From: an uncultured Verrucomicrobiae bacterium
GTDB taxonomy: Bacteria; Verrucomicrobiota; Verrucomicrobiia; Limisphaerales; Palsa-1400
Length of the DNA stretch: 64,000 nt
NCBI GenBank assembly: GCA_963702845.1
Contig: OY969763.1
Location: forward strand, 608,001 to 672,000
Direction of reading: 5' to 3'
The stretch's first letter is position 1; each line of letters begins with the position of its first letter. This document shows positions 1 to 64,000 of the stretch, in pieces. The notes beneath the pieces are model-generated. The model worked only from the letters and a program-made list of their open reading frames with translations, made no database searches and was not told where the DNA came from. A program made the translations under genes and the position numbers.

Positions 1-172
1 GATTGGTTTTGGTGCTCCCGGCCGGATGCCGCTGGATCATTGGCTCGCGCCGGTTTGCACCGGGATTGCTGCCGTGACGCTCGTGTTCCTTGTCGCTGAG
101 TTGCTCTTAACCCGCAAAATGCGCGCTGCTCGTCCGCAGCCGCCGGTCAGCGTTCCTGTTGCAAAGGTATGA
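1..172 (+). CDS. 3' end of a membrane protein (partial)
   Basis: Open frame from base 2 (IGFGAPGRMPLDHWLAPVCTGIAAVTLVFLVAELLLTRK...PVAKV*) with a hydrophobic helix; stop overlaps the aas start (ATGA). Confidence 0.55.
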   Translation, partial: IGFGAPGRMPLDHWLAPVCTGIAAVTLVFLVAELLLTRKMRAARPQPPVSVPVAKV

Positions 173-2301
173 AGAAACTTCTTCGCTGGTTTTTCCAACT
201 TTGCTTCGGTTTGCGCGCCTTCAATACGGAGGTGCTGAAAACGAAAGGGCCGGTGATGTTGCTGCCGAATCACACGTCGTGGTTCGATTGGCTGCTGCTC
301 GGTATATATCTGGAGGACGACTGGAAATTTGTCACATCGCGACAAGCCTCGGAAGTCAGCTTCGTCCATCGATTCATCATGGTGAACCGTTACACGTTCC
401 CGGTGGACATGGATTCCCCATACGCCGTCAAACACATGGCGGAATTCCTCCAGGCGGGCGGACGCCTCGTGCTGTTTCCTGAAGGGCGACTATCGCGCAC
501 GGGTTCGTTGATGAAGCTGTTCGATGGCACCGGTTTTTTGATCTTCAAAACAAAAGCAAAGGTCATCACCGGCTATTTGCGCGGAGCCCAACGGCTGCCG
601 TATTCGCCAAATCCTAATCGAAAAAAATTGTTCCCGCGCGTGTCGCTGCACTTTAGTGACGTTCTCGTCGCGCCGACTTACGAATCGATCAGCACCACTC
701 ACGCACGTGAAAAACTGACGCACTGGTTGCAAGACGCGATGGTCAAACAACAGTTCGAGGTTGAGATGGATCTGTCGCCAAAAACGATCCTTGGTTCGAT
801 TCTTCACACTGCGCGCGAACATTCGTCCTTCGTCGTGTTGCAGGACGCTTCGCACGCCAAAATGACCTATCGACGGCTCACTGCGGCAACGCAAGTGATG
901 GCGCACGAACTTGGAAAACATGTGGCGGACGAACACGGCCGCGTCGGCGTTTTGCTGCCGAATACTAACGCGATGCCGATTTCGTTTATGGCCCTGTGGG
1001 CGTTAGGTAAGACTCCGGCGATTTTAAATTATTCCACCGGCGTCAACACGATGCTCGCTTGCGCGGAAATAGCTTGTCTAAAACAAATCATCACATCGCG
1101 GACCTTTCTCGAAAAAGCGCATCTGAATATCGAACCGTTGCTCGCGCACGGTATCGAGTTCATCTATCTGGAGGATGTTCGCGCGAGGATCACCGGGTTG
1201 GAGCGTTTCATTGGTTTGCTGAATACCTACGTGCCCTGGCTCTCGCCACTGCGACACATCGCGGGTCAGAACGAATCCGCGGTGATTCTTTTCACGAGTG
1301 GTTCGGAAGGTCCGCCGAAAGCCGTCGATCTTAGCCATCGCAACATTCTGTCGAACATCCGTCAGATGCTGGCGGTCATTGACCTTGTCGAAACCGACCG
1401 CCTGTTCAACGCGCTCCCGTTGTTCCATAGCTTCGGCCTCACCATCGGTTTATTGCTGCCACTCGTTCGCGGCGGCTACACGTTCTTATATCCGTCGCCG
1501 TTGCACTATCGCGTTATCCCAACCCTGTTCTATGAACTGGATTGCACCGTCTTTTTCGGCACCAACACATTCCTCAACGGCTACGCGCGCAAGGCGCACC
1601 CCATCGATTTCCGCTCGTTGCGTTATTTGTTCGCAGGTGCCGAGAAATTGCAGGAAGCGACGGCGAACGTTTGGTCGCGAAAATTCGGCGCGCAAATACT
1701 CGAAGGCTATGGTGCAACGGAATGCAGCCCATGCGTGAGCGCGAACACCCTGCAGGCGTCCCGGTTCGGTTCGGCTGGACGGCTGTTGCCGGACATCGAC
1801 TACCGTCTCGAACCCGTCGAAGGCGTGCTCGAAGGAGGACGGCTTTGGGTGCGCGGTCCCAACATCATGCGCGGCTATTTAAATCCCGAAGCGAACGCGA
1901 AATTTCAGGCGCTGGGCGGCTGGTATGACACCGGCGACATCGCAAAATTCGATGATGACGGCTATCTCTTCATTCTGGGTCGCCTCAAACGCTTCGCCAA
2001 AGTCAGCGGCGAAATGGTAAGCCTGACGGCGGCTGAGGAAGCCTTGGCCAATTCATTCCCGCAGTTTGGCATTCGTTTTCAAGTCGCCGTGCTTGCGCGA
2101 CCGGATGCGGATCGCGGGGAAGCGTTGGTCGCTGTAACAAACGAGCCGAAGCTGACGATGGAAGAGATTCGCGCCGCCGTTAAAGCAAAAGGTCTGAGCA
2201 ATATCTACGTCCCCCGCGAAATCAAATACGTGCACGAAATCCCAAAACTCGGCACAGGCAAAGTCAATCATCGGGAGCTACAGAAGTTAATAGAAGGTTG
2301 A
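169..2301 (+). CDS. aas: Bifunctional 2-acyl-GPE acyltransferase / acyl-ACP synthetase
   Basis: N-terminal PlsC motifs NHTSWFD and FPEG; AMP-binding FTSGSEGPPK, EGYGATE, YDTGD, PKLGTGK. Confidence 0.9.
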   Translation: MKKLLRWFFQLCFGLRAFNTEVLKTKGPVMLLPNHTSWFDWLLLGIYLEDDWKFVTSRQASEVSFVHRFIMVNRYTFPVDMDSPYAVKHMAEFLQAGGRLVLFPEGRLSRTGSLMKLFDGTGFLIFKTKAKVITGYLRGAQRLPYSPNPNRKKLFPRVSLHFSDVLVAPTYESISTTHAREKLTHWLQDAMVKQQFEVEMDLSPKTILGSILHTAREHSSFVVLQDASHAKMTYRRLTAATQVMAHELGKHVADEHGRVGVLLPNTNAMPISFMALWALGKTPAILNYSTGVNTMLACAEIACLKQIITSRTFLEKAHLNIEPLLAHGIEFIYLEDVRARITGLERFIGLLNTYVPWLSPLRHIAGQNESAVILFTSGSEGPPKAVDLSHRNILSNIRQMLAVIDLVETDRLFNALPLFHSFGLTIGLLLPLVRGGYTFLYPSPLHYRVIPTLFYELDCTVFFGTNTFLNGYARKAHPIDFRSLRYLFAGAEKLQEATANVWSRKFGAQILEGYGATECSPCVSANTLQASRFGSAGRLLPDIDYRLEPVEGVLEGGRLWVRGPNIMRGYLNPEANAKFQALGGWYDTGDIAKFDDDGYLFILGRLKRFAKVSGEMVSLTAAEEALANSFPQFGIRFQVAVLARPDADRGEALVAVTNEPKLTMEEIRAAVKAKGLSNIYVPREIKYVHEIPKLGTGKVNHRELQKLIEG

Positions 2302-2847
2302 AGGGTCAATGGTGTAAGGATGACCCTTCCATATAATCAGGACGATAATTCCCACCACCGAACCAACGATTACAGTATCGGCAAGCACCGCTGCAGGCGT
2401 CAGCGCGATTTGCGTTCCCTGATGGATGCCAGAAGGATAGACGGGCAAATCGTAAATCTCTTTTTCGTCGCCTTTCAGCGTGAAAGTTGTTGGGCTCTGC
2501 TGAATTGCAATGAACGCGTTGGTCGCGCTCTGAGCCGCATTTGTTCTGACGACAATCGGAATTCGCTTAAGTTCATTGGTGGCAGCAACAGCGACGAATG
2601 CCGGTTTGCCGTGTTTCGCAGAATCGTTGAGAAAATATGCGCGCCGGCGAATCTTTGCAGATGGTTCACGGACTTCGTCGTAAACGACAAGGATATCTTT
2701 CCTGGCTTCGGAATAATAAAGTTGAAGGTGCGGGTCAGGTGAAGGTTCGTTGAACTCTATATCGTCCCAAAGCCGCTTAGTCACGCACCCACAGCAAGAA
2801 CTCCACGCGACAAGTAGCAACGCCATTTTTAGAATCCTGCCAGGCAT
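2287..2847 (-). CDS. Hypothetical lipoprotein
   Basis: Lipobox-like SCCGC after a hydrophobic N-terminus; C-terminal hydrophobic LTPAAVLADTVIVG helix. Confidence 0.6.
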   Translation of the reverse strand: MPGRILKMALLLVAWSSCCGCVTKRLWDDIEFNEPSPDPHLQLYYSEARKDILVVYDEVREPSAKIRRRAYFLNDSAKHGKPAFVAVAATNELKRIPIVVRTNAAQSATNAFIAIQQSPTTFTLKGDEKEIYDLPVYPSGIHQGTQIALTPAAVLADTVIVGSVVGIIVLIIWKGHPYTIDPSTFY

Positions 2848-2922
2848 AGAATCGATTGCTGCGATCTATGGCCAGAATGGCTCGGACTATTGGCAATTCA
2901 ACTTGTTTTTGCGCGATGACGG

Positions 2923-3582
2923 TTACTTGCTCGCAGTGGCAAGCGCTCGTGAAGCCGCTGCGCGGACGTGTTCGGGATACTTTGAGTCGGTCAGTTGCTT
3001 GCAGATAACCGCGGCGCTTTTCGAATCTCCATCGGATCTCAACTGATCGGCGCATCGCAGCAGTGCGTCCAGCAGGACTGGTTGAAGTTCCTTGTTATCA
3101 CGCGCGGCGAGAAGAGCGTCAGCGGCTTTCTTGTTTCCAATTCGGCCAAGAGAGCTCGCGGTGGCGGAAGCGATGGTCGGATCTTTATCCGATAGGGATT
3201 TCTTGAGCAGCGAGACCGATGCGGTATCACGTCGCCAACCGAGGGAGTCGATCAGCCCGGCTTTGATTAGGCCGGAAGTTTTTCCAGCCGCTTTTCGCAT
3301 TGCAGTCACAGCGTCCGGAGATGGCATTCCTTCCAACGCATAACGCGCGGCCTGTGTCGTGTGCTCGTCCGTCAACAGCGGAGCGATCGCCGGCACCGAC
3401 TTGGCCGTTCCGACCAATCGCAATTTCTGGCACGCATCGGACTTTTGATTCGCAGTGGCGTTCGACTTGAGGATGGTGATGAGGTCCTGCTCTTCACTCG
3501 CACTCGCGAGCGCGGTGGAGAAGACAAGTCCAAGTAACACGATCCAAATTCTGAATTTCGGTTCGCAAAGTGAAGTTTTCAT
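2923..3582 (-). CDS. Secreted HEAT-repeat protein
   Basis: Signal peptide (MKTSL...ALA) then HEAT-like repeats (ACQKLRLVG, ARYALEGM, ASSLGRIG); start moved to ATG 3582. Confidence 0.75.
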   Translation of the reverse strand: MKTSLCEPKFRIWIVLLGLVFSTALASASEEQDLITILKSNATANQKSDACQKLRLVGTAKSVPAIAPLLTDEHTTQAARYALEGMPSPDAVTAMRKAAGKTSGLIKAGLIDSLGWRRDTASVSLLKKSLSDKDPTIASATASSLGRIGNKKAADALLAARDNKELQPVLLDALLRCADQLRSDGDSKSAAVICKQLTDSKYPEHVRAAASRALATASK

Positions 3583-3601
3583 TGCAAGTGTTGAGTTTTG
3601 T

Positions 3602-4918
3602 TTACAGGTGCCATGGCGGCCGCGGCGTATAGGAGAGAAGACGGTTTGCCTCATCATCGCCGTTGAATTGTGCTTTGACCGGGTCCCATTCGAGAGCCCG
3701 TTGCAAGATGAGCGCAATGCCGCCAATTAGCACAGCGTTGATGCTGTAAAGAGCTGTATCAGGATCGCAAATCGTCGGTTTACGCGAGCGTATACATTCC
3801 AGGAAATTCCCGGAATGGCTTTCGGCGTGGTAGACCTTGGCGTCGCTCGGTTTCAACGGCTCTTCGAGAATCTTTCCGGGATACGAAATCAGTTTCTCGC
3901 GATCCACTGCGATGCGACCTTCAGTGCCAACGAACACGCCGCCGCCGATCGCGCCGACTTTTTCATCTTTGTACCCGTTGGAATGAACCACCACGCCATT
4001 CGAGTAGCGCCAATGAATCGCATCATTCTCCGGCCAAACTTTAATCGGCGCGGTGACGTCCGGGTTCACCATCCATTGAATCACGTCATAATGATGCGGC
4101 GCCCAGTTCACGTCGCCGGTAATCAGCGAGTGAATTTCCTGGCCGGGTAGGCGGCCTGGATACGGTTGCCACGGAAGCGGGCCAACCCACATGTTCCAGT
4201 CCAAACCAGCCGGGACTGGTTGGCCTTTTTCTTCTGTCCAATGCTTTGGCCAAAACGCGCCCGGCGAACGATACGCGTAGACTTCCTTCAACTGGCCGAT
4301 GCGACCGTTCCGGATGTAGTCGCAGGCGGTGCGGAATTTGCCGTCGTATTCGGAACGCTGCTGCGTGCCGGCCTGGTAAATTCGAGCGTAACGTTTGCCC
4401 GCCGCAACCATGTTGAGGCCTTCGCGAACGGTGATGGCGATTGGTTTTTCGCAATAGACATCTTTGCCGGCTTCCATGGCCATCGAGGCCATTGGCGCGG
4501 ACCAGTGATAGGGCAGCGCCAGCAAAACTGCGTCGATGTCGGTACGCGCGAGCACCCCGCGGAAATCGTTGTATGCTTTGACCCCGTTGTAATCGGCTTG
4601 GCCAAGCCGTTTGGCGTAAGATTCATTGCAACGCTTGTGGGCCTTTTCGCGGCGGTTGGTGTCGACGTCGCAGACTGCAAGCACCTGCACACGAGGGTCG
4701 CCGGAGTATCCACCCGGCATATACGTCCAGGCGCCGCCAAGCAAATGGCCGCTGCCTTGCCCGCCCAGGCCGATAAAGCCCATGTTGATGCGTTCGCTCG
4801 GCGCTTTCGTGCCGTTACGACCGAGGGCCGACGCCGGAATAATTGTGGGTGCTGCCAGAGCCGCGCCCAAGGCCATTGAAGTGCGTAGGAATTTCCGACG
4901 CGAGAATTGTGTATTCAT
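3602..4918 (-). CDS. Tat-exported Gfo/Idh/MocA oxidoreductase
   Basis: SRRKFL Tat motif, GFIGLGGQG Rossmann motif, DVYCEKP, QAGTQQRS. Confidence 0.9.
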   Translation of the reverse strand: MNTQFSRRKFLRTSMALGAALAAPTIIPASALGRNGTKAPSERINMGFIGLGGQGSGHLLGGAWTYMPGGYSGDPRVQVLAVCDVDTNRREKAHKRCNESYAKRLGQADYNGVKAYNDFRGVLARTDIDAVLLALPYHWSAPMASMAMEAGKDVYCEKPIAITVREGLNMVAAGKRYARIYQAGTQQRSEYDGKFRTACDYIRNGRIGQLKEVYAYRSPGAFWPKHWTEEKGQPVPAGLDWNMWVGPLPWQPYPGRLPGQEIHSLITGDVNWAPHHYDVIQWMVNPDVTAPIKVWPENDAIHWRYSNGVVVHSNGYKDEKVGAIGGGVFVGTEGRIAVDREKLISYPGKILEEPLKPSDAKVYHAESHSGNFLECIRSRKPTICDPDTALYSINAVLIGGIALILQRALEWDPVKAQFNGDDEANRLLSYTPRPPWHL

Positions 4919-5152
4919 ATCGGTTACTGATCTGTCCGATGTGTTCGGTCGAAACGAACCCTGCGTTGCTTACGCATTGTTAGACGCAGCGCATGCAGTC
5001 GGCAATCAATCAAATTGCAATCGGCGCGGCAAAATTGTGCTCCACACTTTTTGGTAAGACCTGAACCTCGTTTGTCTGTTAGAGAACGAGCAATGTCTGG
5101 AACTTCACGGCACGTTGTGGCAGTGTCGCCAACAACAACGCCAAAACTTTTT

Positions 5153-5950
5153 ATGGACCATTCTCCAGCACGCTTCAAGTTTTCGTCTGACCGAACGCTC
5201 TGCCTGATTGCGCTGTTTTGCAGCACCGGCCTTGTTGCTGCTGCCGCGCAACCGATTCGAGTCGCGCTCTATCAAGACACCGGCGCGTCGGGTAAAGGCG
5301 TTCCATGCGTTTGCACCGAGTTGGGGAAATTCGAAGACATGTACGTCACCAAAGTTTCCGGCGAACAGATCCGCAATGGCATCCTCGATAAGTTTGATAT
5401 CGTCGTGTTCACCGGCGGTTCCGCCAGCGCTCAAGCGAAAACCCTCGGCGACCAAGGCCGCGCCAACGTGAAAAACTTTGTCGAAAAGGGCGGGGGATAC
5501 ATGGGCATTTGCGCCGGCGCATATCTCGCGTGCAACGGTTTTGATTGGGCTGTCGGCGTGCTGGATGCGCGAACTGTTTCGTCCAAATGGCAGCGCGGCG
5601 AGGGAACGGTGCAGATCGAACTCACGCCAGAAGGCCAAAAACTTCTCGGCCAAACCGGCAAGACATTCGAACTGAAATACGAAAACGGTCCGATCATCAC
5701 TCACAACAAAGGAGCTTTGCCCGCATTCAAAACACTCGCGGTCTACCGCACCGAAAAAGCGGAAAACGGCAGCCCCGTCGGTGTCATGGTCAATTCTCCT
5801 GCCATCGTGACGAGCACGTGCGGTAAAGGTCGTGTCGTGGTTATCAGTCCGCATCCGGAGCAAAGTGAAGCCACGGAAAGCATGATTCCCGCTGCCATCA
5901 AATGGCTCTCGAACAAGGACCATCGTCTGGTAGCTCCGCGGAATTCCTGA
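5153..5950 (+). CDS. Secreted BPL_N / class I glutamine amidotransferase-like protein
   Basis: GGGYMGICAGAY nucleophile elbow, YENGP, SPHPE; signal-like N-terminus. Confidence 0.7.
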   Translation: MDHSPARFKFSSDRTLCLIALFCSTGLVAAAAQPIRVALYQDTGASGKGVPCVCTELGKFEDMYVTKVSGEQIRNGILDKFDIVVFTGGSASAQAKTLGDQGRANVKNFVEKGGGYMGICAGAYLACNGFDWAVGVLDARTVSSKWQRGEGTVQIELTPEGQKLLGQTGKTFELKYENGPIITHNKGALPAFKTLAVYRTEKAENGSPVGVMVNSPAIVTSTCGKGRVVVISPHPEQSEATESMIPAAIKWLSNKDHRLVAPRNS

Positions 5951-5969
5951 TCCGCCCCGCATTTTTCTT

Positions 5970-5998
5970 TTGCGTCCGGCCCAGTTAACGTTCAGCTT
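5970..5998 (+). promoter_or_regulatory. Putative sigma70 promoter, leaderless hpt
   Basis: TTGCGT-17-CAGCTT, 6 nt before ATG 6005, no SD. Confidence 0.4.
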
Positions 5999-6004
5999 CC
6001 TCCC

Positions 6005-6583
6005 ATGACTCGAACGCAGTGGCGCAATGAGATTGAAAAAGTCCTGATTTCAGAAATGGAAATCGAGCGTCGCGTCACCGAACTGGCGCTTGAGATCGAA
6101 AAGGAATTTGTCGGGCGCGACTTGGTTATCGTCGCGCTTCTCAACGGCACCGTTCTCTTTCTCGCCGATTTGATCCGCCATTTGTCGTTGCCGCTCCGCC
6201 TCGATTTCATCGGAGTTTCCAGCTACGGCGCGGGCACCGAATCAGGCAATTTGGTCTTCACAAAAGAACTGCGACTCGACGTCAAGGGCCGCGACGTCCT
6301 CCTCGTCGATGACATTTTGGATACCGGCCGCACCTTGAGCCGTGTAAAAGCCAAACTGAAAAAGCTCAAGCCGCGTCGGATAAAAATCTGCGTCCTCCTC
6401 GACAAACCGAGCCGTCGTGAAGAATCCGTCACCCCTGACTACGTTGGTTTCACCATCCCCAACGAATTCGTCGTCGGTTATGGACTCGATTTCGCCGAAC
6501 GCTATCGCAACCTCCCTTACGTCGGTGTTTTGAGACAACACAACAAGCCCTCGCCAAAGAAGAAGAAGAGCAGCCGGAAATAG
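6005..6583 (+). CDS. hpt: Hypoxanthine phosphoribosyltransferase
   Basis: PRPP motif VLLVDDILDTGRT; LLDKP; FVVGYGLD. Confidence 0.95.
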   Translation: MTRTQWRNEIEKVLISEMEIERRVTELALEIEKEFVGRDLVIVALLNGTVLFLADLIRHLSLPLRLDFIGVSSYGAGTESGNLVFTKELRLDVKGRDVLLVDDILDTGRTLSRVKAKLKKLKPRRIKICVLLDKPSRREESVTPDYVGFTIPNEFVVGYGLDFAERYRNLPYVGVLRQHNKPSPKKKKSSRK

Positions 6584-6651
6584 GCGCTCGGCTGCGATTC
6601 AAAGCGCTGGTCGAATTTGCACCTAATGCTTAGTTGCGCAGTCCATGGTGG

Positions 6652-6670
6652 GTCAGGCGTCCCGCCTGAC
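6652..6670. repeat. REP-like palindrome
   Basis: GTCAGGCG-TCC-CGCCTGAC, perfect 8-bp stem in an intergenic region. Confidence 0.55.
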
Positions 6671-6740
6671 GTAGCCGAGGGCGTCCGCCCATCGGCATGG
6701 CCACGACGTTTCAATCGCACCCCAAAGCCGTTCGCCCTAT

Positions 6741-6769
6741 TTGACAAGCCGCAATTACGCACGTACGTT
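6741..6769 (+). promoter_or_regulatory. Sigma70 promoter
   Basis: TTGACA-17-TACGTT upstream of ATG 6782. Confidence 0.6.
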
Positions 6770-6781
6770 GCTGTCACGCAC

Positions 6782-7207
6782 ATGAAACGGGTTTTTCAGT
6801 CTCTTGCGGTCGCTTTGTTCGTATGCCTCTTTGTCGGCTGTGTGCGCCAATATCCGACCGCGCCGCCCGGTGCGCCCGTCGACGTTGGAATTGTTTCCAT
6901 GCACCTGAAGCCTCAACATCCGTTGCCGGCAGAACGTTGGCGCGCCGTTATGGTCGTTCGGAACAAGGACAAAGAGGTGATGGCGAAAGACATCGGCTAT
7001 CTTATGCGCATTCCAGGGCGGAATCTTGAAATCGGCCGGGGCAACATCGGCAAAATCCTTCCCGACGATTCCTTAAGCATCAGCAGCGACGACGTCCAAC
7101 TTCCCGCCGGGAAGTACAAAATCGAAGCCGTTCTGTATTTACCAGTATCCTACCCGCAATGCGGCACTCCAAGCCGAATCGAAATGACCGTCTCGGTTGG
7201 AGAATAA
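6782..7207 (+). CDS. Hypothetical lipoprotein (beta-sandwich-like)
   Basis: MKRVFQSLAVALFVCLFVGC lipobox; beta-rich mature part ending GKYKIEAVL. Confidence 0.65.
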   Translation: MKRVFQSLAVALFVCLFVGCVRQYPTAPPGAPVDVGIVSMHLKPQHPLPAERWRAVMVVRNKDKEVMAKDIGYLMRIPGRNLEIGRGNIGKILPDDSLSISSDDVQLPAGKYKIEAVLYLPVSYPQCGTPSRIEMTVSVGE

Positions 7208-7270
7208 ATCTGAAACCATTTGTGCGGTTTTCACCTACGAAACTCGAGTAGGCTGGCACTGCAAAGACAC

Positions 7271-7299
7271 TAGACGTCAAAGCCTTAATCCTCTAAATT
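7271..7299 (+). promoter_or_regulatory. Sigma70 promoter, leaderless xseB-dxs
   Basis: TAGACG-17-TAAATT, 6 nt before ATG 7306. Confidence 0.5.
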
Positions 7300-7305
7300 C
7301 CCCGC

Positions 7306-7572
7306 ATGTCAAAGAATTCGGCTCCGGCTGCGGTCGGGGCGGCTGACATTCAAAATCTCGCCTTTGAGGAGGCGTTGAAGAATCTCGAGTCTATCGTTCA
7401 ATCGATGGAGTCGCAGGATTTACCTTTGGAAACCATGCTTTCCCGCTATGAGGAGGGAACCAGACTGGCGCAACTCTGCCAGGCCAAACTCGCCCAAGCG
7501 GAAGTCAAAATTCAGCAAATTGAGAAAAATGCCAAAGGCGAAATCACCCTCAAGCCTGTTCCCGCCCAATAA
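7306..7572 (+). CDS. xseB: Exodeoxyribonuclease VII small subunit
   Basis: FEEALKNLESIVQSME...LPLE...YEEG...L.QAE.KI. Confidence 0.92.
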   Translation: MSKNSAPAAVGAADIQNLAFEEALKNLESIVQSMESQDLPLETMLSRYEEGTRLAQLCQAKLAQAEVKIQQIEKNAKGEITLKPVPAQ

Positions 7573-7579
7573 TTAAACT

Positions 7580-9571
7580 ATGAGCCGATACATCGATATG
7601 GTGGACCAACCTGCCCACGTCAAAAAACTGACGTTGGACCAACTAACCCAACTCAGCGAAGAAGTGCGCACCGAGTTGATCACAAAACTCGCCAAAAACG
7701 GCGGGCATCTCGGACCAAACCTGGGCGTCGTTGAACTGTCCATCGCGTTGCACTACGTCTTTTCGACGCCGCACGATAAATTCGTGTGGGACGTCAGCCA
7801 TCAGAGCTACGTCCACAAGATCCTGACCGGCCGCAAAAACCGTTTTCACACCATCCGCACCACGGACGGCTTGAACGGCTTCTCGCTCCGCACCGAAAGC
7901 GAACACGATTGCTACGGCGCCGGCCACGCTGGCACCGCGCTCTCCGCCGCCCTCGGCATGTGCGCCGCGCGCGACCAGAAGAAGAGCGACGAAAATGTCG
8001 TTTGCATCTTCGGTGACGCCGCGTTGACCAACGGTATTTCGTTCGAAGCGCTCAACAACATCGGTCACACGACCAAGAAGTTCATCGGCATCCTCAACGA
8101 CAACGAGTGGAGCATCGCCAAGAACGTCGGCGCAATCGCGTCATATCTCAACAAGCTCATCACCAATCCGCGCTATAACAAGCTGCAGAAGGATTTGGAG
8201 CGTTGGATGAAGCGCATGCCTAAGGGCGAACTCGCCATCAGGCTCGGTCACAAAGCCGAAGAAGCGATCAAGGGCGCACTCACCGATGTCGCACTTCAAC
8301 AGAACGCCGTCAACGTCGAAGCTGACGGTCGCGGCGGATTCGGCAGCAGTTTGATCTTCGAAGAAATGGGCCTGCGTTATCTCGGCCCGATCGATGGTCA
8401 CAATTTGCCGCTCTTGATTAGCTGCCTCGAATTCGCAAAAGAAAGCGAAGAGCCAGTCGTTCTTCACGTGCTGACCAAAAAAGGAAAAGGCTTCGAATCA
8501 GCCCTGAGTTCGCCGGAAAAATTCCACGGTCTCGGGCCTTACGATCCAGTCACCGGCGCAACCCCTGCCACGAAACCGGGCACGCCTCCGAATTATCAGG
8601 ACGTCTTCGGCCAAACCATGGTCAAGCTCTGCAAAAAGGACACCTCCGTCGTTGGCATCACCGCCGCGATGCCGAGTGGCACTGGTTTGAAAGCTTTGGA
8701 AAAAGCCATGCCCGAACGTTATTACGACGTCGGCATCGCTGAAGAACACGCCGTCTTGTTCGCCGCCGGTATGGCCACGATGGGTTTCCACCCGGTCTGC
8801 GCCATCTACTCGACGTTCTTGCAACGTTCCTACGATTGCATCATTCATGACGTCGCGCTCCAGGAATTGCCCGTGATTTTCTGTATGGACCGCGCCGGCC
8901 TTTCCGCCAACGACGGCCCCACGCATCACGGCTTGTTCGACATCGCTTACCTGCGTTGCGTTCCGAGCATCGTTTGCATGGCGCCGAAGGACGAAGACGA
9001 ACTCGTGGACATGATGTTTACTTGCACGTTGCAAAAAGGCCCGACCTTCATTCGCTATCCTCGCGGTGCCGCTGAAGGCGTGCCGATCAAGGAATCGCCG
9101 AAAGTTGTCGAAATCGGCAAAGCCGAAGTCACCCAGAACTTCAATTCGAGCAAAGGCAAGAAAGTCGCGCTCTTTGGATTAGGCAACTTCCATGGCGTCG
9201 CCAAGAAAGTCGCTGAGCAACTGACCGCTGAAGGTTACAACGTCGCAGTCATCAATCCGCGTTTCACCAAACCAATCGACGCCGGCACCACCGAATTCTT
9301 CGGACGCGCCGCTGAATTGGTCGTGACGATGGAAGACCATGTGCTGCCTGGCGGTTACGGTTCGAGCGTTTGTGAATTGCTCAACGACAAGCGCATCAAC
9401 ACGCCTGTCCTGCGCATTGGTTGGCCTGACCAGTTCATCGAGCACGCGAGCACTGTCGACCATCTCCGTAACAAATACGGTCTCACCGCGCCGCAGATCG
9501 TTGCGCAAATCAAAGCCCAATTCGCCGCGGCCCAACCAGCGAATGTGACCAGCCTGAGCGCAGTCGCTTAA
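7580..9571 (+). CDS. dxs: 1-deoxy-D-xylulose-5-phosphate synthase
   Basis: GGHLGPNLGVVEL, WDVSHQSY, GDAALT...NDN, GIAEEHAV, DRAG, DGPTHHG. Confidence 0.97.
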   Translation: MSRYIDMVDQPAHVKKLTLDQLTQLSEEVRTELITKLAKNGGHLGPNLGVVELSIALHYVFSTPHDKFVWDVSHQSYVHKILTGRKNRFHTIRTTDGLNGFSLRTESEHDCYGAGHAGTALSAALGMCAARDQKKSDENVVCIFGDAALTNGISFEALNNIGHTTKKFIGILNDNEWSIAKNVGAIASYLNKLITNPRYNKLQKDLERWMKRMPKGELAIRLGHKAEEAIKGALTDVALQQNAVNVEADGRGGFGSSLIFEEMGLRYLGPIDGHNLPLLISCLEFAKESEEPVVLHVLTKKGKGFESALSSPEKFHGLGPYDPVTGATPATKPGTPPNYQDVFGQTMVKLCKKDTSVVGITAAMPSGTGLKALEKAMPERYYDVGIAEEHAVLFAAGMATMGFHPVCAIYSTFLQRSYDCIIHDVALQELPVIFCMDRAGLSANDGPTHHGLFDIAYLRCVPSIVCMAPKDEDELVDMMFTCTLQKGPTFIRYPRGAAEGVPIKESPKVVEIGKAEVTQNFNSSKGKKVALFGLGNFHGVAKKVAEQLTAEGYNVAVINPRFTKPIDAGTTEFFGRAAELVVTMEDHVLPGGYGSSVCELLNDKRINTPVLRIGWPDQFIEHASTVDHLRNKYGLTAPQIVAQIKAQFAAAQPANVTSLSAVA

Positions 9572-9618
9572 TGGAATCACGGACCGTCGCGTCCGCAAAG
9601 TTTAGAGAAATTTAGTTC

Positions 9619-9648
9619 AAAGCGCGGACGTAACAGTCCGCGCTTTTT
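9619..9648. terminator. Intrinsic terminator between convergent dxs and protease gene
   Basis: AAAGCGCGGAC-GTAACA-GTCCGCGCTTT followed by TT. Confidence 0.75.
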
Positions 9649-9650
9649 CT

Positions 9651-11126
9651 TTAGTCGCGAAGCGGCGTCACCGGCGCGTGCAACTTTTTGGTTTCACGAT
9701 TCACCGTCATGAAACGACTTCCACCGTCTGACCAGATTCGAAGCAACAACTCCTGTCCCCGCAACCTGCGGCTGACGTCCACCGCTTGCTGCGAACTGCG
9801 TACCTCTTCGTTGTTAATCTCCTGCATCACGTCGCCTGGACGCAGGCCGGCCGCGTAAGCGGGCGATTCGTCGGTAACGCGTAATACCATCGCGCCCTCA
9901 ATCGTTTTCGGAATTTTCAGGTGATTGCGAATCGACCCATCCACGTCCGTCACGGTCACACCGTCCAACACGTCAGTCGGTAGCTGAGGTTTTGTCTTTA
10001 GCGCAACCTTCGTAGTTTTCGGTGACGGCATTTCATCGAGCTTTGTCACGACACGTTGCTCTTTCGCATGGCGCACATACGCGACGGTTGCCATTGTTCC
10101 CGGTTTCAATTGCCCGACGAGCAGTCGCAAGTGCCGCGGATCTTCGATTCTCTTGCCTTGAAACTCGGTGATGATGTCGCCGATTCTCATCCCTGCCTGC
10201 GCCGCCGCACTGCCCGGCACGACCTCACCGATTAACGCGCCAGTTTCCTCCGACAACTTAAAATGCTTCGCAAGATCGGGCGTGATTGGCTGCACGACCA
10301 CACCCAGGGAACCACGCGCCACGCGTCCTTCCTTGATGATTTGTTCCATGACGCTTTTCGCCAGATTCACCGGCACCGCAAACCCGATTCCTTGGCCACC
10401 TTTCGCCGTGCTCAAAATTGCGGTATTAATGCCAACGACTTTTCCGTCGCCATCGGCCAACGCGCCACCCGAATTACCGGGGTTAATAGACGCATCGGTC
10501 TGAATAAAATCCTCAAAATCAACCACGCCAAACCCGCCTCGACCGGTCGCACTGACAATTCCCATCGTAACGGTTTGTCCGACACCAAACGGATTTCCAA
10601 TCGCGAGCGCAACATCCCCCACCTGCAAATCATCGCTGTCGCCAAGTTCAGCGACGGGCAGATTTTGCGAAGCGATTTTCAACACCGCGAGGTCTGTCGG
10701 TGCATCCGTTCCAATCACCTTTGCCGGCACTTCTTTATCACTGTTCGCAAACGACACCTCGATATCATCCGCGCCGTCGACCACATGGAAATTCGTCAAA
10801 ATGTAACCATCACGTGAAACAATCACGCCCGACCCGAGAGCTTGTTCCTGGTGCGTGCGCGTCTTGGGCGAATTGCTGAGTTCATCGCCGAACAGATCGC
10901 GCAACATCGGATTATTCATGATCGCTTCAATCTGCGGATCCGCATCCACCGTTTTGCTGCTGTAGATGTTCACGATCGACGGAGCGATCTTTTTAATCAC
11001 CCGGGAGAACGTCGGCCGGTTTGTATCCAACGTAATCGTTCGTTGTTGTTCGAGATTTGGGATAGCGGCGTCAGCGGAAAGCGCGAGAGCGGCGAGGCAG
11101 GCGATGGGAATAAAATTGAACTTCAT
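9651..11126 (-). CDS. DegQ/HtrA periplasmic serine protease with 2 PDZ domains
   Basis: Signal peptide; TNFHVV, TDLAVLK, QTDASINPGNSGG; two PDZ-like segments. Confidence 0.93.
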   Translation of the reverse strand: MKFNFIPIACLAALALSADAAIPNLEQQRTITLDTNRPTFSRVIKKIAPSIVNIYSSKTVDADPQIEAIMNNPMLRDLFGDELSNSPKTRTHQEQALGSGVIVSRDGYILTNFHVVDGADDIEVSFANSDKEVPAKVIGTDAPTDLAVLKIASQNLPVAELGDSDDLQVGDVALAIGNPFGVGQTVTMGIVSATGRGGFGVVDFEDFIQTDASINPGNSGGALADGDGKVVGINTAILSTAKGGQGIGFAVPVNLAKSVMEQIIKEGRVARGSLGVVVQPITPDLAKHFKLSEETGALIGEVVPGSAAAQAGMRIGDIITEFQGKRIEDPRHLRLLVGQLKPGTMATVAYVRHAKEQRVVTKLDEMPSPKTTKVALKTKPQLPTDVLDGVTVTDVDGSIRNHLKIPKTIEGAMVLRVTDESPAYAAGLRPGDVMQEINNEEVRSSQQAVDVSRRLRGQELLLRIWSDGGSRFMTVNRETKKLHAPVTPLRD

Positions 11127-11315
11127 AAAATCAGCGAACAGTTGAGCACTCCTCTAAAATTAAGGTAGAATCCAGGCAGCAAAATTCTACGAGGCAACCT
11201 ACGGAAACTCCCTTAAGGGGAAGGACGAACAACGTTTTAGCCTCGGATTGAACCCGTCAAGCGCCCCAATAAACACAAGTTTGAGTATTTGACAGGCCCC
11301 CGCCGGCCAGCCAAC

Positions 11316-11600
11316 TCAAGCGCGCGATCGCCGCCAAAATTGATAAGCGAAACCGGCAATAACACCGGTCCCAAGAGCGATGCCCAAATTGCGGTAGATT
11401 GTTGCTCTCGGTTTGACCGTCCGATGCCGCCGCTCGTCTGAACGCGCACGACGTCGACGGAAAAAGCCGCCAATTGTTTTGGCAGCGAGAGAAATCGGAT
11501 TGCGCAACAACAAACTGACCGCTGCCATTTTTGCTGAAGCCGCCAAATCCTCGCGAGTCTCTTCGATCTCGCGGGCAATCGCATGTTTAGTCCGAGTCAT
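11316..11600 (-). CDS. Small tail-anchored hypothetical protein
   Basis: MTRTKHAIAREIEETREDL amphipathic helix and C-terminal TM; follows the DUF883 genes. Confidence 0.55.
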   Translation of the reverse strand: MTRTKHAIAREIEETREDLAASAKMAAVSLLLRNPISLAAKTIGGFFRRRRARSDERRHRTVKPRATIYRNLGIALGTGVIAGFAYQFWRRSRA

Positions 11601-11715
11601 AGGTATAAAAGTACGCACCGGCGAGTAACGGCTTAGACTCAACCCAGCCAATCACTCAACGCGGCGCAGACAAAAGCAAGGTCCGCGCGGACGTCTGCGC
11701 CCGCGCGATGACCCG

Positions 11716-11976
11716 CTATTCCCGACGACCCTTGATTAAAAATCCGAGCAGCAATCCGGCGGCAAAAGCGATGCCGAGAGATTGATAAGGATTTTCGCGA
11801 ATCGCGCGATCCGTCACCTTCGCGCCCTGGACAGCTTTGTCCGAGGCGTCGGAGTATTTGCTTTTAGCGCGTTCCCAGGCAGCGGCTCCGGCGGCGCGAG
11901 CCCGCTGCGTGAAATCCTGCGCTTGTTCTTTGGCCTCATCGGCCATTTGGCCGAATTCTCGTGCTTTGGTTTCCAT
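11716..11976 (-). CDS. DUF883 (ElaB/YqjD) family protein
   Basis: TDRAIRENPYQSLGIAFAAGLLLGFLI C-terminal signature. Confidence 0.88.
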   Translation of the reverse strand: METKAREFGQMADEAKEQAQDFTQRARAAGAAAWERAKSKYSDASDKAVQGAKVTDRAIRENPYQSLGIAFAAGLLLGFLIKGRRE

Positions 11977-11979
11977 AAT

Positions 11980-12258
11980 CTAGTCTTTCTGTTTGATGAC
12001 CACTTTTGTTCGGCGGGTAAGGAGCGCCCCCAGCAACAGCCCAAATCCCAACGCACAGCCGACTGCGGTATAGGGATTCTGACGGATGGCGCGGTCCGTC
12101 GCTTGCGAATAAATCAACGCCTTATCTTGAATCTGATCGTAAGTTGCCTTGGTAAGATCGAGTGCAGACTGGCCCGCGACTCGTGCTTTGTCCTTCAACC
12201 CATTTGCGCTACTGCGCGTGGTCTCAATTCCCTCGTGATCAATATCTGCGACGTCCAT
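11980..12258 (-). CDS. DUF883 (ElaB/YqjD) family protein, paralogue
   Basis: TDRAIRQNPYTAVGCALGFGLLLGALL. Confidence 0.85.
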   Translation of the reverse strand: MDVADIDHEGIETTRSSANGLKDKARVAGQSALDLTKATYDQIQDKALIYSQATDRAIRQNPYTAVGCALGFGLLLGALLTRRTKVVIKQKD

Positions 12259-12485
12259 GTTGCATTCTCCTTAGTTAGCTGCCCTCCAAACACAGTCACT
12301 TCGATGAAAACTTAATCCCGTTTGGAACTTTTTCTATGCGGACGGGCGCTGTTTTTAGATTGGGAAGAAAGCCTACTTGCCGAAAATCGTAGGGAAGTTA
12401 CGTCACATGGTCCGAAGCTGCGCCATCACGTCTGCGACGCACGGATAGCTACAAGCGATTTCAGAACCTGCTTCAAACTGTCAGA

Positions 12486-13310
12486 TCAAGCGCGTCGCAC
12501 TATTTTTGCCGCCAGCCAGCCAATCAGAACAATAACCGACAAAATGATCCAATTGTATTTGCTGCCATAGACACTTGGATAATGGTTGCTGATCATGATG
12601 AAAACCACTGGCCAGACGATAAATGTATTGTGTTTCGATCGGCCCTTGGCGCGGTCGGCTTCTATCGCGTTCGGTTCCTTGCCTTCTTTTAGCGCCTGCA
12701 CCATCCGACGTTGCGACGGGATAATAATCATCCAAACGTTCAACGCCATGATTGTCCCGAGCATCGCGCCGACCTGGTAAAACGCACCGCGCGCCGAAAA
12801 GTATTGGCAGGAAAGCCAGGTACTCGCTACAAGCACGATGTAACAAAGCACTACACCGGCAGTGAAATTCTTAACGACCTTCCAAATCACGTCATATACC
12901 ACCCATGACGCGAGAATCATTCCGACACTGACGCCAATGGCGGCGCCGTTGGAAATTTGCCAGATGGCAGGCACATCATCGTTTTGGTTGAAAAGGAGGC
13001 TGCGATAATATAACAGGATGAACAGCAGCATGCCCGTGATCCACGTCAGCCCCGACTCCCATTTGAACCAGTGCAACGTTTGTCCCATTAACGACGGCCG
13101 CCGTTGCTTTTCGACAAGGTAAAAACCGCCGCTGTGGACCATCCAAATGTATTTGTCGGCTTTTTCACCTTTAGCGCTTTTTTCCTCCAATTCGACGAAC
13201 CGGCCGTCGAGCCAAGTAAAATAATAAGTAGCGCCGACCCACATAATCGCGGCGAACACATGACCCCAGCGCAAAGCGATCTCCACAATCTCCCAAAAAC
13301 TGATTTGCAT
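12486..13310 (-). CDS. puuD: Urate hydroxylase PuuD, membrane domain only
   Basis: RWGHVFAAIMWVG, WMVHSGGFY, LHWFKWE, GTIMALNVW.IIIP.QR, RSKHNT, MISNHYP; divergent from uraD/uraH; no CxxCH. Confidence 0.85.
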   Translation of the reverse strand: MQISFWEIVEIALRWGHVFAAIMWVGATYYFTWLDGRFVELEEKSAKGEKADKYIWMVHSGGFYLVEKQRRPSLMGQTLHWFKWESGLTWITGMLLFILLYYRSLLFNQNDDVPAIWQISNGAAIGVSVGMILASWVVYDVIWKVVKNFTAGVVLCYIVLVASTWLSCQYFSARGAFYQVGAMLGTIMALNVWMIIIPSQRRMVQALKEGKEPNAIEADRAKGRSKHNTFIVWPVVFIMISNHYPSVYGSKYNWIILSVIVLIGWLAAKIVRRA

Positions 13311-13411
13311 AAAGATTGGCGATGCTAGATGTTCGAGGCCGGAAATCAAGAACAAGCAACAGTAGGGCGTGTTGCGAACCGGACGTTTCGGCTCCGCGCG
13401 CACCGTTTAAA

Positions 13412-13933
13412 ATGTCGCAACAACGTTACACCATCACTCAACTCAACGCGCTTTCGCCCGCTGAATTCACCCGCGTCGTCGGTCCAGTTTTCGAACACTC
13501 CCCGTGGATCGCGGACGTCACCGCCTCCAAACGCCCGTTCGAAAATCTCGAACAAATGCACCGCGCCTTGTGCGAAACCGTCCGCACTGCCGCTGTCGAA
13601 AAACAACTCGCGCTCATTCAAGCCCACCCCGACCTCGTCGGTCGCGCCGCCTTGGCAGGGACACTGACCAATGAATCAACCCGCGAACAAGCCAGTGCCG
13701 GTCTGGGCAATTTGAACCCAGCCGAAATCGCACACTTCCAAAAGCAAAACAACGCCTATCGCGAAAAATTCGGATTCCCGTTCGTCATCTGCGCACGTCT
13801 AAATAAGAAAGAAGCCATCATCGCCGGCTTCGAACGTCGACTGCAAAACGATCGCCAACAGGAAATCAAAACAGCGCTCGAAGAAATTTTTAAAATCGCC
13901 GAACTACGTCTGCGCGATTTAATCTCTACCTGA
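13412..13933 (+). CDS. uraD: OHCU decarboxylase
   Basis: FEHSPW, AHPDL, STREQASAGL, YREKFGFPFVIC. Confidence 0.92.
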   Translation: MSQQRYTITQLNALSPAEFTRVVGPVFEHSPWIADVTASKRPFENLEQMHRALCETVRTAAVEKQLALIQAHPDLVGRAALAGTLTNESTREQASAGLGNLNPAEIAHFQKQNNAYREKFGFPFVICARLNKKEAIIAGFERRLQNDRQQEIKTALEEIFKIAELRLRDLIST

Positions 13934-13934
13934 T

Positions 13935-14291
13935 ATGCCCGCGAAGCTCAGCACCCACGTCCTCGACACCGCTAACGGCCACCCCGCGCGCGACATGCAA
14001 ATCGAGCTCTGGTCCGTCACCGTTACCCAACGCAAATTGCTCAAGACCGTCCGCACCAACAATGACGGACGTACCGAAGCTCCGTTGCTAAACGCCGAAG
14101 AAATGCGCGAAGGCGAATACGAAATCATCTTCTTCGTCGGCGATTACTTTTCACAAATCGACAGCACCCCGCCGCGCATCCGTTTCCTCGACCGCGTCCC
14201 CGTCCGTTTCGGCATCGCCGATCCGACCGCTTCCTATCACGTCCCGCTATTGTGTTCGCCATGGTCCTACAGCACCTACCGTGGAAGTTGA
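13935..14291 (+). CDS. uraH: 5-hydroxyisourate hydrolase
   Basis: LSTHVLDTANGHPA, TNNDGR, YHVPLL.SPWSYSTYRGS. Confidence 0.95.
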   Translation: MPAKLSTHVLDTANGHPARDMQIELWSVTVTQRKLLKTVRTNNDGRTEAPLLNAEEMREGEYEIIFFVGDYFSQIDSTPPRIRFLDRVPVRFGIADPTASYHVPLLCSPWSYSTYRGS

Positions 14292-14292
14292 T

Positions 14293-15510
14293 ATGGACAG
14301 AGCCCAACAAGTTTTCGACCGCCTTGACGAACTCGGCAAAATCAGTGAATACGCCGATTGTTTGACACGCCAATACGGCACCGACGCCATGCGCCGCGCC
14401 AACGATCTAGTCGGCTCCTGGATGAAACAAGCTGGCCTGCTAGTCCACACCGACGCGATTGGTAATCTTGTCGGAACCCTGAACTTCGGGGCTGCAAAAA
14501 CTTTGCTGATCGGTTCCCATCTCGACACCGTAAAAAATGCCGGCAAATACGACGGTCCCCTTGGCGTCATCCTCGCCATCGCTGCCGTCGAACAACTGAA
14601 AACCAAACAACTTCCCTTCAATATCACAGTCCTGGGGTTCGCCGACGAAGAGGGCGTTCGTTACCAAAGCACATATTTAGGCAGCCGCGCCGTCGCTGGC
14701 AGCTTCGATGAAAAAGGCCTCCAACGCACCGACGCCAACGGCATCACGCTTTCCGACGCCATAAAAAATTTCGGTGGCGACCCCGCAAAACTTTCCACCT
14801 GCTGCATCGACCCAAAAAATCTCGTGGGCTACGTCGAAGTCCACATTGAACAAGGCCCCGTCCTCGAACAAAAAAATCTTTCCGTCGGCATCGTCACCGC
14901 CATCGCCGGGCAAACGCGCGCGAAAATCAAATTCGAAGGCAAAGCCGGCCACGCCGGCACCACTCCAATGAACATGCGCCAGGACGCCTTGTGCGCTGCG
15001 GCGCACTTTATTATGGCAGTTGATAAGATCGGCTGGGCTCATGATGGCCTTGTCGCGACTGTAGGCCACATCATCAACGAACCAAATGTAAGCAACGTGA
15101 TTCCAGCTACAACGACGGTAACGTTGGATATCCGCCATCAGGATGACACGATTCGAGAGAATGCCGTTAAAGAACTTAACCTTCTTGCCACCACGATCCT
15201 TGGTGATTTCAGGAAGGTAAAAGTATCGTGGCAAACCGTGCAGGAAACCGATTCCGTCCCGTGCGATCCCGCAATCTCCGATCTACTCAGAACCGCCGCC
15301 CAAAAACATCAATCCGAAGTCATCGACCTCCCGAGCGGCGCTGGTCACGACGCCGCTGTCATGGCGAAAATTTGTCCCACGTCCATGCTCTTCGTCCGTT
15401 GCAAAGCCGGCCTGAGCCATCACCCCGACGAATCCATTACCGTCGAAGATACTCGCGCCGCGCTTTCCATTTTGACGGACTTCATCTCGCTTCTTGCCGC
15501 GCGCACCTAG
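14293..15510 (+). CDS. allC: Allantoate amidohydrolase (M20)
   Basis: GSHLDTV, GKYDG, DEEGVRY, HIEQGP, AGHAGTTPM, SGAGHDA, SHHPDE; purine cluster context. Confidence 0.85.
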   Translation: MDRAQQVFDRLDELGKISEYADCLTRQYGTDAMRRANDLVGSWMKQAGLLVHTDAIGNLVGTLNFGAAKTLLIGSHLDTVKNAGKYDGPLGVILAIAAVEQLKTKQLPFNITVLGFADEEGVRYQSTYLGSRAVAGSFDEKGLQRTDANGITLSDAIKNFGGDPAKLSTCCIDPKNLVGYVEVHIEQGPVLEQKNLSVGIVTAIAGQTRAKIKFEGKAGHAGTTPMNMRQDALCAAAHFIMAVDKIGWAHDGLVATVGHIINEPNVSNVIPATTTVTLDIRHQDDTIRENAVKELNLLATTILGDFRKVKVSWQTVQETDSVPCDPAISDLLRTAAQKHQSEVIDLPSGAGHDAAVMAKICPTSMLFVRCKAGLSHHPDESITVEDTRAALSILTDFISLLAART

Positions 15511-15515
15511 TGGTC

Positions 15516-17024
15516 CTACGGATGCACCTGTTCCACGACGAGCATTTTGACTTGTTCTCGCGCGGGTGTCGTCTCAATTCCCATCCTGGCAAGCTGTTCC
15601 CGCAGGATTTCGCCGACACGATCCGTTCCAGTCGCGTCTTCGGGCCAGTGCAAATCAAACGTGTACCGGGCGGATGATCCGCTGCGATTAATCATCGGTT
15701 TTCCAAAAAAGCCTTCAAGCGCGCTGGTTACATCCGACATACGCGCATTCTTGAAATGGAACAATTGCGTGGAGCCTTCACCAGACCTGTAAACATCCGT
15801 TCTGCCGGATTTCGCCAAATATTTGTCGAGCGCTGACTTGTCCTTCACTGTCACCAGCAGAACATCCGTCTCGCGAACTTCCGGCCGCGCTACCAACCCG
15901 AATTGCTTTTCTATCTCGGCTTTGAATGCGGGGGCGTTTTGGCCTTTCGGCAAATTCTCTATCACATCAAAACTTCCTGGGGGCATATTGGCAGGGTAAA
16001 CGGTTCGCACCGTGTTCCAGTCATATGCGGTGCCGATCAGTCCCTTCACGTTGTCATTCACCCAGAATCCCCGGCCGTCGTCCGACCATATACCGCCGCC
16101 AATTTTGGGATGACCCGTCGGCCGGATCACGAGTCCCCGAGGCGCCTTGTCGAGCAGGAGTATGCTGTCCGAATTAGGATGCGACCATATCTGCTCGTAA
16201 ATCTCTTCGCCAGACAGCGGTGCCACCTTGCGTGCCACCGCTGTTGTGACCACTGTCGCTGTGCCGCCTGCGAGCAAAATGCCCGCAGTCACTGCGATTA
16301 CCGTTTTCGCTTTGGTCCATGCCATAATTTTCAATGCTCCTTTTAAGATGGTTGATGTTGATGCTGTTGCCGCCGCTCCCTTGGTTATCCCGACCGTCAC
16401 AATCGCTTTCGTCAGCCCAACAGGGATAGCCTGAGTTGAATTCGCGGAAATCGAGCCCGCGATGAGCGTGGCCGACAATGTCATGCCGCGTTTGGAGAAA
16501 AGTTTTCGCAACTTTTCCAGCGCACGACTTACCCGCTTCTGTGCCGCTCGTCCTTCCAAACCCATCGCCGCCCCTACTTCAGGCAACGTTTTGTTTTGGA
16601 AATAACGCAACACCAATGCATCGCGGTCTGTGGTTCCCAAATGTGCCATCGCGTCATCAAGCAAAGGGGACAACTCACGCCAGATAGCGTCCCGGGGAGT
16701 GTCTTCTGTCGAGGATTGCATAAACGCTTCCTGTTCGCGGCGCATGCGGCGTGATTCTGACCTCTGAAAATTCGCCGCCGTCAGACGCGCCGTGTGGTAA
16801 AGCCAGCCCGGGACTACCGTATTGCGCCCGAGCGATCCCGCCTTGCGCGCCAGGATGATGAATACCGCTTGCGTGATGTCTTGCGCATGTTGCGGATTTC
16901 CGGTGTGCCGCAACGCAACCGAATGCACCAATCCCACGTGCCGGTTCACAATCTCTGTGAACGCAACATCGGAGTTGTGCCTTGAGAATTGCTCCAGCAA
17001 TTCGATATCGGGCGTTTCGGTCAT
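15516..17024 (-). CDS. ECF sigma factor fused via a TM helix to a TIGR03435-like domain
   Basis: Sigma2 (AQDITQAVFIILARKA, GWLY) and sigma4 (DRDALVLRYF, RVSRALEKLR); TM KTVIAVTAGILLAGG; C-terminal PMINRSG...YTFDL...LARMGI...MLVVE. Confidence 0.85.
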   Translation of the reverse strand: MTETPDIELLEQFSRHNSDVAFTEIVNRHVGLVHSVALRHTGNPQHAQDITQAVFIILARKAGSLGRNTVVPGWLYHTARLTAANFQRSESRRMRREQEAFMQSSTEDTPRDAIWRELSPLLDDAMAHLGTTDRDALVLRYFQNKTLPEVGAAMGLEGRAAQKRVSRALEKLRKLFSKRGMTLSATLIAGSISANSTQAIPVGLTKAIVTVGITKGAAATASTSTILKGALKIMAWTKAKTVIAVTAGILLAGGTATVVTTAVARKVAPLSGEEIYEQIWSHPNSDSILLLDKAPRGLVIRPTGHPKIGGGIWSDDGRGFWVNDNVKGLIGTAYDWNTVRTVYPANMPPGSFDVIENLPKGQNAPAFKAEIEKQFGLVARPEVRETDVLLVTVKDKSALDKYLAKSGRTDVYRSGEGSTQLFHFKNARMSDVTSALEGFFGKPMINRSGSSARYTFDLHWPEDATGTDRVGEILREQLARMGIETTPAREQVKMLVVEQVHP

Positions 17025-17083
17025 TCAACAGTTATATGTGCGCCACCGCTAAACGGAGACAAAGAATTTCCGGCACCTAAACG

Positions 17084-17111
17084 ATCTGAAACATCAACCA
17101 TCTGAAACATC
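17084..17111. repeat. 12-bp direct repeat
   Basis: ATCTGAAACATC at 17084-17095 and 17100-17111, between divergent ECF and TM2 genes. Confidence 0.6.
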
Positions 17112-17196
17112 GGAATTTGGCGGCTTGTGATACCGTCTCACCTGCGCCATCGTCCTTAGCGGAACTAAGCCAACAATTGAGCAACAGGAATATATA

Positions 17197-17427
17197 ATGA
17201 ACGAAAAACACGCGTTGCCGGCATACCTCCTCTGGTTTTTTCTTGGATGGTTCGGCATCCACAAATTCTATTTGGGCAAAACCGTTTGGGGTATCATTTA
17301 CTTTTTCACCGGTGGCCTTTTTCTGGTCGGTTGGTTCATTGACCTTTTCACCATCCCGGGCCAAGTGCGTCGATATAATCAACAGTTGGTTGCCTTGCGC
17401 TGCGGTTCGCCGCCACGAATTGCCTGA
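17197..17427 (+). CDS. TM2-domain membrane protein
   Basis: AYLLWFFLGWFGIHKFYLGK...TGGLF.VGW.IDLF.IP. Confidence 0.88.
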   Translation: MNEKHALPAYLLWFFLGWFGIHKFYLGKTVWGIIYFFTGGLFLVGWFIDLFTIPGQVRRYNQQLVALRCGSPPRIA

Positions 17428-17466
17428 AGAGTCGACCGATTTGCGGCAATTTTCGTCACCCCCAAA

Positions 17467-17884
17467 ATGACGCGCACCCGCCCACGTCGAATTCTTTTCT
17501 GCCTGTGCGCTCTTGTCTTCCTCGGTTTGACCGCCTGGATTCTAAACCGCACATACGGTACCGGCAGCATTTCGCAAAAAAGCCGCTTTGATTCAAATCG
17601 GCGACGACTACGCGCGAGTCCGTTCAATGCTGGGCAAACCTCGCGATTCGACGAAAACCAGCGGCGGTGGCTTCCTGGCCAGCGCATTGACCGGCGGCTA
17701 CCCCGAATGGTGGGCCTACGGCAGCGTTTTGAATGACTACGATTGGAAACACCCTTTCAGTCGGAGCTTCCCGTGGATTATTCCGCCGATAAAATGGCAC
17801 TTCTTCAGTGCAGACACCAACGATGTAGTGATTTACTTTAGTGCAGGGGGTAAAGTTGCTCACGTCCAAATTCCCGCGAGTTAA
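17467..17884 (+). CDS. Membrane-anchored hypothetical protein (SmpA/BamE-like), frameshifted near 17560
   Basis: N-terminal TM in one frame; AFRKKAALIQIGDDYARVRSMLGKP...WWAY...VVIYF in the next frame. Confidence 0.5.
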
Positions 17885-17916
17885 CAAATCAGTTGCTCTT
17901 CAAAATCCTACACTGA

Positions 17917-17945
17917 TTGACAGGTAGCTACGTTATTGATACGAT
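17917..17945 (+). promoter_or_regulatory. Near-consensus sigma70 promoter
   Basis: TTGACA-17-TACGAT, about 445 nt upstream of allB. Confidence 0.7.
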
Positions 17946-18160
17946 GACCCCGCGCACAAACATGCGCCCGTCCGGCAATCGCGCCGCCCGGCAACGAAAG
18001 GCATACCGCCATGAGCACCGTTCCAGTGATCGCAACAGGTAGTTCATGCCGACGTGTGTCCACTCGACACCATTTATTTTCGTTCTCATTTCCTCCGAAA
18101 CCGTTCCGACGTTCCGGCCAGCAACGGGAAGTTTCGGTTAAAAATATTATCCCCCGAAAA

Positions 18161-18210
18161 AAGTCACCTACTGCCACCTACTGTCACCTACGGTCGGCTG
18201 CGGTCACCAA
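18161..18210. repeat. Degenerate 10-bp tandem repeat (5 units)
   Basis: AAGTCACCTA/CTGCCACCTA/CTGTCACCTA/CGGTCGGCTG/CGGTCACCAA. Confidence 0.75.
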
Positions 18211-18391
18211 AGAAAAACTTTTTAAAACACCCCTCCTGAACTGCACAACATTTTGCACCAGGCGCAGTTGCGCCGATTTCATCATATCAAAAAACCCCCG
18301 GTTTTCGCGTTGTTTCCGTGCACCTCGCACCTTGTCTCCGGCACCAAAGCAGCTACCATCAACCACTTACTCCTCCGGGAGACCAAATCAA

Positions 18392-19747
18392 ATGCCCGAT
18401 TTCGATTCCATCATTCGTAACGGCACCATCGTCACTGCCGACGCCATCCGCCGCGCCGACATCGGTATCACCGAGGGCAAAATCGCCGCCATCGGTGCAA
18501 ATCTCTCCGGCTCCGCCAGTGAAGAAATTGACGCCGCCAATCTGCACATTTTCCCCGGCGCGATTGATGCCCACGTCCATTTTAACGAACCTGGCCGCAC
18601 CGAATGGGAAGGCATCGAAACCGGATCGCGCGCACTCGCTGCCGGTGGCGGCACCATGTTCTTTGACATGCCGCTCAACGCCCATCCACCGACGTGCGAT
18701 AAAGAAAGTTTCAAACTGAAGAACGCCGCCGCTGAAGCCAAGTCCGTCACCGACTTTGCACTGTGGGGCGGCCTCGTACCCGGCAATCTCGACAAACTTG
18801 AAGAACTCGCGAAGTGCGGCGTCATCGGTTTCAAAGCCTTCATGAGCAACAGCGGCATCGACGACTTCTCCAGCGTCGATGACCAAGTTCTTCGCGCCGG
18901 AATGAAAATCGCCGCGCAATTAAAACTCCCCGTCGCCGTCCACGCCGAGAGCGACTCCATGACCGCGCAGCTTGCACAAAAAGCGATCGCCGAAAACCGC
19001 ACCAGCGTACGCGACTATTTAGATTCGCGCCCAATCGAAGCCGAGCTCGATGCCATTCGTCGCGCCATCGACATCTCCGGCGAAACAGGTTGCAAGTTGC
19101 ACGTCGTCCACGTTAGTTCCGCCACCGGCGTTCAGCTCATCACCGCCGCGCGCGCGCGGGGAGTTGATGTCACCTGCGAAACCTGTCCGCATTATTTAGT
19201 GCTCACTGACCAGGACGTGGAACAACTCGGCGCCGTGGCGAAGTGCGCTCCGCCGCTCCGTTCCAAAGCAGAGCAGGGAAAACTTTGGTCCGAAGTCTTG
19301 ACTGGCAACGTTCACACGATCGGCTCCGATCACTCACCCGCACCGCCCGACATGAAAACGTCCGAAAACTTTTTCAAAGTCTGGGGCGGCATCTCCGGCG
19401 TCCAACATATGTTGCCGCTTTTAATTGACTCCGTAGCAGACGACGTGAGGAGGCTCACTATAATTTCCGCGGCGACCAGCTCCAACATCGCTAAGCGTTT
19501 CAAACTACCCACAACCAAGAGCGGTATCGCGATCGGCTCCGACGCCGACCTCGCGTTGGTCGATACGAACGACACCACGGCGATTGCAAAAAACGACCTC
19601 CTTTACCGACACAAACAGTCGCCCTATGTAGGCCGCCGCCTAAAAGCGAAAGTGGAACGCACCATCCTCCGAGGCCAAACCATTTTCGCGAACGGCAAAA
19701 TCATCGCCAAACCCGCCGGTCGTCTGATAAAACCCACTGAAAACTGA
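18392..19747 (+). CDS. allB: Allantoinase
   Basis: PGAIDAHVHFNEPGRTEWEG, DMPLN, GFKAF, VHAE, CETCPHYL, GSDHSP, WGGISG; start moved to MPDFDSIIRNG. Confidence 0.93.
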   Translation: MPDFDSIIRNGTIVTADAIRRADIGITEGKIAAIGANLSGSASEEIDAANLHIFPGAIDAHVHFNEPGRTEWEGIETGSRALAAGGGTMFFDMPLNAHPPTCDKESFKLKNAAAEAKSVTDFALWGGLVPGNLDKLEELAKCGVIGFKAFMSNSGIDDFSSVDDQVLRAGMKIAAQLKLPVAVHAESDSMTAQLAQKAIAENRTSVRDYLDSRPIEAELDAIRRAIDISGETGCKLHVVHVSSATGVQLITAARARGVDVTCETCPHYLVLTDQDVEQLGAVAKCAPPLRSKAEQGKLWSEVLTGNVHTIGSDHSPAPPDMKTSENFFKVWGGISGVQHMLPLLIDSVADDVRRLTIISAATSSNIAKRFKLPTTKSGIAIGSDADLALVDTNDTTAIAKNDLLYRHKQSPYVGRRLKAKVERTILRGQTIFANGKIIAKPAGRLIKPTEN

Positions 19748-19761
19748 ACACTGAAAAATTA

Positions 19762-20508
19762 ATGACTCCTCTCTTCGGCCAAACCCGCGACGTCGTAAAA
19801 GATCGCTACGCCCTGCGCACGCCCAGCGGCTTCGTCCCAAGCGTCCTTCCCGGCTGGCGCAACGTCGTCCCCATCGTCCAGATTTCCCCCGGCATGGGCG
19901 CTGACTTCGCCCAGATCCAAATTACTTTCGACAAAAACGGCGAAGGCCGCGGCAACACCGCCGCGAACCAATTCCTCGTTTACGTCCTCGAAGGAAAATG
20001 CGTTGCGAATCTGGCCGGCAAAAAGAACAACCTCCGGGCCGGTAGCTACGCTTACGTCCCAAGCCAAACCGATTTCCATTTCACGCAGGCCAATGCTGGA
20101 ACCAAGCTCCTGATTTTCGAAAAGAAATTCGTCCCGATTGCCGGCTACGACAAACCAGCTGTCCTCGTCGGCCACGAGAGCGACATCCAGGGCCAGCCGT
20201 TCCTCGGCAACAAAGACGCGCGCCTGCAAGTGCTCTTGCCCGATCACCCGAGCTTCGACATGGCCGTAAATATCTTCACCTACCAACCGGGCGCAACCCT
20301 TCCGTTCGTCGAAGTTCATATCATGGAACACGGCCTGTTAATGTTGAAAGGGCAGGGCGTCTACCGTCTCGATGCCGATTGGTATCCCGTCTGCGCAGGC
20401 GACGTCATCTGGATGAAATCCTATTGCCCGCAATGGTTCGTCGCCATGGGAACGACTCCCGCGAGCTACATCTATTACAAAGACGTGAACCGAGCCGCGG
20501 TCCCATGA
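19762..20508 (+). CDS. allE: (S)-ureidoglycine aminohydrolase (bicupin)
   Basis: FVEVHIMEHGLLMLKGQGVYRL, GDVIWM...CPQWF, YIYYKDVNR. Confidence 0.9.
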   Translation: MTPLFGQTRDVVKDRYALRTPSGFVPSVLPGWRNVVPIVQISPGMGADFAQIQITFDKNGEGRGNTAANQFLVYVLEGKCVANLAGKKNNLRAGSYAYVPSQTDFHFTQANAGTKLLIFEKKFVPIAGYDKPAVLVGHESDIQGQPFLGNKDARLQVLLPDHPSFDMAVNIFTYQPGATLPFVEVHIMEHGLLMLKGQGVYRLDADWYPVCAGDVIWMKSYCPQWFVAMGTTPASYIYYKDVNRAAVP

Positions 20509-21746
20509 ACATCAACATCGAACGCCTCCAAAAAGAAATCGATGACCTGTCGCTGATCTCCGAAGCGACACCGCCGGTCGTCACGCGAGTCCTGTACTCC
20601 GAGGCGGACATGAAAGGCCGCGCCTTCGTGAAGAATCTCTTCCGCGAAGCCGGCCTCACAATCCGTGAAGACGCCATCGGCAACACCTTCGCCCGTTGGG
20701 AAGGCAAAGACAAAACGGCCGCTCCGATCGGCACTGGTTCACACATCGACGCTATTCCGAACGCCGGCAAATACGACGGCGTGGTCGGAGTCCTCGGCGC
20801 ACTCGAAGCTGTCCGCGCGCTCAAGAAGAGCGGTTTCGAACCACAGCGCTCGATTGATGTCATCATCTTCACGGCCGAAGAACCGACGCGTTTCGGCATC
20901 GGCTGTCTTGGCAGCCGTCTGCTGGCCGGAACTTTGCCTGCTGAAAAAGTGGCAAACCTCAAAGACCGCGAAGGCGAAACACTCGATTCACTCCGCCACC
21001 GCGCCGGTTTTCCGACGAGCAATCCGTTGGAGGTTCGTTTACCGCAAAGTGCCTACTCAGCGTTCATCGAACTCCATATCGAGCAAGGCCCCATTCTGGA
21101 ACAGCGCGGATTAGACATTGGCATCGTTGAGAAAATTGCCGCCCCAAGCTCGTTAAGAATGAAGCTGACCGGTGTTGGTGGCCATGCTGGTGCGGTGCTC
21201 ATGCCGGAGCGCCATGATGCCGGTCTCGCCGCAGCCGAGATATCTTTAGCAGTTGAGAAGGCGGCTAGGACCAGCGGGAGCCCTGACACAGTCGGCACCA
21301 CCGGCGTGTTCCGAATCGAACCCGGCGCGGTTAACAGCGTCCCGTGCTTTGCTTACCTGGAAATCGATGTGCGCGACACCAACGTAAAAACCCGCGACGC
21401 CGCTCTTGTCCAAATCGAGTCTGCCGCCAAAGAAATCTGCCAGCGTCGCGGAGTAACCCAGGAGATCGAAAGGGTCAACGTGGACGCCCCGGCGAATTGC
21501 GATCCCAAGTTGGTCGCCGTGATTGAAGACATCTGCAAAAAGCAGAATGTCTCATCCCTGCGCATGATCAGCCGCGCCTATCACGACTCGCTCTTCATGG
21601 CTCAAGTGGCGCCTACCACCATGATTTTCATCCCAAGCCTTAAAGGCTACAGCCACCGGCCCGACGAATACTCCAGCCCGGAACAAATCCGCCGGGGAGT
21701 TGACGTCCTTGCTATGACGCTGCAAATTTTAGCTGGTAATGGGTAG
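20505..21746 (+). CDS. M20 amidohydrolase, plant-type ureidoglycolate amidohydrolase-like
   Basis: VTRVLY, GSHIDAIP, EEPTRFG.GCLGSRLLAG, GGHAGAVLMP, MISRAYHDSLFMA, GYSHRPDEYSSPE; ATGA overlap with allE. Confidence 0.8.
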   Translation: MNINIERLQKEIDDLSLISEATPPVVTRVLYSEADMKGRAFVKNLFREAGLTIREDAIGNTFARWEGKDKTAAPIGTGSHIDAIPNAGKYDGVVGVLGALEAVRALKKSGFEPQRSIDVIIFTAEEPTRFGIGCLGSRLLAGTLPAEKVANLKDREGETLDSLRHRAGFPTSNPLEVRLPQSAYSAFIELHIEQGPILEQRGLDIGIVEKIAAPSSLRMKLTGVGGHAGAVLMPERHDAGLAAAEISLAVEKAARTSGSPDTVGTTGVFRIEPGAVNSVPCFAYLEIDVRDTNVKTRDAALVQIESAAKEICQRRGVTQEIERVNVDAPANCDPKLVAVIEDICKKQNVSSLRMISRAYHDSLFMAQVAPTTMIFIPSLKGYSHRPDEYSSPEQIRRGVDVLAMTLQILAGNG

Positions 21747-21874
21747 TTCGGTTTAGGGGCCCTGTCTTTTTTGTAGGTAAATCCCTGATGGGACCCCTAC
21801 AATAATGCCCGCCCTAATCTCGAGAAAGCACCCTGATTGTGACCACTACCCCGGTCTGGCTTAATGTCGACCGT

Positions 21875-22651
21875 ATGATTTCTGCCGATAACACAGCTCC
21901 GAAGGTGAAAGCGAAACAAACTAAAGAAACCAAGGATGCACAGCCCCAGGCCGCAACAGCGGCGCCGGCCAAGACACCCATGGCTACTGCGAAAAAGAAC
22001 CCCACGCGCGTTCTGATCGTTGATGATCATCCTCTCCTTCGCCGCGGCGTAGGGCAGTTGATCAACAACGAAAAGGATATGACCGTTTGCGGCGAGGCCG
22101 AAGACGCCCACAAAGCCCTCACCGCAATTCAAGACTCTAAACCCGACATTGCCGTCATCGACATCTCGCTCGGTGGCACCAGCGGGATTGAACTTTTGAA
22201 AAACATCAAAGTGCGTTGGCCCAAACTGTTGGTGCTCGTGCTCTCGATGCATGATGAAGCCGTCTATGCCCAGCGGGCACTTCGCGCCGGTGCCGCCGGT
22301 TACATCATGAAACAGGAAGCGACCGAGCGCGTGCTCGTCGCCATCCGTAAAATTCTGAACGGCGAAGTTTACCTCAGCGAACGCCTCGGCAACCGTATGT
22401 TGAACACATTGGTTGGCGGACGCGCCTCGTTGAGCGGTTCTCCGATCGAAGAATTGAGCGACCGCGAGCTCGAAGTCTTCGGTTTGATCGGCCAGGGGCA
22501 CGGCACCCGTCCGATCGCTGAGAAATTACATCTCAGTGTCAAAACAATTGAGTCCCATCGTGCCCATATAAAGGAAAAGCTCGGTTTGAAAAACGCCACT
22601 GAACTCGTGCATCACGCGATCCAGTGGGTCCAGAGCGAAAGCCTGGGTTAG
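21875..22651 (+). CDS. NarL/LuxR-family response regulator (no adjacent kinase)
   Basis: VDDHPLLRRG, DISL, LSMHDE, GYIMK; LSDRELEVF...IAEKLHLSVKTIESHR; start uncertain (21875 or 21980). Confidence 0.92.
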   Translation: MISADNTAPKVKAKQTKETKDAQPQAATAAPAKTPMATAKKNPTRVLIVDDHPLLRRGVGQLINNEKDMTVCGEAEDAHKALTAIQDSKPDIAVIDISLGGTSGIELLKNIKVRWPKLLVLVLSMHDEAVYAQRALRAGAAGYIMKQEATERVLVAIRKILNGEVYLSERLGNRMLNTLVGGRASLSGSPIEELSDRELEVFGLIGQGHGTRPIAEKLHLSVKTIESHRAHIKEKLGLKNATELVHHAIQWVQSESLG

Positions 22652-22682
22652 ACAGTTGCCATAAGCAAACAGTGTTCTGCTT

Positions 22683-22716
22683 GACGTCCGTCACGGAAGT
22701 GGCGGGCGTTTTTTTT
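22683..22716 (+). terminator. Intrinsic terminator
   Basis: GACGTCCGTCAC-GGAA-GTGGCGGGCGTT (G:U pairs) plus T-run. Confidence 0.8.
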
Positions 22717-22842
22717 GTCGAAATGCGCCGCTCACTAGCTCGGTCCAAGCCAGACAACACCTAATCTGGGTGCCAACTTCCCCGATACGACAAAAGGCAT
22801 ACCTCCGCATTGTCGCATATTGCATCGCGTTTAGTTTTTCGC

Positions 22843-23973
22843 ATGAAGAACATTCTCAAACTCTCATTACTGTCGCTCTGTGCATGCGGAGCTGTTATCT
22901 CCACAACGCAATTGGCGCGAGCCAATGACGCTGAATCGGCCAGTAATGCCGAGTCAGACAAACAACTCGTCATAACCGAACCCGCTGGAGCGAGTACTTC
23001 TGTTTCACAGCAAACGTCGACGACGTATCAAACCGGTGGCGCCACATATCAAAGCGGCAGTACAATGCAGGGCAGCACGTATCCGAGCGGCGGATATAGT
23101 CAAGTTTCTGGCGCAGCAGGCGCAGCGCCTGGCCTGGTGACGGGCCGCGAACAGGACGCTTATGCGAACTGCATCTTGCACCAGTATCAACTTGGTAAAG
23201 GTGAGGCGCGCGTGACAGATGAACACTACTGGGACAACGTCCCGTCGGATCGCCTCTATGCGCAGTATCCGGGTGCCGGAGGGACGTATCAAAACTTCGC
23301 ATATACGGGCTATAGCTCACCGAGTTCGTCCGCGACGTGGAGCAGTTCAAGCACAAGCTGGAGCGGTCAACAGGGTCAACAGAGTGGGCTTTGGTACGGT
23401 CCGGACGGCAAGGTTTACAATTCAGCTACTAGTATGACTCCTATGAGCCAATCAAGCTCTGGATCGGTCAGTGAACCTGCAGGCGGGCAATCTTCCGCCA
23501 CACAATCTTCTGGCGCACAATCGTCGGCCACACAATATGGCACGTCTGGTGCGCAGTCTTCGACTGAATCGAAGAGCAGCCAATCCCAACCGGGATCGGC
23601 TACGCAGGAAGCCGCCGGCGCAGGAACCAGCACAACCGGCAGCAGCACTGATACGAGTCCCAGCTCAACCAGCACGAGCCCTGACCAATCATCCACTTCC
23701 ACGCAGAGCAGCAGCGCTGCCGGTGAAGGCATGAGCGAGAAGGTTCGTTCCTCACTTAAATCCGACACCACTCTGAGCCCGATCTCGAGCAATGTGACGG
23801 TGCAGGACCAGAACGGTAAAGTCGCGCTGAACGGCACAGTGAAGAGCGAAGCCGAGAAACAACAAATCGTTTCCAAGGCCGAAGAAATGGCCGGCAGCGG
23901 CAACGTCATCGACAACCTGCAAATTAAGTCGGACAGCGGCAATGGTTCGAGTAGTCCCGACAAGAGCAATTAG
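22843..23973 (+). CDS. Secreted Ser/Thr/Gln/Gly-rich protein with C-terminal BON domain
   Basis: Signal peptide; low-complexity middle; BON motif VTVQDQNGKVALNGTVKSEAEK...AG..NVIDNLQI. Confidence 0.8.
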   Translation: MKNILKLSLLSLCACGAVISTTQLARANDAESASNAESDKQLVITEPAGASTSVSQQTSTTYQTGGATYQSGSTMQGSTYPSGGYSQVSGAAGAAPGLVTGREQDAYANCILHQYQLGKGEARVTDEHYWDNVPSDRLYAQYPGAGGTYQNFAYTGYSSPSSSATWSSSSTSWSGQQGQQSGLWYGPDGKVYNSATSMTPMSQSSSGSVSEPAGGQSSATQSSGAQSSATQYGTSGAQSSTESKSSQSQPGSATQEAAGAGTSTTGSSTDTSPSSTSTSPDQSSTSTQSSSAAGEGMSEKVRSSLKSDTTLSPISSNVTVQDQNGKVALNGTVKSEAEKQQIVSKAEEMAGSGNVIDNLQIKSDSGNGSSSPDKSN

Positions 23974-24008
23974 TAGGTGTTTTTCACACAAGAGAGTAAT
24001 TACCAACG

Positions 24009-24045
24009 AATCAGCCCTGGTCGAAAGGCCGGGGCTGATTTTTTT
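24009..24045 (+). terminator. Intrinsic terminator
   Basis: AATCAGCCCTGGTC-GAAA-GGCCGGGGCTGATT plus TTTTT. Confidence 0.85.
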
Positions 24046-24112
24046 GCCGTGTGACAATTGGACACAATGGCGATGCGGTGAGAAATTATAGTAGGTCGCG
24101 CTCAGGAGGAGT

Positions 24113-24628
24113 ATGAGCAAAACGGTTTTCTGCATTGCAACGTCTGAATATCAGGCTGAAACGATCATGGATGAACTTCATGTCGCGGGCCTTAGCGGCG
24201 ACCAAATTTCTCTGCTGTTTGCCGATAAGACGCGGGCGATCGTTCGGGGAGTCACTGGCAATGTCACGACCGATAGTGCTGTCGGTTGGCTGCCGCAGGT
24301 CGAGTCGGTCGTAATTTCCGGCGCCGGCGCTTTCATCGGTAACGGGCTTTTAGCAACAGCGATCAGCGAGGCAGCTTCCGGTAGTCACAAGGGCGCCATC
24401 GCACGTGGGCTTACTGGCCTCGGCTTAGCGAGCGAACAAGCCGATGCGTTAGACGAAAGGCTTCGTAACGGTGATGTGTTGCTCGCAGTAAACGCCGATG
24501 AAGATATTTCAAAAACTGTCCACGACATTTTTCACCAGGCCGGTGCACAGGAAATCATCGCCACCGGTGAACGGACCCGAGTCGAAGCCGCACCACGTCT
24601 CCGTGAAGAGAAGTGGGAAAAGTGGTAG
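24113..24628 (+). CDS. General-stress-protein-like hypothetical protein
   Basis: SD AGGAGG; VFCIA...QAE.I.DEL..AG.S..ISLL, ISGAGAFIGNG, L.GLG...L..G.VLLAV pattern. Confidence 0.6.
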   Translation: MSKTVFCIATSEYQAETIMDELHVAGLSGDQISLLFADKTRAIVRGVTGNVTTDSAVGWLPQVESVVISGAGAFIGNGLLATAISEAASGSHKGAIARGLTGLGLASEQADALDERLRNGDVLLAVNADEDISKTVHDIFHQAGAQEIIATGERTRVEAAPRLREEKWEKW

Positions 24629-24643
24629 CAGGAAACTTCTTCT

Positions 24644-24753
24644 GGAGTGCGGCCATTTATGCCGTTTCGACCCGAACGTCGGCGGGACTCAAAGTGCGAC
24701 ACTCCGACGCTCATTGCACAGTTTAAGTTGAAGCGGCGTGAACGCCGCGCTCC
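24644..24753. repeat. Inverted pair of REP-like elements
   Basis: GGAGTGCGGC (24644) and GCCGCGCTCC (24744), 9/10 inverted match; inner GCGGCG-TGAA-CGCCGC hairpin. Confidence 0.5.
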
Positions 24754-24869
24754 GCTGTCAAACACGCTTCGATCTTGACTTCGTTTCATGCGAAAACAAC
24801 ACTTTCCTACTCCAATGGCGAATGGATTGGATCCTTATCGCAAGGGCACTCCACAAACCGCAAAGCGAT

Positions 24870-27575
24870 ATGAAAATTAAAGTTCTGACCGGTCGTTTGG
24901 TGCTGAATATTCTAACTTTGATGATGAGCGTGCCGATAATAGTTGCGGCAAGCGGATGTCCAACGATCATGGTTAGCCCGGCCACTCTTCCCATTGTGAA
25001 CCTGGGTGAAGTCGTTCCTCCCTGGAGACCAACCGGATCGATGACCACCCCCCGGATTTACCATACCGCGACAATGCTGGCAGATGGCAAAGTGTTTGTC
25101 ACCGGTGGTTACGCACAGGTTCAGCCCATTCCTGTGGTTGATCGGTACCTTTCCAGCGCGGAAATCTATGATCCGGCGACCCACACATGGACGCCCACCG
25201 CTCCAATGTCGGTTAAACGTGCTCACCACACTGCGACGTTGCTGTTGAACGAAAAGGTGCTTGTCGCGGGAGGTTTCAACTTAGACGCAGATAACGAACA
25301 CGACCAATATCTACCCAGTGCAGAACTGTATGATCCAGCGACGGGGATTTGGACGCCTATTGACCCTTTACCTGAAGGCTGTTCCTACGCCGCGGCAACA
25401 TTGCTGCTCGATGGCAGAGTGATGGTGGCAGGTGGTGAGGTGTTCAATAATGGCTATTTCCCGATTTCCGACATCCAGATTTACGATCCATCTTCAGGCA
25501 AGTGGACACGTTGGAGCTCTTTGACCATTCCTCAACAGGACATTGGTGCCGTCCTGATGCCGAATGGAAAAGTGCTGTTTGCCGGCGGTCGATGGAGCCC
25601 CGCTTTTGCGAACTTATACGATCCTGTGGCCATGGGGCCCATGAAAGTCGCAAGTCCAGGGGCTTTGTTTAAAATTCTGACTTTGTTGCCAAACGGGAAA
25701 GTGCTCGGAACTGGTGGTGGCTCGGAAGTTTATGACCCTGCCGCTGACACGTGGACCGAAACGGGGCCGATCAACGGCGGGGGGGATGGTCAGGCAACTC
25801 TGCTGCCCAGTGGACGGGTTTTGGTTTCCGGTAGTGCGGCGTTCCAGCAAAGGAACATGGCTGAGCTGTACGATCCAGCAACTGATACATGGAAGCCAAC
25901 AGGATCATTAAGCACCGGTCGCAGTTTTCACAAGCAGGTGCTGCTCAAAGACGGAACGGTTCTGGCCTGCGGCGGCAACAGCATGGCTGCGACAGAAATC
26001 TACCAACCGGCAGACATCAGCGCGACGGGCGGAGTCGAACCTTATACTTTCGCAATCACTGCTGGATCTGCGCCAGTCGGTGTGACGCTTCACAGTGATG
26101 GCATATGGTCTGGAGTCCCTTTCTTAATGGGGACCAACACCTTCAAAGTTACTGCGACTGACGCCAATGGTTGCACCGGCAGCACGAGCTACACTGTCGT
26201 CGTGGGTCCAAGCAGAGCGTCGGCGAAACCGGGTGCGATCGGCATTTCGATTGTGGCGCCGGGTGATCAAAAAGTTTTTACCTCACCTGCCGTGACAGTT
26301 TCAGGTGTGGCGCACTCTGTGGATCATGGGGTAATCGGAGACCCTGTGCTGGTTTTATACTCACTCAATGGCGGCGAGCAACAAATCGCCACCACCGCAT
26401 TGGGACAGAACTTCAGGACGTGGAGCGCGCCAGTCACGTTGCAGCCCGGCTGGAACACCTTCTTTGCCCAGTCATTCGATAATTCCGGAAACGGATCGAA
26501 AATCGCGAGTCGAATGTACTTCTACGGCAATCCGAAGAACGCCGCCGGCACATACAACGGTTTGTTTTACGAAACAAATGGAATAGGCGGATCGTTGATC
26601 AAGGAACAAAGCGCTGGCGCGGTGTTCAATCTGGCCGTGCAGTTCAACGGCACATATTCCGGGCTCATGTACCTGGCCGGAAAAAAATATGGGTTACACG
26701 GGAATTTCGATTCGCTCGGTAACAGCAGTATTAACATTGCGCGCGGCCCGCTCGCGAATGTTTCGCTTAATATGCAGTTGGACTGGACCGGCACCAGTAA
26801 GCAAATCACCGGGAACGTGTTGTGCGCCGGCGAAGGATGGTCCGCGCCGTTCCAAGCTGACCTCGCGGTTTATAGCGCAACGCATCCACACGCAGCGGTT
26901 CGTTACACCATGGCGATTCCACCAGCCGCCGATGCACCAGCGAATTCGCCCGGTGGCTACGGCTACGGTTTAATCAGCATCAATTCGGTTGGCAAAGTAA
27001 CATTGTCCGGAGCACTGGCGGATTCCAGTGCGATCACAGAGACGGTGCCGGTTTCGAAGGACGGTCACTGGCCTTTGTACGTGGATTTGTACAACCATCA
27101 CGGATTACTGGAAGGTTGGGTTGATTTTGCGAATGGCGCGCCGACGGGGCAGGTCACGTGGATCAAACCAAGTCTTCCGACCGGCGTGAATCTTACAACT
27201 TATCTCAATGGTTTTGTAAACAACGTTGAGGTGTTCGGCTCATCCTACTCACCGGTGCTGCCTGCAATCACCGCCGCAGGCAACACTCTCGAAATCACCG
27301 ATGGGTCGGGATTGAATTTGCCTCTGACATTCGATGCGCAGGTCACAGCGAATAACCAATTGCAAAAGCTGTCGAACACGCCGGCAAACGCGCTTAAAGG
27401 GTCCGTGACCACTGCAACGGGTTTGTTCACTGTGAAGTTCCAGCCCACCGGCAGCGCTGCATTAAAAAGCGCCGTCGGGGTTGTATTGCAAAGTAGCAAC
27501 GCCGCGTATGGAGCGTTCGTCGGAATCAAGGACAGCACCGGCACGACAACCACCGGCGCGATTTACTTGCACTAA
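24870..27575 (+). CDS. Secreted Kelch-repeat / putative-Ig protein with shared C-terminal beta-rich domain
   Basis: Kelch repeats (R..HTAT.L.DGKV.V.GG...AE.YDP); He_PIG-like ATGGVEPYTF...TATDANGC; Ig-like domain; C-terminal domain from AAGTYNGLFY. Confidence 0.85.
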   Translation: MKIKVLTGRLVLNILTLMMSVPIIVAASGCPTIMVSPATLPIVNLGEVVPPWRPTGSMTTPRIYHTATMLADGKVFVTGGYAQVQPIPVVDRYLSSAEIYDPATHTWTPTAPMSVKRAHHTATLLLNEKVLVAGGFNLDADNEHDQYLPSAELYDPATGIWTPIDPLPEGCSYAAATLLLDGRVMVAGGEVFNNGYFPISDIQIYDPSSGKWTRWSSLTIPQQDIGAVLMPNGKVLFAGGRWSPAFANLYDPVAMGPMKVASPGALFKILTLLPNGKVLGTGGGSEVYDPAADTWTETGPINGGGDGQATLLPSGRVLVSGSAAFQQRNMAELYDPATDTWKPTGSLSTGRSFHKQVLLKDGTVLACGGNSMAATEIYQPADISATGGVEPYTFAITAGSAPVGVTLHSDGIWSGVPFLMGTNTFKVTATDANGCTGSTSYTVVVGPSRASAKPGAIGISIVAPGDQKVFTSPAVTVSGVAHSVDHGVIGDPVLVLYSLNGGEQQIATTALGQNFRTWSAPVTLQPGWNTFFAQSFDNSGNGSKIASRMYFYGNPKNAAGTYNGLFYETNGIGGSLIKEQSAGAVFNLAVQFNGTYSGLMYLAGKKYGLHGNFDSLGNSSINIARGPLANVSLNMQLDWTGTSKQITGNVLCAGEGWSAPFQADLAVYSATHPHAAVRYTMAIPPAADAPANSPGGYGYGLISINSVGKVTLSGALADSSAITETVPVSKDGHWPLYVDLYNHHGLLEGWVDFANGAPTGQVTWIKPSLPTGVNLTTYLNGFVNNVEVFGSSYSPVLPAITAAGNTLEITDGSGLNLPLTFDAQVTANNQLQKLSNTPANALKGSVTTATGLFTVKFQPTGSAALKSAVGVVLQSSNAAYGAFVGIKDSTGTTTTGAIYLH

Positions 27576-27594
27576 CGGCGGTCGCCTTCGGTTG

Positions 27595-30380
<2,786 letters not shown>

Positions 30381-30388
<8 letters not shown>

Positions 30389-31672
30389 TGGAATATGCCA
30401 TGGTTGTTTGGTCCGGGAGATTCGCCGGGGATTTGCGTCCAAAGACGTCGCGAATGTGGTTCTCCAATTTTCCCACGATCACGTCCCACCCATTTCGCTC
30501 GGCCATCTCCAGTCCGCCCTCGACATTAAACTTGTGCGAGTCCTGGACTGCATCATGGCAAAGCTCAATAAACTCGTCATGCGCGTTCGCGACTTTGACG
30601 ACTTTGCTGAAATTCGTGACGACATCCGGAACAGCCGTCGACACAATCGGCCGCCCTGTCGCCATATATTCCAACGCTTTGGTTGGATTGATAAATTCGG
30701 TCGCTTCGTTGATCGCGAAGGGCATCAGGCATGCGTTGAATGCCTTTGTGTAGTTGGGCAATTGCGCGTATTCGCGACGGCCAAGCCAGTAAAGATTGCC
30801 GCGCATGGGTAAGCAGTTCGGATCGACTTTCACCACCGGCCCAATCATCACGATGCTCCAGTGCGGGTTGGCATCAGCCAGCTTCGCGATCAGTTCGTAA
30901 TCGAGACGTTCATCGATGACGCCGAAATAGCCGAGAACCGGACGATGCACGAAATCCAGGTCGTTCGGCACTTGCGTATCGATCGAGGCGCGCTTTGCCG
31001 AAATGAGCAACATCAACACCGCACCCGTAAAAATGTGCATTTGAATTCTGCTGCGATTTCGACTGCCAAATCTTGTGTCCCCCGGTGAACACGACGTCCG
31101 CAGCTTCCAACAATCTGCGTTCGCGAATCTTCAACTCGGGCGGAGCGAACTTGAACTGCGACAACTCATCCATGCAGTCGTAAACGATCGCTTTCGCATC
31201 CACTTTGTCGATAAAGCAAGGCGCGGCCATCGGGTCGTAGAACCAATGCACGGCATTACTGAAACAGCCGTTCAACTCACCCTGATTGACCTCGTTGAAG
31301 AAACGCAGACGTTGGCGATCAACCCATACGCCATCATGAAAGCGCGATGCGGGGAAAAACGTCTGCATGATCTGCACATTCGGATAGTTGATGTCGGTGC
31401 GAACTTCAGCGCGAGGGATAAACTCTCCCTCGACGACCGTCGGTCCTTCCACAAACAACACCCGATGATTCTTCGACAATCGCGAAAGGAATTGCTGTGG
31501 CCTTTGCCACACCCCGCTCCAACGCAAATGACAATGCACGACGATTGGAAAATCCGTCCGTTCGAGAAGGCTTGAACTGCTTAATCCCTGTGTGCTTGTC
31601 GACGTCGCCGGTGTCTCGGTTTATACGTCGTTGCTGCCGGACGGCGGTCCGCGTCGTGTTTAATTTCTCCCA
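30381..31672 (-). CDS. Glycosyltransferase (GT-B, glf-associated), frameshifted
   Basis: HLRWSGVWQRPQQFLSR, VYDCMDELSQF, DVVFTGG, GYFGVIDERLD, MPFAINEATEFINPTKALEY; start approximate. Confidence 0.82.
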
Positions 31673-32912
31673 CTACTTCATTACCTCTAGCCATAAGATT
31701 TTTGATATTGTTGAGTCAGCGCGGTTGCGATGGCGGGTCAGTTCGCCGCTGCCCTCGCGTCGCAACCGGTAGATGCCGACATTGTGAATTCTTCCAATCT
31801 GGTGAAGCATCGCGCCGTCCCAGTCGATATGATCGACGAGCGGCCACCAGGTATATCCGATCATGGGAATGCCTTCCGAACGCAGCCGTTGCACATCGCA
31901 CACGGTTTGGTCCAGCCATTGCAGGCGCTCGCATTCATCGCCGTAAAAGCTCGTTTCAGTGAGCATGAGCGGAATGTGATAGCGTTCCCAATAATCTCGG
32001 ACTGTTTTGTATAGCCCCGACAGCTTGGTCGGGATGCGTTGACGAAAATTCTTTTCGGAGCAGGGGTAGAGTTCGGTTTCCGAATGCGAGTAGTAATCCA
32101 AACCAAGCACATCAATGTGAGCCGGGTTTTGTAAAAACCAGCGCAGGTCAAATTGCGATAAACCGTGCTTTTGCAACCAACCCCACAGCTCGTGTTCCTG
32201 GTCGATCTTGCCCGTCACTAAATCAAGGACGACATGGCGGCGATGCAGGCGCAGTTTTAAGTCTTCTTGCAGTTGCTGCATCAACTCGGGCCCAGCCATC
32301 TCGGCGGCTTTTGCTTCAATTGTCGGGTGCTCAAGCGCATCGCAGAGAACAATTTCGGTTTGTGGCGAGAACCGGCGCAACATGCGAATGGAGCGGCTCA
32401 GGCCTTGGGCGACTCGTGATAGGACATGTACGTAAGATTCTCGTCCCCGACCATGTGGCGGCCAAAGTCCAATATCGGCCGAGAATAAGCAGGTGATTAG
32501 CGGCTCGTTGACCGGGCAGACAGAATGGATAGTATTGCGATACTGAGTTCGCGAAAGCTTCCGTGTAGCTCTCCAATGCGTGTGGAAACTCCACGTCGCC
32601 AAAAGCTTCCGGCAGCCATGTGGGTGTTCCAAAATGAACTAAATCGAGAATGAGATTGAATCCAAGCTCCTTGGCGTAACCAAGGCGATCATCGCTCCAC
32701 GACCAGTCGAACTGGTTGCGAGAGGGCTCAACGAGGTGCCAGGGCAGGGAATACCGCATCCATTTGCAGCCCAACTCATGAGCGGCCCTCTTGAAATCGT
32801 CTTTCCAGAATTTGTCGTGCTGAGTCCACTGAAACTGGTCTATTCCAAGATGAGGGATGCAAGAACTCTCTATACCGACTGTCCATCGGAATTCCTTATG
32901 CTCTCTTCCCAT
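31673..32912 (-). CDS. GH1-like glycoside hydrolase, frameshifted near 32550
   Basis: RYSLPWH, DLVHFGTP, VNEP (acid/base), LTETS (nucleophile), GYTWWPLVD. Confidence 0.78.
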
Positions 32913-33149
32913 CCTTGGTTAACCTATCAATGGCCTGTGTCTCCTCAATGGGGGGAGTGCCGGATATTTTTGTAATGGAAGCAAGGTCGAGGTCGGGAGC
33001 GCGAAACGACTGGCCGACGTTCCTTAACGCAGCTTAAAACCTGACGCTCGTCAACCAACGGTCAGGCTTTTCCCTATTGCAAATGGCCCCCCGTTCAGGT
33101 TGATTGAACGCCGTACCTATTGTGTGTCAAACACCAGGAATTCAAAATT

Positions 33150-33497
33150 ATGAAAATGCTTAAAACATTGATCGCCACTGTCTCCGCCATTGCCGTCCTC
33201 GGCATGGTCACCACTAGCTTTGCCGCCGAAAAGGCCACCAAAGAAAAGACCATCTCGGGTACCGCCAAGTGCGCCAAATGCTCCTTGAAGGAATCCGATA
33301 AGTGCCAAACCGTCATTGAAAAGGCCGGCAAAAACGGCAAGACCACCAAGATCTACTTGGAAGACAATGACGTGGCCAAGAACTTCCATGAACAAATCTG
33401 CAAAGAAGCCGAAGGCAAGAAGGTCAAAGCCACCGGCACGACCGTGAAGACGGACGGCAAGATGGTCATGACCGCCAGCAAGATCGAAGCGGAATAG
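33150..33497 (+). CDS. Small secreted Cys/Lys-rich protein (DUF6370-like)
   Basis: Signal peptide; G.AKCAKC.L....CQ...H..IC....V.ATG. Confidence 0.7.
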   Translation: MKMLKTLIATVSAIAVLGMVTTSFAAEKATKEKTISGTAKCAKCSLKESDKCQTVIEKAGKNGKTTKIYLEDNDVAKNFHEQICKEAEGKKVKATGTTVKTDGKMVMTASKIEAE

Positions 33498-33522
33498 CCG
33501 TTTCTGCAGAAGATTTATCGCG

Positions 33523-33553
33523 AGAGCCGACCTTAATGGTCGGCTCTTTTTTT
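33523..33553 (+). terminator. Intrinsic terminator
   Basis: AGAGCCGACC-TTAAT-GGTCGGCTCT plus T-run. Confidence 0.85.
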
Positions 33554-33557
33554 GTAA

Positions 33558-34658
33558 TTAGTCCAAGGACTTGGGCTCGAGCCTGATGAAGCTGATGAGA
33601 TGGTATTTCTCCCGCTCGAACAGAACCCCCGCGCTTTTGTCTTTTAACAGTATAATACTGGAGTAAGCAGCCGGACCTTCGTAGAGCATGTGCTCGGGCC
33701 CAAACGATTCGCATTCGTCGTAACTGACTCGCGCGACGAGGTTGCTTCGACCCGGACCGCGCGGGCCGGTCCACAGGATTCGGTTTTTATTGTCGCCAGC
33801 GGATTCCAACGTCCAACGTTTGATAGCGCAGCAGACGGGCGACACCTCAAGGCCGGGGCGGCGCTTCGACCATGTTTTTCCACCGTCACTGCTCGTGCTA
33901 AACCAACGATGCGAGCCTTTCCCTCCTTGCCGCGTGTCCATCAGAACGCGGCCGTCGGCGAGTTCGACGAGCTGGCTTTCATCGCCGCCACTTTCATCTC
34001 CCGGCACAAAACCACCTCGTTGCCATGTCTTCCCGTGGTCTTCACTGAAGATGGCGAAGTTCTGCCACGGCAGTACCTTCCACGCGGATGCAATCAACCG
34101 GCCCTTGCGATCCTGGATGACTCCGGCGGGACCTACGACGGTGCTTTTCCAGTTCGTATCACTGAGATTGCGACTGACGCTCGTCAGGTCGATACGATCC
34201 GACCACGTCTCGCCGTTGTCATCGCTCCAACGGGCGGCGAGTTGCGTGTCATCAGTTCCAGGGCGGGAAGTCTTCACTGCGCTCCGGCCCGGTTTGCCAC
34301 GTAGATACAACAGCCAGACGCGTTTGGTGTCGTGATCAAAGATTGGTGCGGGATTGCCGGCTGACCATAACTCGCCGGGGGCTTCAATGACTTTAAGAGT
34401 CGACCACGACGCTCCGTTGTTCGTGCTGCGCTTCATGACCAGATCGACGGTTTGTTTCGGAAAGCCAGGATCCGCCATGTTGTTCTTACGGCCTTCAGCG
34501 AAGGCGAGGAGCGAACCATCCGCGGCCGTTTCAATCGCAGGAATGCGGTAACCAAAATAGCCGTCCGTTCCTGAAACAAAAAGATCAACGGGTTTAGGCG
34601 CGGCGTCAATTGAGGCGCATGCGAGGATTGCCAGGAACGCGGTTATCAATTTGTGCAT
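33558..34658 (-). CDS. Sialidase-family (GH33/BNR) protein
   Basis: YRIP motif; Asp-boxes STNNGASW, SDDNGETW, SEDHGKTW, SSDGGKTW; AYSS. Confidence 0.85.
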   Translation of the reverse strand: MHKLITAFLAILACASIDAAPKPVDLFVSGTDGYFGYRIPAIETAADGSLLAFAEGRKNNMADPGFPKQTVDLVMKRSTNNGASWSTLKVIEAPGELWSAGNPAPIFDHDTKRVWLLYLRGKPGRSAVKTSRPGTDDTQLAARWSDDNGETWSDRIDLTSVSRNLSDTNWKSTVVGPAGVIQDRKGRLIASAWKVLPWQNFAIFSEDHGKTWQRGGFVPGDESGGDESQLVELADGRVLMDTRQGGKGSHRWFSTSSDGGKTWSKRRPGLEVSPVCCAIKRWTLESAGDNKNRILWTGPRGPGRSNLVARVSYDECESFGPEHMLYEGPAAYSSIILLKDKSAGVLFEREKYHLISFIRLEPKSLD

Positions 34659-34686
34659 CGCACTGGTTCTGCCGGTTGCGTCGGTT

Positions 34687-34714
34687 TTGACAAGGTATTT
34701 TTTCCTGACAAAGT
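34687..34714 (+). promoter_or_regulatory. Sigma70 promoter, leaderless
   Basis: TTGACA-16-CAAAGT, 6 nt before ATG 34721. Confidence 0.5.
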
Positions 34715-34720
34715 GTGTGA

Positions 34721-35740
34721 ATGAAGTTGCAGCGTCTTCTTAACGGTCTCGTCTTATTCGCGTTTGTTGCCAAAACGACCTTTGCTTTTTCGGAAGATAA
34801 AGCTGCGAAGTACCAGCCGGGCAAAGGTCATTACGAGGTTGCGACCGTACGACTCGAGTGGTACGACGAGAAGCGTAACCGCGACGTTCCCGTTAAAATC
34901 TACTATCCGAAAAATGCTCCAAGACCTGTGCCTCTGATTATTTTTTCTCACGGCTTAGGTGGTTCGCGCGATGGCTACAGCTATTTGGGCAACGAATGGG
35001 CCAGTCAGGGCTATGTTTCTGCGCACGTCCAACACCTTGGAAGCGACACGGCCGTTTTGGAAACCGCGATGACCGGTGGTTTGCAGGAAGCGATGAAACC
35101 GTACGCTGCCAGCAATCGTGTCATCGACGTGTTTTACGCGATAAACGAACTCGAACGAATGAACTCTCAGCCCGGGCCGCTCCACGGCAAAATCGATATC
35201 AATCGCATCGGCGTCGCCGGACATTCATACGGAGCCTGGACCACGCTGGTAGTCGGTGGCGAAGTGATCATAAAAGACGGCCAGCGCGTAAATGTCCAAT
35301 CGCGCAACCACGATTCCCGAATCAAGGCGCTCATTCCGATGAGTGCGCCCGTGCCGGAAAAAACCAGCTTGGACGAAGTGTTTTCGGAAATCAATTTGCC
35401 GTGCTTTCACATGACCGGCACGCTCGACGACAGCCCTATTGCCGACACAAAAGCCGCCGACCGCCGCGTCCCTTTTGATCACATGACCGGTAAAGTGGCC
35501 GACGAATTTCTGCTCACGTTCAAAGGCGGTGATCACATGGTCTTCTCCGGCAGATTGTCACAACGCAGCCCCCGCGCTGAAAGCGATCACATTTTCCAGA
35601 AGTACATCAAAGAAGGCTCAACCGCCTTCTGGGACGCCTACTTGAAAGGTGACCACGCCGCGAAAATCTGGCTGTCAGGCGGCGCTTTCAAAAAAGACCT
35701 CGATGGCGAAGGCACTTTCGAAATGAAATTCGCCAAGTAG
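34721..35740 (+). CDS. Secreted alpha/beta hydrolase
   Basis: FSHGLGGSR, GHSYG nucleophile, TGTLD, GGDHMVF. Confidence 0.85.
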   Translation: MKLQRLLNGLVLFAFVAKTTFAFSEDKAAKYQPGKGHYEVATVRLEWYDEKRNRDVPVKIYYPKNAPRPVPLIIFSHGLGGSRDGYSYLGNEWASQGYVSAHVQHLGSDTAVLETAMTGGLQEAMKPYAASNRVIDVFYAINELERMNSQPGPLHGKIDINRIGVAGHSYGAWTTLVVGGEVIIKDGQRVNVQSRNHDSRIKALIPMSAPVPEKTSLDEVFSEINLPCFHMTGTLDDSPIADTKAADRRVPFDHMTGKVADEFLLTFKGGDHMVFSGRLSQRSPRAESDHIFQKYIKEGSTAFWDAYLKGDHAAKIWLSGGAFKKDLDGEGTFEMKFAK

Positions 35741-35744
35741 ATCG

Positions 35745-36252
35745 TCATTGGATGTTTGACCGAGCGCGCAACGCAGCGACTGTCTCAAGTTCGTTGACGT
35801 ATTTGCGGCAGAGCAGGAGCGGAATCGCGCCGATTACGCCAAACGAGCAATCGATCACGCGCCAGAACAACGGAATGCCTCGCACCGCGCCAAACACAAA
35901 TGCGTAAGGAATTACCAGCGCACACGCGATTAATCCGAACGTGAACAGCCATTTGTTGGGGACCGGCTCGCGTAATGCCCCCACGAACACCAGCGCGATC
36001 ATAAAATGTCCGAACGCCAACCAATCGGTTCCGTAGAACAGAAACGGGTGCGTTGAACCGAACGTCGTCGAGTGCTTGTTCGACCTTCAGAAGCCATTGC
36101 GCCATAAGGCAATTCTGATTTCCAAAGTGCTCCGATAACAGACGCACCTCAGACTGTAATGGAATGGCCGTCACACCACTGACGAAAAGGCCAACGATGA
36201 ACAGCCAGACCAACATGCGGATGCGTTGATGGAGGATTTCGTCTCGCGACAT
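35745..36252 (-). CDS. Hypothetical membrane protein, frameshifted near 36045
   Basis: FIVGLFVSGVTAIPL continues in another frame as FYGTDWLAFGHFMIA...RGIP..WR.IDCSFG. Confidence 0.7.
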
Positions 36253-36255
36253 AAC

Positions 36256-37014
36256 TCAGTCTTTCGTCAGTCCAAGATTTTCAGCCCAGTGACTCAGGAA
36301 GAATTGCTTCGTTTCAGGGAAGAAATGATCGGACTTGCCGACGATTGGTCGAAGCGCCGTCGTCATTTGCAACGCAACCAGCAGAAAAATCGCGCCCCAC
36401 AAAACGAGCATGCCGTTAGGACCCGCTTTGAGTTGAGAAAAGCCGCGCGTAAGAAAGCGCAGCCCAAAAACCGTCGCCACGAGCCAAAACAGTAAATGCA
36501 GCGTTCCCATCGTCGGCACCGATTCTGTTGATTGTGAGAACACCCACGCCACCGGCGCAAAGCCGATCAACAAAATCGTGGTGATCGCGAGCATTCCGGC
36601 AAGCAGGCCGAACACTTCGCCGAGTCGCGCTTGTGAGCCGCTCAAGCAACAGAAGATGTAGAGACTCGGCAGACAAATTAGACCTGACACTAAAAGGCCG
36701 CCAGCGACTTTCACCGGGGAAGCCCACAACTGCATGCCGCCCGAGAATGTTCCGACGATCAATCCGTAAACGAGCGCGCAAAAGACAGCGATCGCAAGTA
36801 GCACGCTAATGATGCCGGCAGTTTTGCCTTGAGAGAGTTGGTAATGGATTCGGCGTGGCTGGCGCAGAATGGCTTCAACAGCAGAGACGATGCCGGTCAC
36901 CGATTGACGATCGCTTGGATTTTCGCCGAGCGGTAAAGTTGCCTGCGGCGGAGTGCCTCCCGACAAAAAAGGTGGCGCATTCTGTGAGATGGGCGGGATT
37001 TGTTGATCACTCAT
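36256..37014 (-). CDS. Multi-pass membrane protein
   Basis: About 5 TM helices; ICLPSLYIF, FAPVAWVF, LQMTTALRPIVG. Confidence 0.75.
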   Translation of the reverse strand: MSDQQIPPISQNAPPFLSGGTPPQATLPLGENPSDRQSVTGIVSAVEAILRQPRRIHYQLSQGKTAGIISVLLAIAVFCALVYGLIVGTFSGGMQLWASPVKVAGGLLVSGLICLPSLYIFCCLSGSQARLGEVFGLLAGMLAITTILLIGFAPVAWVFSQSTESVPTMGTLHLLFWLVATVFGLRFLTRGFSQLKAGPNGMLVLWGAIFLLVALQMTTALRPIVGKSDHFFPETKQFFLSHWAENLGLTKD

Positions 37015-37032
37015 AATTTGTTTTTGTTTGGA

Positions 37033-37748
37033 TTAAGGAAAAATCAGTGTTTTGAACGCGTAATAGAGAGCTTCGTAAAATGTCCTGTGAAAGGCCTCGC
37101 CACGGATGAACTCGACCGGCAACCCCGGTGAACCGATAAACGGGCGCAAGATCCATGAGAGTTGCGCGCCTAAAAACAAATTAACCGTCAGCCAGGCGAA
37201 TAGAATTCTTCGACCAACATTCGCGGTGCTTAAACTTTGCAGCAACCGCAACAAACGCAGGTTTGCCGTTATGCCGGCGAACGCAATCACGGTGACCAGC
37301 ACAATCATGATGAAGCTGTAAACCAGCAACGTGCTTGCGGAGTGGTTGGAAAGTGGCGGCACGTTCCACACCAAAAACGCAATGATCGGACTGAATCCGC
37401 CGAGAATAAATGCGGCGATGGTGAAGCTCATTAAGATCGCGAGTAAGCGACTGTCGGAAATTGATATTCAATCCGAGCAAAGGCGCGAGCATCCCGTTGA
37501 GCAGCGCATTGCCAACTGCAGTGAGCAACAACACCATCGGCAGTTTGATCCCTGAGTAGAGTGCTTGTAGAGGGTTGTGCCACGAACCGATGGCTGCTCC
37601 GAACAGTCCGCAGCCGACCACGATTGTCGCGACACAGCTAACGATTCGGGGAAGCGTCCCGCGAAGGTCCAATCCGCCAGCACAGTCAGTCGCCACGCAA
37701 AAGCGCCCCCGTCTGGCTGATACCTGCCATGTCGTCGTTGGCGTTCAT
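37033..37748 (-). CDS. Multi-pass membrane protein, distant paralogue of 36256-37014, frameshifted
   Basis: IKLP.VLL, FSPIIAF, AQLSWILRPFIG matching the neighbour's motifs; split across frames. Confidence 0.65.
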
Positions 37749-37778
37749 GGCGCAATGGCATTGTGCGCGCACTGCCGG

Positions 37779-38636
37779 TCACCAGTCAATTGACGGTTCG
37801 ACTTGCCGGTGTGGTATCCATTGTTCGATGGCGTCGATCGTTTGATCCGGTGTCGAAGTGCCGGCCGTGATGCCAATGGTTTCGGCGCATCGAACCATCT
37901 TGAAATGCAAATCGTCGGCAGATTGGACATGATAAATGCGCGAGCAATGTTTGCTACACGTCTCGACCAATTGGCGCGTGTTATTGCTGTGCGTCTCCGC
38001 CGATCACGAATCACGACATCGGCTTGTTTGGCGAGATCTATTGCTGCATATTGCCGGAGTTTCGTTGGCTGACAAACCGTGTCGATGAAGCGGACTTCTG
38101 ATTTCGGAAAATGGTTTTGGATACAGCGCACGAGATGACTGACACGTTCAATCGGTTGAGTTGTTTGCGAGGCGATGCCAAAGCGCGGATGTTCCGTCAG
38201 TCGTTGAATGTCGCGATTCATCCAACACAACGTCGAAGGTGGCCAGATCTTCAGTCATGCCGCGGACTTCGACGTGGTCGCGTTTGCCGATAATAATTGG
38301 ATGATAGCCTTGATCGACAAGCTGTCGGACCGACCGATGCGCGTAGTGAACCAAGGGGCAGGTGGCTTCGGAAATATTCAATCCTTGTTTGCGCACGCTT
38401 TCGAATGTTTTCTTGGAAGCGCCATGCGCGGTAATCATCACGTTTGATGTTTTGACCTGGTCCAGTTTCTGCGCAATGCGAATGCCTTGTGCACGTAAAT
38501 CCGCGAGCACGTTTTCGTTATGGACCAGGTCACCAAGAATCGTCAGTGGTTGTTCCTGCGCCTTTGTTTCGGCGAGTTCGATGGCGTCTCGCACGCCGAA
38601 GCACATTCCTAAATGAGTTGCACGAATGATTTTCAT
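37779..38636 (-). CDS. ispH: 4-hydroxy-3-methylbut-2-enyl diphosphate reductase, frameshifted
   Basis: GMCFGV, LVHN, AHG, ATCPLV, DHVEV, QTT, DTVCQPT, SNNT, GITAGTSTP across frames. Confidence 0.88.
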
Positions 38637-38694
38637 TTCAGTTGGTAGGGCGCGTCGCTCCGCGCGCATCAGTTTTTAATGATTCGAACCCAAA

Positions 38695-38711
38695 ACTTTG
38701 TATTGCAAAGT
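38695..38711. promoter_or_regulatory. Palindromic operator, copy 1
   Basis: ACTTTG-TATTG-CAAAGT upstream of ispH. Confidence 0.75.
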
Positions 38712-38750
38712 AAGACTGCAGGTTTGTTAAACTGTTCAATTTTATTTCTC

Positions 38751-39062
38751 CTATTTTGTGTCTTTTGCCTGGCGAACGATCTGTTCGAGCAGGTCGATGT
38801 AGGCGCCGAAAGCTTTGCGACCTGCGGGAGTTAAAGAGAAAGTCGTCAGTGGACGCCGATTTTGGAAAGTTTTCGTGACCGAAACAAAACCCGCCTCCTG
38901 AAAGATCTTGATATGCACGCTGAGATTGCCGTCGGTCATGTTCAGCTGTTCGCGCAACTCGGTAAACGACAACTCAGGCGAGGCGGCCAGTAGCGACATA
39001 ATCGGCAGCCGGCCTTTCTCGTGAATGACGCGGTCGAGTTGTAGGAACGGCTTCGGGTTCAC
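38751..39062 (-). CDS. Winged-helix transcriptional regulator (MarR/ArsR-like)
   Basis: LDRVIHEKGRL.IMSLL...F.EL...L.MTDGNLSVH...GR.AF..Y; GTG start overlaps the upstream stop. Confidence 0.88.
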   Translation of the reverse strand: MNPKPFLQLDRVIHEKGRLPIMSLLAASPELSFTELREQLNMTDGNLSVHIKIFQEAGFVSVTKTFQNRRPLTTFSLTPAGRKAFGAYIDLLEQIVRQAKDTK

Positions 39063-39685
39063 GCGCTGTTCCTGCGATTTTCCGTGAAATACAAATAAAT
39101 CCCGTAAGCGAGATGCGCGCCGCCAAAGCAAACGCCCATCGCCCAATTCGCCGCGTCAATCAGCGGACGCTCGGGAAGGCGCAGCACGATCAAAGCCATC
39201 GCACATCCGCCAAGAATAAATCCCCAGCCAAATAACTTGATTCCGCGCGGCATAAAGAAACCAGCTGAGTGAAGAGCGCATCCGTAAAGAACCATCCACC
39301 CGGGGACGAGCAACCAGATTGGCAACAGGTTATCAGTGTGAAATGCAAGAAACGGCACTCCTGCGACAAAGCCCGAAAATAGCGGCGGAGCAAGTGCCTG
39401 CGCCACTCGCCGTGTCGGCGAAGACCATAACGGTTCAGAGTCCTTCATCGCCTGACGACGGACGAGTACAAAAGCCTCAATCAAACAAACAACACTGACC
39501 GTCAGCCAGAAGACAACAAACGCCCGTGGACTCTCCAAATTTAACCCGCGTGCGACCACTGCGGCAACAAGGCCGGAGACGCCAATGGAAACAGTGAGCG
39601 GCGCCAGGCCCCGGCGATAAAGCGCCGAGCGTTCCATCAAAGTGCGGATGATCTGAAGATTTTCAGAGGCCCAGTCGTTTTGCAT
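39059..39685 (-). CDS. Membrane protein coupled to the regulator
   Basis: A.ENLQ.IR.LMERS N-terminal helix, about 6 TM helices, FGGAHL.YG. Confidence 0.78.
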   Translation of the reverse strand: MQNDWASENLQIIRTLMERSALYRRGLAPLTVSIGVSGLVAAVVARGLNLESPRAFVVFWLTVSVVCLIEAFVLVRRQAMKDSEPLWSSPTRRVAQALAPPLFSGFVAGVPFLAFHTDNLLPIWLLVPGWMVLYGCALHSAGFFMPRGIKLFGWGFILGGCAMALIVLRLPERPLIDAANWAMGVCFGGAHLAYGIYLYFTENRRNSA

Positions 39686-39692
39686 GCGAGTA

Positions 39693-39721
39693 ACTTTGTA
39701 TTACAAAGTAAATAGTGTCAA
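39693..39721 (-). promoter_or_regulatory. Leaderless sigma70 promoter overlapped by palindromic operator, copy 2
   Basis: Minus strand TTGACA-17-CAAAGT-7-ATG; ACTTTG-TATTA-CAAAGT at 39693-39709. Confidence 0.8.
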
Positions 39722-39832
39722 GCTTAATAGACCGCCTCCATCGCCGATTCCAATCGGCACGCGTCAGGTTTACAAGCCGCCGTCCGGACGCCTTCCTTGC
39801 CATGCCCGTCGACAATGAATACCCTGTCCCGA

Positions 39833-40939
39833 ATGCGTCTGCTCGACCGCTATTTGCTGCGCGAATTGCTTGTCCCATTGGGATATTGCCTCGCCGGCTT
39901 TTTGATTTTTTATAGCGCGTTCGACCTCATTTTCGCGTTGGAGAGCCTGCAAAAGCTGAAGCTCCATTTCGGCGATTACCTCGAGTATTACATGTGGACG
40001 TTGCCCGAAATGGTCGTGACCGTAATGCCGATCGGTCTACTACTGGCATTGCTCTACGCTTTGACCAATCTCGCGCGCTACAACGAACTGACCGCTATGC
40101 GCGCCGCTGGAATCGCCCTCTGGCGGTTGATGTTGCCCTATATGACCGTTGGGCTGGCGATTGGGTGTCTGGTCCTGGTGGTAAATGAATTGTGGGTGCC
40201 GCAGTCGATCATGCGCGCGGAGGAAATCAAACTCAGGCGAACATCGCCGGTCCAGAACCGCATCTGGCACGGCCCGTTGAAATTCCGCAATGAAACGGAG
40301 AACCGCTCATGGGACGTGAAGGACTTCAATCTCAAGACGTCCGAAGTGTTACGGCCATCGATCGCCTGGGAGAGCCTGGACGGTGCGCATCATGATTTGT
40401 TCGCTGAAAGCGGGGTTTTCTCAAACGGTGTTTGGAACTTCTACAAAGTGCAACAGTGGGACACGCCGCCCGGCGCGCGTTTTGCCACGCCGATCAGTAA
40501 CGCCGTCTTTGAAGCGAAGTTCGTCGAGACACCGGAGCTCATTAAGAGCGATATCAAAATCAACAGCTTGAAATTAGACCAGGCAGCCAAGCGCCCGCAG
40601 CTTTCCATCAATGAGATTCGAAACTACGAACGTTTGCACCCGCGCGTGCAGCGCGATCGTCGTGCGATGCTCGAAGCGCAGTTACAAGGCCGTTACGCCG
40701 AGCCGGTCAAATGTTTGATGGTCGTGTTGATCGCGATTCCATTCGGCGCACGGTCTGGCCGGCGCAACGTGTTTGTCGGCGTCGCGGCGAGCATCTTCAT
40801 TTGTTTTGGATATTTTATTTTGCAAAAAATTTGTCTCGGTCTCGGGACCGCGGACATTCTGCCGGCGGCGTTGAGCGCGTGGCTGCCGAACATCGTGTTC
40901 GGCCTGGCTGGATTAATCATGACGTTAAAGGTGCGATAG
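39833..40939 (+). CDS. LptF/LptG LPS export permease
   Basis: LLDRYLLRE, NELTAMRAAGI, AWLPN.VF; 3 TM + periplasmic domain + 3 TM. Confidence 0.88.
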   Translation: MRLLDRYLLRELLVPLGYCLAGFLIFYSAFDLIFALESLQKLKLHFGDYLEYYMWTLPEMVVTVMPIGLLLALLYALTNLARYNELTAMRAAGIALWRLMLPYMTVGLAIGCLVLVVNELWVPQSIMRAEEIKLRRTSPVQNRIWHGPLKFRNETENRSWDVKDFNLKTSEVLRPSIAWESLDGAHHDLFAESGVFSNGVWNFYKVQQWDTPPGARFATPISNAVFEAKFVETPELIKSDIKINSLKLDQAAKRPQLSINEIRNYERLHPRVQRDRRAMLEAQLQGRYAEPVKCLMVVLIAIPFGARSGRRNVFVGVAASIFICFGYFILQKICLGLGTADILPAALSAWLPNIVFGLAGLIMTLKVR

Positions 40940-40940
40940 C

Positions 40941-42665
40941 ATGGACCCACTTGCCGAATTGCAATTACGTTACGAGCGGCTGCAAGTGCTGTATCAAGTC
41001 AGCAACGTCATCCATTCGACGCTTGAGCCGCAAGCAGCATTGCAGCTCGTCTTGCGAGAAGCTGTCCGCGTAATGCGCGCCACCAGCGGTTCAGTCATGA
41101 TGATCAATCCGACCAGCGGCCTGCTCGAAATTCAGACTTCGACCGGCCTGCCGACCAATGCGCCCGAACTCAGGCTGCGTGTAGGGCAGGGGATCACCGG
41201 TTGGGTGGCACAAACCGGCAAGCCGGCCTGCGTCGGCGACGTTCGCAAAGATCCGCGTTACGTCATGTTGCGTCGCGGGGTCCGCTCGGAATTTGCCGTG
41301 CCGATGGAAGTTCTCGGTGAACTGCGCGGCGTCCTGAATGTCGATTCCGATCGCGCCAACGCGTTCACAATCGCCGACCAGGAATTATTGCAGGAACTCG
41401 CCGTTCAAGCTGCGCGGGTTATTCAGAACACGTGGCTTTACGAGCAGCTTCGGCTGAAGACGCAGTTGTTGGAGACATTGGTGAGTGTAAGCCAAAGTAT
41501 CAACTCCGCGCTGAACGTGAACGAAGCGCTGCAGGTCATCACGCGCGAGTCGTGCAAGTTGATGCAGGCGAAAATGTGTTCGCTGTTGATGATTGATGAT
41601 TCGGGCGAGAACCTGTCTTTGCGCGCGAGTTTTGGAGCCGGTGCGGCTTACATCAACAAACCTGCGCTGAGTCTTGAAGAAAGTTTTGCAGGGATTGTTG
41701 TGCGGCGAAAAAAACCGTTGCAGTTGGACAACGTGCAGACGTCGGCTCGTTATCAGAACACCGAGATTGCGCGGAAGGAAAAATTATTCGCTCTATTGAG
41801 CGCGCCGCTGTTGTTCGGAGGCCAAGCCATTGGCGTGCTCAACGTTTACAAGGACCGGCCATATAACTTTTCCAACGAGGAAATCCACATCCTTTCCGCG
41901 CTGGCCGAGTTGTCGGCCATTGCCATCGAGAAAGCACGGCTCTACGAACGAGTGGTCGACGTGGAGGAGCAGTTGCGGCAAAACGAAAAACTTTCTGCTC
42001 TCGGTTTGCTCGCAGCGGAGGTCGCCCATGAAATTCGCAATCCGCTCACAGTGATGAAGATGTTGTATCACTCGCTCGATTTGCGTTTTCCCGCAGGCGA
42101 CCCGCGCATGAAAGACGACATCATCCTGCGCGAAAAAATGGAGCATCTGAACAAGTTCGTGGAGCAAATCCTCGATTTCGCGCGCAGCACCGAACCGAAG
42201 CTGACTGCAGTGAATTTGAATCAATTGATCGACGACCTCGGCCTGCTTACGCGTCACAAACTGCGCAACCAACAGATCCAGTTCATGCGCAAGCTCGAGC
42301 CCGACATTCCGAACGTCATGGGCGACGCCACGCAATTATCGCAAGCGTTTTTGAACCTGACGTTGAACGCCGTTGAAGCGATGCCTCACGGCGGTACGTT
42401 GACGATTTCCTCCCGTGCCATGCGCACGCCGCGATCGAGCAAAGAACCGCCTCACGTTGTCGTGGAGTTTACCGACACTGGCCACGGCATGTCTCCCGCG
42501 CAACGCGACCGCGCGTTCACCTCGCTCCTGAGCACGACGAAGAAAAAGGGAACAGGTCTCGGCCTGGCCATCGTGGCGCGAGTCGTTGAGACGCACAGCG
42601 GCAAAATCAAAATCCGCAGCACTCCCGGCAAGGGGACGACCGTCAGTATCGCGTTTCCGATTTAG
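40941..42665 (+). CDS. GAF-GAF-HisKA-HATPase sensor histidine kinase
   Basis: Two GAF domains; [29 protein letters not shown]. Confidence 0.92.
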
Positions 42666-43975
42666 ATAAACTCGTTGATCAGGTTCTCGAGAAATTCCTG
42701 GCGGCCGCTGCTATTCGGCGCAGCTTCGCCTTTCTTGAGCATGTATTTCTCGAGAGTTTCGAAACTGGCGCGACCGAGTTCGATGTCCTGGCCGATGTCC
42801 TTGTCCCACGACGCATAGCGCGCTTTGACGAATTCGGCGAGACGTCCGTCCTTGCGCATTGCGGCGGCGATTTTTAGGCCACGCGCAAAAGCATCCATGC
42901 CGCCGACGTGCGCGTGAAATAGATCGTCGGTCTCGAAACTTTCGCGGCGCACTTTGGCGTCGAAATTCACGCCACCAGTCTTCAACCCGCCGGCGTTCAA
43001 GATCGTTAGCATGCACTGTGTCGTCAGGTAAATATCAGTCGGAAATTGATCGGTGTCCCAGCCAAGAAGTGGGTCGCCGGTGTTGGCGTCGATTGAGCCG
43101 AGAGCGTCGGCCGCGACCGCGACTTCCAATTCGTGCTGCATCGAGTGGCCGGCAAGCGTGGCGTGGTTGGTTTCGAGGTTCAGCTTGAGATGATCTTTCA
43201 AGCCATACTCGCGCAAAAAATTCAGGCACGCGGCGGCATCGGAATCGTATTGGTGCTTGGTTGGTTCTTTGGGTTTTGGCTCGATGTAAAACTGGCCTTT
43301 GAATCCGATCTTCTTTTTGTGCTCGACCGCCATGTGCAAAAATTTGGCGAGGTGATCGAGTTCGCGTTTCATGTCCGTGTTCAGCAAAGTGGAATAACCT
43401 TCGCGCCCACCCCAAAACACATAGCCTTCGCCACCGAGTTCATTGGTGACCTCGAGCGCTTTCTTGACCTGCGCTGCGCCGTAGGCAAAAACGTCGGCGT
43501 TGCAGCTCGTGGCCGCGCCGTGCGCATAACGCGGATGCACGAACAAACAAGCTGTTCCCCAAAGTAAACGAATTCCGGTGCGCTGTTGTTCCTCCTTCAG
43601 GACTTTCGCAACTGCGTCGAGATTCTTATTCGTGTCAGTGAGCGACGCGCCTTCTGGTGCAACGTCGCGATCATGGAACGCATAAAATGGCGCGCCGAGC
43701 TTCTCGATAAATTCAAAGGCCACGCGCGCGCGATTCTCCGCGTTCGCAACCGAATCCGAGTTATCGTCCCACGGACGGAACATGGTCGGGCCGCCGAACA
43801 TATCCGCGCCACGTCCACGGAAGGTGTGCCAATAAACGACGGAAAAACGGAGGTGATCCCGCATCGTTTTGCCTTCGATCACCTCGTCGGCGTTGTAATG
43901 TTTGAAGGCTAACGGATTCTTGGACTTCGGACCTTCGTATTGGATTTTTGAAATTTTTGGGAATGCCTGAGACAT
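42662..43975 (-). CDS. xylA: Xylose isomerase (class II)
   Basis: [46 protein letters not shown]. Confidence 0.97.
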
Positions 43976-44205
43976 AAAAATTGAAATACGCAGCGAGTTT
44001 GGGGGCGATGATTCATTTCCGGCAAGAGAAAACAGCGGTGATATTGGACCTGCTTGTGCTTACAAATCCAACAATAGGGCAGTGGCTTTTGCAGTCGTGA
44101 GAAAATGAGGGGGCGCCTGGCGGCTGTTACTTCGGTGTTTTTGTAAGTGTCTTATTAGCAGCGTGCAATAAACGTGGCCTGCTGCGGGATTTGCAGATCT
44201 GTTGT

Positions 44206-44221
44206 TGGCACGGTTCCGGCT
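44206..44221 (+). promoter_or_regulatory. Possible sigma54 (-24/-12) promoter
   Basis: TGGCAC-GGTTC-CGGCT with GG-N10-GC spacing; -12 element imperfect. Confidence 0.45.
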
Positions 44222-44232
44222 TTATCTCAAGT

Positions 44233-44421
44233 ATGATCGCACGTGTAATACGTCTCAAAACCAAACGATCCAGCGCCCGCCGAGTTTCATTGGCGCGTCC
44301 CAATAGCTTTCGTCATACGGCAGAGCCGCAAGACCACCCCGCCTTTGGATTGCCTGATTCTTATCAATCATGGCTGAGCGACGGCGCTTCCAAAGAAATC
44401 GGTGAATTTTATCGCGCCTAA
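44233..44421 (+). CDS. Small hypothetical protein (62 aa)
   Basis: ATG at the predicted start site of the sigma54-like promoter; followed by a long hairpin. Confidence 0.45.
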   Translation: MIARVIRLKTKRSSARRVSLARPNSFRHTAEPQDHPAFGLPDSYQSWLSDGASKEIGEFYRA

Positions 44422-44481
44422 GAACGCGAAACATCCGTATCCGTTAGCTAAAGGAGTGTGGGGTACGGGATTTCGCGTTCT
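44421..44481. terminator. Long hairpin between convergent genes
   Basis: AGAACGCGAAA..TCCGTATCC pairs with GGGTACGGG.TTTCGCGTTCT. Confidence 0.55.
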
Positions 44482-44493
44482 GGGGCGCAACGT

Positions 44494-45846
44494 TTATAGC
44501 GCCGTTGGATAAGTTTCGGGAAGTTCACCTTCGTCCCATTGCGACGTTCGTTCCAAAGGTTCTACCGCCTGGGTTTCGTCAAAATGAATCACCGCGTCGA
44601 ATTGTTCGGCGAGGTTTGATGAAAAATAATGGCTCCAACGTTCCGTGTCGGGCCGGTAAACGACCCCAATCGCACGTTCCAATAATTCCGGCGCCAATGC
44701 GCGATACAGAGTTCTGTTATCACGAATAGTGAGCAGGAAATCCGCAATACCGACCTCATGAAACAATTCTTCATAACTGTCCCGGAGCGGTTCTCGCACT
44801 TGTTTGCGTTCGGCTGGGTCGCCCCAATCTGACGCGGCGGTGACAGTCCCGGTTGCGGTCGTAAATCCCACGAGAACAGTTTTATCTCCGTGCCGCTCAC
44901 GCATCAACTGGCCAATGTTTAACTCACCCCGATTGGTCATTTGGGTAGCCCGTGCATCGCCTAAATGCGAATTGTGCGCCCAGACAACGGCTTTCGGAAC
45001 TTCACCCTGGCCACGGAAGTGATCCATTAAACGATCGAGCGTGTTGACCATGTGCGTGTCGCGCAGGTTCCAAGTATTCGGACGGCCGCGATACATGGCG
45101 CGGTAATATTGTTCGGCGTTCTTTGCAACGAGCGCATTCTGTTCGGCAAAGAACAATTCATCGGCAGCGGCACGACCATCGCGGGATAGGAAGTCCATTG
45201 CGCGCTTTTGCAACTCGATGAGCTGTTCGACCACCACGTCTTCGCACGAGAGTGATTTGTGCTGACTCGCCGTTAGACCGTAGGAGTGCGCGTCGTCGCC
45301 GAAATGTTCAAAACAGGAGTATCGCATGCGCGCTTCCATGGCGGCTTCGGGATCCATTTTTTGCAGGTAACGAATCACTGCGTCGATCGAGGCGTGCAGG
45401 CTGTATAGGTCGAGACCGTAGAAACCAACTTTGCTCCAAGCGGGGTGATTGCTGGTGGTGGCATTGTGAGCGCGCAACCAGCCGATGAAACCAACCATAT
45501 CCGCATTACGCCACATCCATGTTGGAAAACGTTTGAAATCGCTGAGCGCTTCATTGGCAGTATCGTCCTGGTCGCCACCGCGAATGTATCGATTCACACG
45601 CAGTGCGTCTGGCCAATCCGCTTCAAGTACGATCACATTGAACCCTTTTTCCGTGATGAGCCGCTTGGTGATTTCCGCACGCGCGTTGTAAAATTCGTGT
45701 GTCCCGTGGGTCGATTCTCCGAGCAGAACAAATTGAGCATTGCCGATTATTTCGATGAGCGGATCGTAATCGGTGGATTCGCCCGTGATAGGGGATGCGA
45801 ATTCGCGAACGGTATCGGCAGTCTGATGCAAACTGAGCATCGCCAT
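44494..45846 (-). CDS. Erythromycin esterase family protein
   Basis: LGESTHGTHEFY, EADWPD, FPTWMWRN, GLDLYSL, WNLRD.HM, WAHNSHLGDARAT, RAIGVVY. Confidence 0.88.
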   Translation of the reverse strand: MAMLSLHQTADTVREFASPITGESTDYDPLIEIIGNAQFVLLGESTHGTHEFYNARAEITKRLITEKGFNVIVLEADWPDALRVNRYIRGGDQDDTANEALSDFKRFPTWMWRNADMVGFIGWLRAHNATTSNHPAWSKVGFYGLDLYSLHASIDAVIRYLQKMDPEAAMEARMRYSCFEHFGDDAHSYGLTASQHKSLSCEDVVVEQLIELQKRAMDFLSRDGRAAADELFFAEQNALVAKNAEQYYRAMYRGRPNTWNLRDTHMVNTLDRLMDHFRGQGEVPKAVVWAHNSHLGDARATQMTNRGELNIGQLMRERHGDKTVLVGFTTATGTVTAASDWGDPAERKQVREPLRDSYEELFHEVGIADFLLTIRDNRTLYRALAPELLERAIGVVYRPDTERWSHYFSSNLAEQFDAVIHFDETQAVEPLERTSQWDEGELPETYPTAL

Positions 45847-45911
45847 AAAACCTCCTGCTCAAACCTAAAACCATTTACGCGGTACGCAACGGGCAGGAAG
45901 GCGCAGCCCCT

Positions 45912-46598
45912 CTATGGCGTGACCGATTTCTCGTCGATTACTTTCTTGCTGATCAGCTTCTGAAGTTTCGGGCGGATGATGAATGCGCAGTAACCCTGGC
46001 TGCCGTGTGTATTGTAGTAGTTCTGGTGATAATCTTCGGCCGCGTAGAATTTCTTCAGCGGCACGATCTCCGTGACGATCGGGTCTTTATAATTCTTCTG
46101 CGCTTCTGCCTTCACTTTTTCAGCAACCTTCTTTTGCTCGTCGTCCGAATATAGAATGACAGAACGATATTGGGTGCCGACATCGTGTCCCTGGCGATTA
46201 AGCGTCGTCGGGTCATGCTCTTCAAAGAATACTTCCAGCAACTTGTCGTAAGAAATCTGCGCCGGGTCGAACTTGATTTGAATGACTTCCGCGTGACCGG
46301 TGTTGCCGTGGCAAACTTGTTCGTAGGTCGGGTTTTCTTTAGTGCCGCCGGCGTAACCGCTGGTGACGGATTTCACGCCGGGAATCCGTTGAAACACGGC
46401 TTCACCGCACCAGAAGCAGCCACCTCCGAACGTGGCGGTCTGCAGATTCTTTTCGGGCTCGGTGGATTTTTCAGGAGCGGCATTCATACAAATTGCAGTA
46501 GTTAAAAGAGCGCCAAGTGCCAGGATCAGCATTTCAGCTAGAGACCATCGGCTGAAACCGATCGATTCGAACTTCCGATATGTATTGGTGCACATCAT
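45912..46598 (-). CDS. msrA: Peptide methionine sulfoxide reductase A with signal-like N-terminus
   Basis: [43 protein letters not shown]; start uncertain. Confidence 0.93.
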
Positions 46599-46633
46599 CT
46601 GTTTGACTTGGGTCTGGACGAAACGTTCAACGG

Positions 46634-46846
46634 TTATTTAGGTTTGTCCATATCTTCTTCGTTCAGGTTTTCGAATTCTTTGAAATGATCGGGCCGCAAC
46701 GGTTCGGAAATTTTATTTTCTTCGCCGAGCCATTTGCCGAGGTCGACCAACTTGCAGCGTTTGGAGCAGAACGGGCCCCATGGCGTCGAAAGCCAGTCGC
46801 CTGCTTTTTTGCAAGTCGGGCATTTTATCTCGCGCGTGTTGGCCAT
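46634..46846 (-). CDS. yacG: DNA gyrase inhibitor YacG
   Basis: CPTC...[15 protein letters not shown]. Confidence 0.9.
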
Positions 46847-46998
46847 GTCTAAAAACCTAATGCAAACCTCTCTCCCAGCAAAGAGACATTGCGCACGCTA
46901 GTTGGTGCGCCGGGGGGTTGGTCTCGACTTGGCTGAACAGTCTCGCGGCATGAATAAAAGCTTTAGCAAAAGCGCGGATTCCACTAAAATCCGTCACA

Positions 46999-49638
46999 AT
47001 GCGAGGTCTTTTTAATTCTGTTTTGGCGTTCGCTTTCGCGTCGTTACTCACCTCTGCGTCTGCGCTGACTATTACAACGCAACCGAAAGCGACCACTGTC
47101 AATGCCGGTTCCACCGCTACTTTCAGAGTGGTCACCACCAATGGGACCGTCACGGCTTATCGATGGTTCTTTGGGACAACTGCTTTGCAGGACGGCACGA
47201 ATAACTCCGGCGCCGTCATTTCCGGCTCTCAGACTGCAACGCTCACCATTGAAAATGTCACCACCAATCTAAATGCGGGCATGTTCAAGGTCGCCGTTTC
47301 CAACGCCGCGAGTCCCGTGGTAAGTATCGCCGCAAGGCTATCAGTGATTCGGGGCACGTTGGTGAACTTCGACGTGCCGGGTGTGGGAACTATGGTCGTG
47401 GAACTCTTCGACCACGACAAACCGGTTACAGTCCAAAACTTTTTGCGCTATTTGCAGAGCGGGTATTCAGGATTTACAAACTTCTACGCGAACGCGTTCT
47501 TTAGTCGGCTTGAGAAAGATTTCGTCCTGCAAGGCGGCGATTTTGCTCCGTATCCGATGGCGTTGGGCAATGCGTTTACGAACGTTTACTCCATCGCGGA
47601 CGTGGCTTTGTCCACGCTTAATGCTGTTGGGGGTGGATTGTTGTGGTATGTGAATAATGAATCGAGCGTTGGTCCGCACATACGCAACACATTCGGAACG
47701 CTTGCCATGGCAACGCCCGATGGATTTCCAAATCGCGCCCGTTCCACGTGGTTCTTCAATTTGGCCGACAATTCAGGTAATCCGCAAAATCTCGATACCA
47801 CTAACGGCGGCTATGCCGTGTTCGGACGTGTCGTGCAAGGCCTCGACGTGCTCACGACAATGAATCAATTGCCGTCTAACCAGATTATTTCGCACGACGT
47901 GACGACGCAGATTACGTCGACGATTTACGGCACAAACACCTTTCTAACTTTGCCGGTCAAAACCACCGATGCGAACAACGTCCACATTTCGGATCTGTAT
48001 CTCATCAACAGTTCGCTCTTGTCGCGACCGCTCTTCGATGTAATCAAACCCACTATTAAAATTACTTACCCTCCCGCGAATGCGATGCTGACGAATGGCG
48101 TTTTTACGATGCGCGGAACCGCAAGTGATAACGTGGGTGTGGCCGGGGTGTATTGTCAGAACCTGTTTTACCATGCTGTGGGACCTGATTTCTTGGACAA
48201 CGACGAGAGCCTTATCGGCCACATCTTTTTGACGGGCACAACAAATTGGTCCGCTGATGTTAATCTGCATCCGGGACCCTGGAAAATGATCATGACGGTT
48301 TACGACGGCCACGGCAATTGGTCGCAGGTTACCGAAAATTTTGTCGTCCTCAGCCCATTGACTGTAACCACAAGCGGCACTGGAACGGTTACGCCGAATT
48401 TGAATGGCAAATGGCTCGCACCCGAAACGAGATATTCAATGACAGCTACGCCGGGCCGCGGACAGTTGTTCGCTTACTGGAGTGGCGTGCGCAATGGCGA
48501 AACGTGGATATTTCCATATAATGACGACACATGGACTTTCCTTGGCAACGACAACTTTAAAAGCGGCCCGCAGCTTGGCCCCAAAGTGACGACGCCTGCG
48601 TTGAACTTCACGATGTATACCAATCTGACTGTCACGGCGAATTTTGTGTCCAACTACTTCCCGGTCGTGCAAGGAACCTATTACGGACTCGTCGCTCCGA
48701 CGGACCACAACTTCATCACTGTTTCCAATGCCGGCCTGTGTAAAATTTCGAGTGCCTCTGTCGGTTCGTTCAGCGGCACGCTGTCCATGTTGGGCAAGAT
48801 GTTTTCCTTTTCAGGGAAATGGGATTATGCCGGAAACGCGAACGGTGTTGTCATTGCGCGACCCGGAATCAGCAACTTAACGGCAAACCTGAGCATCGAC
48901 TTGAGCAATAATCTTGGGCAGGTGACCGGCACGATCAATGGTCCTGGCTGGACGTCTGACGTGAATGCATACCGCAGCGTGACTAAACTGACCACAAATA
49001 CTGTCCCTGCGACACGCAATTATGTCATGACCATTCCGAGCCAATCCGCGAACAGCGATCTCGGCGACAGTTTCGCGACCGTGAGCGTGTCATCCATCGG
49101 CACGTTGACGATTAATGGATTGATGTCCGACAACACGCCTTGGACCGAATCGGTCGGGGTAGGGCAGAGCGGCAACTTCCCGCTCTTCGCGTCACTATAT
49201 AGCGGACGCGGACTGGTGATCGGTCTGCAGGAATTCGCGGACAACAGCGTCGCTCGCTGGATCCGCCCGGCGATTTCAAATGCGTATTATACGAACGGTT
49301 TCTCGACCGGCGCGTTCTTCGACGGGCTGCATCAATACGTTCGCCCAGCGGCAAATAGCACCTACACACTTCGCTTTGGCGGCAATACGTTGACTGAAGT
49401 CGATTACTCGCTTCGTGTCAGTACTGCGGGACAATTCGTAGTGACTGGCGGTTCGGGCAAGGTCCCAACACTCGTTCTGACCGCAACCACTGGCGCAATC
49501 TCCGGCACTTGGACAGACAGCAATAACGGAAAATGGACGCTCAAAGGCGTTTTCCAGGATGCGTCGGCTGGTGGAACCGGATTTATTCTTGGACCGCACG
49601 GCCAAACCGGTTACCTGCACATCAACCCGACGCCATAA
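46999..49638 (+). CDS. Secreted Ig + cyclophilin PPIase + Ig + B-repeat protein with shared C-terminal domain
   Basis: ITTQP...TATF Ig; P.TVQNFL.Y, FSRL..DFVLQGG, GTLAMA, WFFNL.DN, YAVFGRV; GTASDNVGV; C-terminal domain from VQGTYYGL. Confidence 0.85.
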   Translation: MRGLFNSVLAFAFASLLTSASALTITTQPKATTVNAGSTATFRVVTTNGTVTAYRWFFGTTALQDGTNNSGAVISGSQTATLTIENVTTNLNAGMFKVAVSNAASPVVSIAARLSVIRGTLVNFDVPGVGTMVVELFDHDKPVTVQNFLRYLQSGYSGFTNFYANAFFSRLEKDFVLQGGDFAPYPMALGNAFTNVYSIADVALSTLNAVGGGLLWYVNNESSVGPHIRNTFGTLAMATPDGFPNRARSTWFFNLADNSGNPQNLDTTNGGYAVFGRVVQGLDVLTTMNQLPSNQIISHDVTTQITSTIYGTNTFLTLPVKTTDANNVHISDLYLINSSLLSRPLFDVIKPTIKITYPPANAMLTNGVFTMRGTASDNVGVAGVYCQNLFYHAVGPDFLDNDESLIGHIFLTGTTNWSADVNLHPGPWKMIMTVYDGHGNWSQVTENFVVLSPLTVTTSGTGTVTPNLNGKWLAPETRYSMTATPGRGQLFAYWSGVRNGETWIFPYNDDTWTFLGNDNFKSGPQLGPKVTTPALNFTMYTNLTVTANFVSNYFPVVQGTYYGLVAPTDHNFITVSNAGLCKISSASVGSFSGTLSMLGKMFSFSGKWDYAGNANGVVIARPGISNLTANLSIDLSNNLGQVTGTINGPGWTSDVNAYRSVTKLTTNTVPATRNYVMTIPSQSANSDLGDSFATVSVSSIGTLTINGLMSDNTPWTESVGVGQSGNFPLFASLYSGRGLVIGLQEFADNSVARWIRPAISNAYYTNGFSTGAFFDGLHQYVRPAANSTYTLRFGGNTLTEVDYSLRVSTAGQFVVTGGSGKVPTLVLTATTGAISGTWTDSNNGKWTLKGVFQDASAGGTGFILGPHGQTGYLHINPTP

Positions 49639-49639
49639 T

Positions 49640-50269
49640 GTGACCATTTTCATCGCGACGCGTAATGCGCATAAAGTCCATGAGATCCGTCAAATTCTTG
49701 GGGCGGATATTCGGTTTTTGACGTTGCGGGATTTGCCGAATGCGCCCGAAGTGGTGGAAGATGCCGATACGTTCGCGGGCAATGCAGTTAAGAAAGCAAC
49801 CTCGTTGGCTAAATGGCTCGCCGATCAACCGGAGATCAACAAGGGCGAATTGTATGTTCTCGCCGACGATTCCGGTCTCGAAGTGGACGCATTAAACGGC
49901 GCACCTGGAGTCCATTCGGCACGCTTTGCCGCGGATGACAAAACCAAAGGCAATTCTGCCGACAGTGCAAACAACGCAAAATTGCTGCAGTTGTTGCAAA
50001 AAGTCCCAATGGACAAGCGGACGGCGCGGTTTCGCTGCGTGTTGGCGTTTACACCGGTGGCCAACGCGCAGAGTGCCAGCACGTTCGACGGCGCTTGCGA
50101 AGGCCGAATCGAGTTGGCACCACGTGGAACGTCTGGGTTCGGCTACGACCCATTGTTCATCCCCAACGGCTACTCCCAAACTTTTGGAGAGTTGGGTGAG
50201 ACGGAAAAAAACAAGCTGAGCCATCGCGCCAATGCCCTCGGAAAACTGCGGTCGTCCCTAGGTAAGTGA
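49640..50269 (+). CDS. rdgB: dITP/XTP pyrophosphatase (Ham1)
   Basis: ATRNAHK, ADDSGLEVDALNGAPGVHSAR, GFGYDPLF, KN..SHR; GTG start. Confidence 0.93.
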   Translation: MTIFIATRNAHKVHEIRQILGADIRFLTLRDLPNAPEVVEDADTFAGNAVKKATSLAKWLADQPEINKGELYVLADDSGLEVDALNGAPGVHSARFAADDKTKGNSADSANNAKLLQLLQKVPMDKRTARFRCVLAFTPVANAQSASTFDGACEGRIELAPRGTSGFGYDPLFIPNGYSQTFGELGETEKNKLSHRANALGKLRSSLGK

Positions 50270-50281
50270 TCCCGTTTCAAA

Positions 50282-50310
50282 TTGACAACTGCACAGGAGT
50301 TCCTTTTAAT
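50282..50310 (+). promoter_or_regulatory. Sigma70 promoter
   Basis: TTGACA-17-TTTAAT upstream of ATG 50365. Confidence 0.55.
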
Positions 50311-50364
50311 TACGACGGCCAATTAGACACACGCTTGTCCGAGCTGAATGCAGTACCCCAAACA

Positions 50365-52620
50365 ATGTTTACGCTGCTAACCCATCGGTTGCGCTTCTTG
50401 TTCGCAACGGCGCTCGGGCTGTTTTGTTCGTTCGGTTTTGCTGATATCGCATGCGCGGACAATCCACCGTCCTCTATCACGTACACGGAAATTTATCGTG
50501 ATACGATCCGCAACGACCCCGACTTCGGTCCGTTCGTCATACCGATCGTCTCGTCCTCGTTATCGGTCACACTATATACGAATGTGCCGAGTGCAACGTT
50601 TAGCGCGAAGACGCCATGGGACATCACTTTTGGACTGCTCGAGATATCCGGCTCATTTAGCAATGATCCAAATTACACGGTTGGCAAAACCTCCGCCGCT
50701 TTTCCATTTGTTGATCCAAATACGTCTCAAGTCGCCGGGGCTATTTTCATGTCGTGGCAGTCCGACCATTTCATGCTCACGATCAGGACGAGTTCAGATT
50801 TTGTCGATGCTTTGGATTTCTATACTGGCGCAACGCAGCCGATCAGCGATGCCTCTGATTTAACAATCACGGTTGGCAAATTGGCTCATACGAGCACCAT
50901 TTTCCTCAGCGGCCACAATACGCATCGAATCGATCCGGTTAGTCAGTTGGATTTGGACACGGGAAATATTCTCGGAAAAGGAGATTTTATCGGTCCGACC
51001 GTCTCCATTCAGTCGCCGGCGCCAAACTTTGCCACATTTAACTCGGCTTTGAATGTAACTGGCCTGGCTACTGATAACATCGGCGTTGGTGCCGTTATGT
51101 GGCGTTGGGCGGTGCCCGGCGAGGATCCTAGCCGCGGTGCGTCGCGGTTCGACGATTGGAGCTCGGTGGACGTGCTGAATATCCCTGAGACCGGACTGGC
51201 CACGCGCGCGACATGGAGCACGGCAGTGGACATGAGCTTCAACGAACCAGGCACGAATCGTTTTTGGGTCACTAGTCAGGATCCCGCCGGGCATTTTTCC
51301 GCGATACAAACCCGACAGTTCTTTTATTCCGTTCCAAGTTACCTGACCTTGCAATCGACTGATGGTGGCCGACCTGTTGGTGGACCGGGAGTGTTCAACA
51401 ACGCGGCACTGATAATCAATCGTCCCTATTCCGTCAACGCAATCGCTAATCGTGATAGCATTTTCCTGAACTGGATCGACGGAGATGGAACGGTGGTATC
51501 GATCACGCCGCAATACAAATTCCTGATGCAAGATTCCCTGACCTTGCAGGCAAACTTCGGGCCCAACCCGTTTCCCGCAGTCGCCGGTGTGTATAACGGA
51601 TTGTTCAATCCTGCCACCGGAGTGAGCGAGCTCGATTCGGGTTTGATTTCCGTGACCGTTAGTTCGCATGGCACTTACTCGGGTCACGTGACGCTTGAGT
51701 CCGGAACGTATTCGTTCACAGGCCAGTTTGGCTTCTACGGAAACGCGGGCGATCCCAACGCGGCGGACACAACATTCCAGATTACAGCCAAGGGATTGAA
51801 GCCAATCTTAGGCTCACTTCATATCGCGGGCGCGGGACCGAATGCCTTGAGTCGCAATCTCACTGGTCAACTTTCCGTCTTTGATGCACGCCTGCAAAAG
51901 CGCGTTGTTTCAGTGATCGACGCCGGGTATTCGGCCGGCGCAATCGGTGATGTTGCGGCAGGGTTGTACAATTTCCAGCTTCCTTCATCCCAGGGCACCA
52001 CTCAGATTGGGCCACTCGGTTACGGATACGGAAGTGTGACGCTAAAATCGAATGCTTTGGCTACCACGATGGTAACGCTCGCTGACCAGACGCCGGTTGC
52101 CACTTGCAGCAGCGCCTTAGTGGAAGGCGGCAGTTTACCGGTGTTTATCTCTGGCTATGGCGGCCTGGGAATTATGATCGGATGGCTCACATTCACGAAC
52201 GAAGCCACCAGCGATTTGCGCGGCGACAATGTGCATTGGATCAAACGTCGTCGCCCGGCTAATGCATTTTATCCTGATGGTTTTCATCGGATTTTTGAAG
52301 TGACTGGTTGCCGCTACGTAGCGCCGAAGGCCGGCACAAACATCCTGGGTTGGACCAGTGGAACGGTGAGTTTCGCTGACTTTGCCTTCTCTGGGACGGA
52401 AGGAATAGCGTTCGATCCGAAGCTCAACCGCTTCAGCTTTCCGGCAAATCAGGACAATTTTCGGATTGGCTTCTCGCCCGCGACGGGCATTTTCACCGGC
52501 ACGTTCGCTTCTAGGCCATCTCTGCCTCTTCGCGGAATTGTGCTGCCGAAATTGAATACGGCCTACGGCTTTTTCCTCGATCAAAACCAGAGCGGTTTTG
52601 TCGTCTTCAGCACGCCTTAG
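50365..52620 (+). CDS. Secreted protein: unknown N-domain + Ig + B-repeat + shared C-terminal domain
   Basis: Signal peptide; PTVSI.SP...GLATDNIGV; FLNW...LTLQANF; C-terminal domain from VAGVYNGLF. Confidence 0.8.
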   Translation: MFTLLTHRLRFLFATALGLFCSFGFADIACADNPPSSITYTEIYRDTIRNDPDFGPFVIPIVSSSLSVTLYTNVPSATFSAKTPWDITFGLLEISGSFSNDPNYTVGKTSAAFPFVDPNTSQVAGAIFMSWQSDHFMLTIRTSSDFVDALDFYTGATQPISDASDLTITVGKLAHTSTIFLSGHNTHRIDPVSQLDLDTGNILGKGDFIGPTVSIQSPAPNFATFNSALNVTGLATDNIGVGAVMWRWAVPGEDPSRGASRFDDWSSVDVLNIPETGLATRATWSTAVDMSFNEPGTNRFWVTSQDPAGHFSAIQTRQFFYSVPSYLTLQSTDGGRPVGGPGVFNNAALIINRPYSVNAIANRDSIFLNWIDGDGTVVSITPQYKFLMQDSLTLQANFGPNPFPAVAGVYNGLFNPATGVSELDSGLISVTVSSHGTYSGHVTLESGTYSFTGQFGFYGNAGDPNAADTTFQITAKGLKPILGSLHIAGAGPNALSRNLTGQLSVFDARLQKRVVSVIDAGYSAGAIGDVAAGLYNFQLPSSQGTTQIGPLGYGYGSVTLKSNALATTMVTLADQTPVATCSSALVEGGSLPVFISGYGGLGIMIGWLTFTNEATSDLRGDNVHWIKRRRPANAFYPDGFHRIFEVTGCRYVAPKAGTNILGWTSGTVSFADFAFSGTEGIAFDPKLNRFSFPANQDNFRIGFSPATGIFTGTFASRPSLPLRGIVLPKLNTAYGFFLDQNQSGFVVFSTP

Positions 52621-54014
52621 CGCTTGCCGAGCGTGGCGAGAAGCTTGTCGTGGATGTTGCCGAAGCCGCCATTGCTGAACACACAGATCACGTCACCGCC
52701 AACCGCTTCCTTTTTCAGGTGAGCGACGATCGAGTCGGCATCCGGCAGGTAAGCTGTTGGTTTGCCTAAAGCTTTGATGTCCTGCATCAGCTTCTCAGGA
52801 TTCAGGCGCTCTTCGGGCTTGAGCAATTCCAGGCGCGCAATTTGCGCAATCACGACTGCATCGGCGTCTTTGAACGAATCTGCCAATTCATTCTGAAACA
52901 CGTTCCGCCGCGTCGTGTTGGTGCGCGGCTCGAAAACGGCGAATATCTTTTGGTTTGCGTACTTCTGCCGCAAGGCTGACATCGTCTCACGAATCGCCGT
53001 CGGATGATGGCCGAAATCATCAATCACCGTAACGCCGCCCGCGATGCCCCGCACTTCCATGCGGCGTTTCACGCCTTTGAATGTTTCGAACGCCGCTTGG
53101 ATTTGTTTGTTCGATAAACCGCAATGCTTCGCACAACCGACGACGGCGAGCGCATTTCGGATGTTCAATTCGCCGACCATGTTCAGGTGAAACTTGAAGC
53201 TCGGGATTTCGAACGTGCTAGCGGTCGGACCGTACTTGATATTGAACGCCTGCACCGCATTGTCAGCACCGAGCCCGAAACGTTTCACTGGACAATGCGT
53301 CACATTCAGCAGCGGTGCGAGATTTGGATCATCGCCGTTGGCGAGCAATTGACCGTTGCGCGGGATCAGATTGATAAACCGTTTGAACGCGGTTTGGATC
53401 GCTCCAACGTTTTCGAAAATATCGGCGTGATCGAACTCCAGATTGTTGATGATCGCGACTTCTGGAAGGTAATGGACGAACTTGCTACGCTTATCGAAAA
53501 ATGCCGTGTCGTATTCGTCGCCTTCAATGATAAACCATTCGCTGTCGGTGAATCGTGCGCCCTGGCCGAAATTGTTTGGAATACCGCCGATGAGGTAGCT
53601 TGGGTTGAGCCCATTATGCTCAAAGACCCATGCGAGCAGGGAGGTGGTGGTTGTTTTTCCGTGGGTTCCGGAGACTACGAGCGAGCGTTTGCCGCGAATG
53701 AAAAATTCTTTGAGCAATTCTGGCAATGAACAATAACGCAATTTGTGATCTAGCACCGCTTCTGCTTCTGCGTTTCCGCGTGAGATCGCATTACCGATGA
53801 CAACGAGGTCGGGCTTATGTTTGAGATTGGACTCCGAATAGGCCCCCATTACGTCGATTTTGCGCTCTGCCAAAAACGTCGACATGGGCGGATACACCTG
53901 CGAGTCCGAGCCCGTAACGGTGTAACCTCGCGCCTGCATCGCCGCCGCCACCGAGGCCATGGCGGTCCCGCAAATTCCTACAAAATGAATGGAGCGAATC
54001 TCTGATGAAACCAT
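52617..54014 (-). CDS. mpl: UDP-MurNAc:tripeptide ligase (murein peptide ligase)
   Basis: GICGTAM, VYPPMS, GTHGKTTT, EGDEYDTAFFDKRSKF, DHADIF, DDFGHHPT, SNGGF. Confidence 0.92.
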   Translation of the reverse strand: MVSSEIRSIHFVGICGTAMASVAAAMQARGYTVTGSDSQVYPPMSTFLAERKIDVMGAYSESNLKHKPDLVVIGNAISRGNAEAEAVLDHKLRYCSLPELLKEFFIRGKRSLVVSGTHGKTTTTSLLAWVFEHNGLNPSYLIGGIPNNFGQGARFTDSEWFIIEGDEYDTAFFDKRSKFVHYLPEVAIINNLEFDHADIFENVGAIQTAFKRFINLIPRNGQLLANGDDPNLAPLLNVTHCPVKRFGLGADNAVQAFNIKYGPTASTFEIPSFKFHLNMVGELNIRNALAVVGCAKHCGLSNKQIQAAFETFKGVKRRMEVRGIAGGVTVIDDFGHHPTAIRETMSALRQKYANQKIFAVFEPRTNTTRRNVFQNELADSFKDADAVVIAQIARLELLKPEERLNPEKLMQDIKALGKPTAYLPDADSIVAHLKKEAVGGDVICVFSNGGFGNIHDKLLATLGKR

Positions 54015-54027
54015 GGCGCTATCATGT

Positions 54028-54452
54028 CTAAATCGGTTCAATCGTGAAATCATTTTTCACGCGAAACAATTTTTCGAAGCCTTCGCTCAATTGTGGTGGT
54101 TCCAATTTCTTTGCCATCGCATAAATCGCCACATTCGGCACGCGAGCTTTGCCCGCGCGTTGTGCGTTGCGTTTTAGCGCCTCATCAACCGAACAATCGA
54201 AATAATATCCAATCACCCGAAACTTCGCCGCCCTTGCTTGCGCAATATAAGCAGCCCTCTTTTCGCGAGTGACATTGGTGTTATCGAGAACAAAGGGCTG
54301 TTTCGCGCGCAAACACGCCTCGATGAGAGTCTTTTCCCGAGTTTCCGTCCGTAGCATGTCGCGATTGATGCGCACATGCGTATCGAGGAAATTCTTGGTG
54401 TAGAACGTAGATTTCCGGAGCCCGGTATACCGATGAACAAGACCAGTTCCAT
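54028..54452 (-). CDS. AAA_33 P-loop kinase-like protein, frameshifted in the P-loop
   Basis: MELVLFIGIPGSG|KSTFY...RINRD.L...VLDNTN...RN.QR...P...EGF. Confidence 0.75.
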
Positions 54453-54465
54453 ACTGGCACGCCGG

Positions 54466-55906
54466 TTAGCTCTTCAGCTTTCGCTCGAGAATTTCGCCGA
54501 TCAGATCCAGGGTTAGCCTTTCCTTTGCTGATTCTCATCACTTGGCCTTTGAGAAAGTTGAGTGCTGCCGCATTGCCTGCCTTGTAATCGGCAGCAGGGC
54601 GAGGATTGGCGGCGATGACCTCGTCGCAGAATTTTTCAATGGCACCGGTATCGCTGACCTGGGCCAGGCCTTTTTTCTCCACAATCGCGCTTGGCATTTC
54701 GCCGGTTTCAAACATGTCGCCGAAGACCTGCTGGCCGATGGCGCTGCTGATTTTTTTGCTGTCGACGAGCGAGACAAGTTCGATGATCGCCTCAGGCTTG
54801 AACTTTACGTCGTGCAAGGCCGTGCCGGTTTCGCCGAGCTTCGCACGCAAATTATTGATCACCCAGTTAGCAACGGCTTTCGGATTGCTTGGACTGTTTC
54901 GCCACGGTTTCGAAATACAAGCCAAGCGGCGCATCCCACACAAATGTCTGCGCATCTGAAGCAGGTAATTGATATTCTGAAATCATGCCGTTGTTTCTTC
55001 GCCAACGGCAGTTCCACGACGCGCGCTTTCACTTCTTGCAAGCCACTCGTCGGTTGGAACGAACGGCATCAGAGTCGGGTTCCGGAAAATAGCGGTAATC
55101 GTGCGCTTCTTCTTTGGAACGCATCAATTCGGTGATTCCACCTTCATCATCCCAGCGGCGCGTTTCCTGAAACAATTGGCCGCCGCTTTTGATTACCTCA
55201 ATCTGGCGCGGGATCTCATATTGCAACGCCCGCCGAACACCGCTGAAGGTGTTCATGTTTTTGATTTCGATTTTCTTCCCCAAGCGTTTTTTGGCCGACC
55301 GGGCGCACGCTGACGTTCACATCGCATCGCACCATGCCTTTTTCCATGTCTGCGTCACTGACGCCGCCGTAAATTAAAATCTCCTTCAGCGCGTTCACAT
55401 ATTCATAAGCCATGTCGGCGCTGGTGATGTCCGGCTCCGAAACGATTTCCAGCAACGGCACTCCGGCGCGATTGAAATCAACACCGCTAAATCGCGGGAA
55501 ATGGAAGTTTTTGCCGACGTCTTCTTCCAGGTGCGCGCGCGTGATGCGAACGCTGCGCAATCTGACCTTCAAATTCGAAATCAACGTAGCCATTTTGCGT
55601 CGACGGTTTGTCGAATTGAGTCACCTGATAATTCTTGGGCATGTCCGGATAGAAATAATTCTTCCGGTCAAACTTTGCGTAACGGGTCACTTCGCAATTG
55701 AGCAGATAGCCAGTCAAGGCGGTCAGCCGCAACGCTTCTTCATTGGCCACCGGCAACACGCCGGGCATGCCGAGGCAAACGGGGCAGACGTTGGTATTCG
55801 GCGGCGCGCCGAATTCATTCGCGCAGCCGCACCACATCTTTGATTTCGTCTTTAGCTGGACATGCGTTTCCAGTCCGATAACAGCTTCGTATTCCACAAC
55901 AGACAA
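54466..55906 (-). CDS. gatB: Asp/Glu-tRNA amidotransferase subunit B, multiple frameshifts
   Basis: [76 protein letters not shown]. Confidence 0.93.
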
Positions 55907-55957
55907 ATCTTTCTCAATTAAACCGCACTTTGCAAATGCGTAAACGTGCTCAGCCCC

Positions 55958-56425
55958 TCATAAACGCCGATTAACATAATGCAAGATCTTGAACTCAGGG
56001 TTGTCGCGCAGTTGCTCGACCAGGTCGAAATTACCCTCAAACGGTGGAAAAAAAGCATCGCCTTCCACCGTGCGTTTCACAACTGTCAGATAAAGGTCAG
56101 AACATTCAGCGAGCGTTTGCGAGTAGATCTGTGCGCCGCCACAAATAAACACTTCGCGAGTTTCTTTTGAAACATCAATGTCTCTCCAGTCCGCAACGGT
56201 CGCTACTCCCGGATAAGAAAATCCAGTCCGGCTAATAACAATCGTTGTGCGATTGGGCAGTGGCCTGCCAATCGATTCAAAAGTCTTCCGGCCCATGACA
56301 ACGACATTGCCGGTGGTCAATTGTTTGAACCACTTGAAATCCTCAGGCAGATGCCACGGAATCTGATTGCCGCGTCCGATGACCCGGTTTTCGCTCATGG
56401 CGGCAATGGCTTTGAAGTGTTTCAA
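55958..56425 (-). CDS. folA: Dihydrofolate reductase
   Basis: IAAMSENRVIG..NQIPWHLPED, MGRKTFES, PLPNR, ICGGAQIY, EGDAFFP; TTG start. Confidence 0.93.
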   Translation of the reverse strand: MKHFKAIAAMSENRVIGRGNQIPWHLPEDFKWFKQLTTGNVVVMGRKTFESIGRPLPNRTTIVISRTGFSYPGVATVADWRDIDVSKETREVFICGGAQIYSQTLAECSDLYLTVVKRTVEGDAFFPPFEGNFDLVEQLRDNPEFKILHYVNRRL

Positions 56426-56498
56426 CCTCGACCGTTGTAACTCAAACGCGCCGATGCGCAAAGCCGCAACATTCAAGCCGATTGAATCAGCTTGGTTG

Positions 56499-57731
56499 AT
56501 GGTTCGTCCATTGCTTGTGACATGTGTTAACCAAAAAAGCTCTGGGCTCGCCTTTTTCTGTTTATTTCTCATTGCGTCGGTTGCCCACGCGGTTGACGCG
56601 CCAAAGCGTTTCAGCCAGGAAAAATTCGTCATCGGCCTCTGGAACCCGCCGGAGCGCGGTGACTTTGACAAAGCATACAAGGAAATTGCCGAAGCAAACT
56701 TCACGCTCGTGGTCAACACGCCCCAACTAAAACTCTGCGAAAAATATGGTCTGCAGGCGCTGATTTCCAATGGCATCAACGAGCCCGTGCCGGATAGTCC
56801 CGCTTGCATCGGCTATTTCGTCGCTGACGAACCGGGCCCAGGTTCGTATCCCGAAATGGCCCGACGTGCTGAAGAAGTCCGCACGAAGAAACCGGGTAAG
56901 TTCGGCTATATCAATTTGCTGCCAAATTATGCGCCGGCGTGGGCACTCGGCGGGACTTACGACGATTACGTAGGCAATTTCATCAAGATCGTCAAACCGG
57001 AGGTGTTGTCGATGGATAACTACCCGACGATGCGCCCGGATGGTGATTCGCGGCCAACGTATCGCTCGAACCTGGAGGTTTTCCGCAAATACGCCACGGA
57101 GGCCAACATCCCGTTTTGGAATTATTTTTACTGCATGCCGTTCAACGAGAAGTTGGATCCGACGGAAGCGCAGATTCGGTGGCAAATCTTTACGTCGATC
57201 GCTTACGGCGCCAAAGGCGTTCTTTACTTTTGTTATTGGACTCCGGGTAAAGGCGCTGCCGGGGGCGGTGAATTTCCCAAAGGCGGCGCGATCATTACGG
57301 CTGAAGGCCTGAAGACGCGGCATTACGATGAAGCGAGGCGGATCAATGCCGAAGTGAAGAATCTCGGGCCGACGTTGATGAAATTGAAAAGCACTGGCGT
57401 TTATCTGGTGACAACAACCGCTGCGACAACCATTCCGGCGTCGAGCGGGTTGACGAATCTCGCGGGGATTAAAGGCGATCCGGTTGGGAACTATCTTGTC
57501 GGCACGTTCACGTCGGGCGATGGTTCGCGCGCTGTTATGATCATGAACGACAACTATAGCTATACCGGATGGTTAAACCTGACGTTCGACATGGACGCGA
57601 AAGACGTGATGGAGGTTTCAAAAACGACCGGGCAACTTGAGCCGGTGGTTGATGACAGTCCGGAGCTAAAAGGGTTGCAGGCCTCGTTTGGTGCAGGCGA
57701 TGGACGGCTGTTCGTGCTTCCACGTCGATAG
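56499..57731 (+). CDS. Secreted putative glycoside hydrolase (TIM-barrel-like, family unclear)
   Basis: Signal peptide; GYFVADEP, YINLLP, SMDNYP, RWQ..TSIAYGAKGVLYF.YW. Confidence 0.65.
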   Translation: MVRPLLVTCVNQKSSGLAFFCLFLIASVAHAVDAPKRFSQEKFVIGLWNPPERGDFDKAYKEIAEANFTLVVNTPQLKLCEKYGLQALISNGINEPVPDSPACIGYFVADEPGPGSYPEMARRAEEVRTKKPGKFGYINLLPNYAPAWALGGTYDDYVGNFIKIVKPEVLSMDNYPTMRPDGDSRPTYRSNLEVFRKYATEANIPFWNYFYCMPFNEKLDPTEAQIRWQIFTSIAYGAKGVLYFCYWTPGKGAAGGGEFPKGGAIITAEGLKTRHYDEARRINAEVKNLGPTLMKLKSTGVYLVTTTAATTIPASSGLTNLAGIKGDPVGNYLVGTFTSGDGSRAVMIMNDNYSYTGWLNLTFDMDAKDVMEVSKTTGQLEPVVDDSPELKGLQASFGAGDGRLFVLPRR

Positions 57732-57770
57732 CTTGTTCTGACGCTGCGAACATAGAACAGTGATCATTTT

Positions 57771-57873
57771 TAACTCCCGTTAACTCCTGTTAACTCCTGT
57801 TAAGTGCCGTTTGCTGCCGTTTGTGACCGTCGAAGATTTACTTTTGGTTTGAATTCCTTTGAATTCCTTTGAA
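57771..57873. repeat. Two 10-bp-period tandem arrays
   Basis: TAACTCCCGT/TAACTCCTGT/TAACTCCTGT/TAAGTGCCGT/TTGCTGCCGT/TTGTGACCGT (57771-57830) and (TTTGAATTCC)x2.5 (57848-57873). Confidence 0.8.
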
Positions 57874-57966
57874 ACGGTCCGGGAGGCAGACAACCGCGTA
57901 CACACCAAGAGAGCTTGCCGAACGCTGATTAAGAGCTTCGGCGGTTGAATTACCCTGTTTCCCTAT

Positions 57967-58037
57967 TTGTCAAAGAACAATTGCCAGCCACTTGCTGGCG
58001 CATGAAGTAACTTACGACACTTGATATGATGTGTCAA
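57967..58037 (-). promoter_or_regulatory. Sigma70 promoter followed by hairpin and boxA-like motif
   Basis: Minus strand: TTGACA-17-TAAGTT (58037-58009), GCCAGC-AAGTG-GCTGGC (57999-57983), GTTCTTTGACAA (57978-57967). Confidence 0.65.
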
Positions 58038-58116
58038 ATCTATGATGATTTGAACGAGGCGCGGTCCGATGGGGTGTTCTCGACAGCACTGCACTTTCCC
58101 CGCTAAAGTCGATGGA

Positions 58117-59535
58117 ATGAAACCCTTGTATTCTCTGGCAGCGGCTTTGCTTTTAGTGTGCAACGGGAGCGCGGAAACGATTCAGTTGGGGGCGCGTCGC
58201 GAGCTGTTTGTTGATCGGTTTTTGATCGGGACGATGACGAATGCGGAGTTGCGCTTGCACGAGCCACGTCGGGATGGGCCGGCGATTCTTTTCGATAAAC
58301 CTTGGGATGGAGGGTTCTCCGCGTATGTGACGGTGTTCAAGGATGGGGATGTTTACCGGATGTATTATCGCGGGTCACCCAAGGCTGGCCACGATGGGAA
58401 TAGTAATGAATCGGTTTGTTATGCGGAGTCGAAAGACGGAATGGCGTGGACGAAACCGGACCTGGAACTCTTCGAGGTCGCAGGCACGAAGCACAACAAC
58501 GTGGTTCTGACGAACGCGCCGTATGCGCATAACTTCAGTCCGTTTCGCGATGAGGCTCCGTCCGCGACTGCCGGCGCTAGATATAAAGCGCTGGCAGGCC
58601 TCCAGAAGGGCGGGTTGCATGCGTTTGCTTCGGCGGATGCCCTTCACTGGAACCCGATGCAAGCTGAGCCGGTATTTACGCGAGGCGCTTTTGACTCGCA
58701 GAATGTGGCGTTCTGGTCGGTAACGGAATCGCAATATGTTTGTTACTTTCGCACCTGGAAGCAGATGACGAAGGATGGGTTTCGGTGGATTTCACGGACG
58801 ACGAGCAAAGATTTTGTGCATTGGACTGAGCCCGAAGAAATGGAATTTGGCGACACGGCGCCGGAGCATCTCTACACGAACGGCACGCATCCGTATTATC
58901 GCGCGCCACATATTTACATCGCGCTGGCGAAGCGGTTTTTTCCAAACAAGGTCGCATTGCCATCGGAACAGGCACGAAAGCTGGTGAACTATCCCGGGTA
59001 TCGCATTGCGTCGAGTGATTCGATTCTCATGACGACGCGCGGTGGCACACATTATGAGCGCGCGTTCATGGACGCATTCATTCGCCCGGGGCCGGATCCG
59101 GAAGATTGGATTTCGCGCGATAACATGCCGGCGTGCGGCGTGGTGCCGGGAGATGCGCGCACGATGTTCATTTATCGGATGTCGCATTATGCGCAGCCTT
59201 CGGCGGAGATGACGCGGTATTCATTGCGAACGGATGGGTTTATTTCGGTGCACGCTGCCTACGCAGGCGGTGAGATGGTGACGAAGCCATTTACGTTTTC
59301 TGGCTCGCAACTTTCACTGAATTTCCAGAGCAGCGCCGCGGGTGGAGTGCGGGTGGAATTGCAGGATAAAACGGGCAAGGTGTTGATGAATTGCGCGGAG
59401 ATGATGGGGGATGAAATCGATCGCGATGTGACATGGTCGCAGGGTGGTGATCTGCGCCGGTTTGCCGGGAAGACGGTTCGGTTGCGATTTATCTTAAAAG
59501 ATGCGGACCTTTATTCACTGCAGTTTCATGACTAG
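58117..59535 (+). CDS. Secreted five-bladed beta-propeller glycoside hydrolase-like protein
   Basis: RRELFVD, YRMYYR, YAESKDG..W.KP, FDSQN, S.DF.HW; C-terminal R.DGF...TKP...L.LN...G.VRVEL.D. Confidence 0.7.
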   Translation: MKPLYSLAAALLLVCNGSAETIQLGARRELFVDRFLIGTMTNAELRLHEPRRDGPAILFDKPWDGGFSAYVTVFKDGDVYRMYYRGSPKAGHDGNSNESVCYAESKDGMAWTKPDLELFEVAGTKHNNVVLTNAPYAHNFSPFRDEAPSATAGARYKALAGLQKGGLHAFASADALHWNPMQAEPVFTRGAFDSQNVAFWSVTESQYVCYFRTWKQMTKDGFRWISRTTSKDFVHWTEPEEMEFGDTAPEHLYTNGTHPYYRAPHIYIALAKRFFPNKVALPSEQARKLVNYPGYRIASSDSILMTTRGGTHYERAFMDAFIRPGPDPEDWISRDNMPACGVVPGDARTMFIYRMSHYAQPSAEMTRYSLRTDGFISVHAAYAGGEMVTKPFTFSGSQLSLNFQSSAAGGVRVELQDKTGKVLMNCAEMMGDEIDRDVTWSQGGDLRRFAGKTVRLRFILKDADLYSLQFHD

Positions 59536-61060
59536 AGCGTTGCCAATTTTGTTAGGCGCGTTGATGGTTTTCACGGCGTCGGCGCGCACGATTCTTTTTC
59601 TGGATGATGAAGATGTTTTGTATCGGTCGGGCACGAAACGCGTTCTCGTCCCGTTAAAAGCGCATGTGTCGAATCCGTTGTTAGAGGGACATGAGAAGCC
59701 GTGGGAAACTGCGATTGCGTGGACGAGTGTTTATCGCAATCCAGCCAGCGGCCATTATCAACTCTGGTATCAAGCATTCGCCGGCGATGCGGCGCGCGAC
59801 AAGACACGACGGTGCACGGTTTGTTACGCGGAGTCGGACGACGGCGTTCATTTCACCCGGCCGAATCTCGGGTTGTATGACTTCAACGGAATTAAAGAGA
59901 ACAACATTGTGCTGTTGGCGAATGGCGCCCGGTTGGATCGGTATGGGGTATCAGTTGTCGTGGACGAAAAGGAGCGGGATGCGAGTCGATGTTATAAAAT
60001 GGCGTATTTTGATTTTACGCGGGACGGCGGCAAGGAGTTGCCGGGGTTAAATGTGGCTTTTTCAGCGGATGGGATTCATTGGACCAAATATCCACACGAA
60101 CCTCTGTCGCGCGCATCCTACGGTGATTATGGTGAGCCGGTTCTGGTTGCAGGTGAATCGAACGGCGCAAGTCTTGCGTGGCCGTTATCGATGGCGGATG
60201 CGTTGGATGTGTTTTGGGATACGCCGCGCAAGGTGTTCGCGATTTATGGGAAGATGTGGATCGATGGACCGGATGGCGGCATGCACTGGAAACATGCGAT
60301 GGGGCGCATCGAAAGCACGGATTTTATCCATTGGTCCAGCCCGCAGTTGATTTTGACACCGGATGATTTGGATGCGAAGTCGGTGGAATTTCACACGACG
60401 CCAGTTTTTTACCACGAGGGCTATTACATCTCGCCGTTGCAGATTCTTGATCGCGCGCAAAATGGCGGAGTGGTCGATATTGAATTCGCGGTGAGCCGTG
60501 ATGGATTGAAATGGCAGCGGCCGTATCGGAATTCGTTTTGGCTTCAGCGGACTTCCGGGAACAAATTCGACAGCGGTTCATTGTTTGTTTGTGCGCAGCC
60601 GGTGACGGTGGGTGATGAAACACGGTTTTACTTCGGCGCCTATTCGCAAGGTGCGACGGGCGGCGACGATTATTCGCTGGCGAGCGGGATTGGTTTGGCG
60701 ACGATGACGCGCGATCGTTTTGTGGGAATTGAACCAGTGGCGGTGAGTGATCAGCCGACTTTGAAGGCGCCGTTGCATAACGTCGGCCAGGTGACTTTGA
60801 AGCCTGTGGATTTGGGTGGCGTCGACGGCATTGAACTGAATGCGGATGCAAAAGATGGGATGATTCGAGTTGAGCTTCTGGATGAGGAAGGAAAACGGCT
60901 GCGGGGATTTACGGCGACGGAGGCGGTTGCGATTAGTGGGGATTCGGTCCGACATCGGGTGATGTGGAAAACACCCAAGGTATTGCCGGCGCGGAGGTGT
61001 TTGATTCGCGTGCATCTGCAGCAGGCGACATTGTATGGGGTGACGCTAAAAGAGAAGTGA
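59528..61060 (+). CDS. Secreted beta-propeller glycoside hydrolase-like protein, distant paralogue
   Basis: LFLDD, YQLWY, YAESDDG..F.RP.LG, S.DG.HW, STDFIHW; same C-terminal module. Confidence 0.7.
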   Translation: MTRALPILLGALMVFTASARTILFLDDEDVLYRSGTKRVLVPLKAHVSNPLLEGHEKPWETAIAWTSVYRNPASGHYQLWYQAFAGDAARDKTRRCTVCYAESDDGVHFTRPNLGLYDFNGIKENNIVLLANGARLDRYGVSVVVDEKERDASRCYKMAYFDFTRDGGKELPGLNVAFSADGIHWTKYPHEPLSRASYGDYGEPVLVAGESNGASLAWPLSMADALDVFWDTPRKVFAIYGKMWIDGPDGGMHWKHAMGRIESTDFIHWSSPQLILTPDDLDAKSVEFHTTPVFYHEGYYISPLQILDRAQNGGVVDIEFAVSRDGLKWQRPYRNSFWLQRTSGNKFDSGSLFVCAQPVTVGDETRFYFGAYSQGATGGDDYSLASGIGLATMTRDRFVGIEPVAVSDQPTLKAPLHNVGQVTLKPVDLGGVDGIELNADAKDGMIRVELLDEEGKRLRGFTATEAVAISGDSVRHRVMWKTPKVLPARRCLIRVHLQQATLYGVTLKEK

Positions 61061-61143
61061 ACCGATTTTCGGCATGTTCTGCGCGCACGGTGCCGGTGAA
61101 TCCTGTTGACTCGGCCTCGATAGCTCCTAAAACGACGACGAAC

Positions 61144-62583
61144 ATGCGTCAGCTTCGAATCATTAAGGCGGGATTGATGACCCTATTGCTTCCGGTAATG
61201 GCCGGTTTTCTTTTCACGACGGTTTTCGCGCAAAGCGTCGTGACGGTCACGATCGATACCAACGCACCGTTACGGCGGCCGATTTCGGATGACTTTGTTG
61301 GGCTGAGCTTTGGGATGCGGGCAGTGTTGGGCAAAGAAGACGGAGCGCATTTTTTTAGTCCATCGAATTCCGCGCTGATTACGTTGTTTGAGAATGTCGG
61401 AATCAAACATTTGCGGATGGGCGGGACTTCGGTGGAGGCTCCGCCAATGACTCCGATTCCGGACAGAGACGACATTGATAATTTGTTTGGGTTTGCGCGT
61501 GCTGCGGGCGTTGCACGGATTATTTATTCGTTGCGATTGCTTGAGACGAATGCGGCGCTGAATTACGAAGCAACAAATGTCGAGATCGCGAAATACATTT
61601 GGAGCCGTTATCGGTCGCAACTCGATTGTTTCGCGATTGGGAACGAGCCGGATCTGCGTCGGGTTTTTGACCAGGATTACGCGATTCGAGATTTTTCAAC
61701 GTATTTGCAGAAGTGGCAGCGGTATTCGTCGGCGATTGTCGCTGCTCTACCGGAGGCGAAATTTGCCGGGCCAGACGGCAGTGGCAACGTGGGCCGGACG
61801 ACCGCGTTTGCGAAGGCGGAATGTCCGACGGGTTTGTTGAAGATGGTGACCGACCATTTTTATGTCGGAGGAAAAGGGCGCGATGTTCCGGCACGTCGCG
61901 GAATCGATGACATGTTGTCGCCGGGGTGGATCGCGAGGAATGAGAAGCGGTTTGAGGCGGCGGCGGTTCCGGTTTTCAATCTTGGTTGTGCGTATCGATT
62001 GACGGAGGCGAACGATCATTATAGCGGCGGTGTGCCGGATGCGAGTGACACGTTTGCGGGCGCGTTGTGGGCGCTGGATTTTTTGCACTGGTGGGCGGCG
62101 CACGAGATCGCTGGCGTGGATTTTCATAATACGCAATGGGTGGTGAATGATGTGCTGACGCATGATACACATGGCGACTTGCGGATTAATCCGAAGGGTT
62201 ACGGATTGAAGGCGTTTGCAATTGGAAGCAAGGGTTCGCCGGAACGGGTGAAGGTGGTGAACAAAAGCGGCGTTAATTTGACTGCGTATTCGGTTCGACA
62301 TGGCGATGAACATTTTGTGACGTTGATCAATAAGGAGCACGGATTTGGCGCTCGCCGCGCGAAGATTACTATTGCGGGTGTGCGCGCGAGTGGTGCAGAG
62401 ATGATGGAGATGACGTCGGGCACAGCAGGGGTTGCGGCGAAGACGGGGATTACATTGGGAGGAGCGGAAATCACGAGCGACGCGCCGTGGGAAGGTCGAT
62501 GGATGAACTTGAAGGTGAATAAAGCGGGGATATGTGTTGTGAAGGTGGCGGCGGGGTCGGCGGTGATTATAAAGGTGAAATGA
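61144..62583 (+). CDS. GH79-like glycoside hydrolase (beta-glucuronidase/heparanase family)
   Basis: DFVGLSF, LRMGG, IGNEPD (acid/base), RLTEAN (nucleophile), SDTFAGALWALDF. Confidence 0.75.
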   Translation: MRQLRIIKAGLMTLLLPVMAGFLFTTVFAQSVVTVTIDTNAPLRRPISDDFVGLSFGMRAVLGKEDGAHFFSPSNSALITLFENVGIKHLRMGGTSVEAPPMTPIPDRDDIDNLFGFARAAGVARIIYSLRLLETNAALNYEATNVEIAKYIWSRYRSQLDCFAIGNEPDLRRVFDQDYAIRDFSTYLQKWQRYSSAIVAALPEAKFAGPDGSGNVGRTTAFAKAECPTGLLKMVTDHFYVGGKGRDVPARRGIDDMLSPGWIARNEKRFEAAAVPVFNLGCAYRLTEANDHYSGGVPDASDTFAGALWALDFLHWWAAHEIAGVDFHNTQWVVNDVLTHDTHGDLRINPKGYGLKAFAIGSKGSPERVKVVNKSGVNLTAYSVRHGDEHFVTLINKEHGFGARRAKITIAGVRASGAEMMEMTSGTAGVAAKTGITLGGAEITSDAPWEGRWMNLKVNKAGICVVKVAAGSAVIIKVK

Positions 62584-62605
62584 GTCGGCGTGGCGCTGCA
62601 ATCTC

Positions 62606-62667
62606 AACGCGAAGACGCAAAGGTGCAAAGGCGCGGAGAGGAACAGAAGGAAACGAAGGAAACGAAG
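62606..62667 (+). repeat. Purine-rich repeat modules A+B, left of the GNAT gene
   Basis: AACGCGAAGACGCAAAG...GGCGC then GGAACAGAAGGAAACGAAGGAAACGAAG. Confidence 0.7.
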
Positions 62668-62749
62668 AGGAGAATCGTTAATCTTCGCTAATTGGCCGTT
62701 GATGAATGGTGTTGACTGGCTATCGGTTGTTGCCGACAACTACGCGGAA

Positions 62750-63262
62750 ATGATTATTCGACGGATACAGGCGAGTGATGCGGCGGGGTATCAGGAGGTT
62801 CGCAAGGCGGCGTTGAAGGATGTTCCGCAGTTTGTGGGGCCGTTGGGAGAACAGGAGGCAAATTGTGCGCTCAACGAACTGGAGACGCGGATTAAGAATG
62901 AGGAGGCGGAAGGGATTTATCGTTTCGGAGTTTTTTTGGATGGACGCTGTGTTGGGGTCGCGGCGATGAGTCGGAAGTTGAATCCGAAGTATGCGCACAA
63001 GGTGTTTTTTTGGGGATTGTATATTTTGCCGGAATTTCGAGGGCGATCGGTCGGTCGCAAGTTGATGGAGGAACGGATTGCGTTTGCCCGGACATTGTCC
63101 GGTGTTCGGTTTGCCACATTGCACGTAACGACGACAAATGAGCCGGCGCGGATTTTGCATCAGAAATTTGGGTTTGTGAGTTGTGGGGTTGAACCGGAGG
63201 CGATGTGTCTGGATGGGAAGTTTTATGATTTTGAGTTGATGCAATTGGATTTGAGTGCGTGA
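62750..63262 (+). CDS. GNAT N-acetyltransferase
   Basis: H...WGLYILPEFRGRSVGRKL, LHVTTTNEPA..LH.KFGF..CG.EP.A. Confidence 0.9.
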   Translation: MIIRRIQASDAAGYQEVRKAALKDVPQFVGPLGEQEANCALNELETRIKNEEAEGIYRFGVFLDGRCVGVAAMSRKLNPKYAHKVFFWGLYILPEFRGRSVGRKLMEERIAFARTLSGVRFATLHVTTTNEPARILHQKFGFVSCGVEPEAMCLDGKFYDFELMQLDLSA

Positions 63263-63267
63263 GATCG

Positions 63268-63334
63268 GGAACCGAAGCGAACGAAGGAAACGAAGATGTT
63301 TAACGCAAAGACGCGAAGAGCAAAAGGCGCAGGG
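63268..63334 (+). repeat. Purine-rich repeat modules B+A, right of the GNAT gene
   Basis: GGAACCGAAGCGAACGAAGGAAACGAAG then AACGCAAAGACGCGAAG...GGCGC. Confidence 0.7.
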
Positions 63335-63397
63335 GAGCAAAGGGAGTTCTCAGCCGTTAATCGCACGCGTGGCTGGCTGAAGCCGAGACTCCATATG

Positions 63398-64000
63398 TTA
63401 CGCGTTTTCGACCACGGGCTGCGGATGGGCGACCTCGCCGAGGTGCTCTTTTTCCTTTAAGCCCATGTAGACGACACCGCCGACCATGCTCCAGAAAAGG
63501 CCGCCGGCGAAAGCCAGCAACGACAAAGAGAGGGACTTGGTTTGCGGAACGTTGAGGACGACCAGTAGCATGACGAAGAGGTTTTCGCGGACGCCCAGGC
63601 CGCTTGGGGTGATGGGCAGCGCGGAGATGCAGAACACGATCGGGACGACCACAAACAGGGCCTGAGTCACTTCGACGCCTAAACTCTTGGCAAGGAACAA
63701 CACTTGGAAGACGCAGAAGGTGTTCAGGATGAGTGACAGGCCGACGGTTTTAACAAGGAGTTTTGGTTCTTTGCCGAATTCGCGGCAGCTATCCAAGGAA
63801 CGTTCGAGCATTTCGCCTTTGGGCAAACGACGGAGGTAGTGGCGCGCGCGCGGAAAACGTTTGGAGACGCCGCCCCAGAAGGCAATGCCGAGAACGACAG
63901 TTAACGCGCCAAACATTCCCAGGATGATGAGGCACAGGCCCCAGTATCGTTTGTATTTGAGGACGATGTGCAGATTTACGGCCATCATCAGAGCTGCGTA
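63398..64000 (-). CDS. Lysylphosphatidylglycerol-synthase TM (flippase-like) protein, 5'-partial
   Basis: ISALPITPSGLGVRE motif; multiple TM helices; runs off the window end. Confidence 0.8.
   Translation of the reverse strand, partial: YAALMMAVNLHIVLKYKRYWGLCLIILGMFGALTVVLGIAFWGGVSKRFPRARHYLRRLPKGEMLERSLDSCREFGKEPKLLVKTVGLSLILNTFCVFQVLFLAKSLGVEVTQALFVVVPIVFCISALPITPSGLGVRENLFVMLLVVLNVPQTKSLSLSLLAFAGGLFWSMVGGVVYMGLKEKEHLGEVAHPQPVVENA

Follow-up and report, generated by a model that had tools for sequence, protein, structure and literature searches.

The C-terminal domain of type IX secretion in Bacteroidota is a sandwich of about 70–80 residues that is cleaved and occurs on many unrelated secreted proteins, and autotransporters have a 12-stranded transmembrane barrel with a C-terminal aromatic residue. 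For Verrucomicrobia, the accessible part of PMC4960237 describes PEP-CTERM/exosortase as a terminal sorting tag present on many proteins, for which the PEP motif, a membrane helix and a basic cluster are needed; the same part describes a PilQ-like secretin of Akkermansia, Amuc_1098, with an N-terminal extension and Pil-like partners. Slam, of the type 11 secretion system (T11SS), is known from Proteobacteria, and the search reported in the accessible part of PMC5449769 covered proteobacterial clades only. Verrucomicrobia are unmentioned in the accessible parts of PMC8406197 and PMC12282271. The Verrucomicrobiota make many giant secreted enzymes and adhesin-like proteins, whose addressing to the surface, or retention there, is not explained in the literature searched.

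We analyzed a window of 64,000 nucleotides from an uncultured Verrucomicrobiae bacterium (GCA_963702845.1 OY969763.1:608001-672000) that contains three genes, A, B and C, with a common tail. The tails are homologous, terminal, variable in the number of their barrels and exchanged in relatives for a second tail, RFYR.

Three genes with a common C-terminal module

Gene A (24870..27575, plus strand) encodes a signal peptide, a Kelch propeller, a He_PIG Ig domain, an Ig-like domain and the triple-barrel tail. Its ORF (24738-27575) opens at a GTG at 24738, and the signal peptide is preceded by an ATG at 24870. The Ig-like domain (26250..26531, plus strand), which contains the motif I..P...G.A and has a weak Glucodextran_B match, lies directly upstream of the module. 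Barrel 1 (26541..26873, plus strand) has eight strands in the predicted model and is nearest to T11SS cargo barrels in structure matches. Barrel 2 (26886..27254, plus strand), also of eight strands, is the most conserved part, with the motifs G.GYG, LADG, WPLY, GW, WIKP and Y..GF, and the eight-stranded barrel 3 (27270..27572, plus strand) is absent from many relatives.

Gene B (46999..49638, plus strand) consists of a signal peptide, an Ig I-set domain, a cyclophilin domain (47380..47883, plus strand) whose relatives end in either the RFYR or the barrel tail, an Ig-like domain, an InlB-B-like repeat ending in TANF (48634) and the triple-barrel tail (48667..49635, plus strand; barrels at 48667-48984, 49006-49344 and 49351-49635). 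Gene C (50365..52620, plus strand), in an ORF (50266-52620) that opens at a GTG at 50266, encodes a signal peptide, an unnamed N-terminal domain, an Ig-like domain, an InlB-B-like repeat ending in QANF (51547) and the tail (51580..52617, plus strand; barrels at approximately 51580-51957, 51952-52323 and 52348-52617). The N-terminal domain of gene C has three relatives, all at barrel-matching places in one genome. No RNA records are listed for genes B and C.

The three tail segments are in frame, reach the stop codon and comprise 344, 323 and 346 residues. An earlier note on this DNA had aligned them by eye as one domain, and the homology is borne out by pairwise local alignment scores of 279, 233 and 159 against shuffled means of 42–46 (500 shuffles each, maximum 71–80), corresponding to z values of 29, 29 and 16. 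BLASTP between the tails gives E values of 2e-22, 4e-17 and 2e-19 at about 25–30% identity, and the motifs picked out in the note fall in conserved columns that are collinear across the tails. The signal peptides that it ascribed to each protein were likewise found as signal-peptide-like starts at 24870, 46999 and 50365, by regular expression and by eye rather than with SignalP. It had also placed an Ig-like domain just before the module in all three. The I..P...G.A motif occurs in A, B and C (nt 26250, 48061 and 51007), and the placement holds for A; in B and C, the InlB-B-like repeat intervenes, and this repeat, with its (T/Q)ANF ending, is present in two of the three proteins as described, with InlB-B matches that are divergent. 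The N-terminal parts differ as claimed: A matches Kelch and He_PIG, B matches Ig and cyclophilin, and the matches of C, to Ig and InlB-B models, are all weak.

Several other genes were seen in the window. Two genes upstream of A (22810-23973, plus strand) lies the gene for a protein with a signal peptide, one BON domain and a long stretch rich in Ser, Gln and Thr. A Ham1-family pyrophosphatase gene (49559-50269, plus strand) lies between B and C on the same strand, and a Mur-ligase gene is convergent with gene C. Arabinofuranosidase (27595-29123, minus strand), UDP-galactopyranose mutase (29267-30034, minus strand) and GatB (54281-54955, minus strand) appear as partial or split ORFs; split genes are common in the source genome, a single contig, and may be assembly indels. 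A DUF3738 domain is fused to an ECF-type sigma factor at 15516-17024 (minus strand).

Predicted fold and range of the family

The module was modeled with AlphaFold2 from 23 sequences (mean pLDDT 89.9, pTM 0.87). The model contains 24 strands in three groups of eight, with strands of 4–11 residues, mostly 6–8, and barrel 3 folded alone is also eight-stranded (pLDDT 86). A terminal aromatic residue (F/Y) occurs in 6 of 198 terminal copies, a C-terminal hydrophobic helix in 0 of 204 relatives and a lipobox in 1 of 137. The short strands, the few aromatic termini, the absence of a helix and the single lipobox together predict a soluble module and cargo with no other visible anchor. The predicted architecture is that of three packed soluble eight-stranded barrels and not of a membrane barrel, which favours the soluble side of the choice between membrane barrel and soluble beta domains raised by the earlier note.

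The best nine matches in a VIA-align comparison cover residues 1–111, which constitute barrel 1, and all are Slam/T11SS cargo barrels (Z 8.4–9.8, rmsd 3.1–4.7 over 92–105 residues). The lead of the T11SS barrels is modest, because Z values of 7.8–8.3, about 1–2 below the best, are reached by de novo barrels, Cap15 and avidins. Foldseek places TbpB first, and the listed matches at E <1e-3 are TbpB, with low whole-model TM-scores. Barrel 2 matches Cap15, OmpA-type and avidin barrels at Z 7–8 (OmpA, OprF and TtoA at 7.6–7.8), barrel 3 has generic matches with Z up to about 6.6, and similar barrels follow GH43 arabinanases (Z 6.0–6.8). Internally, the alignment of barrel 1 with barrel 2 is weak (E 0.005, probability 7%) and barrel 3 does not align, so that a common origin of the three barrels is unsupported.

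The family is large. Its profile matches 11,736 cluster representatives at E<=0.001, giving approximately 11,700 clusters at 50% identity, and a family of this size that has no library model is worth cataloguing. The earlier opinion that the domain is unnamed and fits none of the autotransporter, type IX or S-layer signatures agrees with the searches: the module of 23 members has no family match near the cut-off in Pfam or NCBIfam, TbpB-type models of these libraries match 0 of 23 members at E<=1, no SLH or S-layer family matches the 23 members, no Por_Secre_tail-type C-terminal domain in Pfam or NCBIfam matches the module, and a search of PDB sequences yields nothing below E 0.16. The Atlas neighbours of the module are unnamed Verrucomicrobiota clusters, with no named cluster above 0.76; no viral structure was matched at E<=0.001, and no plasmid match was found. 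The module is not described in the literature searched, which lies mostly outside subscription papers.

Named matches are mostly from Limisphaerales, Verrucomicrobiales and Chthoniobacter. With the source genome counted, the module is present in 42 of 101 genomes of the same order and in 10 of 151 of the phylum, in searches that begin with a loose first pass and miss divergent copies. Two records titled Bifidobacterium (L083, L086) have barrel-tailed genes arranged as in the verrucomicrobial loci L082, L085 and L087 and are likely mis-binned contigs. A scan of genome contigs with a single protein gave 8 loci. In the source genome, which is likely from the Limisphaerales, an iterated HMM identifies 27 ORFs and per-barrel HMMs identify 28, encoding proteins of 384 to 4,367 residues. 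A signal-peptide start is recognized by a crude rule in 21 of the 28 (against a high background of 321/551) and by eye in three more, and the remaining four look like downstream fragments of split genes. One gene stands alone, with a signal peptide and the module only (G000:C1:3363093-3364247). It is convergent with the gene for a 2,039-aa secreted protein and lies near an ExeA-like ATPase gene, labeled by eye.

The C-terminal position of the module is general: 26 of the 28 copies of the source genome end within 15 residues of the last barrel, as do 198 of 204 database relatives, which are the best scorers against the full profile, a choice that favours complete copies. The position is not strictly terminal, nor is the module always single, as 31 of the 204 contain further internal copies or part copies. 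The number of barrels also varies. Among 20 matches fetched because they were partial, 18 have barrels 1 and 2 (14 of these from one genome) and two have barrel 1 alone, all ending a few residues after the last barrel; the source genome contributes two copies with two barrels and one with a single barrel. Genome G246 (L149-L162) holds 40 matches, at least 14 of them two-barrel forms that end exactly after barrel 2. A frameshift was considered for the short forms and rejected for the two two-barrel copies of the source genome, in which the missing barrels are not continued past the stop; its one-barrel copy has a short matching stretch beyond the stop and may be a broken gene. Barrels are thus lost from the C-terminal end of the module, and barrel 1 is the constant part within this order; in distant classes, the barrel 1 model often fails to score. 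Because the last barrel may be the first, second or third, the very last residues are not a fixed signal.

Exchange with the RFYR tail and the secretin operon

RFYR is a verrucomicrobial tail of about 75 residues for which no library name was seen. It is unrelated in sequence to the barrel tail, has about 150 copies in the source genome compared with 28 of the barrels, and none of the 154 RFYR ORFs of this genome contains a barrel. One barrel gene of the source genome belongs to an operon in which genes labeled by eye as PilM-, PilO- and PilP-like are joined by a secretin gene and by those of three conserved, unnamed secreted proteins, X, Y and T. The operon is located at G000:C1:3461001-3492130; in many copies a polA-like fragment is found between the secretin and X, and giant proteins with either tail also follow the secretin.

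We compared 43 hand-picked operon loci, namely that of the source genome, two found through neighbours, 20 selected so that the length of X varied and 20 from barrel-positive genomes. Orthologue T is present in 42 of the 43; its tail is a barrel tail at 9 of these loci and RFYR at 31, and two are assigned to neither (one divergent, one split). A single clade of barrel forms is rejected by the AU test on both the T core tree (p 4e-5) and the X tree (p 4e-6), quick trees with long branches; barrel-tailed T is spread across at least three clades, and the starred branches force three to four tail changes. The neighbouring X carries RFYR in 28 of the 31 operons with RFYR-tailed T and in none of the nine with barrel-tailed T, where it is tailless in seven, has three barrels in one and two barrels in one. 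When kinship is allowed for, three independent pairs remain, in which the pattern holds in most pairings without reaching significance (p 0.25). Tailless X and Y occur in the same operons.

The same exchange is seen outside the operon. The cyclophilin of gene B has matches in 46 of the 101 genomes of the order, and among 30 loci fetched, including its own, 24 end in RFYR, six in barrels (copies cut by the locus ends) and none is tailless. Two adjacent paralogues of the source genome, 74% identical over 950 residues, end one in barrels and the other in RFYR. The module is therefore interchangeable, in orthologues and paralogues, with a second uncatalogued tail. The earlier surmise of one unchanging terminal module, absent from the family libraries, on varied cargo that is likely secreted is supported, and tail swapping in orthologues is now directly seen. 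What the swap shows is that the two tails are equivalent in place, not what they do, the role of RFYR itself being putative. Across the phylum, RFYR is found in 73 of 151 genomes and the barrels in 10; five of the nine other barrel-positive genomes have no match to the RFYR profile, which may miss divergent forms, and the barrels may not depend on RFYR.

The source genome, 89.8% complete, was searched for export machinery. The Slam family PF04575 has no match there, nor has the type IX family PF11751, with no control matched in either case, and the autotransporter family PF03797 is absent with its controls matched. None of 20 outer-membrane barrel candidates matches PF04575, no SlipAM match was obtained in the genome or among these candidates, and the TPR_Slam matches of the genome are generic. 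There are five secretin matches, five GspE/PilB/PilT-like motifs and 42 prepilin motifs; such secretin, ATPase and pilin-like genes are common, and their presence does not show use. The secretin operon contains genes with either tail; the majority of barrel genes are elsewhere. By gene neighbourhood alone, barrel-tailed cargo would likely leave via the secretin. X was considered as a one-to-one partner of the barrels and ruled out, as it is present in 91 of the 101 genomes of the order versus 42 for the barrels.

No transporter gene lies beside the cargo genes in the neighbourhoods compared. A recurrent partner gene, beyond housekeeping genes and the secretin operon, was not found at 20 loci with long flanks, nor at 8 long and 80 short loci, a weak test with flanks of mostly 1.5 kb. 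The 28 neighbourhoods of the source genome were read by eye, in part. At G000:C1:927703-931679, the gene for a giant secreted protein that ends in a further, different C-terminal region is directly followed by one for a 348-aa outer-membrane barrel, and at G000:C1:320164-325508, BBP2 barrel, exosortase-like and TPR genes occur together; about two PEP-CTERM-like tails were seen in the source genome.

Proposed role and relation to described systems

The triple-barrel module is probably a terminal address module equivalent to RFYR. What it would do is less certain, and our tentative reading, at slightly less than even confidence, is that of a tail for non-covalent docking, which would keep Sec cargo at the cell surface after a likely exit through the secretin. 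The cargo would be exported by Sec via an ordinary cleaved signal peptide, and the folded protein would pass a secretin of the type II/type IV pilus class, a passage suggested by genes with either tail sharing the operon behind the PilM/O/P-like and secretin cluster. Barrel 1, which is kept in this order, might together with barrel 2 bind a repeated surface ligand, protein or glycan, with barrel 3 and tandem copies adding avidity or reach. The N-terminal cargo (Kelch propeller, cyclophilin or adhesin-like repeats) would be displayed on a stalk of Ig and InlB-B domains, and tailless X and Y could ride on T. No ligand or partner of the barrels was found in the neighbourhoods compared.

It is also possible, though somewhat unlikely, that the barrels serve as an export signal, in the form of a folded tag that either the secretin machine or some outer-membrane translocon would read, with RFYR as a second signal for the same route. 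The structural matches of barrel 1 and the TbpB matches in Foldseek point this way, as do the strong terminal bias and the occurrence of both tails in the secretin operon, and targeting is assigned to the T11SS cargo barrel in the accessible parts of PMC8406197 and PMC12282271. That the best fold matches of the model are export-signal barrels counts against docking; however, de novo barrels, Cap15 and avidins score within about 1–2 Z of them, and none of the 20 outer-membrane barrel candidates matches the Slam family. Docking is preferred because the last barrel, and with it the last strand, varies, because the module is also found repeated internally and as a stand-alone copy, and because X and Y are retained without tails in the same operons. 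The fold match of barrel 1 would equally suit true T11SS cargo served by a Slam too divergent for detection, which we regard as very improbable: TbpB-type families are unmatched by sequence, SlipAM has no match, Slam was described from Proteobacteria (in the accessible part of PMC5449769), and the cargo here reaches 4,367 residues, is not lipoprotein and has no transporter gene alongside.

Repeats, variable barrel number and the stand-alone copy would also fit barrels that bind a target outside the cell, be it a polysaccharide, a mineral or the surface of a host, or that serve as a rigid spacer or a unit that self-assembles, their terminal position being due to domain shuffling; conserved Trp/Tyr residues in barrel 2 and the similar barrels following GH43 arabinanases agree with this. 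Such a role is nonetheless improbable, as the cargo (Kelch, cyclophilin, S8 peptidase, adhesin-like repeats) have no function in common, and the strict alternation with RFYR, with 0 of 30 cyclophilin loci tailless, better fits a required address. The outer-membrane anchor or autotransporter-like translocator put forward in the earlier note is the reading that fares worst, and we consider it extremely improbable. Barrel 2 does align to OmpA, OprF and TtoA, but the 24 strands, at 4–11 residues, are short for a bilayer and form three small barrels, few copies have aromatic ends, no C-terminal helix occurs and PF03797 is absent. Among natural orthologues, one and the same protein occurs with RFYR, with barrels and with no tail, a matched set in which export and retention are separable.

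The tail resembles known C-terminal sorting and anchoring domains in its working, and no membership in any of them came out of the comparisons; its function is putative. Like the type IX C-terminal domain, it is one folded terminal module on many unrelated cargo, but it forms a triple barrel of 330 residues and does not match that domain. In contrast to PEP-CTERM proteins, neither motif, helix nor basic cluster follows the module (helix 0/204). The Amuc_1098 cluster of Akkermansia, as far as the accessible part of its description goes, and the barrel-gene operon look alike by gene order; here, the secretin is followed by the secreted proteins X, Y and T and giant proteins with either tail. RFYR and the barrels occupy the same position on the same orthologues and paralogues, and in the same operon, and are unrelated in sequence.

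The closest likeness is to Slam/T11SS cargo (hemophilin 6om5, NHBA 5o1r, LbpB 3uaq, fHbp 9mrj, HphA 8gm3, TbpB and HpuA), which share a small soluble C-terminal eight-stranded barrel, a signal peptide and variable N-terminal parts. In the module, by contrast, three barrels follow one another directly, uninterrupted by a handle or pedestal domain, sequence similarity is absent, the cargo are giant and not lipoproteins, the phylum is another, the tail swaps with an unrelated one, and no Slam was detected or adjacent (a search of the source genome in which no control matched). It is possible, though less likely than not, that Verrucomicrobiota have a new mode of surface display, in which two unrelated interchangeable terminal addresses, an RFYR sandwich and one to three small barrels, are served by a secretin, the barrel tail being a T11SS-like fold without Slam. 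Should the barrel function with no Slam, a fold regarded as the hallmark of type 11 secretion would have a second use.

Follow-up and report, generated by a model that had tools for sequence, protein, structure and literature searches.

Antitermination through boxA and the Nus factors is textbook knowledge for rRNA, and the locus described here raises the question of what such a leader might be doing where no rRNA stands behind it. In the genome of an uncultured Verrucomicrobiae bacterium, at positions 57760-58037 of a 64,000-nucleotide stretch that was analysed as a whole (hereafter the window; contig OY969763.1, positions 608,001 to 672,000; window coordinates are used unless a genome position is given), the minus strand carries a predicted promoter, a hairpin and a boxA-like word, and behind these come a second hairpin and arrays of 10-nt units on the way to a convergent plus-strand gene. 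The parts of the locus, from the promoter onwards and with the neighbouring genes last, are these:

58032..58037, minus strand: -35 hexamer TTGACA of the predicted promoter, by direct reading
58009..58014, minus strand: -10 hexamer TAAGTT, at a 17-nt spacer from the -35 hexamer, by direct reading
near 58001-58003, minus strand: predicted transcription start, placed from the promoter position
57983..57999, minus strand: hairpin in the boxB position, GCCAGC-aagtg-GCTGGC, with a perfect 6-bp GC stem
57967..57978, minus strand: boxA, the 12-mer GTTCTTTGACAA, by direct reading
57917..57942, minus strand: second hairpin, GCCGAAGCUC...GCGUUCGGC, from the fold of the locus
57848..57873, minus strand: array 1, 2.6 units of AAAGGAATTC, 100% matches
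57805..57823, minus strand: array 2, 1.9 units of CAAACGGCAG, 100% matches
57770..57811, minus strand: array 3, 4.2 units of TTAAC(A/G)GGAG, 87% matches, terminating in TTAAAAAT
57766..57793, minus strand: promoter-like site TTAACA-16-AAAAAT inside array 3, a consensus match alone
57666..57767, minus strand: 33-codon ORF behind a Shine-Dalgarno-like GGGAG, no family match
56499..57731, plus strand: convergent gene for a secreted protein with no Pfam or NCBIfam family but with homologues in relatives
58117..59535, plus strand: divergent neighbouring gene for a secreted protein with weak likeness to GH32, starting 80 nt behind the -35 hexamer

All the leader parts that the initial annotation had claimed, namely TTGACA-17-TAAGTT, the GCCAGC/GCTGGC hairpin and GTTCTTTGACAA, are indeed present on the minus strand at these places. 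The promoter sits 30 nt upstream of boxA, and its -10 is weak: TAAGTT matches TATAAT at three of six positions, keeping T1, A2 and T6, and is rejected by the 4-of-6 filter for the -10 hexamer in both promoter scans used. TTGACA and a 16-18-nt spacing are common to this copy and to the promoter-like sites found at 27 of the 57 intergenic boxA sites described below. The gap between the hairpin and boxA is 4 nt (AATT), as in rrn leaders, and the 32 nt upstream of boxA have a folding energy of -11.5 kcal/mol. Paralogous heads have a hairpin in the equivalent position with a different sequence, and a CCGCCGA(A/G)G hairpin like that at 57917-57942 is also found behind boxA both in other copies in the genome and in relatives.

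Comparison of the 12-mer with the boxA of this genome's own rrn operon had been set beforehand as the test of the boxA reading, and the reading passes it because GTTCTTTGACAA is identical, letter for letter, to the 23S-proximal boxA of the only rrn operon of the genome (G000), which is one contig of 6.03 Mb with a single 16S gene. The same word, which in rrn lies within the transcribed spacer, precedes the 23S gene by 69-73 nt in two relatives of the same family but not of this genus (G017 and G012), and a second boxA in the 16S-23S spacer of G000, GTTCTTTAACAA, directly follows the 16S gene. Measured against GYTCTTTAANA, which PMC5725501 gives as the gamma-proteobacterial consensus, GTTCTTTAACAA agrees at 11 of 11 positions and GTTCTTTGACAA at 10 of 11. 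The genome has two matches to the NusB domain and two to the RNA-binding domain of Rho; the latter lie at genome positions 4238664-4238885 (538-aa open frame) and 2028759-2028971 (393-aa open frame) and may represent two Rho paralogues. Recognition of boxA by NusB and S10 is established in E. coli and not in this phylum; the identity with the rrn word supports the view that GTTCTTTGACAA behaves as this organism's boxA, and binding of Nus factors to it is a prediction. Read instead as a -35 hexamer, the boxA word has no -10 hexamer 16-18 nt behind it in the copies read by eye. The other near-match in the window, GTTCTTTGACAT at 18658, falls within a long ORF and appears fortuitous.

The gene at 56499-57731, which had been placed opposite the leader, is a real one by the evidence of its homologues, which were found in relatives at 79%, 67%, 61% and 53% identity, the first three with no internal stop and the last with a single TGA. 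The claim that no rRNA, tRNA, CRISPR array or credible ORF follows the leader held up in Rfam, tRNA/tmRNA, ORF and repeat scans. Rfam gave no match in the window at the gathering score, none at E<=1 in the 3.4-kb locus around the element and none at E<=1 in two further family loci; no tRNA or tmRNA gene was found in 55500-58500; and the minus-strand ORFs at the locus are short (33, 42 and 70 aa) or overlap the plus-strand gene. The units of the arrays are 10 nt long and stand head to tail with no spacers, as against CRISPR repeats of ~24-48 nt with unique spacers. In the minus-strand stretches scanned within 55900-58800, the terminator-like sites are the leader hairpin itself, 56460 and 55940, the latter two near folA, and none was found in the stretches scanned between the leader hairpin and 56460, near the folA start. 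No intrinsic terminator of the kind expected for a stand-alone small RNA was therefore found within a few hundred nt of the predicted start, and the discrete non-coding RNA of 200-250 nt that had been suggested is unsupported, since no terminator-like site appears until 56460 in the stretches scanned. For the same reason a minus-strand transcript would run antisense into 56499-57731 and, as there is no co-oriented gene here either, its product would be a Rho-resistant non-coding RNA antisense to that gene.

Between the leader and the convergent gene lie the decamer arrays. Two arrays of 10-bp period and an A-tract had been described; the arrays are real, but their number has to be corrected, as Tandem Repeats Finder reports three period-10 arrays at the locus. 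Array 1 has palindromic GAATTC cores that are able to pair with each other, and a 33-nt match of 97% identity to it was found at genome position 2703008; because an array like array 2 follows this paralogue (genome 2702903), the order of the modules is kept. The GTTAAC cores of array 3 are likewise palindromic, neighbouring units can pair, and its paralogue is a 42-nt match of 86% identity at genome 3388424-3388383. Modules of the copy at 57760-58037 thus recur at genome 2703008, 2702903 and 3388404. The whole predicted RNA of 249 nt folds with z = -2.0, and for 10-bp A/T periodicity 57761-57880 ranks in the uppermost 0.08% of windows in the genome (84 of 100,458). As RNA, the AAAGGAATTC units (57857-57872) contain UCAAAG(GA), which is complementary to the boxA core (UU)CUUUGA (57970-57975), so that array 1 could pair with boxA and mask it; a match of six letters at this distance is within chance.

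The element had been called an orphan, which is correct in that no co-oriented gene follows it and incorrect in that it is not singular, being one of 57 intergenic boxA sites. The exact 12-mer GTTCTTTGACAA occurs six times in the 6.03-Mb genome, against ~0.7 occurrences expected from length alone. The pattern G[ACT]TCTTTGA[CA]A[AT] has 73 sites, 57 of them intergenic in a genome of which ~17% is intergenic, and three control motifs (one reversed, two scrambled) gave 15, 1 and 2 sites, of which 0, 0 and 1 were intergenic; intergenic status in these counts rests on a crude in-house gene caller, and several housekeeping genes look split. A promoter-like site lies within 110 nt upstream of 27 of the 57 intergenic boxA sites, compared with 2.6% of 1500 random intergenic places, and a hairpin of <= -6 kcal/mol occupies the 32 nt upstream of 70% of the 57, compared with 32% of controls. 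Across the genome, where the initial annotation had proposed to look for promoter, boxA and 10-bp arrays, the features are found in combination far more often than in controls. The locus at genome 4596814 repeats the exact layout of promoter, hairpin, identical 12-mer, repeat body and convergent gene, and the many dispersed copies share modules, as a mobile intergenic repeat would.

The commonest head (TTGACA-16-TATAAT, two hairpins and boxA) is present in 32 copies according to an nhmmer profile of the main head. When 15 heads from the main subfamily are aligned, the two hairpins have 92% of their cells paired, compared with 23-55% when the partner is slid, and the stems covary, with four base pairs changed on both sides and with 15 G.U and 4 A.C cells; independent pair changes are few because the aligned copies are paralogues of two subfamilies. 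Similarity within the main family begins ~12-16 nt before the -35 hexamer and ends at a T-run, as judged by eye. The arrays of the main subfamily form the two arms of a ~90-nt hairpin, for which there are two alleles with different units and with the pairing kept.

The relation of the boxA sites to the genes ahead of them bears on whether they are gene leaders. At 34 of the 57 sites the called gene ahead points the same way as boxA, and at 23 (~40%, including this copy) it is convergent; the proportion is 27 to 20 among sites with a well-supported gene ahead and 15 to 12 among those with a promoter match. Since orientation to the next gene is near random, a role as gene leader is not general, and the pattern suggests an autonomous unit and not the dedicated leader of particular genes. 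The co-oriented genes behind the modules are ordinary and varied (yebC-like, rpsO, kaiC-like, genes for secreted proteins and others). One boxA with the promoter match TTGACA-16-CATAAT is located at genome 3021569 on the minus strand, 403 nt upstream of rpsO (ribosomal protein S15). Several genes in this genome look split: gatB is spread over several ORFs (54281-55906, minus strand), with only its C-terminal GatB_Yqey part in one frame, and pta-like and thiE-like genes behind two cassettes (genome ~5301962-5303100 and 3387783-3388290) have a similar appearance. These split genes suggest indel errors in a long-read assembly or else pseudogenes, and they weaken ORF-based gene calls in this genome.

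The coupling between boxA and the arrays has a direction. Among periods of 9-12 nt, the best period downstream of boxA is 10 nt at 45 of the 57 sites, and the best 30-nt window there has a median of 20 matches in 30, compared with 15 at random intergenic or coding places. Tandem Repeats Finder reports 207 period-10 arrays in the genome, 179 of them intergenic; of these 179, 45 follow a boxA at a distance of up to 450 nt and none precedes one, the 450-nt zone making up 2.5% of intergenic bases. When period-20 arrays are included, there are 216 intergenic arrays in 154 clusters with 196 distinct consensus units; a boxA core lies within 450 nt in the proper orientation at 51 of the 154 clusters and in the wrong orientation at 18. 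Multiples of 3 apart, 10 is the commonest array period, and the majority of arrays have no boxA beside them. Folding of the 180 nt that follow each of the 57 boxA sites gives a mean z of -2.07, compared with -0.31 for control intergenic DNA. Folding is equal on both strands (26 of 57 regions fold better on the boxA strand, with means of -52.8 and -53.1 kcal/mol), which gives no strand-specific sign that the array part acts as RNA. Two other kinds of repeat were observed in the course of this survey. A repeat of ~100 nt (…CCCGTCCCACGGGACGGGTCAAAACC…CTTGGGACGGGGTGACGGGTCCAGAGGGGG…) with a palindromic start has ~15 copies inside long leaders, at genome 3388660-3388560 (where Rfam gave no match), 2703140-2703040 and ~13 more places, and TTGGAGCTT/TTTGGAG arrays, with a Shine-Dalgarno-like GGAG every ~10 nt, are present at genome 2702800-2702715 and dozens of other places, the array at 2702800-2702715 being immediately upstream of the start codon in a gene for a BatA-like membrane protein.

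In the host's bacterial family, the motif outnumbers its reversed control in every genome listed: 73 sites to 15 in G000, 41 to 8 in G002, 67 to 5 in G006, 62 to 7 in G017, 45 to 7 in G012 and 50 to 10 in G022. One genome from each of 16 other families of the order gave counts mostly near the control, those above it being G033 (33 to 16) and G034 (20 to 4). The boxA motif is expanded across the host's family and not in most of the other families sampled in the order. Architecture is shared as well: an upstream hairpin was found at 25 of 30 boxA sites inspected in G006, G017 and G012, and many sites in these genomes have the same order of promoter, hairpin, boxA, CCGCCGA(A/G)G hairpin and arrays of other units.

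The individual copy has no such distribution. Conservation of the locus in relatives, a check set beforehand, failed, as the copy is absent from the orthologous loci examined. When the 382-nt intergenic region was searched by BLAST in 40 relatives, a single 28-nt match was returned; no boxA (strict 12-mer pattern) was found near homologues of the convergent gene, taken as 56367-57731, in the relatives' loci, nor behind its homologue in any of the 28 metagenome loci with a long match that were examined out of 50; and G001, of the same genus, has a different neighbourhood at the locus. A stand-alone small RNA would be expected to have a locus conserved in sequence or structure, and this one is not. 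Other cassettes behave alike. For the yebC-like, rpsO and kaiC-like genes headed by cassettes, none of eight orthologous loci has a boxA upstream within 700 nt (462 and 507 nt for two short contigs), the rpsO loci of G003, G006 and G017 being without one within 507-700 nt; arrays with other units are present at two of the eight loci. In a metagenomic relative of ~90-95% identity, 57180-57802 and 57983-58719 are kept, so that the promoter-hairpin side and the array 3 end are retained, and 57803-57982, with boxA and two arrays, is replaced by 188 unalignable letters. Judged from this alignment, the 180-nt replacement looks like module swapping. The contig of this near relative also has 2350 extra letters between folA and its divergent gene (window 56475-56503).

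Several explanations compete with a transcribed, antiterminated leader. This copy might be a relic, that is, a decaying or recently shuffled insertion of a real family, functionless here and with an inconsequential transcript. The weak TAAGTT, the lack of the copy at every orthologous locus examined, the exchange of the central 180 nt in the nearest relative, the patchwork of modules known from other loci and the failure of cassette-gene pairs to persist (0 of 8 orthologous loci for three other genes) would all fit; yet decay would not leave a boxA that copies the rrn word without error, a hairpin with no mismatch and arrays of 87-100% regularity, and the near relative retains the promoter and hairpin region. 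We hold a relic to be unlikely, though the strongest of these competitors. Somewhat less likely still is an explanation at the level of DNA, in which the phased 10-bp arrays would consist of bent DNA, of DNA wrapped by protein or of serial binding sites, and the boxA-like word would have its importance as DNA, or by descent alone. The exceptional A/T periodicity of 57761-57880 (top 0.08% of windows), the 216 intergenic arrays in 154 clusters, of which only 51 have a properly oriented boxA core within 450 nt, the equality of forward and reverse folding and the palindromic hexamers that often form the array cores are what it would predict. However, the 196 distinct units among 216 arrays speak against a single sequence-specific binder, and both the upstream promoter and the strictly one-sided placing of arrays about boxA (45 downstream, 0 upstream) fit a transcription unit. 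In the copies read by eye the boxA word is no -35 hexamer, and in rrn it sits in a transcribed spacer.

Three further explanations concern what lies beyond the leader. Antiterminated read-through to folA-gatB-mpl, which had been put forward as an alternative product, would make the element a long leader of these genes, and we consider this very unlikely. On the minus strand from 57766 to the folA start at 56425, a simple scan picked up no promoter close to consensus, and only 73 nt (56426-56498) lie between the start codons of folA and the divergent plus-strand gene; but the scan detects near-consensus promoters alone, 1.58 kb would have to be transcribed in opposition to a convergent gene that is real, the near relative has its 2350 extra letters in front of folA, and the same divergent pair stands in G002, where the 3' flank is beyond view. 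Slightly poorer again are the prospects of a 5' leader with translational control for the 33-codon ORF, or of an additional promoter within array 3. GGGAG stands 6 nt before the ATG at 57767 and TTAACA-16-AAAAAT occupies 57793-57766; against this, the ORF is familyless and overlaps the 3' end of the real gene at 56499-57731, and a paralogous array end reads ATA where the ORF has ATG, so that the ORF is probably no gene. Lowest of all we place a CsrB/RsmZ-like sponge RNA, which would expose GGA motifs in 4-nt loops between GUUAAC stems. The GUUAAC-AGGA-GUUAAC and GGAAUUC units resemble CsrA sites, but a six-frame search of the whole genome gave no match to the CsrA domain (PF02599), whereas control genomes were matched, and an RNA that sequesters CsrA/RsmA was rejected accordingly.

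Our preferred reading takes the locus as a single copy of a lineage-specific, multi-copy module that evolves fast, an autonomous promoter-boxB-boxA leader that would make a Nus-modified, Rho-resistant, untranslated RNA, in this copy antisense to a real gene, and we put its probability at roughly 0.55. In this model, a sigma-70-type promoter would start minus-strand transcription near 58002, and the first ~35 nt of the RNA would present a GC hairpin and then a boxA identical to that of the rRNA operon. Hairpin and boxA would recruit NusB-S10 and other Nus factors, as at rrn, and the Nus-modified RNA polymerase, now resistant to Rho, would carry the untranslated transcript through ~200 nt of hairpins and 10-nt arrays and on against the convergent gene, with possible effects on that gene and its neighbours. 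Where copies elsewhere are co-oriented with the next gene, the module would provide a promoter and a long leader for it. The Nus-protected transcript proposed in the initial annotation is thus retained in part: the identity of boxA, the adjoining hairpin and the presence of NusB and Rho genes speak for it, whereas the discrete RNA of 200-250 nt is unsupported and the element is not singular.

A broader and more tentative proposal, which we think improbable as it stands, is that these modules form an undescribed, family-wide class of autonomous, strongly promoted, boxA-tagged and Rho-proof non-coding units, ~50 or more per genome, with bodies of decamer-repeat hairpins. Such units could act in trans as sponges, either titrating NusB-S10, by which expression would be coupled to rRNA synthesis, or binding a protein that reads the repeats; in cis, they could be transcripts resistant to Rho that act as antisense RNAs or that insulate against read-through from neighbours, as here. 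Within one family of Verrucomicrobiota, a head of promoter, hairpin and boxA has multiplied and now occupies dozens of intergenic sites, coupled one-way to 10-nt arrays. If the modules are transcribed and Nus-dependent, they would amount to a naturally occurring collection of portable promoter-leader cassettes that withstand Rho, they would offer a means of gauging what share of a genome's non-coding and antisense transcription is purposely protected from Rho, and they would give a handle on the abundance of decamer arrays in these genomes.

The closest known system is the antitermination leader and spacer of rrn operons (boxB-boxA-boxC with NusA/B/E/G and SuhB). Like it, the locus has a predicted promoter, a hairpin and a boxA within ~35 nt of the predicted start, its boxA is identical to that of its own rrn spacer, and an untranslated RNA would follow; unlike it, the locus has no rRNA downstream, belongs to a set of dozens of copies in each genome and has a body made of 10-nt arrays, and its dependence on Nus factors is a prediction. 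As genomic objects, the modules can be compared with pneumococcal BOX and neisserial Correia elements, which are dispersed, modular, hairpin-forming intergenic repeats with variable internal units, some of them with promoters. The modules described here are dispersed, modular and hairpin-forming in the same way, but their array units differ from copy to copy, and we know of no BOX or Correia element that carries a Nus boxA. A keyword search of the literature for multi-copy boxA leaders, or for decamer arrays in Verrucomicrobia, found neither. To our knowledge, boxA-Nus antitermination outside rRNA is confined to a few single genes and to CRISPR arrays, in Proteobacteria. The boxA of CRISPR arrays shields from Rho a long RNA that is untranslated and carries repeats, and its location upstream of the arrays was reportedly described by Stringer et al. 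in 2020. Other non-rRNA targets named in PMC5725501 are the suhB 5' UTR and a ParE-like toxin gene. In all of these, as is predicted for the modules described here, boxA belongs to the leader of a non-rRNA transcript; theirs, however, are single conserved sites in Proteobacteria that are tied to particular genes or arrays, whereas the modules here belong to a multi-copy family of fast turnover in another phylum, ~40% of whose members have no co-oriented gene behind them.
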